DNA of 63,950 nucleotides, counting the filler, from Conidiobolus incongruus B7586 (lineage: Eukaryota), in NCBI GenBank assembly GCA_000697335.1. It is 10 parts of 10 records of this genome, joined end to end, with 100 filler letters (N's around TTAATTAATTAA, not from the genome) between each part and the next. Parts side by side here need not be neighbours in the genome. Positions count along the whole stretch, not along the records: positions 1 to 12,678 come from JNEM01006870.1; positions 12,779 to 18,811 come from JNEM01006879.1; positions 18,912 to 26,599 come from JNEM01006880.1; positions 26,700 to 28,589 come from JNEM01006882.1; positions 28,690 to 32,236 come from JNEM01006883.1; positions 32,337 to 39,628 come from JNEM01006884.1; positions 39,729 to 52,156 come from JNEM01006885.1; positions 52,257 to 55,679 come from JNEM01006886.1; 2 more parts are not named here. The stretch is one strand, 5' to 3'. Positions 1 through 63,950 of the stretch are shown one piece after another. The stretch's first letter is position 1, and the number at the start of each line of letters is the position of its first letter. The notes under the pieces are model-generated. The model did not search any database. It was not told the DNA's origin and worked only from the letters and a program-made list of their open reading frames with translations. The translations under genes and the position numbers were made by a program.

Positions 1-676
1 ACTTTAATAATAAACTATTATAATTAATAAATCTTAAATTTTTTTATATAATCTTTTATTAAATCATAAATCAAAGTGTTAGACTAAGTTAAATTAACCT
101 TTTTTTATAAATTCCTTTAAATAAATATTTTATTGATAAGTAAATATTAATTGTTATAATAAATTATAATAACATATATTATTTTCATTTAGTTTTTAAA
201 AGAAAATCAATTAATAATAAACTTTATATCTCTTTTGTAAATAAAACTATTTTTAATTAGTATTTTTAATATAATTTAAGAAAACTTATTATTTTACATG
301 ATAATTATAAAATAAATAAATTTAAAATTATAAAAAAATTTTTAATTGAAAATAACTAGAAAAAACTACCATATTTAATATATTCTTTAAATTTTAACTT
401 ATGTAATTATAATTATTTTAGGTAATTAAAAAAATAACTAATAGAAAAGAAAATTTCTAAAGGAAAATTTAATTAGTTTGTAAAATATCAAATTTTAGTC
501 TTTAATATAAAGAATTATTTTTTAAGTGTTAGATCTTTGTTAAAAGTATAATAAAAAGTTATTATAAATATAAGAAATTATTAATTTTATAATATATATT
601 TAGTTTTACTTTTTATATATTAAAATGTTTATTTTTTTCAATCACAAAAAATTCCCATTATTTAAATTAAAAGTAA
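1..676 (+). mobile_element. mariner (DD34D) transposon relic, 3' part with right TIR; heavily C>T/G>A mutated
   Basis: Colinear with 28762-29438, e.g. tttaagtgttagatctttgttaaaagtataataaaaag vs tttaggtgttagatctttgctaaaagtatggcaaaaag. Shares the terminal aatc(a/g)caaaaaattcccattatttaaatt...gtaa followed by TA. Confidence 0.88.
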
Positions 677-1712
677 TATTATTACAAACTATATAATATT
701 TTAAAAGCTATAGTGCTTTAAAATTGTGCTATTCAAATTTTATTAAATTGAAAATAAAAAAATAATAAATAATTGATAAATATTAAAATATATAAAAACT
801 TGGATATTATTCTCAAGGTCCCTAAATCTGTTATATAAAATTCAGTTTGAAAAAAGATATTTATTAAATGTATATTTATTTCGTATCAAGATAATATCAC
901 ATTGCAAATATATTTGAAAGAATATATTTATCTAGAGATCAATCATGATAAGGTTATAAGTTAAAATTTTATAGTTCATAATTTATTAGGGGATTAGATT
1001 ATAACTCGAAAATATATATCATTATATAAAAGATGTTTATGGATATTCAAGAGTAAATGTCATATTAATGATGAATATAGTGTATCATTCAACAGTAAGT
1101 CATTATTTTCGCATTATATCAATTTGATTTAGATGATATCAATACTGGGTATAAAGATATTAATGTTATCAAGTTGATAGAGAAAAATTATGGTATAATA
1201 ATTAAAATCAAATACGATGGTGTAATTTTAGAACTAATATTTTGATATTTTGATTAATTGGTTAATAAAAATTTTATTCAGTTGAAAGTAGTTTTTAACC
1301 AAAAATCAAAAAAAAATTAGAAAAAACACATAAATCAGAAAAATGTATAGTAATTGAATGAAATCGTAAAGTCAACTAGTAACAATGTATGATGAATAGT
1401 AATATAAAAGAATGTTTTCTAAGGATATATCATAATCAAAATTATACTATACCCTGTAAAAATAATTATATTAAAATTAGACAATAATTGTGATTGAAAT
1501 AAAAAACGATTTAAATTAAGATAACCTATAATATTGAAAAAGAGGTTGAATTCAAAGAAAAGAAGGTAAAAATCTAAAGAGAATAAAAAAGAAGAAATTA
1601 GTACATATTAAATACCTTAGTAAAATAATATTTGAAATGAAATATAAAATAATGAATAGGTTGAAAATAATTTACTTTAATCCAATTATAATAGAGTATG
1701 GTCAAAAAATCA

Positions 1713-2453
1713 TTACTTCAGATTTTGAGCTGCAGGTTCGTCAATAAACCAAGTCACTTTACCCTTGGCGAGCTTGACTCTGCTAGCAGGATATTTCTGG
1801 TCTTGCTGTTCGATAATTTGAGGCAATATATCTTTTTTGTTGTCTCCAGTAACGACAAATGCAACAGCGTGAGCGTGGTTTACTACGGGGAAAGTGAGGG
1901 TAATACGCTTTGGAGGGGGCTTAGGGGAGTTTTCAATCTCAGCAACCCACCTCTGGGATTCTTGTAGTAGAGGGTGATCGGGGAACAGAGAACAAGTATG
2001 ACCATCAGGACCAATACCTAAAAGAATTAAATCAAATACAGGGAACATTACTTCATCCTTAGGAGAAAAGATATGGGCAAGCTGATCTTGGTAATCCTCA
2101 GCAGCACTGAAAGGATCGTCGACAAGTTCATTATTGATAGGGAAGACTTGCTCAGGGGGAATTGAGACAAAATCTAAGAGTTCTCTCTTAACTAAACCAT
2201 AATTAGAATCGGCATGGTCGTGAGAAACGCATCGTTCATCCGCGAAAAATACAAACCACTTGCTCCAATCTACTTGAGCGTTATCTTTTAAACCAGCGGC
2301 TAAGGTTTTTGGGAGAGAGCCACCTGAAATAGCTACTGTGAAACGGTCATGCTTTTGAATGGCTTCTTCAGCTGCTTTGATGACGTAATCAGCCAAGGCT
2401 TTAGATACCTGATCAACGTCAGATAATCTCAATACTTCTGTAGTACCGGGCAT
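1713..2453 (-). CDS. SOL3: 6-phosphogluconolactonase (Sol/PGLS family), 246 aa, intronless
   Basis: Motifs ISGGSLPK, FFADERCV, SNYGL, FDLILLGIGPDGHTCSLFP and PKPPPKRITLTFPV. Confidence 0.95.
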   Translation of the reverse strand: MPGTTEVLRLSDVDQVSKALADYVIKAAEEAIQKHDRFTVAISGGSLPKTLAAGLKDNAQVDWSKWFVFFADERCVSHDHADSNYGLVKRELLDFVSIPPEQVFPINNELVDDPFSAAEDYQDQLAHIFSPKDEVMFPVFDLILLGIGPDGHTCSLFPDHPLLQESQRWVAEIENSPKPPPKRITLTFPVVNHAHAVAFVVTGDNKKDILPQIIEQQDQKYPASRVKLAKGKVTWFIDEPAAQNLK

Positions 2454-5400
2454 GCTTTGATTAAATATTTTTAATTTGAATTAGTGTTTATAATTATTGA
2501 TCTTGTATATTTTAATAATAATTTTATGGTGAAAGATGATTGAAAGATTAAATTTATGAAATTTAAAAAAATGACTTGGATTTGAATTAAGTTTAAAACT
2601 GATTATTTGATTGGTTAATAGTTTTAAGTTAATTTAGTATGACATCATGGATTATTCTTGCTTATTATACAGATTAGGTGTTGTGTAATTGATATTGGAT
2701 AAACAGTTACAAAATCAATCAATATCATCTATGAAATCTGTAAAATTAAATTCATCATTCAAATTCAATTATCATAAATATCTTTATAAGGACAACATTA
2801 GTAATGTCCATATTACATATATGATACAGATAATTTCATTAAGAATATAGTCATATACTTCGAATTCATCAATAATCTATTAAAAAATGATAGATTAAAA
2901 TCAGAATAGAAATAATAACGAGTTGAGTTGATTTTCAGCTTAAGAGAATATCATATCATCCCTACTATCTCCTATTGATAAAATATAAAATATATTTAAT
3001 ACTATACCAATAATAATGAGTAAATAATCTTTGAAAATGATATTAAAAAACAAATTTTCCCAAATATTGACCACAAATTAATCAGATTACATTATTACAT
3101 AAAATTCCAAATTATTATTTCAAATATTTTTTAAAAAATAAAGTCCGATTTTTGAATGAAATTGAATGGAAATTGATTCAAAAATATTTTGATTCATATT
3201 TAATATAATTTAAAGTTTATTTTTATTAAATATAATATTGGAATATTATCGATATTAAATAAATAGAGTACATCATTAATTAATATATAGATTTTTATAA
3301 TAAGTGCTATGAAAAACTTGTATTGACTAGAAAATTCTATCACAAACTAATTTAAATCATTCAAAAAGTAATATATTTGAATTTTAAAATTAAAGAATAA
3401 TGGTCAAACTTAAAATATCAAAAACATATAATATCGAATGGATCTTTGCTATATTATGTATTTAAAATTATATTTTGCATCATGGAGTTTAAATTAATGA
3501 AATTTAAACAATGAATTTAAAGCTGATAACCATAATAGGTATTATCAAATCTATATAAAATATGATGAGTTGATGGAAGATTTTAAATTTAGCAAATTTT
3601 CAATGTTATAGTCAATAATATATATCTTTACATTCTATAACTTTAATATAAATGTAAAGTATAATAACTTCTGTAGATATGGTATATTTAATAATAAATG
3701 CCAGCGATGAAAAATTGAATTATTTTATTTTTTCAGCCAAAAATCTTTCAAGCTTATTAACAAATTATTACATAATAAAATCCAGAAAAGTGTTTAATGA
3801 ATTGTGTTTTAATATAAAATATGAAAATTACAAAAATATATTGATATTTATCAATAATATTTTGAATTAGTAAATATTAATAAGAATATAATAAATTAAG
3901 GGCAAAATCGTATAATTGTATGCTGGCTGTTATTATATAATATTAAATAAAATGTTTTTTTCCAAGCAATGAAAATCAATATATTTTAAAAAAATAATAG
4001 CGTTCATATAATACAGATTGAAGGTTAAAAATGATAGAATTTTGATTTTGTTGATAATCTAAATGAAAAGCAAAGTTAAATGATTTATACATTTAGCCCA
4101 AATTGTTTAAAAAAATCTAATGATTTGATAAATTTTATATAGTCTTCAAGTATATGAAGATTTTATCTTCAAAAATTGCTAAGTCATTTAATGAAACTAG
4201 GTTAGGCTATAAAAAGAATAATGGTTAAAAGGGATAAATATTCCTCCGAAAAGGAGTAAATTTAAATTTAACACATAATTTAATACAATGTTTGTATGGT
4301 ATTATGTTAGAAATTTTAATATACAATATATTGTAATTTAAATTATCCAGGTATTATTGAGCATATATTTTATAAAGTATACTAGAAATAATATCTTGCT
4401 CTTGAATTTGATTCGTGATTATTAGAAACGCTTAAAAATATAGTAACAATTTCAAAATAAACGTTAAATTATCAAAACTAATATATTCATTATTATTAAA
4501 TAATTTTTATGATTTAGCATACTTTTAATGAAAAGCACTGTTATATAATAGGTGCGGATTATATTTTGTCAACACAATTTAAATATATGTGATTAATTTA
4601 AATATATACATGTTCTGGCATTTCTTTTGTGACTCTCAGTTCATGAATAAAGTGATTAATATTTTGCTTTGCAACTAAGCGCTTATTTGTTTACTTATAA
4701 TTGAAAAACAGTAGGTAAGTTTTGGGCCAACCTTATGCGAAGTTGGTGAAATAGTTGCTACATTTTTGCCTGAGTGCATTAATAAATTTATTTATATTCA
4801 ATCAGTTTAATTATTATGAATTCAATTTTGAAAACTTTGTTATAATTAGAATATTAAAATATGATTTTTCAAAAATGATGTCAATAAAAATTAGGATAAT
4901 CTTATTTAAAATAATCAGTTTATTTATCAAATACCATGATTAGTGTCACTTACAAGTTTGAAATTTATAATATTTCTATTTAATTTCAAATATTAGTTAT
5001 ATTTATTAAATTTTATAATACAATCCACAACAATGCTTCTAATAAAATTAAAATTATCTCTATATAATAATTTTTGGAATAGAGATAGATATGGGTATTA
5101 TAATAATTTAATGTAGTTAATAACACTTTTACAGGTATTCATTAATTTCAAAATTTATCACTTATTTTAAAAGGATATTATAATATTGTAGAACAATTTA
5201 TCAAAGGGTTGTTATATATAACATTGATACAATTTAAGCTAATTTTAAAGCAAATGGTCATAATTCAAATGGTTTGAAATGGTTCTCTATTTTTGATCCT
5301 AGGCTTCAGCCCTTGTTCCTATTATCATTAATGATCAATAAATTAGTATATCTCTATATCAAAATGCTTAAAAAATACATTAATTTGATTTGAGTACTAT

Positions 5401-5744
5401 AATTAGTAATAGATCAAATATCTATATTACCCATTTATTAAAAATGTAAAGTCACATATATTTATCACAAATATACCTGTTTTCTTTATTGTTAACAGAT
5501 AATTTAATTGAATTTTGAATTTTACATTCTATATTGTAATAGTTTTCAAATAGTAAATTGGCTAGATGAGAAATAAATTTAGAATATAATATAATATCTC
5601 TTATCAATTTTGTAGATTAAAAGCATTAAACAAATTAATATTTTAATTTATTCAATTCAATCATTAATAACATCTTTTTCATTATATATACCTAGAAAAT
5701 AATAGAATTAATTGATTTTATATATTCATTAACATTCAAACATC

Positions 5745-7023
5745 ATGACACTTTCTCAACCAAGTGAAAACACCTCACTACTGCCAACCAATTCTTCTAA
5801 TGGGTTCGATTATGTTGTAGACGTTGATACCAATGATGATCCTATGAACCTTAAGTCAAAAAAACAATCTCAAGAACAGTTATCACTTCTTATCCAGCAA
5901 GGGCGTCATAATGTCCATTCCTTTTACTCTCAGCAAAATGAACTCATTGAAGATTTACTTACTGCTCTAGAACCTAATGTAGACGATTCTGAAAACTTGC
6001 TTAAATTAAAAATAGCTATTAATGGTTCAGTTATCGTCAATATTGTATTGTTAATCTTGCAAATGTACGCGGCCTTTACTACTGGATCACTATCACTTTT
6101 TGCTACTATGGCCGATGCTTTTATGGATCTTTTATCAAGTATAATATTATTATTGGCAGGTTGGGCCGCTGATAACGTTAATCACTTTTTATATCCAACA
6201 GTAAAATATATATTAGTTTTTAGAGCCATTTAATCAATTTGTTTTAGGGTAAATCAAGGTTAGAAACAGCTGGTATTATTGTGTTCTCTTCTCTTATGGC
6301 TACCGTTTCAATTAATCTTTTGGTAATTATTTTTACAATTTTTATTATAATATGTTCAAAGTAACAAAGATTATAGATCGAAGGTGCAAAAGCTTTGATT
6401 TATGTTGAAAATAAGGTTGAATTAACATTTTCAAGTGTTGCTTGCATTGTAGCTGCTTTAGGTATTTGAATAGATTATCTTAAATAATCAGTCAGCAATA
6501 TTGATATCATACTCTTTTAGTGTCGAAATTTATTTTATACGTGTATTGCTCTATATTATCGAAATACCCAAGCGCTCAAATATTGGCATTGGATCATCGA
6601 AACGATATAATTGTTAATGTATTTGGTTTAAGTATGAGTTTGTTGGGTCACAATTTGTATTGGTGGATGGACCCTGTAGGATGTCTACTGGTTGCCCTCT
6701 TTATTTTAAGATCTTGGGTTAGCACAGCTTTGGAGCAAATTGATTTAATTGTTGGAAAAGCTGCAGACCCTGACTTTTTAAAGAAGCTAACCTATATTTC
6801 AATGACTCACGATCCTCGAATTAAACATATTGACACGTGTAGAGCTTATCATGCTGGAAACAACTTCTTCGTTGAAGTTGACATAGTATTGGATCCCAAT
6901 ACTCCCTTACATGAAAGCCACGATATTGCAGAAAGCTTACAAATCAAACTAGAATCTTTACAAAATGTTGAAAGAGCGTTTGTCCATGCTGACTATGAAT
7001 TTTTCCATGCCCCTGAGCATTAA
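5745..7023 (+). CDS. cation diffusion facilitator, Mn-CDF (MTP8/MTP11-like), ~372 aa; exons 5745-6200, 6248-6322, 6377-6461, 6521-7023
   Basis: Three short GT..AG introns join the ORFs in frame (YPT|GKSRLETAG). Carries DxxxD metal sites DAFMD and DHRND, and a C-terminal ZT-dimer domain (VEVDIVL..HDIAESLQ..VERAFVHADY). Confidence 0.93.
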
Positions 7024-8076
7024 ATCTGTTTTTATTAATTTGTCATTTCAAATATTGCTAAATTAGATTTTTTTTTCTTGATGTATGGATTAATATTCAA
7101 TAAGTCCATCAATGCTATTAATTGATAAAATTATTGTATAAATTAATTAATTACAGAATATGATTTTAACTTAAAAAATATTAACATTAATAGTGTTTAC
7201 TTGAATATAATAAACACTCAATAACTCTTAGCCATGATTGGCTGTATTTTAATGTTGTATTTATCATTAAATCATCTACATTTTCATAATGACACTAAAA
7301 ATTTCATATTCTACGAATAGCTAAAACCTTTCTGCACAGATGTAAAACTAAATTAACAACAATTGTTGTTAAATTAAGTTAAATTGGTTCAACTGGAAAG
7401 TGAACTTAGTAAGATCATAAGGAATAAGTTACCAATATTATTTGATATTATCAAGCTAAACTTTTTAGTCAACTGTATTTATTATTAAGAATGGTTACAA
7501 ACAGTTCCTTATAATCTTGTATATAATGTATAAAAATTTTATCAACTTGAATAATAACATTTGAATTTTCCCTCTAAAAATATTTTTAACAAATTTTAAT
7601 GTATTCAAAACTAGAATTCATCATATTTTTAAATTATAGAAACATAATTATATAAATATTCTAGCTTAAAAATTATTACTAAATTTACAAAGTAATACAT
7701 ATGCCAAAAGAATTTAGGAGTAATATTTTTGATGATGCAATGTATTTAAATATATGAATAGTTGAATTGAATATTGTTAAAAAAAAGTAATGACATATTT
7801 GAAAATTTAAAGTTTTGTTTAATAAGGTAATCAATTGATAACGCATTATATGATAAATTGGCCAGATTCAGAATATACATTAAAGGAGTGATTGATATAA
7901 TAGTAGTTTAGAAATTAAAATAGTGGAGATAGTTAATATATGGACATTTAATAATTCAAAAGACACGTTAGGTAATGATATGTACTAGAATTCCAATTGG
8001 AAACAGAGAGATAGGAATCTTATTGATGAGTTGATATTTTGATACACCAATGAATATAAACATTAGAAGAAAAATT

Positions 8077-9334
8077 TTATGACCAGACCTAATTTAAAGT
8101 AAATAAATATAAATTCAATAATCAAAACATAACAATAATAATAGATACCTTAAGGAAAGAATCCCAACTTCCAGTACATAGAGCCATACCGTCAGAGGAT
8201 ACTCCTAAACAGCTGACTCGATTGTCATGACTAGCTAACACCCCAACTCTTTCTCCCTTTAAGGTATCCCAAACATTACAATGATAATCATCGTAACCAG
8301 CGAATAGCAAGCGACCCGATATAGAAAAAGCCACTGAGGTAATACCACATAGAATGTTATCATGAGTGAATTGATTTAGCTCTCTATCCGCCCTTAAATC
8401 AAAGAGACGACAAGAAGCGTCGTCGGAACCAGTAGCGAAAGCATTTCCATTGGGGAAAAATCTAAGGAGATATTATTTAGTATATTTAATAAATAGCAAA
8501 ATTATATATTAAACTATGAACACAAAAAATAACAAGTATGGGAAAATTAATACTTACTGGACGGCGTTAATATCGCTTTCATGGCCTGTAAACGTTTGAA
8601 CACATTTACCAGAACGAATATCCCATATTTTGGCAGTGGCATCACAAGCACCAGTAACAAAGGTATTCTGGTCAGGGGATAAGGACAAAGACATAACATC
8701 TCCAGTGTGATCTGTAAATTCGGTGATTTTCTTATTATGGTCAATATCCCAAAGAATACAGGTCATGTCACCAGAACTAGTAAGGATTTGTTGGTCATTA
8801 AGGAAGCGGCAGCAAGATAAGTAACCAGTATGGGCGTTCAATTCTCTCATAACTTTGCTTGGTGAATCTTTACCAGTCAAGTTGTAAACGGAACAAATAT
8901 TATCTAAACCACCACAAGCGACAAGGTTACCAGAAGGAGCATATGCACAAGTCATAACCCAAGAAGAACGAAGTGGAATAGCATGAAGCTTATTGGTAGT
9001 ATAGGCATCCCAAACAATGAGTTTACCATCTTGAGAGGCAGAAATTAAATGTCTTTCATCCGAAGCCCATTGCATAGCATAAATTTTAGCCAAGTGACCT
9101 TTAAGAGTTCTTCGAACCTTCATAACAATTCTTGGTAAAGGTTCAAGTTCAGCCGCCATAGCTTTGACTAGAAAAAGTTAGTAAGCGACTGGAGAAGTGC
9201 CAAAATAAAAGAAGATATGAACAAGATAACTTACGGGTAGTATCAGCTAAGGAGTCCTTTTTAATTCTAATCTTTTCTTTAAGCGTTTCGGCTTCTTTTC
9301 TAGCAGCATTAATTCTTTCGGCAGCGTCCGACAT
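8077..9334 (-). CDS. GPB1: heterotrimeric G-protein beta subunit, 344 aa; exons 9334-9235, 9167-8558, 8461-8149, 8088-8077
   Basis: Contains [30 protein letters not shown]40 repeats and C-terminal [12 protein letters not shown]. Splice sites keep the frame. Confidence 0.97.
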
Positions 9335-12300
9335 TTTGTTTAGTATAAGTGAGTGAGTTAGATATTAATTGAGTGAGAAATTAGTTGAAAATAAAATTAA
9401 GAATAGGGGTAAGAAAAGTGACAAATTACTTTTCTAGCTTAAATACGATAATAACTCAATTAACAAGGCTTGCTAATTGAAAACAATCAAAGCTTGAGTT
9501 TGAGCTAAGTTGAACAAGAAGAGATGAGGTACTGAGAAAAGCAAAGAAAAGAAAGAGTTTGTTTTGGCTAAGATATTAAAGTTGAGTAAGCTCTGAAAAC
9601 AAAATAATGTAGAGTAAAAGGGTTGAAATGGTCAATAAAGTAATTAATATCCAAGTTGAATAAAAAGTAGAATAAATATCATTTATTTTTGTAAAATGAT
9701 ATTTCATTTAAGTCTCATGTCTATCTATCACCCTTCATAAATTTAGTTGATTGGTAAATAAAAACCAAAACCATCTTTTTCTCCCATGATCCCCCTTATT
9801 CCCCCTCCGCTATTTTATTCTAATCTACACTTATCCTAAGAACAGCCATATATTCCTACAAATATTGTTGATTATTTGCTGGATCAGGTCAATTCTTTAT
9901 CATTATCTGTTCTACAGCTGTTTTGTTTCATTTGTGAGCATATTTGAATCACTGAATTTTGTGGCTTAAGACCAACAATCTACAAACACCCCAATGAGTG
10001 GTGAATAAGAATCCAATACTGGACACGATACGAGCTAATATTAGTAATATTTAATGATCAAAGTGGCGAATGCACTGACATTCGAGTTTCAAAATGAAGA
10101 AAGTTTCAAACCCAGCTGGCTATAATGCTCAATAATAGTTATACTGACTTTCATGTTAATTTGTATCCAATTGAAAAATTTTTCTGATCGCATTCCAAAG
10201 TATTAGAAAATTCCATCTAACGATATACAGAAGTAACATTTCATTTTATTCAGCGTTAAAATATCAAATTCTTAAATTTTACTAACAATTATAGATAAAA
10301 CTCTAGGGTAATGATTTAAGAATTCTTGTTACTCGTTAACCAATTTTACGAAAATCTGCTATCCTCCGTTCTCCCTTCAACTGCTTCAATGCTTTTGAAA
10401 CTTTGATAAATTGGTAATTCTAGTGATTGGTTAATTACTTGATGATGAAAGATTTAGCCAATTAGTTTAGCAGAATGAGACTGCATTTAATAAAATATAC
10501 GTTTATAACAATGTCAGTCATTTTGAATATACTCTATTTTTGAATATTAGTAAATAAATATAAAAGTGTATTGAATAAACAATTGAAATGGAATGGATTT
10601 ATAGTTAATGTTTAAAATGGATATTTATTTTGGGAGACATATTGAACACATTTTAGGATTGAGACAAATGAGAAAATAAATTGGTGGATCTAAACCTATT
10701 TCACTTGAATGTTTTTCAATTTTAATTTCGGATATTATTATTGGATGAATTGTAACATGGAGAAACTAAATATTCAGATTCCAAAATTTATAGCCAATCC
10801 TGAGTAAATTGATTTGAAATGAATTTGTAGTTTTATATGTAAATATATTCAAAGCTTAAGAAAAAATTATTTTATTTATGTCACATTCTCTGTCAAATAA
10901 ACTTAACATAACAATTCACTGTTTCTTTAATTTATATAATAAAATAAATATGATTTCATCCCAATATTTCAATAACAACAATGAAATAATATTATATTAA
11001 ATGTACCAAATTCTGAATTATTAATAAAACTATCACAATATATCCTATATAATCTCTTGTTTCAAAATTTAAAATAACTCAGATCTTCTTTAATAATTTG
11101 ATGATAATTACTCTTTCAAAGCAAGCTAAAACACCTTTCACTTAATTCCATAGTTGTTATTATTTTAATATTTCATGCTACAATTATAATCTTATAACTT
11201 AAAATGAAAATCAAAATTAATATCATCTTTATACTATATCTGGTTGATATAAAGTATTTGTTATTTATAGAAACTATTTATCAAAATTGTATTTTACATA
11301 TTTAGTGCGTTTTAAATTTCGGAGGAATCCGAGGGTTAACCAAATATGGCTATTTCTATTGATATTATCCAATGATTTCGATTAATTCAAGTTTTAAAAC
11401 TATTTATACTCTTTTGATTGACTGAAAATGATTCAAGTTTTAGTCAACAAATATATTTGATATTTCACCAAGTATTTTCATTATTTTATTCTCAAAAAAA
11501 ATTTTCTGATTTTATGTAGTTAATATTTGTGAAAATGTATGAGAAAATTTGAACTGTAATAGTGATTATGTAATCATAATTGGAGCATGGTTTAAAGGTA
11601 TATATTAATTGGATAATTTGGAAATATCATTGTTTTATAAGCAATAATCAAAACAATATTTTATTCTGTAATACACTTCAAAACTTAATGAAAGTCCCAA
11701 TATTGACTCTTTTTTCAAAAGCTGCTGTAAGTTTATCAAATGATATAACAAACATAATCCAAAATTAATTTACGAAATATATTATTTGTTTCACTTAATC
11801 CCTAATAAAAAAATAATATAAAATATGTACTTCGAATATAAATTTAGACTTTAAATAAAATCAATACCAATTTTATAATGCCATTGATTTAAATAATATA
11901 TTATATAGGCTAACTGTTCAAAGTAGACAAATAGGTATTAAATTATAAATATTTAGTATTTTATAAATATTTTTCATTCTTTGAGAAATTTACTCTTATG
12001 CATAAATTGTAAATTCTTATTATATAAAAATAATGATGTAAACATGAACACAAGGTGGATTTTATAACTGAATTTTTGTTATAGTTTATTGAAATAATAT
12101 TGATTTAATTGTTGGAATTGCAATAATCTTTTGTTATACAATGAATTACACAACCAAGTGAAAAATCAAATAATATTTTCAAATATCAAACAAATTATAT
12201 TAAAAAATTAAATATATATTGAGTATATATTATTCTAAATATTTTTACTAAAATCTATCTATTATTATATATTATAATATAAAAAATTTATAAATAAAAT

Positions 12301-12778
12301 ATTAATTGAATTTATTTATATAAATAAATATTGTTTTTTATAATTTTTATATAATTTCTTATATAATTAAAATAATTTACAAAGTACCTAGGAAGAATTT
12401 TTGGACAAAAAATATTTAATTTAAATAGCAATTATAATCAAAATTTATTTCTATTTCAAATAATATTTTGTTTAATCCTTATTCAAATAAAACTGGAAAA
12501 ATATATTATAAAATAATTAAATATAAATTTAATTAAATCTTTGAATAATTAAATTTAAAATTTTAATAAAAAATTATATTCAGTTATTATTTACTATATA
12601 TTGAAATAACTTATTAGATATTTATTATTTCAATATTTGCTTAAATTATTAATTTTTTTGATAATATTTTAATTATATNNNNNNNNNNNNNNNNNNNNNN
12701 NNNNNNNNNNNNNNNNNNNNNNTTAATTAATTAANNNNNNNNNNNNNNNNNNNNNNNNNNNNNNNNNNNNNNNNNNNN

Positions 12779-12853
12779 ATATATATAATTGTTTTAGTTT
12801 TTAATTAAAATATATATATTTTTGATTTTATAACTTACTTTTGTAGGTTAGTG
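12779..12853. mobile_element. terminal end of the Tc1-like element, truncated by an assembly gap
   Basis: ...tttttgattttataacttacttttgtaggttagtg followed by TA matches the ends at 56827 and 62693. Confidence 0.8.
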
Positions 12854-12963
12854 TATAAGTTAATAATAATTTAAAGATAAAATAAAATAAAATAAAATAA
12901 ATAAAGATTTAAAGTATAAAAAATATAGCTAGTAATATAATAATATTAATAACATTATTAATT

Positions 12964-15900
12964 TGTTAAAAGATTAATTCTTTAAATTTTTATATATACT
13001 TTTATATAATCTAATTAACTATAAATTATACAATTGATTTATATTTATATAGTTAAATTAATTATATAAATAGCATTGAATTATTTAATAAACTAAGTTT
13101 TTCTTTTTTTTCTTAATTCTTACTATTTTTTACTTTTACACTATTTCTAATATTGAGACTATATTCTTTTAATATTATAAGATATTAACACTACCTAATA
13201 TAAATCTTAATATATTAGTAACTCATCTTAGTTTAAAGTTTAATTAAACTTTATTTATACTTGTACACTACAATTACATTATATTATTACATTCTATATA
13301 TATTATTTTTATATTAAATTTTCCTCTATATTATATTAATTTAACTACAACTATATTTATATAGTAGCAGTAATAAAACTATTAACAACCTATTAGAAAT
13401 TAATAATTATTTGTATTAAATTTAATTATTATTATTTTAAATCTTATCTATAATTTATTTTATTTAAATTTTACATTATATATTATAATACCACCAAAAA
13501 AATACCTTTATATTATTTTAATAATGATAATAATTTAATTACTAAGTAAATCTAAAACTTTAATTTTTAAAAGTTTATTACCCTCTAAAAAATTTATATT
13601 AGACAACTTTTGATTAAAAAAAATATATTTTAAAAAGCTTAAATCTAATAAACTAACTACTTTACTATAGTTAATATATAAAACTACCTTTTTAATATCT
13701 TTAAAAACAAATTAATTACTTATGATAGTTTTAAAAACCTTTATAAACTTGAATATTATCTTAAAAATATAAAGAATTACCTTAATTTAATCTAAGTTAA
13801 AAATTTAAAAAATATCTTTAATTATTTTTTTTTTAGAAAATTCTATTTATATTTAGTAATTAACTTATTATAAACTTAATCCTAAAAAATTTTTAAGAGG
13901 ATAATTTACTATAAAAATATAAACTTTTAAACAATTAGAAAAAACTTTTAAAGAAAGGTATTACCTAAAAAATCAAGTTTAATTAATAAAAGAAAAGCTT
14001 TCTTAACTTAAATAAAAAACTTTTACAAAATAATTAATTGAGAAATTTAATGAGATATGTTTAAATATATTAAATATCACTAAAAAAAACAAATCTATAA
14101 ACTATTATAATGTTTTAACTTTTAAGTGAAGTTTTAGTTAGTTAATAAAGAATACTTTGATAATATGTTTTTTTTAACATTTATAATACAGCAATTATAA
14201 TTAGTAATATCTTTTACTTTATAATTAAATCTTCCTACCTAAAAAATTAATCTTTTAAACTTTATTTTAACCCACTTAAGTTTTAAATAATAGATGTTTC
14301 TATTTTAAAACTTTATAAAAAAACCTTTAGTAAAGAAATTAAAGCCTACTTAAAAATAAATAAAGGTTGTTATTACTGCTAAAAAACTTAAGTTAATTAT
14401 AAAACTAATAAATACCTTTTAAAAAAGCAACATCTGTTTAATTTTCAATAATCTTAACCTACCAACTATAAATCAAACTTGAATAATATTAATATAACCT
14501 TAAAATTACCCTTTTTACAATTAGTTAGCAAATTCTAATTTAATCCACAAAAGTTTTAATAAACTATTGATTCTACAAATTAAATTATATATACTAGAGA
14601 AATTTAACTGATTAAACCATTAAAAATTAGAAATATTTTAGTAATTAATTTACCTTGTGATTTTTACCTTTAACTATTACCTTATTGTTTATATTAATTA
14701 ATTTCTTTATAAATACACCTATTAGTGTTTTAATTAATTCTAATTGTTTTAGTTATATTATCTCTTTTTTTATTATTGTAAAGTTATCTTTACTTACTTA
14801 AAAAAATAACTTGATAATTAAATATACTAATAACTTAATAGAATAAGTATCTGGTATTATATTTAAATATTTATTATTACCCCTTAACTACTTTTAATAT
14901 ATTAAATTCCTAGTTAGTAACATTAATTATAATTTTATACTAAGTTAAAATTAATTTAAATATTACAGTTTTATATCTATAAATATTATTCTAGAAGGTT
15001 ACAAATTTATTTTTTTTATATTTTAAAAAAAATTAGCAGAATTAATTTTAAAAAACCTATATTACCTTATTATAAAATTATTTAATATTATACCTAACAT
15101 TAACTTTATAATTATCACAAATAATTCTATTATTATAAACAAAAACTAATGTAAAAAATGAATTAAAAACTTTAATAATTTATAAAAATATATATTTGTT
15201 TATTATTTATTTATTAATATTTTATTTGTTAATTTCAATAAAATTATATTTAATAACCACTTCTTATATAATATAATAAGTTAAATTGCTAATGTTTTTA
15301 AATTTATAGATAAATTACATTTTAAATATAATATTAAATATAAAATTAAGCTACTCTCTAATATACAACTATACTTAAAATTTACTTACCATTTATCTCT
15401 TAAATAATATTAAACTTTAAAAGAAGAAATCCAAAAACTATTTAAAAATAGGTATATTAGACTTTTTTCCTTATTATAAAAATCTCTAATTTTCTTTATA
15501 AAAAAAACTGATGGTGGTTAAAGATTATATATTGATAATTATATTTTAAACTTTAAAACTATTAAAGATAAAACTTTATTATTAAACTTATATAATGTTA
15601 AGGATAAACTACTTAAATCAACTATATTTATTAAATTAGATGTTAAGAATAGATATTATAATATTAAAGTTGAAGAAAATTTTATCCTATTAACTACTTT
15701 CAATATCTTTTTAAGTTACTATAAATTTACTATTATAAACTTTAGATTGTGTAATACCTTTGTAACTTTTATTTAATTTATCAATTCCTTTTTTAATTTT
15801 AACTTTAATAACTTTATTATTATATACTTTAATAATATTTTAATCTATTTAAAAACTAAAGAAAAATATATTTAACATATTAATTAAATTTTACAAATTA

Positions 15901-18662
15901 TTTAAAATTATAAATTACCTTTAAAATTATCAAAATACATCTTTAGTACTTTTTTTATCTTTTTTTATAGTTATATTATTTCCTTTTAAAAAATTAATAT
16001 TAATTTAATTAAACTTAATAGTGTTAAAGTTTTTACTATACTTATAAACAAAGATTAACTTATATTTAAACTTAAATTAATAATTTACTTTAAAAATTTC
16101 ATTGATTTTTTTGTTGAATTTACTACTTTTATTATTAATCTCTTTAAGAAAAACTCTCTTTTTGAATAAACCCTATTATATATTTTCTACATAAATACTT
16201 TAATTTTCTATACTACTAATGTTTTTACTTTAATTATTTTTAATCTAAAACCACTTACTATTATTTTTACTAGCTTTAATTCTTTTGTAATTAGTAGATA
16301 ATTAGCTTAGTTTGTATTTAATTTATATTTTACCTTATAACTATAGGATAAAATAATAAATAAAAGAAAATAAGTTGAGTTTAACTTTACAAATATTATT
16401 TTAAAACTAATAATATTTTAGTTAAGAAAAATAAAACTAGTTGAATTAAAATACCTAGTTTAAAAATAAAAACTCTTTGCTTTAGTAAAAATAATTAAAA
16501 ATCACCTATATTTCTTATCCTATAATTTTTTTTAGTACTCATAAATTATAAATCACTTATTTATTTAAATACTTAAAAACATTTATAAAAAATATAAGTT
16601 AAGTAGATTAAAATTATCTAAGTTTATTTTTTTTTATTTAATATCTCTTAGGTTAATAAAACTATATTGTAGATATTTTGTTAAAAAATCTTATATACTT
16701 ACTTTTTTATTTTAATTATAAAAACCCAGCAAATATTAACTTAATGATTATTAATGAAGGAAATAAAAAATTTATTAAATTATTTTAAGAAACACTGTTA
16801 AATAATAATTTCTTTATTTTAGTTAAAGAAGAACTCTTTAAACTATTAGATAATTAATTAAAATATGTTAAAAAATTTAAAATTATCAATAACTTACTAT
16901 ATTATAATAACTATCTATATATTCTTAACATTCTTAAGATTTAACAAATAATATTTAATGAATGCTATAATTTACTTATTAGAGGATATTATAACTAGTT
17001 AAAAACTGCTAAGAGAATTAAAATAAAGTATTACTAACTTTCCTTAATTAAATTAGTTTAGAAATACACTAATACCAGTGATATATGCTAAAGAATTAAA
17101 TATAACACTTAACTAAAATATAGTAAACTTATTCCCCTACAAATCCCTAATAAAATTTAATAACAAATCTAACTTAATTTCATAGAAATTCTTAAATCAA
17201 CAAATAGTTATGATAATTTATTAATTATAATTGATTTATTTTCTAAATATGTTTATTTTATTCTTTATTTTAAAACTTCTAAAGTTAAAAATATTGTACA
17301 ATTGTTATTCTCTAATATTTTTACTTATTATAAAATTCCACAAACTATTATATTTAATAGAGATATACAATTCAACTCTTAATTTTAGAAGTTATTATCT
17401 TTTTCTTTTAAGATTAACCTAGTTATATCTATTATTAATTATCATTAAACCAATAAACTTGTTAAAAAAACTATTAAAACCTTAAAGTAAATAATTAAAG
17501 CTTATATTAACACTAATTAATTAAATTAAAATATTTATATCTATCAACTCTAATATTTATTTAATATTTTTATCAACAGATTAATATATTTTAACCTTTA
17601 TTTTATTAATTATAATAAATATCATAACTAAATAATTATTTTAAAACTTTAAATCAACCTACTTTTAAATATTGTTGAATTTTAATCTAATATCAAATAT
17701 ATTAATTCCCTTGTTAAATTTAACTTAGAAGAAAATTAAAAGATTATAGAACAACAATACTTAAAGTTATTTAGAAACCCTTTTAAATATAAAATTAATA
17801 TGTTTGTATACTTAGAATAATTTACCCTTAAACCTACCTTATTTAAATCTAGTTTAAATCCCAAATACTTACTATTATATTATAATCCCTATAAAATTTA
17901 ATATATTGATTTAAATTTTAAAAATATTAATTTAGAATTACCTTTAACTTTAAGGATTAACTTTACCTTTCACATATCTAAAATTAAACTATACTTTAAA
18001 GATTTTAACACTTTTCCTAATTAATTAAAAACCTTAAAACTAGATTTAACTATTCATTAAAATAAAGAAGAAAAATACTATATTGATTATATAATTAAGT
18101 TTAAATCTATTAGGAATAAGCTTTAATTTTATTTAAAATAGATAGGTTATCTTATTAAAGAAGTTATATAGGAACCCTAGAAAATATTAAGAATATTTTA
18201 GCCTATTATACCTATTTGTAAAAATTTAAAGAGTGTGTCTCTTTTAAGAAATTTACTTAAAGAGTATTAAAAGACTAATTCTTTAAATTCTTATATATAC
18301 TTTTATATAATCTAATTAACTATAAATTATATGATTGAATTATACTTATATAATTAAATTAATTGTATAAATAGTATTAAATTATCTAATAAATTAGGTT
18401 TTTCTTTTTCTTTTCAATTTTTACTATTTTTTACTTTTATATTATTTCTAAAATTACTATTATATTTTATTAATATTATAAGATATTAACACTACCTAAT
18501 ATAAATCTTAATATATTAATAACTCATCCTAGTTTGAAGCTTAATTAAACTTTGTTTACACTTGGACATTACAGTTACATTATATTACCACATTCTATAC
18601 ACATTACTTTTATATTAAGTTTTCCTCTATACTATATTAGTTTAACTACCACTACACTTATA
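12964..18662 (+). mobile_element. full-length Ty3/gypsy chromovirus LTR retrotransposon, inactivated by C>T/G>A hypermutation
   Basis: 398-bp LTRs at 12964-13361 and 18265-18662. TSD taatt/taatc. PBS relic tagtagcag (TGGTAGC, tRNAiMet type). Relic motifs: gag CYYC knuckle (~14370), protease VLI(D)S(G)C (~14730), RT F.KKTDGG.RL.ID (~15500) and YLDD read as YFNN (~15825), integrase HHCC and GPY, chromodomain LK(W)IGY..E..(W)EP.ENI (~18130-18190). Confidence 0.93.
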
Positions 18663-18911
18663 TAATCTATAATATTATATGAAAATATATAATAAAACTA
18701 ATTATTTTTTATATTTCTAATAACTTTTTATTATATTTTTAATAAAGTTCTAATATCAAAAAAATAAGTATTTTATAAACAACTAAAATTTCATATTTTA
18801 TAGATTAATTANNNNNNNNNNNNNNNNNNNNNNNNNNNNNNNNNNNNNNNNNNNNTTAATTAATTAANNNNNNNNNNNNNNNNNNNNNNNNNNNNNNNNN
18901 NNNNNNNNNNN

Positions 18912-18913
<2 letters not shown>

Positions 18914-18950
<37 letters not shown>
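18914..18950. repeat. (TA)n microsatellite at a contig edge
   Basis: Direct TA dinucleotide run. A shorter run lies at ~28530-28552. Confidence 0.9.
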
Positions 18951-18952
<2 letters not shown>

Positions 18953-19488
18953 TGGGATATAGATAATAAATAAAATAATTAGTTTAATAAGTTTTTTAAC
19001 TCTGTTTTAATTAGTTTTAAATTCAATGATAAATTTAAAATTTCATAATTTTCTAGTAATCTCAAATGAGTGAAATAATAAAATTACATTATTTAAAACA
19101 GTATTACTGTAACTGAATTAATCAAATCTAGAATACTTTAAAACTTGTATTTACTATTCTCTGTAATACCACTTGACGATTATTATATTTGAGTTATGTT
19201 TAAGCGTAAGGTTAAAAAAATTAGATGGTTTATTTATTTGATAATTGAAAAAATATCTTATCATTTGATGTGGTGTTAATATCTCAATTCCAAATATTTG
19301 GAAAGTTTGATTTGAAATATTAAGGTATTTATTCACTCTTAATAATTATATCATACATTATTTAAATGATTACCTCTAATAAAAGTCAAATATTTTAAAA
19401 ATATTTTTTAAATCAATTTCATTTAGTAAAAATTTTAAATTATATTATTTTTATAATAATTTTATTTGATTGTTATTAATAAATAAAC

Positions 19489-19820
19489 TGTGACGAGCTA
19501 GGTGACTCCCTTCTACCCAAGTATTTTTACATCAACCTAATGTTAAAGTCATTTCCTCCTTGCATACCATCTGCTCCCGCTCTATCTTTAATTGGCCAAT
19601 GATGCAAGTCATCGGAGATCTCAAGAATTACCTTACCCAACTCACACTATATAAAACCCGAGATTAGAGTTATTCTCAACTAGCCGAGTTCGATCTGGGT
19701 CCTCCCAGCTATTTGACTTAAACCAATAAACTCCCTATCTCCCTAACTCTTACCTGGAATTCACCAAATCTCTCTCTTTTATTTAATCTACTCTGGATAC
19801 GACTTCCCCACGGCGTGTTA
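19489..19820 (+). mobile_element. possible solo LTR (GC-rich ~330-bp island)
   Basis: Starts TGTGACG and contains TATAAAA followed by AATAAA. Sharp GC boundary. No CA end or TSD could be confirmed. Confidence 0.4.
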
Positions 19821-20678
19821 ATAATTCAAAGTTGCTAAATTAAATTCAATTTTTTTAAAGTGTTTTGATTTAAGCTTCATAATTAATAGTTATAAATTTT
19901 ATATTTTTATTATATTCAAACTATTCAAAATAATTATTATTTGCATCTTTGATTTTATTCAATTTCATTATGATTTTTTTTGAAGTTTAAAATATTCGAA
20001 ATATATTTTTTGAATAATGAAATAATAGGATTAAATAGCCTCTTCCAATTATCTATATACAGTCATCTAGATGTATTACCTTTAAACATTATTCAATATT
20101 AATACTAATACTAATACACCTTGCTAATAAATTCAAAATAAATTTTTCCAAATATAAAAATATTTCAAAAAAGCCAGTTAAATCCAAAATTAAAATGTAT
20201 AATTATACAATTAAGTAAAATTAAGTATTTCTTAAATATCTCTATTGCTTAATATAATTAGTTCTAATTATTTTAAATTTTATAGTATTTATCTATTAAT
20301 AATCGACTTTATTATTTTGCATCAAATTTGGAAAAAAAATTAATCACTAGATATTTGGGTTATTGTAATTTTATAACTAATATTATGATAAATATTATAA
20401 ATACTCTTAAATAATTTATTAATATGAAATCTTAAACTTTTTTTAGAAATATAGTATAGGCCAAAAAAGGAACTTGAGTAATCCAATTTTAGATAATAAT
20501 CCATTCTACAATCCAATAATCATATTAGAATTGATAAAAATTTTGTGAAACAATTAAAATCCAATTTAATAATTAGTTTTTCCAAGCTATAAGGTCCCAT
20601 AACTAAATCCTTACTATTATAAATATATGTCACCTTAACTTTTACAAGTAACTGTTGATTCGATGAAATTGAATATTA

Positions 20679-22325
20679 ATGACAACTTGGATTTATAATA
20701 TTATTAAATATGACCCAAACCAAAATATTCCAAAATCCGAAGTGAGTGCTATATCGTGTGTAAGATGTTATCAGAGGAAGCAGAAGTGTGATAAAAAGTT
20801 ACCCAAGTGCTCCAGGTGTCTAGGCTCCAACCAGAATTGTCAATATGCCAGGAACAGGGATAATTTTATCAGTATGAATAACAATATAAGTACTGGATCT
20901 ACTGCAGATAATCATAAGTCTTCGAAAAATTCTGCTCATACCTCAAAAACAACCCTTAGGAAAGTGGGAATGGTGGATGATATTCAAAAGAATAAAATTT
21001 TAGCGAATAATTTAGTCATTCAAATGAATACTCCCCCTGAATCTCTGAACAAGATTGGTAAACAAAGTTGGATCAAAACCGACGTGCCATTGTCCTTCAT
21101 GCAGGTCATCTTTGACTCGTTACTCAATCCTATGGAATCCGGCAATCTGTCGAAACTTGTTGCAGGAAATAGGGTAGGCGACTTACATCAAATCATATAT
21201 AATTCCACGTACTGGGATGAGCTTTACGATTTGTTTATGATTTATCATCACCCATATTACCCCTCTCTTAATATTAACCACTTGAACTTTAAAAAATGTC
21301 ATCCTTTTCTCAGATCCATGATCTACTGGTGTGGGTACAGATACAAGCTCAATAAGTCTCCTACACTTGAGGTTTACATGCGCTGGTACGCTTTATGTCA
21401 GATTAAGAAGTACAAGTGGCAGTGCTCACTGGAAGTTGCGCAAGCATTGTATATTGCATTTTTAACCTTCTTCTTTATGGGCGAATCTAAAACCTATATA
21501 TCTATCTTGGCACATCTCACGCGGATAGTACATTTACTGGGGTACGATCACCTCACAGCATACTCTGGAATACCGGAGAGGATTGCAGCGGATGCAAGTT
21601 TGTTATATAGTACAGTTGTCAGGGCTAACCTCATTGTGAGTGGAACGGGATACAAACCCTGTTATATTGTCAACCGACCCAAACTCAACAAATACAATGA
21701 CTACCACTACCAACTGTTGCAACATGAGTACAGCGATAGAGATCTTGTCATCGCTCACTGCGTCACAAACTTGTCAGAGTATAACGATATTGAGAAGCTA
21801 CAAGTGTACTATAGTTATTTCCAGCGACGCCAGCCCCGAGGCATTTTAAGGAATGATCAAAAGCAACGCACTCTTCAAAATGTGAGGATCTTATTCAGCA
21901 ACATCATTGCAAGGTACCAACAACTGAGGGCGCAATACCCAACCTACGCAGCACTAATTGACGACTTTATCAATCTGGTGCAAATTAACCACCTGTTAGG
22001 GGTATACTTCGTACACGTGGAGCCCACAACCATTGATAATACTTCAAAGGTCGATATTCTCCAGTGCATTGACTTAGCGAAAAAACTGATAACACTGAGT
22101 CTCAAACTAAAATTCAACCTCAACTTTCAAAAGAACACAATCCTACAAGGTCTTTACATCAGTTTGAAACGCCTCAAGATGGAGTGCAGTCCCAGCGAGT
22201 TAAACTACTTGGAATTCCTTTTAAATGAAATCGATTTAATCTTAAATCAACATCATAATTTAAATGAACTAGGATTAATTCAAAAACGACTCACTGATCT
22301 TATTTTAAACCATAATGGTAATTAA
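20679..22325 (+). CDS. Zn(II)2Cys6 binuclear-cluster transcription factor, 548 aa, intronless
   Basis: CVRCYQRKQKCDKKLPKCSRCLGSNQNCQY matches the C-x2-C-x6-C-x6-C-x2-C-x6-C pattern. Middle-homology-like region FMIYHHPYYPSL. Confidence 0.92.
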   Translation: MTTWIYNIIKYDPNQNIPKSEVSAISCVRCYQRKQKCDKKLPKCSRCLGSNQNCQYARNRDNFISMNNNISTGSTADNHKSSKNSAHTSKTTLRKVGMVDDIQKNKILANNLVIQMNTPPESLNKIGKQSWIKTDVPLSFMQVIFDSLLNPMESGNLSKLVAGNRVGDLHQIIYNSTYWDELYDLFMIYHHPYYPSLNINHLNFKKCHPFLRSMIYWCGYRYKLNKSPTLEVYMRWYALCQIKKYKWQCSLEVAQALYIAFLTFFFMGESKTYISILAHLTRIVHLLGYDHLTAYSGIPERIAADASLLYSTVVRANLIVSGTGYKPCYIVNRPKLNKYNDYHYQLLQHEYSDRDLVIAHCVTNLSEYNDIEKLQVYYSYFQRRQPRGILRNDQKQRTLQNVRILFSNIIARYQQLRAQYPTYAALIDDFINLVQINHLLGVYFVHVEPTTIDNTSKVDILQCIDLAKKLITLSLKLKFNLNFQKNTILQGLYISLKRLKMECSPSELNYLEFLLNEIDLILNQHHNLNELGLIQKRLTDLILNHNGN

Positions 22326-25300
22326 TAAGGGTACTTATCCAAAACTGATTTTGTAAAAAATATTTTATTTTCTTATAATTAAATTTAATTATTAATTCCA
22401 ATTAACTTAACAATATATTAAAATATTTTTTATTTTAATTTCTATATTAATATTTTATACTACTATTTGAATATTCAATATTAATGAAATCATCGTTAAC
22501 ATCATCTTCATTTTGAAAATTTTTTTGACAATTTTAATGTTACTAATAATTGATAATTTATATTTTTGTTTCAGTTTTAATTTTTTTTCTTAAATAAAAT
22601 GAAAAAAACATTATTTTAATATTAATAAAATTTTTATTAGAAAATTAATTATCAAAGTGTTTGATAAAATTTATAGAACTTTATTAATTAAAAATGTTTA
22701 AAATATTTATCAATTTATCTTTTGAATATTCTTAAATTTATATTACCCATTGAATAAACTTAACAATGCTTAAATTATCATAATTTTCATAAATTTATAA
22801 ACTTAATATTATGTAAGTAAAAAAACCAAGTTTTGATCATTTGGATATTAGGGCACTGATGGAGAATAATCCTGTCAATTACTCAAGAAACTCTGATTAC
22901 TGCAGGATTTGAGAAGTCACATTGGAGATATCACATCCCATGAACTAGTTGATCCTATTACTTTCCACCCATAAGTCATTCATGTCCACAAAAATCAACA
23001 ATGGAACCTAATATAAGATTATCATAAGCAAACTAATAAACATATCTTCTATCTTCATTTTCAAAAGTATACAGTCTCTAAGTTTTTCTCATAACCCTCA
23101 CAAAAGTGTTGAGTCATGACAAGCGTGAGATATTTACTTTATTCAAAGAACCTGATTCATAGCAAATCATTTTCACCTACTTTGGTGAACCCCAATAATT
23201 TCCCTTAATTCCGTGGTAATTTATCGTTTACCACTGGCGATTCCCCGTTTAAGCTCGTAAAACCCATTGTTTTCAGCGTTAACCCCCGACAGCGCTCTAA
23301 ACATTTTTTTAAAATTGGATTGCTTTAAAATTGAGGTAATATTTCTAAGTAATCAATGGATTAATGCCAATTAAGCTCCAGTTCAATTTTAACAATATTT
23401 TGATCAATTTTACCATTTTAGTATTTGATTGGTATATGTTAATCATCCTATATCTCACAATAATTTCCGAATTATATATTTCAAATTTGAGATTACTGAT
23501 ACAAAATATTGACGGAAATAACATTCCATTTAAAGTGTCTTGGTAGGTTTTCAGCAAGACCACACTTAATGGAATTTAACATTGGTCATTTTGAGTATCT
23601 ATAAATTTTTATAAAAAATTCTATTATGGACTATTCTTGTCATAAGATATAATTAAGTTATTAATACTTTGAGTAACCGAGTATTGTTGTTTGATACTGA
23701 CATAGATTTGATTAGATTTTGATCCAATCTCAAAGGTTGATAATTTTTAAAGAGTATGTTGATACTATATAAATGTAATTAAACTTTTTAGGCTTAAAAT
23801 CATTATATTATAAACTATTAAGAACATTAATACCAATCCTTATTGTTTATAAAATATATTCAATAATATTGAAAAAATTTTAATATTGTGAATGATCTGA
23901 TATATTCCCTATTTTTAGATATAAAATTATTTTGAGCTGTTAAACACTTGTAAATACATTGAAAATATTTTGATATATGTCAAATTATATTCTATATTGT
24001 ATACTGTTCTATATTACATGAAATCATGAATTGGTTGATTTTAATATTCTTTTCAAAACCTTGTTTTAAATTCAAAATAATTATAAAATATCATAATTAT
24101 AAAAAGAATTGATTAAACATAGATAAATTACATATATTTTTGGAATTTTTAAATTCGAGTGAAAATTATTATATATAAAAATAGTCATTGCTATAAATAT
24201 CAAAAATAATCCATATATTAATATATACTAGGTTTAAAATATTACAACCAGATATATATATATTGTAGCTATCAAATTATTATATATCCCGACTCTGGTA
24301 TTGATATATTCTAATATATTTTGGTATATTAATAAACACTTATTTCACTTAATAAATTAATAATTTTTTTGATTTATTGGTTGCTTTTAAAATTTTTTAA
24401 TATTATAACTTTTGTATTTTCTCCATTATTAGTTACCATTTAGCTTTGCTGACAAGAGTATATTCAATAATAGTAATTTGAATAAAATATATATCATAAC
24501 ATAATACTATATATTAGAAATACCGTTGTTTATAGACTATTTATTCAAAGTAATTAATTTGTCTAATTAATTAAATAAACTGAAATATACCAGAAAATTA
24601 CATCTTTATATAAATAACGAGTAATACTAATAAATTAAATTCAGATTATAAGGTTTAGAGCTTTGAATAATATATATTACTCTTGATAACCTTCATAAAT
24701 TATTTTTTAAAATATAATTTATATTTTTTTATTATTGAAAACATCTTTATATTACTTGATATATAAGAATTTTTAATAAATAAATATTTTTATTTTAATC
24801 TCAAAACCTAAGTCTAATTAAAGCCTATATGATAATATACTAGGATTATAATGAATATATAAATTTAAAATGAAATTATTTGTTCAATACATTATAATAT
24901 ATTCTGAGAAAATATTATAATGTATTACGAAAAGTATATAATATCATAATTCTATTATATATTATTATTTTATATGACTTTTGATTATTTAAAATGATTT
25001 TAATATAATATAATTTAAAATTTATAAAAATTAATTCTAGAAAAGTGAGAAAATTTATTTTATAGTAGTCTGATTAACAATAAAATAAAATAAAATCAGA
25101 CTTTAAAAACCATGTATTGAGTAATTAATGTTTATTTAAATATAACTTTGAATCAATGAAAAATCAAATTAAATTTGACAATTATAATGTGATTTACAAA
25201 TTGCCAGGAGGATTTTATAAATACAAAAGGAAGAGATTTACTAGTGTTTGGTTTAGTAGTTTAGGTTAAGATACTTGATTAGGGCTTGATAAAGCTTTAA

Positions 25301-25563
25301 TAAACCTTACAAAAGATTGGAGGTAATAATAAAAAAGTATTTTTATAATGATTCTTTTGTAGACTATCTGTCAATTATAAGTAATATAAAGAATTATATT
25401 AGGTCTATAGAAAAATAAGAACTTAAAATGATGTAACAGGTATTCTAAGTTTATATCTGCAAAAAGTAATAAAAGGTGAGATAAAATTAGCTAGATGAGT
25501 TATCATCTAGGTAACCATAACATATTAATATAATTTTATGTCAATTAAATAAGAATTAATATA

Positions 25564-26599
25564 TTAATATAGAAATAAAATAATGGCACAAATTTAATAT
25601 TAAAATTAAATATATAAATTATTATAAAATATATAAAATTTATTAAATAATATAAAATTAATAATGTTCTTTATTATTAATAACTCTTTTCTATATTTTT
25701 AATAAGCTTTTAATACTTAAAAAATAGTTCTTTTTATTAAAAAATGAAATTTAATATTTTATAAACCAATTTAATTTGTTTGCAAGAATTTTTTTCTTAT
25801 AAGCTGATTTTTTAATTATCTAAAACAATTATTATCATATAGGTTATAATCAGGTAAATATGCTAGATATAGTGACTTTTTATAGTTTTTTTATATATAA
25901 AATCTTTTATAGCTTTAACTTTATATACTTTATAATTATTATGTAAAATAATAAATATGTTTAAATTATATTGAAAATATTATTTATAAATTGTTTTATT
26001 TAAAAAATTAATATATAATTTATTTTTAATTAATTTTCAATTAGATATTAAATAAGAAAATCATATACTATTATAATCTATTATAATAATTAATATTTAT
26101 TTATATTTAAAGTATTTATTTATTAATATTTATAAAAAGGATTGATTTAGCTTAACCTAACACTTTGTTTTATTTTTAAGTAAAGAATTATATATAGGAA
26201 TTTAAAATTTATTAATTATAAGTATATAATATAAGAACCTTTGTTTTTAGTTATACCTTAGTAAATTTAATTTAACTATAGCTATTCTAATTTTTTTAAG
26301 CTTTTGTTAAATTATAAATTATTTAAATTTTATTTTTATTAATTAATTTAAGTTTAAACTTAATTATATATAATATAAGTATAATAAATATTAAATTTTT
26401 TTAATAATTCTCTAGTTAAAATAAAAAGGTGTTTCTTAATATATTTTTTTACTTTATTAATAATTAAAAGAATAATAATAGAAATTAATTTTTTAAATTT
26501 TAATAAATATTAAATAATATCTCTTTTAACTTTAAAATCATAAATCTAGTGATATATGGTAGTTTTAGATAAAATATCATCTTTATAAGCTATTTACAA
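25564..26599 (-). mobile_element. mariner relic (inverted, heavily mutated), runs into an assembly gap
   Basis: Reverse complement is colinear with 28690-29438, e.g. tcatataggttataatc and aagctgattttttaatt. Degenerate TIR near 25564. Confidence 0.8.
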
Positions 26600-26699
26600 N
26601 NNNNNNNNNNNNNNNNNNNNNNNNNNNNNNNNNNNNNNNNNNNTTAATTAATTAANNNNNNNNNNNNNNNNNNNNNNNNNNNNNNNNNNNNNNNNNNNN

Positions 26700-27200
26700 A
26701 TAAAAAAGATTGTTTCAGGTTAAGTTATTAATTTATTATTTTGATAGAATATTATTAAAAATTTATTATTTGTTAATTATAATTATTTAATAGAATTCCT
26801 TAGGTTTTTGGTATTTTTAATAAAACTTATTTAATTATCGCTATTTTTATTTTTTTAGCTTTATATCATAAGATATTAATTCTATATTTCTATTAATTAT
26901 TTTAGTTTGAATTTTAATATATATATATTATTCTCATTTAATTAATATTAAAAGCTTTTATTAATTTTTTAATTTAGTCAAAAAGGTGCTTTTTAATAAA
27001 TTTTGTTATTTAATCAATAATTAAAATAATGACAATAGATATTGATCTTTTAGATATTGGCAGATTTTAGATTAGTTTTTTAGCTTGAAAATAATAACTT
27101 CAGTGATAGATAGTAGATTTAAACAAAATATAATCCTTATAACTTATTTGAAAATTTAAATATCTTTTAAATGGTTTGTGACTGAGTTTTAAAAATATTA
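26700..27200 (-). mobile_element. second mariner relic fragment (N-terminal half of transposase)
   Basis: Colinear with 26130-26599, e.g. aaaaggtgctttttaataaa...aataattaaaataatgacaatagatatt vs aaaaggtgtttcttaatata...aataattaaaagaataataatagaaatt. Confidence 0.6.
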
Positions 27201-27613
27201 AAATAAAGAACTTTTGATAACCATAATTTTGTTGAGATATAATTAAATTTAATATCAAACTTTTATATTAAATTTTCCAAAAAAAAGTAAATTATTTTAT
27301 ATGGATAAAATACAAACCTTTCAAAACTATACACCTTTTTTTAATTTTATATTTAGTTTATAATCTAAAACTACTAATATATTTGAAAAATCAAAAATTA
27401 AAAAAGTAGCTAATGTGTTTTTCTGAAGTATTAAAATATTCTGGCAAACGATATACATAAATTAACAATAATATAAATATTATGAAAAATTTTTCAATAA
27501 ATAATATGAGGTATGGAATATAATATTCTTTTGAAGAAAATATTATCAAATTATTTAATGAATTCGTTTTTAAACATTATTGATTTTAATTTATTATATT
27601 ATGGTAGTTAATA

Positions 27614-28122
27614 TTATATAATTCAAATTGTTTTCTTAATTTTATCAATGTTAGGAATGGTGATAGTCATTGTACTATTCAAATAATGTACAAACAATTT
27701 TTATTGTCTATATTTGTCAGGAATTCGATTAATTTGTTTGTAGACTTAATGAAATGTGCTTATGATGGGCTTTGAATTGGTTGGAATTAGATTCACTATC
27801 CTTTGGGCTCATTCTATCATCTTGGGATAAAGATTCGAGCTCATCTCTTTCTCGATCAATCTCCTCTCTAGGTTATTCTGTTCCATCTAATCTCGGGTAG
27901 AAACAACTAGAGTGTACTATCTTCAAAATCAATTAATATATTGATTTTAGATAAGCCAAACAATTGGAATCTCACTTTATATGATTCTTCAGTTTCATAA
28001 ATATCGGTATTATCAATGATATAGGAAGTACTTCTGATTTTGTGATTAGGTTAAGAAGATAGGGAATAGAGATCAGTCAGAGTGTCGAAAATAAAATCTT
28101 GAATAGTGTAGTAGATTGACAT
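27614..28122 (-). pseudogene. HSP20 (small heat-shock protein) pseudogene
   Basis: Translates as MSIYYTIQDFIFDTLTDLYSLSS*PNHKIRSTSYIIDNTDIYETEESYKVRFQLFGLSKINILIDFEDSTL, then frameshifted EEIDRERDELES...FKAHHKHIS...YLNSTMTITIP. Aligns with the two intact HSP20s. Confidence 0.88.
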
Positions 28123-28414
28123 TTTTGGAATTTAATAATTGATTATAATGAAGAATATTGTATAATTTATATATCGAATCCAACCTTGGTGCTCATATTT
28201 TCATCAAATTTATTCATTTTTTGTGTAAAGATTTGAACGTTAAAATTTTATTTGTATGATCATATTAATGATGTCAAATTTCAAATCCTTAATATTAATT
28301 GCTGCTATATATTAAATAATAAAACTAAAAAAGCAAATTATAAATTATATGATATATTTAATTATATTATATTATAATTATAATCCCAGAAATTAATCTG
28401 GTATTTGTATAATA

Positions 28415-29438
28415 TTACCATAGAATCGAAGAAATGGGAAATTTTTTAATTTCCAATTTTTCAAACATATTATTAGTTTCAAATAAGCAAATATATACAA
28501 AACAAATAGGAAAATAAATAGTTTTGAATTATATATATATATATATATATATAATAATTTTTTTGATTAAAAAATGAATTTTTTAAAATNNNNNNNNNNN
28601 NNNNNNNNNNNNNNNNNNNNNNNNNNNNNNNNNTTAATTAATTAANNNNNNNNNNNNNNNNNNNNNNNNNNNNNNNNNNNNNNNNNNNNAACTAAAGCTT
28701 AAAAAAAAGCTAGAGTAGCTATTGCTAAACAAAACTTACTAAGGTATAACCAGAAACCAAGGCTTTTACAGTGAATTATTGCAATTGATGAATCTTAGAT
28801 TCCTTTGTATAATCCTTTGCTAAAACATAAATCAAAGTGTTGGATTAAACCAAATCAACCCCCTCCACAAATTCCTTTAAATAAGCACTTTATTGATAAG
28901 CAAATGTTAATTGTAGCAATAGATTATAATAGCATATGCTATTCTTATTTAGTTCCTAAAGGAAAATCTATTAATAGTAAACTTTATATTTCTTTTTTAA
29001 ATAAAACTATTTCTAATTGGTATTCTCAATATAATTTGAGAAGACCTATTATTTTGCATGATAATTGCAAAATACATAAATCTAAAGTTGTAAAAAACTT
29101 TCTAATTAAAAATAACTGGAAAGAACTACCACATCCAGTATATTCCCTAGATTATAACCTATGTGATTATAATTGTTTTGGGCAATTAAAAAACCAGCTT
29201 ACAGAAAAGAAAATTTCTGCAGGAAAATTTAATTGGTTTGTGAAACATCAAATTTCAGTCTTTAATAAAAAGAACTGTTTTTTAGGTGTTAGATCTTTGC
29301 TAAAAGTATGGCAAAAAGTTATTAGAAATAAAGGAAATTATTAATTTTATATTATATATTTATTTTTACTTTGTATATATTAAAATGTTTATTTTTTTTC
29401 AATCGCAAAAAATTCCCATTATTTAAATTACAAAGTAA
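28415..29438 (+). mobile_element. mariner DD34D transposon spanning a gap; transposase pseudogene 28690-29344
   Basis: In-frame LLQ*IIAIDES*IPLYNP...ILHDNCKIH-(34 aa)-HPVYSLDYNLCDYNCF. Stops are TGA at 28772 (from CGA) and TAG at 28796 (from TGG). Right TIR ends at 29438 plus TA. A divergent left-TIR candidate lies at 28415. Confidence 0.9.
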
Positions 29439-29947
29439 TATTTTACTTTTTGAAAAAAAACATTTAATAAGAGAATATATTTTATAGAAATAATTGATTT
29501 AATATCATAATTCAATATTATAAGTTCAATATAATGGAATATAAAAGTTCAAAATATATTTCAGCAGCGAACTTTATTGAAATATATAATATACAATATG
29601 ATCATCAATGTCATTGTAACTTTCAATATATAATTTATATAACACTTATCATTATGTTTTAAATATTAGCCAATTTTTATATTCATATTAATTTCTAATA
29701 TTACTTATTTGATATATTCAATTCAGTAAAACAGCTTTAATCATTTTATAAGTTTTAATATTTGCAATTCAAAAATACTTGAATATAATTTTTGATTTGA
29801 AAATAAGACTTCATACATTAAAATGCAAGATTAAACGTCAAATTTGATATTATTATAAATTTTTTAAAATATTTTGAAAAATAATTTACAAATATTCAAA
29901 ACAATTGGTTTTATTTGTTATTAAAAATATAATTCAGATTAATATAA

Positions 29948-30466
29948 TTACAAAATAGAAATTGACTTTTGGTGCTTAGGAGACTTGGATAGGATTACAG
30001 TTAATATGCCATCGGTATACTCAGCTGATATCCTTTCAACATCCACTTGTGAGGGAAATTCAATTACTTTCTTGTAAGGCTTAGTCGAGATTTGTCTGAG
30101 GTGGACTGTGAAATCATGTTCATTAGCCTTTGTGTTCTTTGATTCGCTATTTTCATATTGAGGTATGGATTCAAGTTCTTCACTAACTTCGCCATCAACT
30201 TTCTCTTCAGATGATTTCTTTTCTTCATTCTGTTTATTAGTGGAAACAGTTAAGATATTCTCTTCAAAGTTGATAGATATGTATTCTTTAGGAATGCCAG
30301 GTAATTGAATTCTCACTTTGTATGCATCATCAGATTCGAGGATATCAGTGCTAGGAATGGTATAAGAAGGTTTTCTGGATTTGCAATTTGATTGAGCTGG
30401 ACATAAGTAAAGATCAACCAAGTTGTTGACGAAAGGAGCTTGAATATTGGAATAGTAGAGAAGCAT
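29948..30466 (-). CDS. HSP20: small heat-shock protein HSP20 / alpha-crystallin domain, 172 aa
   Basis: TDILESDDAYKVRIQLPGIPKEYISINFEENILTVS and FPSQVDVERISAEYTDGILTVIL, with C-terminal I-x-I. Confidence 0.93.
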   Translation of the reverse strand: MLLYYSNIQAPFVNNLVDLYLCPAQSNCKSRKPSYTIPSTDILESDDAYKVRIQLPGIPKEYISINFEENILTVSTNKQNEEKKSSEEKVDGEVSEELESIPQYENSESKNTKANEHDFTVHLRQISTKPYKKVIEFPSQVDVERISAEYTDGILTVILSKSPKHQKSISIL

Positions 30467-30599
30467 TTTGACCTGAAGGTTTGATTATTGAATTGGCTTA
30501 TAGGTATCAGTAATTTTGTTCCTGACTCAATCAAACTATTTATACGCTTTTTGAACGAGCTCCATACAAAATCTCGATAAAATCAGAAATCAAACCAAA

Positions 30600-30614
30600 T
30601 TTCTAGAAAATTCT
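30600..30614 (-). promoter_or_regulatory. perfect heat-shock element upstream of HSP20 copy 1
   Basis: tTTCtaGAAaaTTCt is three alternating nGAAn pentamers. A TATAAA lies on the minus strand at ~30539-30544. Confidence 0.85.
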
Positions 30615-31224
30615 TTTATCAAAATGGAATTACGGATTTGGAGAGTAAGATGTTTTTTGCAAAATAGTAACTCAAATATATCAATCATTAAGTGATATTA
30701 TATCCTTAATATGATACATAAGACAAAATCAATTTATTCTTATTCTGTTTATACAAGAAATCATTTCCCCATATAATTGATTAACAATGCTCAATCAAAA
30801 AGCAATTGTTGATTATATATTTGAAAATAACAACAAAATTAGTAATATCAATAATTATGTATAGCTATGGTTATATTATTAAAATATTCCAAGTATTGAA
30901 GACTAAAAAATATTAAGCCATTAAATGGTCTCACTTTTAATTTTGTAATAACATCACATATAATTATAGAATTATTAGAATTTATAATAATTAATAATAG
31001 TCAATGAGTGTAATTATGTGTAAACCTTGAAAAAGATATTGAAAAAATTCAATTATAAATCAAGATACAGCTATACAGTTTATATTTGCATTATATACAT
31101 AATTCATAAACTTGGAACATTTACTCAAAACAATATTTATATAAGTATCAAATTGAGAAACTGAATTATATATAATTTAAATAATTAATTTTATTTGATA
31201 AAAATACAAATTAATTTAATGTAA

Positions 31225-31743
31225 TTACAAAATAGATATTGATCTTTGATGCTTAGGAGTCTTGGGTAGGATTACTGTTAATATGCCATTGGTATACTCA
31301 GCTGATATCCTTTCAACATCCACTTGTGAGGGAAATTCAATTACTTTCTTGTAAGGCTTAGTTGAGATCTGCCTGAGGTGAACTCTGAAATCATTATTAT
31401 CATTTGTTTCCTTCACATCTTTGTTGCCATTTTGAGATGTCGTAGATTCGAGCTCTTCACTTACTTCGCCATCAATCTTCTCTTCTGGGGATTTCTTTTC
31501 TTTATTATGTTCGTTGGTGGAAACGGTTAAGGTATTCTCTTCAAAGTTGATGGAAATATTCTCTTTGGATATTCCAGGTAATTGAACTCTTACTTTGTAT
31601 GCGTCATTGGATTCGAGAATATCAGTGTAGGGAGTAGTATAAGAAAAGCTTCTTGATTTATGATTGGAGTGATGGGAGGATAAAGTGTAAAGATCGAACA
31701 AGGCATCGACCAAAGGATCTTGAATATTGGAGTAGCAGAGCAT
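31225..31743 (-). CDS. HSP20: small heat-shock protein HSP20, tandem paralog, 172 aa
   Basis: Same alpha-crystallin motifs and close nucleotide similarity to 29948-30466. Confidence 0.93.
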   Translation of the reverse strand: MLCYSNIQDPLVDALFDLYTLSSHHSNHKSRSFSYTTPYTDILESNDAYKVRVQLPGISKENISINFEENTLTVSTNEHNKEKKSPEEKIDGEVSEELESTTSQNGNKDVKETNDNNDFRVHLRQISTKPYKKVIEFPSQVDVERISAEYTNGILTVILPKTPKHQRSISIL

Positions 31744-31877
31744 TGTGACTTGGAATTGAAACTATCTGATTAACTTGGTAATAATGTTTAGTTTTTATTC
31801 TAATTTCAATACAGCTATTTATACACTTTTTGATCAATTTTAATTTAAATCATGAAAAAATCCGAATTTGATCCAAA

Positions 31878-31892
31878 CTTCTAGAAAATTCC
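31878..31892 (-). promoter_or_regulatory. perfect heat-shock element upstream of HSP20 copy 2
   Basis: cTTCtaGAAaaTTCc, at nearly the same spacing to TATA and ATG as in copy 1. Confidence 0.85.
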
Positions 31893-32336
31893 CAAACCAA
31901 AGTTAAATTACTAATTTGGATAGTTCAAATTTGGAAAGCCAAACTTTTCAAAATATGAATAATAGTTGCGTAATAATATACATTGGAGAGTATAAATCTA
32001 AATAACATTGAAATAAAATATTATTAATATTAGTCATTAATAATATATTATTTACTTTATTAATTATATTTTCATACAATTGACTGAACAATGTAATATC
32101 AAATTGAAGTATTAGCAATTGCATATAACCTTGAATTTATTATTTTTTATTATAACAATTCAGTGAGAAATTAATTGAATATGTTAAGGTTATGAAAGTA
32201 GGATATAATTAAGAAATAAATGATCTCAAAATATAANNNNNNNNNNNNNNNNNNNNNNNNNNNNNNNNNNNNNNNNNNNNTTAATTAATTAANNNNNNNN
32301 NNNNNNNNNNNNNNNNNNNNNNNNNNNNNNNNNNNN

Positions 32337-35300
32337 TAATTAACTATAAATTATAATTAATTTATACTTATATAGTTAAATTAATTATATAAATAATATT
32401 GAATTATCTAATAAACTAGGTTTTTCTTTTTCTTTTCAATTCTAACTATTTTTTACTTTTATATTATTTCTAAGATTGAAACTATATTCTATTATATTAT
32501 AGGATATTAGCATTACCTAATATAAATCTTAATATATTAGTGACTTATCCTAGTTTAAAGCTTAATTAAACTTTGTTTACACTTGCATATTACAGCTATA
32601 TTATATTATTATATTCTATTCATATTATTTTTATATTAAGTTTTCCTCTATATTATATTAGTTTAACTACTATTATATTTATATAGTAGTAATAAAACTA
32701 TTAAAAACCTATTAGAAATTAATAACTATCTGTATTAAACTTAATTATTATTATTTTAAATTTTATCTATGATTTATTTCATTTTAAATTTAACACTATA
32801 TACTATAATACCACTAAAAAAAATACCTTCATGTTATTTTAATAATGATAGTAACTTAATTACTAAATAAATCTAAAACTTTAGTTTTTAAAAACTTACT
32901 ACCCTTTAAAAAGTTTATATTAGACAACTTTTGATTAAAAAAAACATATCTCAAAAAGCTTAAATCTAACAAACTAGCTATTTTAATATAATTAATACAT
33001 TAAACTACCTCTTTAATATCTTTAAAAACAAATTAATTATTTATAATAGTTTTAAAAACCTTTATAAGCTTGAAAACTACCTTAAAAATAAAAAGAATTA
33101 CCTTGATTTAATCCCAGATAAAAATCTAAAGAATATCTTTAAATTAACCACTTTTTTTGGAAAATTTTATTTATACTTGGTAGTTAACTTATTACAAGCT
33201 TAATCCTAAAGAATCTTCAAGAGGATAACTTATTATAAAAATATAAACTTTTAAACAATTAGGAAAAGCTTTTAAAGAAAAATATTACCTAAAAGATTAA
33301 GTTTAATTAACAAGAAAAAAACTATCTTAGCTTAAATAATAAACTTTTACAAAATAATTAATTGAGAAATTTAATAAGATATGTTTAAATATATTAAATA
33401 TCACTGAAAAAGAATAAATCTACAAACTATTATAATGCTTTAACCTTCAAGTGAAGCTTTAATTAATTAGTAGGGAATACTTTAATAATATGTTTTTTCT
33501 AATATTTATAATGTAGTAATTATAATTGATGATATTTTTTACTTTATAATTAAATTTTCCCACCTTAAAAATTAATTTTTTAAACTTTACTTTAACCTAC
33601 CTAAATTTTAAATGATAGATATTTCTGCTTTAAAGCTTTATAAGAAAATCTTTAGTAAAAAAGTTAAAGTTTACTTGAAAACAAACAAAAGTTGTTATTA
33701 TTATTAAAAAACTTAAGTTAACTATAAAGCTAATAAATACCCTTTAAAAAAACAACATCTGTTTAATTTTTAATAATTTTAACCTACTAACCATAAATCA
33801 AACTTGAATAATATTAATATAACTTTAAAATTACCTTTTTTATAATTAGTTAGCAAATTCTAATTTAATCCATAAAAATTCTAATTGACTATTGATTTTA
33901 TAAATTAAACTATATATACTATAAAAAATCTAATTGATTAAACTATTAAAAACTAGAAATATTTTAGTAACTAATTTATCTTGTAATTTTTTACCTTTAA
34001 CTATCACTCTATTGTTTGTGTTAATTAATTCTTTTATAAACACACTTGTTAATATTTTAATTAATTCTAGTTATTTTAATTATATTATCTCTTTTTCTAT
34101 TGTTGTAAAGTTATCTTTACCTATTTAAAAAAGTAACTTGATAATTAAATATACTAAAAACTTAATAGAATAAATATTTGGTACTATATTTAGATATTTA
34201 TTATTACTCCCTAATTACTATTAATATATTAAATTCCTAGTTGTTAACATTAATTATAATTTTATACTAGGTTAAAATTAGTTTAAATATCATAGTTTTA
34301 TATTTATAAATATTACCCCAAAAAGCTACAAATTTATTTTTTTTATATTCCAAAAAAAATTAATAGAATTAATCTTAAAAAACCTATATTATTTTATTAC
34401 ACTAACCTACAAAAGTAAGCTATAAAATCAAAAATATATATATTTTAATTAATAACTAAAATAATTATATATATTAGATTATTTAAAACTATAATATATA
34501 ATTAAGGTATATTATTTAATAATAAATAAATATATTTAGATATATTTAGTAAACTATTAGTAAAAATATTAACCTTTAATATTTAACTAAAGTAAATTAT
34601 AAATTTACAGGTTTTTGAGATAAAAAGATATATTTAATAATATATAACCATATTTTTTTTCTCTCTTTGTTATTATTTTATATAATATTTTACAAATATA
34701 CTAAATTTTTTTTATTAGTATTATTATACTTAAATTCCTCTCTAAAAAAATTTACTTATATATTAATTAACTTTATAAAAAAAATAAATTAACTTATAAT
34801 ATTGTTAGAATTACTAATGTTAGTTAGTTTACTATAGTTAAAGTTGTTAAGAATAACAATAAAAAAACATTTAAACTTAAACTTAAGTGTGTTAAAATTA
34901 TAGATAAATATAATAAGAAATATATTTATAAGTTAATTTAATACAAGTAAATATAGTATTACTGTAGAAATATAACAGGAATTATAAAACTATATAAGAA
35001 TATTAGTTAGCACTAATATTATTATATATACTTTATATTAATATAGTTACTACTTATACTTTAAGAAAAAACACCCCTAACTAAAGAAATCCTATTGTAA
35101 AACTAGGTAAAAGTTTAAATGTTGCTACTAATGTTAAATTAAAACTAATTAAAGTAAAGTTATTTAGTTTAATGAAACAAAAATATACTTTAGTAGATTT
35201 AATAAAAAAGCTAGATACTTTAGAAAAGATATAAAATTACTTTATAATCATTATATTAATTTTACTTAAAAATATAATAATAGGTTAATTATTGTTTAAG

Positions 35301-38300
35301 GATATATGTTGTTTTTAAGTATAAAGTATCTTTATAAAGTTAATAAAAAAATTAATACTAAAATATACTAAAGTATTTTAAACAATGAATTAAAAAAAAC
35401 TATTGAATAATATAAGTTAAATAAATTTGATATTATTTTCTAGTAAGATAATACTTTTTATTATACTATAACTTCTATTACCAAATAACTTAAAAATAAC
35501 AAGATAATAGTTATAAAGTAGCTTCTTTAATTTTTTAACTTTAATCTAATTAAACACCTTTAGGATTAGTTAAAAAAACTATTAAAGCTTTCCCCCCCCA
35601 ACAAAAAATTTAAATCAACTTTAAAAATATATTCAAGAAGTATAAAACAAAATTAACTTTTTTTAGTATAAGAAGTTAGTTGATTCTATACCCCACAAAC
35701 TTAAAGAAGTTAGAAAAGCTAAAGATAGATACATTAGGTTTTAATTTTTTTTATCACTAAAAACTTATAAATTTATAACTTACTTTAGGTAAAATTTAAA
35801 GGTTTATATTTTAACTAATTAATAGCTAAATATTATCATTTAATAATATATATAACTAATAAATATAATAGATTTTAATTATTTAATTTAAGTTTATTTT
35901 ATTAAATATTAATTAAGTTATTAGTAAAAATATAAGTGTTTTTGATATTATAACTTACTTTTGTAAGTTAGTGTATAAAATTATTAAATATTATACCTAA
36001 CACTAACTCTATAATTGTAGCAAATAATTCTATTATTATAAATTAAAACTAATGTAAAAAACTAATTAAAAACTTTAATAATTTATAAAGATATATATTT
36101 GTTTGTTATTTACCTATTAATACTTTATTTGTTAATTTTAATAAAGTTATATTTAATAATTACTTTTTATATAATATAATAATTTAATTTGCTAATGTTT
36201 TTGAATTTATAGATAAATTACCTTTTAAACATAATATTAAATATAAAATTAAGTTACTCTTTAGTATACAACTATATTTATAGTTTACTTACTATTTATC
36301 TCTTGAATAATATTAAACTTTAAAAGAAGAAATCTAAAAACTACTTAAAAATAAATATATTAAACTTTTTTCTTTATCATAAAAATCTCTAGTCTTCTTT
36401 ATAAAAAAAACTGATGGTAATTAGAGACTATATACTAATAACTGTGTTTTAAACTCTAAAACTATCAAGGATAAAATTTTATTATTAAACCTATATAATA
36501 TTAGGGATAAATTACTTAAATCAATTATATTTATTAAACTATATATTAAGAATAAATATTATAACATTAAAGTTAAAGAAAATTCTATCCCTTTAATTAT
36601 TTTAAACACTCTTTTAAGTTACTATAAATTTACTATTATAAACTTTAAATTGTGTAATACCTTTGTAACTTTTACTTAATTTATCAATTCCTTTTTTAAC
36701 CTTGTTTTTAATAACTTTATTATTACTTACTTTAATAATATTTTAATCTATTTAAAAACTAAAAAGAATATATTTAACATGTTAATTAAATCTTACAAAT
36801 TATTCAAGAGTATAAATTACCTTTAAAACTATCAAAATATATCTTTAGTATCTCTTCTATCTTTTTCTATAGTTATATTGTTTCCTCTTAAAAAATTAAT
36901 ATTGATTTAACTAAACTTAATGGTGTTAAAGCTTTTACTATACTTATAAACAAAAATTAACCTATATTTATACTTAAATTATTAAATTACTTTAAAGATT
37001 TCATTGATTCTTTTATTAAATTTATTGTTTTTCTTACTAATCTCTTAAAGAAAAACTCTCTTTTTAAATAAACCCCATTATACATTTTCTACATAAATAC
37101 TTTAATTTTCTATACTACTAATGTTTTTACTTTATCTATTTTTGATTTAAAACTACCTACTATTATTTTTACTAACTTTAATTTTTCTATAATTAGTAGA
37201 TAATTAGCTTAATTTAAATTTAATTTATATTTTACTTTATAACTATAAAATAAAATAATAAATAAAAGAGAATAAGTTGAGTTTAACTTTACAGATATTA
37301 CTTTAAAACTAATAACATTCTAGTTAAGAAAAATAAAACCAGCTGAATTAAAATACCTAGTTTATAAATAAAAACTTTTTGCTTTAGTAGAAATAATTAA
37401 AAATCACTTATATTTTTTATCCTATAATTTTTTCTTAGCACTTATAAATTATAAATCACTTATCTATTTAAATACTTAGAAGCATTTATTAAAAAAATAA
37501 GTTAGATAGATTAAAACTATCTAAGCTTATCTTTTCTTTATTTAATATCTTTTAGGTTAATAAAATTATATTGTAGATACTTTGTTAAAAAATTTTACAT
37601 ACTTACCCTTTTATTCTAATTGTAAAAATCTAGCAAATATTAACTTAATGAATATTAATGAAGGAAATAAAAAATTTATTAAACTACTTTAAGAAACACT
37701 ATTAAATAATAATTTTTTTATTTTAGTTAAAGAAAAACTCTTTAAACTATTAGAAAACTAATTAAAATATGTTAAAAGATTTAAAATTATCAATAACTTA
37801 CTATATTATAATAATTGTTTATATATTTTTAACATTCCTAAGATTTAACAAATAATATTTAATGAATACTATAATTTACTTGTTAGAAAATATTAAAACT
37901 AGTTAAAAACTGCTGAGAGAATTAAAATAAAGTATTACCAATTTTCCCTAGTTAAATCAATTTAGAAATACACCAATATTTATGATATATGTTAAAAAAC
38001 TAAATATAATATTTAACTAAAATATAATAAATTTATTCCCCTACAAGTTTTTAATAAAACTTAATAATAAATCTAACTTAATTTCATAGAAATTCCTAAA
38101 TCAACAAATAGTTATAATAACTTACTAATTATAATTAATTTATTTTTTAAATATGCTTATTTTATTTTTTATTTCAAAACTTTTATAGCTAAAGATATTA
38201 TATAATTGTTATTCTTTAATATCTTTACCTACTATAGAATTCCACAAACTATTATATCTGATAAAAATATATAATTTAACTCTTGATTCTAGAAGTTATT

Positions 38301-39557
38301 ATCCTTTTTCTTTAAAATTAACCTAGTTATATCTACTACCAATTATCACTAAACTAATAAACTTGTTAAAAAAATTATTAAAACCTTAAAACAAATAATT
38401 AAAGCTTATATTAACACTGATCAGTTAAATTAAGATATCTATATCTACTAACTCTAATATTTATTCAACATCTTTATTAATAAATTAACAAGTTTTAACC
38501 TTTATTTTATTAATTTTAGTAAATATCCTAACTTAATAATTACTTTAAAACTTTAAATCAACTTATCTTTAGATATTGTTGAATTTTAATCTAATATCAA
38601 ATATATTAATTCCCTTATTAAATTTAACTTAGAAGAAAATCAAAGGATTATAAAACAACAATATTTAAAGTTATTTAGAAATCTTGTTAAATATAAAATT
38701 AACATGTTTGTATACTTAGAACAATCTACCCTTAAACTTACCCTATTTAAATTTAACTTAAATCCTAAATATTTACTATTATATTATAATCCCTATAAAA
38801 TTTAATTTATTGATTTAAATTTTAAAAATATTACCTTAGAATTACCTCTAACTTTAAGGATCAACTTTACCTTTTACATATCTAAAATTAAACTATACTT
38901 TAAAGATTTTAATATTTTTCCTAATTGATTAAAAACCCCTAAACTAGATCTAATTATTAATTAAAATAGAGAAGAAGAATACTATATTAATTATATAATT
39001 AAGTTTATATCTATTAGGAATAAGCTTTATTTTTATATAAAATGGATAGGTTATTTTATTAAAGAAGTTATATAAGAACCCCTAGAAAATATTAAGAATA
39101 TCTTAGCTTATTATATCTATTTGTAAAAATTTAAAGAGTGTGTCTCTTTTAAAAAACCTACTAAGAAAGTATTAAGAGACTAATTCTTTAAATTCTTATA
39201 TATACTTTCATATAATCTAATTAACTATATATTATAATTAATTTATACTTATATAATTAAATTAATTATATAAATAACATTGAATTATTTAATAAACTAG
39301 GTTTTTTTTTCTCTTAATTCTTACTATTTTTTACTTTTACACTATTTCTAAAATTGAAACTATATTAATATTATAGGATATTAGCATTACCTAATATAAA
39401 TCTTAATATATCAATGACTTATCCTAGTTTAAAGCTTAATTAAACTTTGTTTACACTTGCACACTACAGCTATATTATATTACTATATTTTATACACACT
39501 ATATTTATATTAAATCTTTCTCTATACTATATTAGTTTAACTACCACTATATTTACA
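32337..39557 (+). mobile_element. second copy of the Ty3/gypsy chromovirus (5' LTR cut by gap), interrupted by a Tc1 insertion
   Basis: Colinear with 13013-18662. 5' LTR ends at 32683. 3' LTR 39170-39557 ends in an intact ...ttaCA. Confidence 0.93.
34400..35973 (+). mobile_element. Tc1-like DD34E DNA transposon nested in the gypsy element
   Basis: TIRs cactaacctacaaaagtaag... / ...cttacttttgtaagttagtg with a TA duplication on both sides. The empty site is present in gypsy copy 1 (ccttattataaaatta, ~15066-15081). Confidence 0.93.
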
Positions 39558-41610
39558 TTATTCTTATTTAAATTAATTTAAATTAAAATATAAAATTAAA
39601 ATATATTTCCTTATTATAATAATTTATANNNNNNNNNNNNNNNNNNNNNNNNNNNNNNNNNNNNNNNNNNNNTTAATTAATTAANNNNNNNNNNNNNNNN
39701 NNNNNNNNNNNNNNNNNNNNNNNNNNNNTAATTAAATAATAAATAAAATTATTTATTAATATATTAAGATTTATATCATATAGTGCTAATATATTATAAT
39801 ATTAATAAGATATAAATTCAACTTTAGAAATAATATAAAAGATAGAATAATAATAAAAATATTGAGAGAAAAAAAGAAACAAAGTTTATTAAATAATTTA
39901 ATATTATTTATATATTTAATTTTACTATAAAAATATAAATTAATTATATAATTTATAATTAAAAAAATTATCAAGATATATATAAAAACTTAAAAAACTA
40001 GTCTCTTAATATATATAATAAAATTAAAACAGGAAAATAAAAAATATATAAAAAATATTATTTTAAAAATCTAAAAATTATATAAAGTATTATAAAACAA
40101 AGATCAAAATATTTTTTAATATAAAAACTTAAAAAATATATAAACTCTTATATTAATATATTATTATTAAAATAATATAAAACTATATACAATAATTAAA
40201 GTGGTATATATTTTGAATTATAAATAATTTGAATTATTATTATATCCAATATATTTTCTTAATCTTATATACAATGATTTCTATTTTTTTTAAATATTTT
40301 TAAAAGTTTTTAAAAAATAAAGTTTTTCAAAAACCAAAACAAATAGAATTTGAATTCTTAAAATTTATTAAAACAAGAGAAAACTTTTATAAAAAAAGGG
40401 ATATATTATGAAATTAAAAGATGGAAACTAGTCTAAAAATATAATGGTAGATATATATATAAAGATTGAAATATTAGTTATATTGAATAAAAAATAAAAA
40501 AATTGATAAAAATAAAAATAATAACATATATTGGTAATTTTATTTAACTTTAAATTCTATAAATATAAATTAAAAATTATCTGAATAACTACAGATGGCA
40601 GTATATTATTATAGTTATTATATTTAAATCATTTTCTATCCCGTATCCATATTACCAATTTATAAACAGCCTGCTAGGTTTAATGAAGTTCACACTATGA
40701 GTTTATGACCAAATTCTGGTTGGATGTAACATTAACCAACTCCTTCTCTAACATCTCTGATAGGGGTATTGGTGAGCACTGGTAACTTGTCATTAATCTC
40801 ACCACCCAGTTATCCAACTGACTCAGATCACCAAAGTGGTCAAGTAAAAAAGCAGCTCTTAAAAGATTTTAAACTGCTTGTATAATATAAATAAATATAA
40901 TCTACCTACCTTTAATGATTTTATGATTATATTTTAGAAATCAAAGCACAATTTGATGAACTTTCAGATTCAAAGACCTTGCATGATTATACCTTTTATA
41001 ATTGGTTGGCATGATATCATGATATTTGTAATCAGTGATCCCGTTAACGCACTACAATTTACCATTTTGGTTCACTATTTCCTTATTTGGATGCGAACGA
41101 ACTTAGGAAAACAATCAATATAATAGACTTTAACATTTAATTTTTAATATTTCATGTGATCATAACAACTTCGGTTATAGATTAAAAAAAATCATTAGCT
41201 ATTCTGGAACATAATCCAATAATATTGCATGAATTACATAATTGAGTAGTCAAAAGAAGTCAAATTTAATTCAAATTTCCGTAAATTAAGTTGGATTAAA
41301 TAAATATTCATATTATCGAATGTAAGTGATTAAAGAAATTTTTTAAGGTATAATTGGTGTCACGAGTCAACGTGACATTACCTAAAATAGGATATAATAG
41401 GAACATTTAAAGTTCCACTTCCCTTGAAATAATCACTACAAGACAAAAGGACAAAGAAGACAAAGAAGACAAAGAAGGCCAAAAGAAGTATAAGAGAACA
41501 CATCAGAATAGCTAGATGAGCTATTCTGGTCATTCCTTTAACAGATCTAATAATTAATAAATAAGTTCCTCAGAGTTATAATATTTTATTCACATTAATT
41601 AGCTATCATT

Positions 41611-41907
41611 ATGGTACTGTTACGTTCTATTTTATCTCCTGTAACATTCAAAGAAGTTCCCCTCGCAGAGTCACCTCAGACATCAGTATTCAAATTAACA
41701 TTTGTCCTGCTATGTGTAATGGTTAGCTGGGGAGGAACTTGGTTAACTACAGGAAGTAATCGCTGGATAATGCGTTTGTGTCTACTAATGAGTTGGGGAA
41801 TCCTTATACATCAATGTGATGACTTCGTGGTGAATTCTTCAGCTCCTCATTGGCGGATCTTAGAGGTAGTTGACAATTGGATATTCACTGATCAGGAAAT
41901 GGATTAA
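41611..41907 (+). CDS. hypothetical 98-aa protein with two hydrophobic segments
   Basis: ATG-started ORF in a locally GC-richer patch. No recognisable family. Confidence 0.3.
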   Translation: MVLLRSILSPVTFKEVPLAESPQTSVFKLTFVLLCVMVSWGGTWLTTGSNRWIMRLCLLMSWGILIHQCDDFVVNSSAPHWRILEVVDNWIFTDQEMD

Positions 41908-42194
41908 AAAATCAAGATAACCAATTAATTTTTACAAATTGTAAAATTTAATCAACTTTATTATTTTTACTTGGTATTTGTAAAAATTTATTCAACTTTC
42001 TTATTTTACCTTTGCATTTGTCAAAATTTATTCAAACAAATTCAACTACAAATTTTAAATTTTTTAAAATTGATGTACAAGTTATTTATTTTGACCCTTT
42101 AAATTAAAATATTAATTGAATTAATTCAGTTTACAATTACTGATACCTATAATATTCCGTTTTATACATTGTTAATGTTATAATATTCTTCGAT

Positions 42195-43617
42195 ATGTCA
42201 ACTTTTTTGGTAAGATAATTTTAAAGATAAATTCTATTAATTTATTTTAACTGATATTAATTAGGCCAGATCTCTGATCAAAGATGCTACACCTACTTCG
42301 GATTCCAAAAAATCCACTTTTCAAAAATCATCAATCAAAATGAGCAAATCTATTTCGAATCGCTCTTCTGAGTTAGAACTAACGCATTTATTCGAAAATA
42401 GACATCCCATTCGAGGATTCTTCACTCTATTTTGGGTGGCTATGACTTTCTATTATTCACAAACTATTATCAGAACTCTGAAAGCCACTGGACAGCCTAT
42501 TGGAACTGCTATAATTTGGCTTATTTCAGAGACTTCTGTAGAGTTAATAGTATCCGATATCATAATGGTATTGTTCGCTTCATTATGTTTTCCTATTCAA
42601 TATCTATTCGCCCATACATTTTTGGGAAAGTCCAAAATTATCAGAATTGGAATTCAAACAATTTACGAATTGAGCTTTATTGTCGCCTGCACTTGGTATT
42701 CTATTAATACGGATTGGTATGCTTCGAGTCGAGGTAGTTTTTATCTCCACTCTTTAGTCATGCTTATGAAATTGCATAGTTATAATGCCAAAAACCAGGA
42801 ATATCTCGTAAAGAGACAGACATACTTGAAATTGAAACCCATTAATAAGACTAAAGATTCACAAAAACAGCTTCATTCATTGCGAGCTAAATTTAGCACA
42901 AGTAACCTTTCTATGAGTTATCCAGCTAATGTGACTTTATTCAACTATTTGGATTATTTACTCGTCCCATCCCTTTGTTACAACATTGAATTCCCAAGAG
43001 GCCCCAAAATTCGATGGCTCTACGTATTAGAAAAACTGTTTGCAACTTTCGTTTTAGTTGGACTTCTCCTGATCTCTGTAGAGCATCACATCTATCCCAT
43101 TATGGAGCAGAGTAATTTATCAGTATTGGAAACTCTGTTTTATCTCTGTCCTCCAATTCTAGTAATTACAATGCTAATATTTTATATTATGTTCGAATGC
43201 GTATGCAATGGGTTTGCAGAATTGACACGATACAGCGATCGCAACTTTTACGAAGATTGGTGGAACAGTATAACATTTTATGAATTCAGCTATAAATGGA
43301 ACAGACCCGTCCATTTATTTTTAAAAAATTTTGTATATAAAGAATTGCTAAAGACTAGGAAATTCACCAAAGTATCCGCACTCACTCTCACATTCCTAAT
43401 ATCTTCCATTTTTCATGAATTAGCGATGGGAGTCATATTTAAAAAATTTATTTGTGTTTTTATTATTTTTCAAATGAGCCAAATTCCTATAACCTTATTG
43501 ATGTCTTTACCCATCTTTAAGAGTCGAGCTTGGTTAGCGAATGCCATATTTTGGTTTGGTTTAGGTTTTGGTATTCCGATGATATTTTTAATTTATTTTC
43601 ATGTTAATTTTATTTAA
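42195..43617 (+). CDS. ARE2: sterol O-acyltransferase (ACAT/ARE, MBOAT family), ~455 aa; exons 42195-42209 and 42265-43617
   Basis: Motifs FYEDWWN, KWNRPVHLFL and SSIFHE (catalytic His). An upstream ATG micro-exon MSTFL plus a GTAAG..TAG intron splices in frame 25 codons before the called ATG. Confidence 0.92.
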
Positions 43618-43903
43618 ATAAATTATTTATTATTAATCAAAAAATTGATTCAAATACTCGTTTTTCATTAATGTCCCAAATCGAATAAAGCTTAATTTTG
43701 ATGTTATATTATAAAATTACCCAATAAAGCTTAAGAAACTATTTCGTAACATCTAAGATAGATTTTATTAGTAGATAAATTTTGTATTGATATATTGAAA
43801 TAAAAAATTAGTGTATTGATTTAATATTGTTATCAATAAAATTGAAGTTATAAATATGTGTGATATTTGAGAATTATTGGTAAATTAAAATGTTTAATAA
43901 ATA

Positions 43904-43988
43904 TCAGACCAACCGGAATTGAACCAGTCACCTGGAGATTACAGCTCGTAACTAGAGTCTCCCGCTCTACCAATTGAGTTATAGTTGG
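43904..43988 (-). tRNA. tRNA-Tyr-type gene with 12-nt intron and CUA anticodon (amber suppressor type, or pseudogene)
   Basis: CCAACTA TA ACTC AATTGGTA GAGC G GGAGA CT CTA G [ttacgagctgta] A TCTCC AGGTG ACTGG TTCAATT CCGGT TGGTCTG A. Two acceptor-stem mismatches and one D-stem mismatch. Confidence 0.85.
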
Positions 43989-45000
43989 GTGGTAAAGATG
44001 TGACAATTGTAACCTGATTGATACCTTTTCTCACTTAAAATCATTACTAAGTCACTGATTAATAAATTAGGCCTTATCAACATTCTACCAGCCCAAGTCT
44101 AAGTGACCTCACTATTACTCAGTCAATGCATATTTATGCCAATATATTTCACTTATTTATAATAAGCACTTCCTTCTCTCTCCTTCTTTTACAAATAGGC
44201 CTCTTTTCCTACTTCAGACCCGCTCTCTTAGTATACTCTCGTAGCCGCCTATACTCCACTTGAGTCAGGTTCCATTATTCACTCTACACTCTTTTCTATT
44301 GCTATTTTGTGATTCCATTCCCTTAGCATGCCTGGTCTTCACACCGCCACTATTGCTACTGGTCTAACCGCTCTTTACAATGCCCCATTTACAAGTAATC
44401 ATCGCCAGATAGCCAGAGAACTAATCATCGGTAGTCTACCCCAGTTGGTAGTCGCCATGCTTCACAACCTGGCCTACACAATGGCTGTGTTGGTGTCCTC
44501 GATGACATTCCAAGAATTAGTAACCACGATAAGAAATAAATTTTGTAAATTTAATAATATAAATTGATTATCTTTTTCATTTTTTGCAATTTCATTTAAT
44601 ATCAACCAAGTTTTTATTTCTTTATTTCAACAACTTTTGATTAACGCACCTATCTTCCATCACTTGATCTAGATTGTTAAAATTTCAATTTCTATACTTT
44701 TCCTTCCATCTTCACCTCTAATCAATTTTATTATAATCGCCTTTTTAATATCAACTACATTCAATTTTTCAAAGCTGATAAATCAATATATATTTTATTT
44801 GCACTAGCTGATTTCATATTGTTACCAATATAGTTTGGCCAGGAAATTGCTAAAATGAATTTATTTTACCTTTACATATTTGATAAAAAATACATTTAAT
44901 ATAATTTTTTATATGAAATTCAAAATATTAATATTGTGTATTAATATAAGTATTAATTCGATCAATTATTTGAATGATCCAAATGTGTATATTATGTGAT

Positions 45001-48000
45001 TTATAGAGATAGTATAATTGATGCGGCAGAATGATCAGGGAATTGACTAGGATCTTCGGATGATTTAGGATTTTCTTCCTTGAGTGTTTGCGCTTCTTGG
45101 GGTTGATTTACTTCTTTGGAGGGAGGTTGCTCAGATTTGGGTTCTGAAGAATTGGGCCCACTCTCTTGAGTTGGTACTTTAACGTCAGCTTCATTCACTT
45201 CTGCAGCTAGTTTTTCATTTGGCTCGTGAGCCTTATTCGTTGCACCAGTTTCTACACTAGATTGTTCTTGATTATGGATATTTTCACTACTAACGGTAGG
45301 GATTTTGAGCATATTCTGAGGAGAAGTAGATAATGACCTGATTGGGAAAATTTGCTCCATCAATTGAGGGAAATTCTCCTTGATCAAGATATATGTGGTA
45401 ATGGTAAGCTGGGATATAGGATCTTGAGATTCAAGATATTTAGCTTGATAGTTGGGGGAGTTGATTCCTTCTAGCGCAGGATCGGAGGCCAAAAGTAAGA
45501 GATGAGTTGCCTGCATGACCAATATGAGATTTTTTAATATTTCGAAAATTGTTTCGAAGTATTGATCATCCTGGCGTGGATGCTTCATCAATCTCAAGAG
45601 CCTAGGTAAGAGCTCAGTCCAAATAGCTTTGACATGTGTAAACGAATCAAGCGACTCTTGTGGGTCAAATGAAGAATTGATTGGAGAAACCAAATTCAAA
45701 TAAACCAAGTATACTTGTGAGAGCATTGATGAAACTCTAGTACGACCTTCTTCAAGTTCAATCATGTCCATTTGTGGTTGCTGATGCTGTTGACTAGAAC
45801 GCTTGCCACTGCTGTGATTATTAGAAATTGTTTGATCTATCAGTGGGAACATAACTTTGGTAAAAATTTTACTCCAATCAGAAAATGTGGAGTGATTGGT
45901 TAGATATGAAGAAGTTAATGCATACTTGAGTTGACTCAAAGCAGCACCTCTAATTTCCTTTCTTAAATGGTTGCTGAGATTGCTCAATCCAATCATTGGT
46001 GGAAGGTAATAGCCACTCAATTGACGATCTTGAGCAACATGAGGTATTTGCTCAAGTAATTTACCAATTAACCTGAGCGATAGGGAGCTTCTCTGAATAA
46101 CTAACTGTAGAGGATCATCACTTGATCTGATGAACTGATCAGGATTACTATACTCGATTAAAAGATTCACAAGCAGTAAATAATCGCCATGAGATACTTG
46201 AACTCGATTGATAGATCCAATGAGCTGTTGAACAAGATTGAAAGTTTTATGAACAGTTTGTGGGTTAGGTGACGAGAAAGTATTATGAGCAACATGAAGG
46301 CAAGTAGCCCAACAGTTAGAATCAAACAAAAAGTTAGAATATGTAGCAATTAAAAGCTTGAATGCGGGAACCAGTTGTTCAGAAGAGGAAATGATTGAAT
46401 TGGGTGAAGTCTTGCCCAAAAGTTGGACAGCCTTATTTAAACTAAGCTGTGACAAATTCGACTGAGCAGCTTTGGGAGTTAGATGAAAAATAATATTCAC
46501 CAATTCAACTAAAACTCTTTGAATAACATATGGATGATATACTTCAGCTTGGTAGATAACATCGGCAAAGAATGTTAAAACAATAGGCCAAAATCGATCA
46601 GAGTTATGATATTCAAGAGCGATGTTGACTAACCAACGAATGAAGAAAATGCTCGAAGGATAATACTTTATAGGACTCGAGTCTGAGGTGTTATTGGTCT
46701 GAAGAAGAGGCTCATTGCTGGAATCAGTGGCTTGTTCTGCTGATTCAGACTGAGGTACATTTGGCCTGGAAGAATTATCATTGATATTGGAATCAATTTG
46801 TGGCAATCTGGTCATGATCATAAACTTTTTGAGTAAAGCTTCAAACTTTTGCTGATTCAAGTTTTGAATATTAGTCATAAGTTCTTTAAATTTACAAGGT
46901 TCTATAATCTTTTTGGTGGAGTCATGATATGCGAACAATAAATTTACTGGTAACTCCCAAATAATATCTGGATGAGTGGACGAGTATCCCAAATAAGAGG
47001 ATAAAGCCGAAAATATTCCTGAATTCGAACCTTCAGTAGATATCGAAGGCTGTTGCATGTGAACATAACCGGGCTCTCCAGAATTCTTCCAGTTTGAAGA
47101 ATGTAAAGTTACATCTGGTGCAGCGAATGGAATAAATATAGAAGTTTTTTTAGCTTGAGAAGTGGTAGAATTAGGATCTTCATGGAAACCATATTCATCA
47201 ATAGAGAGCAACTCTGTAGGTAGCAAAAAAGAATCAACAAAGAGTTTCAATAAATCCAACAAATCCCACCATCCTGAATCCAAGTTTGCAATATAATCCC
47301 CTGAAAGATTAAATAAAAATACAGTGGCCAGTTGTGCCTTATAAGATTGACCTAAATTCACAGCAAGATCGGATAAAACGATATTGTCAACCATTTGAGT
47401 GCGATTGACTATGGAAGATGACTGTGCTGAGAATCCAGCATCAATATCTTCATTGTCTGAGAATAGCCTAGCCATTAAACTTGAAACTACTTTCACTAAA
47501 TTGTCCAATGCTTGAGAGTTACTGAATTCATTAGCAAGGTGTCCAACAAGGTAAAGTCCCATCAGGCAGCTTTGAATCAATGAATCGTTTAGGCTGCTCT
47601 TATACACTATATATCGAAATGATAAGTATAATTAATCGTATAGTTATTGAGCTGTAGTTACCTTGAATTAACAAATCGGTAATAATACCATAAACTACCA
47701 TGAAAACTTGTTCATCAAATTGTCCAGGATGCAGCTTGAAATAAAGTCCCGAAGATTTAGCATTTTGAAGGGAAGTTGTCCAGATAAAGTCTAATGACTT
47801 TTGGCCCTCATGCTCTTCTGGCATCACAATTTCATTATCTCGAATGCCTTCAAAGATAGCTCTCAAATAATCATCTGAAAAGTTTTTACCATCGTTTACT
47901 CCTCTTAAATTATTGCGATAACTATTGAAATCCATCTTATTTCTCACTTGAGGATTGTGCAAATCTGTATTCAACATCACAACGGAAAAGGAGAGAACAT

Positions 48001-50510
48001 ATACAGCATCTCTATGGTTGATTTCTTCCGGTCCACTATCATAGTAGAAAGTCGAAAAGGTATCCATGATTCTGTCGATTTGTTGAGATTCTCCAGGCAA
48101 GCGGAAAGTTGTTAAGAAGTCTCTGATAGCTTCATCTATACGCTTGTTTTTAAAGTCAAACAAGCTTAAAAATGACTCAAGCAATTGAGTATTTTGTGAC
48201 TTGGATAGGTACTCTCCTAATTTTTTCTTGTCTAATCCAGGTGTATTTTTAATAAACTTAGCAAGCTCAAGATTGAAATTTGAGCTATCCTTAGGAGGCA
48301 AAAATTCATGCTGAACGAGAAAATCTATTCCATTAGCAGGTTTAGCATTAAATTGTTCCACTGCTTGAACTAAAATATGCTTTTTGGCTTTGTTGGATAG
48401 AATCTGCTCTGGAGTTTGAGTAGAATACAAAAAGTCAGGATTTGGTGCAACATCAGTTTGATAAAGTTGAGGAGGAATACGATTCAAATATGAGTTGATT
48501 CCAGTTAGACGGGTCAGTAAAGCGTTTTGAGGCTAAAAAGTATTAATAATAGTAAAATGGGAAAATTTCAAATCTATACCTTATAATGTGATCTTAGCAG
48601 CATAGAAGCAAGAAGTTTAAGAATTTGCTCAAGCCAAATGTTCGATATCTGCGATGGAAATTCCGATGTAGTGTATTTAATACAATTATCCACAATGAAA
48701 TTAATGAGCTTTTCCAAGATATTTTGGTGATAAATATCTGAATCATAATTGATGAAAAGCTCGTTGAAAAAAGTAGGAGAAGATTGGAACAGGTTAAATA
48801 GGAAATTCACGAAGAGATATTGAATTTGATCCTGTTTAAGCTTACCAATATTTCCAAATTGATAGGATGGTGAACTTATTTGAATAGCTTGGTTGATCAA
48901 CAACTGGAGCTGGGCTTTCATATAAGGCAAACCAAGTGATAACAACAGTGTACTAAGGTCCAAGGATTGGGTGACAATATTCAAATGCTCACCAAACTGT
49001 AACATCCATAAGTTTTTCATTAATTGATCACATATAAGTGGTCTTAAAGATTCTTCACGCATTATTAAATACCCATCTTTGATAAAAATTGAATGCAACA
49101 AAGAAATGCCAATTAATCTCATATAATCTGTATGGGACAAGCTATGGGGGTCTAAGAGTGAAATCAACGTCTTGAAGATTTCTTCTAAAACTTCAACAAA
49201 GGTAGGAGCAGTATGAGCATCAGAAAGAGAGTTCGATCTAGAAATTGATGGTCTAGTTGAAGAATCTGCTCCCACAATTAATGTATCACTTGCTGCCAAG
49301 GCCTCTATAGCAGGGTTAAAATGACGAAGAGGATTACTAATTAACTTCGAAGTAACGCAAAGAATAATAGATTGAATGGCTTGTTCAGCATGATGCCTGA
49401 ATACCATCGACATTTTAATCTGATGACATAAAGAGAGAGCAGATTCAATAATAGCATGAATGTGAGTTGTAGCGAGTCTATCGAAAATCAAATCAGAATG
49501 AACCATTGTATCCATGGCTTTCAAAATTTTCATTAATACGATTTCATCTTGACTAGGGTCACTTGATTCAAATTTGCAATTAGTAACAGCAACTGAAAGC
49601 TCTCTAATGGATGTGATCAAATTGTTGGAATGTTCAGCTAAAACACCATTAATTGAATGATTCAAGTGTAGTATTTATGGATCGCTTACCTATTACTCTA
49701 TTTGCAAGAATATAATGAACAGCAGTGAGAGCGGCACCAGTTACGGACCCACTAGTTTCGGCTGACTGAATGATATGTACAAATGGGCTTAAAACCGTCA
49801 GGGAATCAAGATCTCCCCTCTCTATTCAACATCAAGATATTCTTTATTAGTGGAATTTGAATAACTAAAAAACTAAATTACATACCAGGCACTCTCTCAA
49901 TATATTTTCTTAATTCTATCATTTCGACAAGAACACCAGGAGGTTTCTAAACACATATTTAATAAATGGTTTGGTTCTAGTGACCTTGATTAAATAAGGG
50001 ATTCATCATTACCTTAAAAGTATTACTTCTTTCAATTTGATCCCAATCATCAAATTCAAAAACTTGAGTATTGATCAGTTTCCCCAATTTACCAAGTTGA
50101 ACGCGAGGAGTATTTGATGAAGCTGTTGAAAGGGTAGTCAACTCCTTTTTAGCATCGCCCTCGGTACTGGAAGTGGATTTCAGATTATTATTTTTGGATT
50201 CTTCTACAGTTTCCTTGTTTAAATTTGGGATCAGAGGATTATTGTTTCTAAAGTCATTAATAGTAGAATTACAATCCAACAAAATGGCCGATATTGGTAC
50301 ATTATGAGGCTTATATTTAGAATTGGATAAAATTTGCAATATAATACTATTAATTTGTTGTTTTAAAAATATTCTCCATTCGTCACAAGATACAGTAGTA
50401 ATTTCGTTCACATCGGCCAAAATAGATTCCAAGTTGTTATTCTTAATATCGGTAGTATTTAAATCCACAGTATTTCTGGAATGGTCATTATAAAAATTCG
50501 ATTCCGACAT
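45001..50510 (-). CDS. GBF1: GBF1/Gea1-2 type Sec7-domain ARF guanine-nucleotide exchange factor, ~1741 aa; exons 50510-50013, 49946-49886, 49821-49690, 49637-48580, 48532-47662, 47606-45001
   Basis: DCB motifs LSPFVHIIQSAETSGSVTGAAL and CKFESSDPSQDEIVLMKIL, HUS box LFINYDSD, Sec7 motifs FRLPGESQQIDRI and VMLNTDLHNPQV. Five GT-AG introns keep the frame. Confidence 0.95.
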
Positions 50511-52827
50511 ATTCTAAAAATTGATGGATTATTTTTTAAGATTATGATATATCAAAAGTTATATATTTTATAATATAGAATAATTAATTGAATATATTAA
50601 AGATGATTTTCAGATAGAATAATTAAGTTGTAGGGTTTAAAATTAGAGATATTTTATTTATATATTATTATGTGGATAAGATTTAGGTAATCAATCACAT
50701 TCAATATTCTGAAGATCCAATTCACCACTCAATGGATTTTGATTGGTTGACTAGGAATATTGTGATTAGTTAATTTGGACTGCCATTTTCCAACACGATC
50801 GATTCAAAGTTAATTTACATATTCCATGTAATGATTAATTGTAAGATAATGGTCCTCACAGAACTCAAAATCCTATTATTATTAAACAAATATACACATG
50901 TTAAAATAATATTGGATTTATAATATATTTTACACTAAAGATAATATATCTTCTAATGCGGATATCAATGGCATTTATATTAAATAAAGTTTGCATTTCA
51001 TTAATCAACAATATATATATATTTACAAGTTATTACCTTATTGATTTTAATTTTAAATATGATTTTTTGAGGAAATTATATTTTTGATATTAACTTGATT
51101 AACCGCAATATAATATAAAAACGACGACTATTTGCAAGTTCAAATGTGTATTAATTAATATTAGCTCAAGTAAACATAAATTAAAGCTATATATTGATAT
51201 GATTTGACATATTATTAATATTATCTAATTACTAGTTCCGATAACCCCATCTATACAATAATACAATAATTTTATAATTCATGTAAATTTTTAAAATTAT
51301 TTAACTATTTTAATATTAAAATAATCAAAGGATCTTGTATTCTACTTAATAATTTTTAATTTTTAATTTTGTATATATACTTTTTATTATAAAAATTATA
51401 ACACAATTAACAATTCAATTTAGGGTAAAGAGCTCAAATTATAAAATAGTAAAGATGACCTTATAATTGAATATATGACGAGAGTTATTATATTAAATAC
51501 AAAATTTTTTAAATTTCTAAGTAACATAATTTAACCATACACACAAAATTTTCTCATTATCAATCTTAAATAATGTTATGTTTTCAATACTAAAAAGCTG
51601 ATGTGGCAATTAATGTATATTCTTAATAATTGAAGAACTATTAAATATAATATAATAAAGTTTTTATCAAATCCAATCAATGAATATATTTAAAATTTTT
51701 ACTATTTGTATTGATTTAGTATATAACTATTATTCATTTTATTATATAATACTTCCAAGTTTACAAATTTTAATCCAATTTGATCTATGTTTAAAATAAA
51801 TTTTTTAATTTTTTTATCTTCAAAAGAAAATAATGGTATTATGAAAAACATTATTGCTATGAGATATAATTTTATCGTAATATATTTTTACTGGGAAATG
51901 TTTCATTTGATATCAAAATATATTTTTCATCATAAATTCAATAGATTAAGTTTGAGTCAAAAAATAATTGATGTAATAAATTCTCAAATTAATTGATATT
52001 TCTATCTAATACCATAATTCGAATAATTTGAATTATTACTATATATTATGAAAATCCAAGTGACCAAAATAAAAATCAACAAAATAAAGAAAAATGAGTG
52101 ATAATTTGCATTTATTAGATTTTACAGCTGAAGTCGGTCATTTGATTACAATACGTNNNNNNNNNNNNNNNNNNNNNNNNNNNNNNNNNNNNNNNNNNNN
52201 TTAATTAATTAANNNNNNNNNNNNNNNNNNNNNNNNNNNNNNNNNNNNNNNNNNNNATTTTTTATAACTAAATAATAAACCTTATATAAGCAATATATAT
52301 AATTATATAATACTCAAAATAATAATGATATATTAGAAAATATATTAATAATATGCAATAAAAACAAATTGGTAATTAGTAATAAATAATTTTATTATTT
52401 CAATTATAAATATTATAATCTATCTATAAATATATTTATTAAACCCTATAAAATCTGAAAATATTATTATAATTCATATATTAGATAATGATAGAAATAA
52501 TATTTACTAAATCAAAACATTTATTTTGAGTTTAATAATATAAAAGATTAATAATTGAACATAGCACTTAAATAATATTATTTGCTTATCAAAAATGTTT
52601 TTGAAGATATAATCAAAATTGACTATATAATAAAAAACAACGAAAAAAAAGAGATTAATGAACAAAATAATACAACAAAGAAATCAATTGGGGAATTTAT
52701 TTAAAAGCAATAAATTGAGGAAGTGAGACAAGCTATAAAAAATTAAAAGAATTTATAAAGATAAATCTATATGTGAAGCATTAAGGTTTATATAAGCACC
52801 AAGTTTTAAAATTCTTTGATATTACGG

Positions 52828-53757
52828 TTAATCTTCTAAGGTGCAATTATTAGGTTCCATTGTCACCATACCCAACCCCTTTAGTGTTTGGTTTTGGTAT
52901 GTGATTCCAGGATTGTAATCATCTAGCTTCCCAGTTGTTATTTTGTATCGGTCATTAAATGCAGCAATTTCATCAAGACTACACCTCCTTGCCATGCATT
53001 TGCAATTTGATGAAGATCCACACCATCCTGGTGTCTTCATCTTGTTGTAAAAAGCACATATACCAGCTCCAGTGGATTCTTTTATTCTCGTTGCACATAC
53101 TATCATGTTACAAACATTTGTGAAACAGAAACTATATGCAATGTTTAGCTGCTCAGGTGTTAGATAGCCAATAGCATTGAGATCAAATGATGTTGATGCT
53201 CTTACAGCAAACGCCTGACTCAGATCACAACCTAATACATCAGAAGGTGAGGTATCAATTTCAACAATAGTGCTGTCTTCTGTGGGAGTAAGATCGCTAG
53301 TAATTGTGGCAAGTTCATTGGTGACATCTAGCTTGCTTGATTGTGTTTCATCCTTCTTTACAACAGTTGTGTTTTCATTTCCATTTCCATCATTAGTAAT
53401 AATAGAGGAAACATCATTGAAAAATTTGCATGAATTTGTTTCACCAAAGACACCGTTCTTGTTGCAAGCTCTTCTGCCTAAGTAATCTAATCCTTCTAAT
53501 GCATCTTGGGCTTTCTTTGGATATTTTCTAAAAACTTTTCCAATTTTACTGCCACCAGGTATAATTGCAATAATATCTGATACTGAGAAACTATCACAGT
53601 TTTGTCCACCACTTAGATGACAATAGCCTTTTGAAATAGTTACTCCAACACTGCAAAAAGAGTCGAAAGGTGTAGGAACTTTGTCACAATCAACACCTGT
53701 ACCTCTATAAGCTGTGCAAAGCTTGAGCGTGAATAATATGGAAAAGATATAAATCAT
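52828..53757 (-). CDS. secreted cysteine-rich protein of unknown function, 309 aa, intronless
   Basis: Signal-peptide-like N-terminus MIYIFSILFTLKLCTA and 17 Cys. Two Cys-rich blocks are separated by a Thr/Ser/acidic linker. TATAAA lies ~50 bp upstream. Confidence 0.85.
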   Translation of the reverse strand: MIYIFSILFTLKLCTAYRGTGVDCDKVPTPFDSFCSVGVTISKGYCHLSGGQNCDSFSVSDIIAIIPGGSKIGKVFRKYPKKAQDALEGLDYLGRRACNKNGVFGETNSCKFFNDVSSIITNDGNGNENTTVVKKDETQSSKLDVTNELATITSDLTPTEDSTIVEIDTSPSDVLGCDLSQAFAVRASTSFDLNAIGYLTPEQLNIAYSFCFTNVCNMIVCATRIKESTGAGICAFYNKMKTPGWCGSSSNCKCMARRCSLDEIAAFNDRYKITTGKLDDYNPGITYQNQTLKGLGMVTMEPNNCTLED

Positions 53758-55779
53758 TTTTGAAATATTAATTGATTATAAGCCTGATATATAAAAATTT
53801 GGAATTATTTATATTTAAAATTTTCCTGCGCATAATACAGTGTGGTGAATTATGTTAGAAATGTGGCGCATTATGTTATGAAACGTGGCGTATTATATCG
53901 CAGATCGGGAGGTCCACTCGCCATTCAACTTTTACTGTCTATCATGATTCCGAATGTAATCCACTCACAAATACCAGTCGCAATACTTGTACAATGGCAA
54001 ATTCTAGATTATATTCCTGATTAATTTAAACTAAATTATATAATTAATTTGATATTTTTCATGTTTATTTTGATCAATAACAGGGTCTATTCTGAGATTT
54101 TGAAGATAATTATAAAAAAATTTTCACATGTTAAAAATAAGATTTAATTTTTGATTTATGAAATGTAAGGTTAATTATTAAAATAAAAGTTGATTCTAAG
54201 ATAGTATATTTAAATTTAAAATATAAATAAATAAACTGAATATTATTATTATATTATTTTGTAAAAAAATTTATTAAAGTAAATATAATTATTAATAAAA
54301 ATAGAATTATTAATTTTTATAAACAAATATAATATTTTCTAATAATATAAATTAAATCATGAAATTATATTGGATATAATTATTTCAAAATAATTTTTAT
54401 AAAAAATTGTACTAAAAAATGAATATATAATATCCTAAATTATAAAAACTTTAACATAATAGCGATAATTAATAATTTCACAAATCAATAAAAATCAATA
54501 TAATATTATAAGCATTAGTTTTTTAAATATCTAAAATCAAATATAATTTATTGATAAACATGATCAAGGACAAATAAAAAGATTAATTAATTATCTGTTA
54601 ATATTATTATATTAAGTATTTACATATAAATTAAAATAATAATATATTGTTAAATTGATTTTATTAGCTTAGGTTAATAATATTTTATTTCAATTACTTG
54701 AATATTTCTGTTATTTAATATATTGAATCAATAAACTAAAATAATTAATAAAAGTATATTAAGTTTTAAGGATATCAAAAATTGAAGAATAATTATTATA
54801 TAATTTAATAATATTGCGGATTTTAAACTCGATGATAAGTTTTAAGGAATTTTCCAATAGTTTACATAGTTTTGTATTAATAAAAAATTTCAAATGATTA
54901 CTTAATATTATTTTAAAATAATTTCATATATTCTGACCCTTTTTAATAACAAAGTTAAATTTAATAATTATTATATCTTTATAAATATAATTAAATAAAA
55001 ATATAAATAATAATATTAAATTATATATCAATATATGAAATTTATTTTATCATAAAATATTTAATAAAAAATGTAAGTTGAAACAATTTCAATTTATTTA
55101 AATAATATTATTTATACATTACTAAAAAATTTGAATAATATAGTATTTTATCAATAATTAAAGATTAAATTTAACTTTATAGTAAAAATATTAAATATTT
55201 TGAAATTTTTTAACATTAACAGGTATTTTTGATGTTTTAATACCATATTTTAGTTATATCAATTTATTTTTTATAAACAAAGTAATATTCGTTTTACTAT
55301 AATATAGATCAAGTAGAATTTAAATTATTCTTTTTATTTGATATCTTATATAATAACTAAAAGTTAAAATATAAGTATAAACTTAATTATTTTAATTAAC
55401 GATTAATTACAAAAAAAATAAAAATAATTATAAATATTTTAAAGTTTTTTATAAATATTTTCATTCAGATCCATAAAATATATAAAAAGTGAAAATAGAG
55501 AATAATTTAAACAAATGTCTTTTTTCAAAGAATCTGCTATCTGGTAATAAATTTTATAAAATATGAATAAATTATTTAATAAAATATAATTTTAAAAAAT
55601 TATATTGCATATTTTTATTATATTTTAGATAAATTTATATATTATTAGCGTTATTTATATTTCTTTAAATCCTTTATGANNNNNNNNNNNNNNNNNNNNN
55701 NNNNNNNNNNNNNNNNNNNNNNNTTAATTAATTAANNNNNNNNNNNNNNNNNNNNNNNNNNNNNNNNNNNNNNNNNNNN

Positions 55780-56827
55780 ACTTACTAGAAAATAATATCA
55801 GATTTATTTAACCTATACTATTCAATGGTTTTTTTCAATTCATTGTTTAAAATACTTTAGTATATCTCAACATTAACTCCACCATTAACTTTACAAAGAT
55901 ATCCTATACCTAAAGACAACATATATCCCCAAATAATAATTAACCTACTATTGTACTTTTGGGTAAAATTAACATGATAGTTATAAAATAGTTCTGTATC
56001 TTTTTTGAAACATCTAGCTTTTTTATCAAATCTACTAAAATATATTTTTATTTCATTAGATTAAATAACCTTACTCTAATTAGTTTTAGTTTAACATTAG
56101 TGATAACATTTAAACTCCCACCTAGTTTTATAGTGGGATTTCTTTAGTTGGAGGTGTTTTTTCTTATAGTGTAAGTGGTATCTATGCTAATGTAAAGTAC
56201 ATATAATAGTATTAGTGCTAACTAATATTCTTATATAGTCTTATAGTTCTTGTTGTATTTCTATAGCAATACCACACTTGCTTGTATTAACCAACTTATA
56301 AATATACTTCTCATTATATTTATCTATGATTTTAACACACTTAAGTTTAAGTTTAAATGTTTCTTTATTGTTATTCTTAATAGCTTTAACTATAATAAAC
56401 TAGCTAACATTAGTAATTCTAGCAATATCACAAGTTAATTTACCTTTTTTATAAAGTTAATTAATACATAAGTAGATTTTTTTAAAAAGGGATTTAGGTA
56501 TAATAATACTAATAAAAAAAATTTAATATATCTGTAAAATAAAATATAAAATAATAGCAAAGAGAGAAAAAAGATATGGTTATATATTGTTAAATATATT
56601 CCCTTATCTCAAAAACCTGTAAATTTATAACTTACTTTGGTTAAATATTAAGGGTTAATATTTTTGCTAATAGTTTAATATATATATCTAAATATATTTA
56701 TTTATTATTAAATAATATATCTTAATTATATATTATAATTTCAAGTAATCTAAAATATACAATTGTTTTAGTTATTAATTAATATATATATATTTTTGAT
56801 TTTATAACTCACTTTTGCAGGTCAGTG
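55780..56827 (-). mobile_element. Tc1-like element, partial (gap-truncated)
   Basis: Colinear with ~61647-62693. Has the best-preserved TIR end, ataactcacttttgcaggtcagtg plus TA. Confidence 0.92.
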
Positions 56828-58097
56828 TATAAGTTTTTGCTATTAATTATATCCTAGTAAGTTTTATATAATTATAATTAAATTAGTCTTTTAATTTTTG
56901 ATTAAGCTATTTTTTTGTAAATTTTTACTTAGATGAAATAATTATTTTTATTATATAATATTTCTTTAATATTAAAAAATTCCAAAATTGATTAAAATTA
57001 ATAAAAGTGTTTAAATATATTATAAAAATTCTATCTCTAATTATGAAATATGGATAAATTTAATTTTTAAATTTTTAAACCTTTGAAATAATTTTAGACT
57101 TATATTTAAATTAATTTATCTAGATTCAAATGGTATAAATAAGATTGATATATTTATAAAATTTTTTTAAGTTTTAAATTATCGAAAAGCTCATGTTTGG
57201 GTTTTATTAATAACATTATCAAAGACAATGGAACATGACTATTTGGTTTGAGAATAATTTAATAATATCCAAAATAGATAGTTTTCAATCAAAATATATT
57301 TTATATTAATATATATATATTTTCAATCAATAAATTTCCCATTTAATATGTAATGTTTTTTGGATCCTTATATTATATATATAATTCTGAATTAAATTAT
57401 TTGCAATTTTTTAATTCTAATATAATAATATATTTTTAAAATAACCAAATATTACTATTAGAGTATTGAGTTGAATTTTACAATATATATATTTAAAATT
57501 ATATTATTTATAAACTCTTGATATTTATGTAAAACTAGCATAAAAAATAATATAGAAACTATTATATTAAACTATATATAGAAATTTTAATTCACAAGTT
57601 ATATTTGAAATATCATTATATATCAAAATTTGAACTTTTGCAAATATATTTTCAAATAGTATTTGTTATATTAATTTAAATTATTCAATTATTTATAATT
57701 TTTATTTTTTTCAATTTTTATATAATTTTTATAATTTGATTTATTTTTAAAATTAATATATTTCAAAAATATTTGTCCATTTTAATTTGATAGATAAGCC
57801 AATATTATCTTTAATTAAGGCTGGTTTTATAGGTTTATAATGAAATAATATAATACTGAATTAATTATTAGAATAAGGTTATCTATAAATAATATATTAT
57901 CAACTATTTTTATGAAAAGAAAACTCAAAATAAATCAAAACAAAATAAATATTAATCAAGATAAATTTGATTAAAATTATTATATATAATATAATATNNN
58001 NNNNNNNNNNNNNNNNNNNNNNNNNNNNNNNNNNNNNNNNNTTAATTAATTAANNNNNNNNNNNNNNNNNNNNNNNNNNNNNNNNNNNNNNNNNNNN

Positions 58098-58609
58098 TTA
58101 TTATATAAAATAAATAAGTTATCTTATTAAAAAAGCTATATAAAAACCCCTAGAAAATATTAAAAATATCTTAACTTATTATACTTATTTGTAAAAATCT
58201 AAAGAGTATGTCTCCTTTAAAAAACTTATTAAGGGAATATTAAAAAACTAATTCTTTAAATTCTAATATATATTTTTTTATAATTTAATTAATTATAAAT
58301 TTATGATTAATTTATACTTTTATAGTTAAATTAATTATATAAATAGAATAGAATTATTTAATAAACTAGGTTTTTTTCTTCTCAATTTTTACTATTTTTT
58401 ATCTTTTTCACTATTTTTAAGATAAAAATTATATTTTATCAATATTATGGTATATTAACACTATTTAATATAAATCTTAATATATTAGTGACTTATCTTA
58501 GTTTAAAGCTTAATTAAACTTTATTTATATATTCACACTATATCTTATATTATATTACTATATTCTGTGCCATACTATCTTTATATTAAGCTTTCCTCTA
58601 TATTATATC
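58098..58609 (+). mobile_element. 3' fragment (chromodomain end, PPT, most of the LTR) of the same gypsy family
   Basis: Colinear with ~18125-18637. LTR starts at 58238 after the purine tract aagggaa. Confidence 0.85.
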
Positions 58610-58767
58610 AATAACCTTTTATTATTATACTTATAAATTTAATTTCTTAAAATTATTTATTTTTTTGAAAAATCTAAAATTAATAAATATATCAATTTTT
58701 TCAATATTATTAACTATATAATATATAAAATAAAGTTTTAAACTTTGAATATGAAGTTTGAAATATA

Positions 58768-60304
58768 CTCTAGCTTACAAAAATAAATCATAAAATTAAA
58801 AATATAAATATATCTATTAATATCTTAATTAATTCTAAATGAAATAAATTTATATTAAACTATATAATTAATATATAAAGTTAGATTTAATTAATTATTA
58901 ATTGATATATTAAAACTAAAAGTATATTTAAGATAAGTTATAGATTTATAGGTTTTAATATTAATAGAAAAATTAATATTTGATATATCCATCTTTTGTT
59001 TTTTTAACTTTTTTAAGTTTATAGGGTATAGAGTTAATTAGCTTCTTATATTAAATAAAACTAATATTATTCTAAGTTTCTTGAATATACTTTTAAAGTT
59101 AATTTAAATTTTTTGCTAGGGGGAAAACTTTAATTGATTTTTTTAATTGATCTTAAAGATATTTAATTAGATTGAAATTAAAAAATTAAAGAGATTATTT
59201 TATAATAATTATTTTGTTATTTTTAAACTATTCAATAATAGAATTTATAATATAACAAAAGGTATTATTTTGTTAAAAAATAATATCTGATTTATTTAAC
59301 TTATATCACTTAATAGTTTTTTTCAATTTATTGTTTAAAATACTTTAATATATTTTAGCATTAATTTTCTTACCAATCTTATAAAAATATCCTATACTTA
59401 AAGATAATAAATATCCCTAAATTATAATTAACCTACTATTATATTTTTGGGTTATAATAACATAATAGTTATAAAATAGTTCTTTATCTTTTTTCAAATA
59501 TCTAGCTTTTTTATTAGATTTATTAAAATATATTTTTTTTAATTAAACTAAATAACTTTACTTTAGTTAATTTTAATTTAACTTTAGTATTAGCATTTAA
59601 ACTCCCATTTAATTTTATAATGGGATATATTAGTTAAGGGTGTTTTTTCTTAAGGTATAAGTAATATCTATTCTAATATAAAACATATATAATAATATTA
59701 ATACTAATTAATATTCTTATTTAGTTTTGTAATTCTTATTATACTTCTATAATAATATTAAACTTACCTATATTAACTAATCTATAAATATACTTTTTAT
59801 TATGATTATTTATAATTTTAATATATTTAAGTTTTAGTTTAGATGTTTCTTAAGCATTATTCTTAATAACCTTAACTATAGTAGATTAGCTAATATTAAT
59901 AATTCTAGGAATCTCACAAGTTGATTTATTTTTATTATAAAGTTGATTAATATATAAGTGATCTTTTTTAAATAGAGATTTAAACATTATAATATTAATT
60001 TTAAAATATTAGCTTAATAGTTTTATAGTATATATTATAAGAAGAAAAAAATATATATATAAATTTTGTTATTTATACCCTTTTAATATATAAACCTATA
60101 AATTTATAACTCATCTTAGTTAAATTTTAGGTTTTAATATATTAACCAATAAATGATAAAATATAATCAAGTATAGTTAATTATAATTAATTAATATAGG
60201 TAAATTATAAATTTTAATTTTAATTTATTTAATTAAGAATTATTTAAGATATAAGTAAAAATATAAGTAATTTTGATTTTATAACTCACTTTTGCAAGCT
60301 AGTA
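58768..60304 (-). mobile_element. Tc1-like element, divergent subfamily, full length
   Basis: TIRs ctctagcttacaaaaataaatcataaaatt / ataactcacttttgcaagctagta, flanked by TA. Internal sequence is colinear with 61121-62693. Confidence 0.85.
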
Positions 60305-61120
60305 TATATCAAAGCTAATATATTTATTACATTATAACCTATATAACTAAAATCACTTTAATAAATTAAATAATATAATTAATAGTAAGAAAATTCAGGA
60401 AAATAAATTTCATTAGTTTATAAAACTTTAAATATTAATTTTAAATAAAAAAAACTAATAAAAAAATTAAAAATTATTAAAAAATATAGTAAAAAGCTAT
60501 TTAAAACAAAAAAATATTAGTTTTATAATATTTATTAATTTTTTTTAATATATATTAATTGATATTTGATTTTGGATTCAAAATCTTATTATTATATAAT
60601 ATCTATAATAATATTGATAGATTTTATTTTATATATTCTAATATTTTTATATATAATTAATAATTAACCTATATAATTAACTATATAATTTAATCCATAA
60701 TAAATTTTACTATATTATATTTTTAAATATAGTTATTTTTATAATTTTAATAATTCTAAGTATATCTATCAAAATGAAAACAAGGTTTAAATAAATAACC
60801 ATTTGTAATATAAATACTTAGATATTATTTTAAAAAAATATTTAGTTTTATTTAATATAAAATAAATTATATTTTTGTCATCTTTAGCAAAATATATTAT
60901 TAATTATATCCTTGCTTGCAAAATACAAAAATAGATTCAAACCTTATCAAAGGATATTAAATTTTATAATAAAGCTAAAAAGATTAGAGTCATATTAATT
61001 CCAAATATATTCAAGTCTTATTTATTTTTAAATATCGGATTACTCTTGAATTTACCAAACTATTATCTATTTTAAAAAATACAATATATAAAAATATTAC
61101 AAAATATTGAAATTAAAATA

Positions 61121-62693
61121 CATTGACTTGCAAAAGTAAGTTATAAAATCAAAAACACCTATATTTTTACTAATAACTTAATTAATATTTAATAAAATAA
61201 ACCTAAATTAAATAATTAAAATCTATTATATTTATTAATTATATATATCATTAAATGATGATATTTAGCTATTAATTAGCTAAAATATAAACCCTTAAAT
61301 TTTACCTAAGATGAGTTATAAATTTGTGGGTTTTTGGTGATAAAAAAAAATTAAAACCTAGTGTATCTATCTTTAGCTTTTCTAACTTCTTTAAGTTTGT
61401 GGGGTATAGAATCAAATAACTTCTTACACTAAGAAGGGTTAATCTTGTTCTATACTTCTTAAACATATTCCTAAAGTTGATCTAAATTTTTTACTGGGGG
61501 GAAAGCTTTAATAGCTTTTTTTAACTGATTATAAAGGTGTTTAATTAGATTAAAGTTAGGAGATTGAAGAAGCTACTTCATAACTATTATCTTGTTATTT
61601 TTAAGCTATTTGGTAATAGAAGTTGTAGTATAGTAAAAGGTATTATCTTGCTGGAAAATAACATCAGATTTATTTAACCTATACTATTCAATGGTTTTTT
61701 TCAATTCATTGTTTAGAATACTTTAGTACATCTCAGTATTAATTCCCCCATTAACTTTACAAAGATACTTTACAACTAAAGACAACATATATCCTTAAAT
61801 AATAATTAACCCACCATTATACTTTTGGGTAAAATTAACATAATGGTTATAAAGTAGTTTTGTATCTTTTCTAAAACATCTAGCTTTTCTATTAAATTTA
61901 CTAAAGTATATTTTTGTTTCATTAAACTAAATAACCTTACTCTAATTAGTTTCAATTTAACATTAATAACAACATTTAAACTCCCACCTAATTTTACAGT
62001 AGGATTTCTTTAGTTAGGGGTGTTTTTTCTTAAAGTATAAGTGGTATCCATGCTAATATAAAGCACATATAATAATATTAGTGCTAACTAATATTCTTGT
62101 ATAGTTTTATAGTTCCTGCTATATTTCTACAGTAATACTATATTTACCTGTATTAACCAACCTACAGATATACTTCTCATCATGTTTATCTATAATCCTA
62201 GCACACTTAAGTTTAGGTTTAAATGTTTTTTTATTGCTATTCTTAATAGCTTTAGCTATAATAAACTAGCTAACATTAATAATACTAGCAATATCACAAG
62301 TTGATTTACCTTCTTTATAAAGTTGATTAATACACAAGTAGATTTTTTTAAAGAGGGATTTAAGTATAATGATACTAATAAAAAAAATTTAGTATATCTG
62401 TAAAATATTATATAAAATAATAGCAAAGAGAGAAAAAAGATATGGTTATATATTGTTAAATATATCCCTTTATCTCAAAAACCCACAAATTTATAACTCA
62501 CCTTGGTTAAATATTAAGGGTTAATATTTTTGCTAATAGTTTACTAAATATATCTAAATATATTTATTTATTATTAAATAATATATCTTAATTATATATT
62601 ATAGTTTCAAGTAATTTAATATATACAATTGTTTTAGTTATTAATTAAAATATATATATTTTTGATTTTATGACTCACTTTTGCAGGTTAGTA
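61121..62693 (-). mobile_element. full-length Tc1-like DD34E transposon with IR/DR ends (1573 bp)
   Basis: TA-flanked TIRs. Relic IFQQDNTFYY...K*LLQSPNFNLIK corresponds to FQQDNAPCH...WPPQSPDLNPIE, with 34 residues between D and the former E. Confidence 0.93.
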
Positions 62694-62945
62694 TATAAAA
62701 CAATAAGTCTAATATCTTTATTTAATATTTATTATATATAATAGTTTTAGGATATTTAATAATTATTTAATTAAAGATTATAAATTATTAAAACTATTAT
62801 AAATTCATTATATAAAGGAATAAATTTGAAAATAATCATTACAAATAAGATCAAGCATTTTAATATTATAAATTTAAAATAATTAAAATCAATAATAAAT
62901 AAAATAGATGAAAAATAGAGAATATTACTTGGAGCTTTAAAAAAA

Positions 62946-63503
62946 TTTAATAAAAAAATCTATATTTAATATTTTTTAATCCAAATAATTTTGTAATTAA
63001 TACTAATCAATTATATTTCAAGATAAGTCAAAAAATATTTAATAAAAAAATCTATATTTAATATTTTTTAATCCAAATAATTTTGTAATTAATACTAATC
63101 AATTATATTTCAAGATAAGTCAAAAAATATTTAATAAAAAAATCTATATTTAATATTTTTTAATCCAAATAATTTTGTAATTAATACTAATCAATTATAT
63201 TTCAAGATAAGTCAAAAAATATTTAATAAAAAAATCTATATTTAATATTTTTTAATCCAAATAATTTTGTAATTAATACTAATCAATTATATTTCAAGAT
63301 AAGTCAAAAAATATTTAATAAAAAAATCTATATTTAATATTTTTTAATCCAAATAATTTTGTAATTAATACTAATCAATTATATTTCAAGATAAGTCAAA
63401 AAATATTTAATAAAAAAATCTATATTTAATATTTTTTAATCCAAATAATTTTGTAATTAATACTAATCAATTATATTTCAAGATAAGTCAAAAAATATTT
63501 AAT
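62946..63503. repeat. tandem repeat, 92-bp unit, ~6 identical copies
   Basis: ccaaataatt recurs at 62981, 63073, 63165, 63257, 63349 and 63441. Confidence 0.95.
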
Positions 63504-63950
63504 CTTATAAATAAAAGGATATAAATAAATTAAAAAATAATAAAGAAAATTAAATTAAGTTTTCCTAATATTTATATATTAAACAATATTCAGAAATATT
63601 TTGGGAAAATAAATTAATTATTATTTATGTTAAACTATTATTAAATAATATAATATTATAATAGTTATATATAATAAAGTCAATATAATACAAAGGAAAG
63701 CTTAAATTAATAATATAAGCAATTTATTATATCAATTGAATTATTCTGGTTTTAAATATATTAGTTAATAAAATAAATAAAAAAATTGATATTATCAAAA
63801 TATAATATAATAATAAAACCTATTTAAATTTAGGAAATAATAATAATTAAGAATATTGAATAAAATAATGAAATTTAAAAAAAGGGATAATTATATTTAT
63901 TAATTAAATAAATAATATTAATATAATTAAATTAAACTTAAAAGTATAAA

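Follow-up and report, generated by a model that had tools for sequence, protein, structure and literature searches.

RIP-like C-to-T mutation of three unrelated transposon families in a fungus that groups with the Entomophthoromycotina

Mutation of repeats by a DNA-methylation-driven defence is mostly thought to be limited to ascomycetes; in the DNA described here it likely operates outside them, on three unrelated transposon families. RIP, which involves RID and DIM-2 in Neurospora crassa and other Pezizomycotina, resembles our case in that only repeats, of unrelated families, undergo C:G>T:A change, CpA leads among the non-CpG targets, the relics are colinear, AT-rich and full of stop codons, and the action appears to fade with divergence. 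Our case departs from RIP in that the host lies outside Dikarya, CpG has been wholly lost, CpT is heavily mutated, strand-coordinated tracts are absent, and linked host duplicates are untouched. Each round of RIP leaves such tracts, and many rounds blur them. In Zymoseptoria tritici the mitotic changes that depend on Dim2 are >95% C>T, with >98% of the C>T at CA and CG spared (PMC8016269); the methylation-linked C>T in repeats is alike and its gradual build-up fits the balanced strands seen here, whereas our copies have lost CpG and show more changes at CpT than at CpA. The parts of Amselem et al. 2015 (PMC4352252) that we drew on describe mixed dinucleotide targets in TE copies, as in ours, with CpA plus CpT signatures in Magnaporthe, Botrytis and Sclerotinia and CpG plus CpA in Tuber; the species are, however, all ascomycetes with RID-like genes, and that table lists none in which CpG, CpA and CpT targets occur together. 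The same source reports TE CpG methylation and decay in Microbotryum and rusts (Masc2/DNMT1-type), where repeats also lose CpG, but there CpG alone is affected, whereas our young copies also vary at 45–60% of the CpA and CpT sites that are visible.

Within the subphylum of our host, DNA_methylase genes were present in every entomophthoralean genome examined (PMC11105155), and that paper, in the portions available to us, proposes RIP in Entomophthorales from dinucleotide indices (24.2% for Zoophthora radicans), with caveats added by its authors. Its hosts are large-genome Entomophthoraceae with a positive composite RIP index in repeats, which our DNA shares; the present host is of another lineage (its 6PGL is 61% identical to that of E. 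muscae), and while that report offers dinucleotide indices alone, the present analysis adds alignments of copies, the direction of change, a ranking of contexts and neutral controls. Per-species RIP or DNMT values were not found in three supplementary files of that paper. A 2025 kingdom-wide screen described RIP-like signatures as unique to ascomycetes (PMC12543289); Conidiobolus coronatus, the sole Entomophthoromycete found in the 12 of its 19 supplements that we covered, is scored 'no_rip'. An earlier sequence-only reading of our DNA held that RIP is not established outside Dikarya, which is a fair statement, with the amendment that it has already been proposed for Entomophthorales; the index-based paper was the only contrary report that we found among these partly available sources.

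The window, i.e., the whole stretch of DNA that was analysed (63,950 nucleotides from Conidiobolus incongruus B7586), is made up of 10 contigs with 100-bp linkers between them, and the neutral controls were drawn solely from its own DNA. Two genes served as host markers:

1713..2453, minus strand: 6-phosphogluconolactonase (6PGL)
45001..49674, minus strand: GBF1/Gea-type Sec7 ARF-GEF

The host genes clustered with Entomophthoromycotina, and a Dikarya placement was rejected (AU p 0.033 with five Dikarya rows, 0.017 for grouping with the sole ascomycete row). The early-diverging, non-Dikarya host supposed in the sequence-only reading is thus upheld, and an ascomycete host with ordinary RIP is ruled out.

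The three families are represented by the following copies:

12966..18660, plus strand: gypsy copy G13, with decayed reverse transcriptase (RT) and integrase and LTRs at ~12966-13357 and 18267-18655
32337..39628, plus strand: gypsy copy G32, carrying a nested Tc1-like copy; CpG absent across 7.3 kb
39729..40030, minus strand: gypsy LTR relic L40, on the GBF1 contig
54012..55451, minus strand: very old gypsy relic, 63% identical to G13 (alignment score 227 against a maximum of 35 in 20 shuffles)
58098..58746, plus strand: L58, a gypsy 3' end including the LTR
34389..35978, plus strand: Tc1-like copy T35, nested inside G32; 25 in-frame stops, 0.3% private transversions
55781..56831, minus strand: Tc1-like T56, a partial copy ended by the contig edge
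58764..60320, minus strand: Tc1-like T59, an old copy with 3.3% private transversions and four frameshifting deletions
61116..62703, minus strand: Tc1-like T62, with ~220-bp imperfect TIRs and a single 337-codon frame (62367-61357) holding 18 stops
1..690, plus strand: mariner copy M0, heavily mutated, 84% identical to M29, on the 6PGL contig
25544..26599, minus strand: mariner M26, an older copy with 7.5% private transversions and three one-base deletions within the ORF span
26700..27190, minus strand: mariner 5' fragment M27
28690..29445, plus strand: mariner M29, lightly mutated, matching Pfam DDE_3 and Transposase_1, on a contig shared with hsp20 genes

With stops written as X, G13 matched RVT_1 (E 1.9e-8) and Integrase_H2C2 (E 8e-4), and Pfam gave no match for its chromodomain-like tail or for one RNase H-region frame, the frame chosen there being probably wrong; the G13 contig has zero CpG. 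The T62 frame matched DDE_3 at an E-value of 0.0016, short of the Pfam cut-off, and when the Tc1 frame, likewise with stops as X, was searched against 765 candidates, none was a homolog at E<=0.001. M29 retains a 181-codon open stretch (28799-29344), with two stops upstream, and one CpG. The decayed motifs described earlier are present, the RT motif reading YFNN in both gypsy copies and the Tc1 motif XLLQSPNFNLIK, their intact forms presumably being YLDD and WPPQSPDLNPIE. The paired strings quoted for T62 and T56 (CTTGCTGG/CTTACTAG, AACATC/AATATC and CCCACCATTATA/CCTACTATTGTA) were also found as quoted.

The near-absence of CpG claimed for the gypsy and Tc1 bodies was borne out: the TE copies (21,580 bp in total) contain 2 CpG, where the spacer rate would predict 81 (Poisson p 2e-32). 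The CA/TG observed/expected ratio stood at 0.63 for TEs, whereas spacers gave 1.12, AT-matched spacers 1.14 and CDS 1.16, and spacers below 19% GC (5,700 bp) hold 25 CpG. Two further controls come from hsp20 genes:

27614..28122, minus strand: hsp20 pseudogene, a dead third copy with six CpG kept
29948..31761, minus strand: two intact neighbouring hsp20 paralogs, 76% identical, with 6 and 9 CpG

The pseudogene had been taken for a single-copy one and is actually a dead hsp20 paralog; its private changes comprise 84 transitions and 80 transversions (Ts/Tv ~1). General AT drift is largely refuted by the AT-matched spacers, which keep CpG and CpA, and by this pseudogene, which lacks the signature, so that in the window compartments the mutation is confined to repeats and single-copy neutral DNA is spared, as the sequence-only reading had proposed. 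TE-type mutation was also absent from the adjacent hsp20 duplicates and from a 92-bp x6.2 array with five CpA/TpG per unit. With regard to a possible spread of the mutation into flanking DNA, the nearest CpG lies 123–616 bp off six TE edges, the mean spacing in AT-rich spacers being ~230 bp. The composite RIP index exceeded 0 in 46 of 126 1-kb segments. The genome as a whole is AT-rich, and CpG observed/expected is ~0.6 in genes and spacers too.

Transitions were in large excess between young copies. Counts of transitions and transversions were 158/9 (T35/T62), 120/9 (T35/T56) and 91/10 (T56/T62) for Tc1, 536/70 for gypsy (G13/G32), 90/18 for mariner (M0/M29), and 39/7 and 24/6 for LTR pairs within a single element, vs 101/68 (Ts/Tv 1.5) for the hsp20 paralogs (Fisher p ~1e-15). 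Across 15 comparisons Ts/Tv was 4–18 in seven and 0.6–2.0 in eight; the latter included values of 1.8–2.0 for three T59 pairs, 1.0–1.4 for two M26 pairs, 0.6 between the T62 TIRs and 0.8 for the old gypsy relic. The statement that copies differ almost only by C/T and G/A therefore describes the young copies well, but not the older copies, the T62 TIRs or the gypsy relic.

The claimed direction is clear in mariner, where C/G in M29 corresponds to T/A in M0 at 86 sites and the opposite holds at 6, and where a profile (51 of 150 mariner hits, and biased toward M29) scored the C/G codon above its alternative in 46 of 52 cases, 12 of the changes producing stops. Per site, 60% of CpA (234/390), 45% of CpT (365/808) and 11% of CpC (12/109) had changed in young copies. 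That CpA is hit most often, as first read, is thus correct per site; by count CpT changes lead, and the loss of CpG is near-total, for an overall order of CpG > CpA > CpT >> CpC. In young copies, C>T at CpA outpaces transversions of all kinds ~90–190-fold per site, and the 5' neighbour matters little (0.50–0.77 over NCA and NCT, ACT at 0.38 excepted). As in simple CpG decay, CpG has been lost from the repeats, but non-CpG sites were not spared, and CpA loss as a by-product of CpG decay is ruled out because CpT sites and TGG codons are also mutated. Adjacent CA/TG column pairs, from which ancestral CpG might be recovered, numbered 0–3 per window-copy alignment, which is too few. As had been claimed, both strands are mutated, and evenly so, there being no strand bias in nine copies pooled (sum z2 4.6, df 9, p 0.87); strand bias or strand runs at p<0.05 occurred in 0 of 19 copy tests, and patchiness along the copy in 4 of 19, a slight lean to bursts. 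The C:G>T:A changes of RIP, directional and on both strands of repeats, are therefore found here without its strand-coordinated tracts.

The load was compared with copy age. Young copies have lambda values of 0.21–0.67, a threefold spread, at 0.3–0.4% transversions, and T59 has 0.84 at 3.3%, so that T35 and T59 carry similar loads at a tenfold difference in transversions. A constant rate would give T59 a lambda of ~2–4 (P 0.006 even with half of the T59 transversions placed before insertion); this plateau is based on a single old Tc1 copy and nine transversions in young copies, and a similar picture could arise from resistant sites or from an episodic history. T59 retains 149 of 374 C/G found in young copies, and old copies are not saturated. 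M29 is nearly spared and M0 heavily mutated, and the very old gypsy relic, at 12% GC, has five CpG (5.2 expected) and a CA/TG ratio of 1.04. Because the load is front-loaded, plateaus in the old copy and is absent from the 63%-identity relic, we infer that copies may be recognised through their likeness to other copies, although the evidence is mixed, the hsp20 pair and the 92-bp array being unmarked.

We observe repeat specificity, a C>T direction, the order CpA > CpT >> CpC with CpG gone, and balanced strands, and we somewhat favour explaining them by all-context cytosine methylation of young repeats followed by deamination in many small steps. A DNMT1/DIM-2-type methyltransferase would methylate young repeats in all contexts, copies being recognised perhaps via DNA pairing or small RNAs, and the methylcytosines, as intermediates, would be deaminated gradually, possibly in vegetative growth, with the deamination enzyme-accelerated or left unrepaired; transposase and RT frames riddled with stop codons would be the outcome. 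The Zymoseptoria mutator, although it spares CpG, and the DNA_methylase genes of entomophthoralean genomes are precedents for such a process. A non-CpG rate ~100x that of transversions exceeds the expectation for passive deamination, and for this reason a putative enzymatic step appears to be needed. The counterpoint is that balanced strands would also result from premeiotic RIP acting weakly over many rounds. We consider it rather unlikely that this is RIP proper or a close analogue, with duplicates paired near karyogamy or spore formation, a RID/Masc1-like enzyme acting in many weak rounds, and a separate decay of methylated CpG. It would account for CpA as the leading non-CpG target, for a front-loaded load that fades with divergence and for the positive composite index; CpA and CpT signatures accompany RID-like genes in all ascomycetes that Amselem et al. 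examined (PMC4352252), and Entomophthoraceae have methyltransferases with a RID-like domain layout, at just 12–14% identity (PMC11105155), although the authors state there that these candidates are not readable as RID homologs. Strand bias and strand runs are, moreover, absent even in lightly mutated copies, the adjacent hsp20 duplicates and the array are unmarked, and CpT changes are more numerous than CpA.

Changes made without methylation, by a cytidine deaminase that is directed to heterochromatin or transposon intermediates, would suit the very high rate, broad context and weak 5' preference, but are improbable given the 3'-neighbour preference and complete CpG loss, which are what a methyltransferase is expected to give, and given equally mutated strands free of clusters. 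That DNA transposons are as heavily mutated as the retroelement is a further point against it, and retro-specific editing is rejected. Hardly any more credible is an episodic history, with chromatin-guided methylation and decay strong in a past period alone and no sensing of likeness: the similar loads of T35 and T59 and the contrast between M29 and M0 agree with it, but the threefold load spread among young copies does not, and the oldest relic, with its CpG back to normal, fits a long-standing action that ends with divergence. General AT-biased mutation that affects the whole of the neutral DNA, or an origin of the TE contigs in a contaminating ascomycete, is largely refuted and very improbable. 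The AT-rich genome, the CpG ratio of genes and spacers, and the four of ten contigs that TEs nearly fill would suit it; against these stand the unmarked AT-matched spacers and hsp20 pseudogene, the sharing of contigs by M0 with 6PGL and by L40 with GBF1, the nesting of T35 within a gypsy of the L40 family, and the bulk presence of the Tc1 family in the public runs that contain GBF1.

We tentatively entertain a wider possibility, that a zygomycete-grade fungus has a homology-sensing, enzyme-driven repeat mutator acting at CpG, CpA and CpT for which RID, and possibly meiosis too, is unneeded. If so, RIP-like defence would predate Dikarya or have arisen on two occasions, and the enzyme responsible would belong to a novel class, either of mutagenic methyltransferases or of methylcytosine deaminases. 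The window adds copy-by-copy evidence (direction, context ranking and neutral controls) from a further Entomophthoromycotina lineage and makes it testable whether RIP-like mutation is older than Dikarya and whether it needs RID or meiosis; it may also offer a further route to the deamination step of RIP.

The public runs bear on the Tc1 family in other ways. About 21,400 contigs per run fall on 1.1 kb of T62, which is only a rough guide to copy number, and in run X1, one sample that is possibly the window's own source, transitions account for 266 of the 276 variable sites of the family. At two loose ends in these runs, all 11 differences from T62 are C/G where T62 has T/A, and the variants carry four CpG, which indicates that CpG was formerly present in the Tc1 family and then lost.

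C>T hypermutation in this window is real, directional and targeted to repeats, and it has occurred in a fungus outside Dikarya. Self-comparison identified three families of transposable elements (TEs):

Gypsy family: G13, G32, LTR pieces L40 and L58, and an old relic at 54-55 kb
Tc1-like family: T35 (nested in G32), T56, T59 and T62 (61116..62703)
Mariner family: M0 (1..690), M26, M27 and M29 (28690..29445)

Pfam backed the RT and integrase of G13 and the DDE transposase of M29, and weakly that of T62; M29 had 1,782 relatives at E ≤ 0.001, with a top identity of ~35%. After the gypsy integrase we noted by eye a W-x-GY ... EP pattern (18067-18228, ~38970-39130), presumably a chromodomain-like tail, which had no Pfam match; if true, this would make the element chromovirus-type. 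Four of the ten contigs were nearly pure TE. As the contigs are joined by 100-bp linkers (12679-12778 and eight more, each 44 N, a 12-base six-frame stop and 44 N), order across linkers is no evidence.

In 15 pairwise comparisons of copies, Ts/Tv was at least 4 in seven, and 2.0 or less in eight, namely the T59 pairs (three), the M26 pairs (two), a TIR pair, the old relic and the control pair of hsp20 genes (29948..31761; 101/68).

Ts/Tv in the seven comparisons at or above 4
Tc1-like: T35/T62 158/9; T35/T56 120/9; T56/T62 91/10
Gypsy: G13/G32 536/70; LTR pairs 39/7 and 24/6
Mariner: M0/M29 90/18

A context count pooling gypsy, T35/T62 and M0/M29, restricted to sites with identical bases on either side, found differing sites at 234/390 CpA, 365/808 CpT and 12/109 CpC, the last being an underestimate owing to the shared-neighbour condition. 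The implied C>T rate over the total transversion rate per site was ~86-192x at CpA and 60-91x at CpT, the corresponding ratio in the hsp20 pair being ~4. We also aligned contigs of public runs (four runs from a single sample, which may itself be the source of the window) to 61345-62470, which contains 145 C and 129 G. In run X1, 21,428 of 482,767 records matched, and the variable places comprised 91 C>T, 73 G>A, 50 A>G, 52 T>C and 10 transversions; by uncalibrated inference, the Tc1-like family probably has hundreds of copies.

The direction of change was evident at 86 sites where M29 reads C/G and M0 T/A, against 6 in the opposite sense. On a mariner profile (51 of 150 matches, retrieved with M29, which biases the score) the C/G codon was the better in 46/52 cases for M0 and 36/42 for M26; 12 and 7 changes, respectively, created stop codons. 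Stop-bearing codon columns of Tc1 (n = 32) had W, Q or R in a sister copy in 14 cases, a stop in all copies in 13 and other sense codons in 5. Two single-contig loose ends in the public runs (61964-61984, 62054-62066) read C/G for the T/A of T62 at 11 of 11 differing places, with 4 CpG where T62 reads TA or CA; therefore CpG sites were formerly part of the Tc1 family, and the sample contains a variant with fewer mutations. These loose-end contigs represent a sense-coding Tc1 version, and the family may include a young or active copy.

Across 21,580 bp of TE, with boundaries set by us, we counted 2 CpG where the spacer rate predicts 81; CA/TG o/e was 0.63, compared with 1.12 in spacers plus introns and 1.16 in CDS. 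Spacers below 19% GC (5,700 bp) retained 25 CpG and a CA/TG o/e of 1.14; the locus at 27614..28122, which the sequence-only reading had named as a single-copy pseudogene, turns out to be a dead hsp20 copy (6 CpG, 84 transitions, 80 transversions). As neither has the TE signature, the change is repeat-targeted, as that reading proposed, and not genome-wide AT bias. There is also a weak general CpG effect, because CpG o/e is ~0.6 even outside TEs; hsp20 paralogs differ at 10 of 14 CpG-context sites. A 119-bp inverted repeat (73%; 27289-27405 / 28442-28560) lies on both sides of the hsp20 pseudogene, by capture in a MITE-like element or by chance. AT-rich unassigned flanks (12001-12678, 56833-57997, 60371-61050, 62706-63950 and two shorter; 4,662 bp) had 2 CpG against 19 expected and normal CA/TG; they are either unrecognised relics or CpG-only spreading.

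The host very probably belongs to Entomophthoromycotina, genus not fixed. The top 6PGL match had 86% identity, the best named being Basidiobolus (62-66%) and Entomophthora (61%), and the first ascomycete name came at rank 52 among the best 120 matches listed; for the GBF1 Sec7 region Neoconidiobolus was the first match. For 6PGL we picked 37 of the 120 listed matches and built a tree, in which the window grouped with Basidiobolus, Neoconidiobolus, Massospora and Entomophthora (support 91/90, not starred), six Dikarya rows standing apart (99/97). A GBF1 tree (21 of 120 listed matches, no ascomycete among them) joined the window to Neoconidiobolus (100), then Basidiobolus (95), the first two branches both being long and odd in composition. 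AU tests on 19 rows rejected a Dikarya grouping (p 0.033) and one with the sole ascomycete (p 0.017) but did not reject an Entomophthorales grouping (p 0.20), bearing out the earlier placement outside Dikarya.

Mutation load was not proportional to age among the Tc1 copies compared. Young copies had 0.3-0.4% private transversions and lambda 0.21-0.67; T59, which has 3.3% private transversions, 4 stops created by transversion and 4 deletions that shift the frame, had lambda 0.84 against a constant-rate prediction of ~2-4 (P 0.006, the most cautious of three settings), and kept 31/116 CpA sites. The 63%-identity gypsy relic had normal CpG and CA/TG. As T59 falls below prediction and this relic is unmarked, our data, from few copies, suggest that mutation targets young, similar copies and fades with divergence. 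M29, which adjoins intact hsp20 genes, is nearly spared at CpA and CpT but not at CpG, with 1 CpG left at 23% GC.

The best fit, to which we give somewhat better than even chances, is DNMT1/DIM-2-type methylation of young repeats with small-step deamination on both strands. A putative enzyme of this type, directed by pairing or small RNA, would methylate cytosines of young repeats with the preference CpG > CpA > CpT >> CpC; deamination, probably helped by an enzyme or escaping repair, would build up by small independent steps. Premeiotic RID-type RIP in many weak rounds, plus CpG decay, is a possible though distinctly less favoured explanation; no such mutation is seen in the two hsp20 paralogs or in a 92-bp x6.2 array, which counts against Neurospora-type recognition of linked duplications. 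That array (62939-63503; units 99% alike, 5 CpA/TpG each, zero inter-unit transitions) may be recent or an assembly artefact. The resemblance to RIP claimed earlier stands for the outcome, a directional C>T change in repeats; the process may or may not be RIP itself, and it has a context ranking of its own. We consider a deaminase acting without methylation improbable; strand bias or strand runs appeared in none of 19 copy tests, and pooled over 9 copies bias was absent (p 0.87). Mutations were significantly patchy along the copy in 4 of 19 tests. Episodic, chromatin-guided decay seems a shade less credible than such a deaminase. Least plausible is drift or contamination: general AT drift fails against the AT-rich spacers and the dead hsp20 copy, and as M0 lies on the 6PGL contig and L40 on the GBF1 contig, the TEs belong to this genome.

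The accessible text of earlier work connects signatures at CpA and CpT with RID-like genes and those at CpG with Masc2-like ones (PMC4352252), gives DIM-2-mediated RIP a strong CpA preference (10.1101/115501) and describes a Dim2-linked mitotic CA mutator (PMC8016269). Likewise in accessible part, PMC12543289 restricts RIP-like signatures to ascomycetes and scores C. coronatus 'no_rip', PMC6572847 did not find RIP in chytrids, and PMC7862722 and PMC13297926 yielded no Entomophthoromycotina data; our search, covering few subscription papers, found no report that shows such mutation at the level of alignments in Zoopagomycota. The accessible text of PMC11105155 gives a composite RIP index of 24.2% for Z. 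radicans and 2.4-5.7% for relatives, and its authors found RID-like domain layouts and warn against reading them as homologs; the same index exceeded 0 in 46/126 windows of the present DNA.

The window also holds ordinary host genes:

5733-7023: cation-efflux transporter
8122-9364: G-protein beta subunit
20673-22325: Zn2Cys6 factor
42265-43617: MBOAT acyltransferase

A cysteine-rich ORF of 315 codons (52828-53775, minus strand), with a hydrophobic N-terminus and no Pfam match, looks secreted; upstream of it is a tandem repeat of 21-22 bp, rich in GC and containing several CpG (53841-53896). The GC-richer stretch at 40700-41900 looks like decayed coding DNA; it includes an ORF of 102 codons that had no Pfam match.
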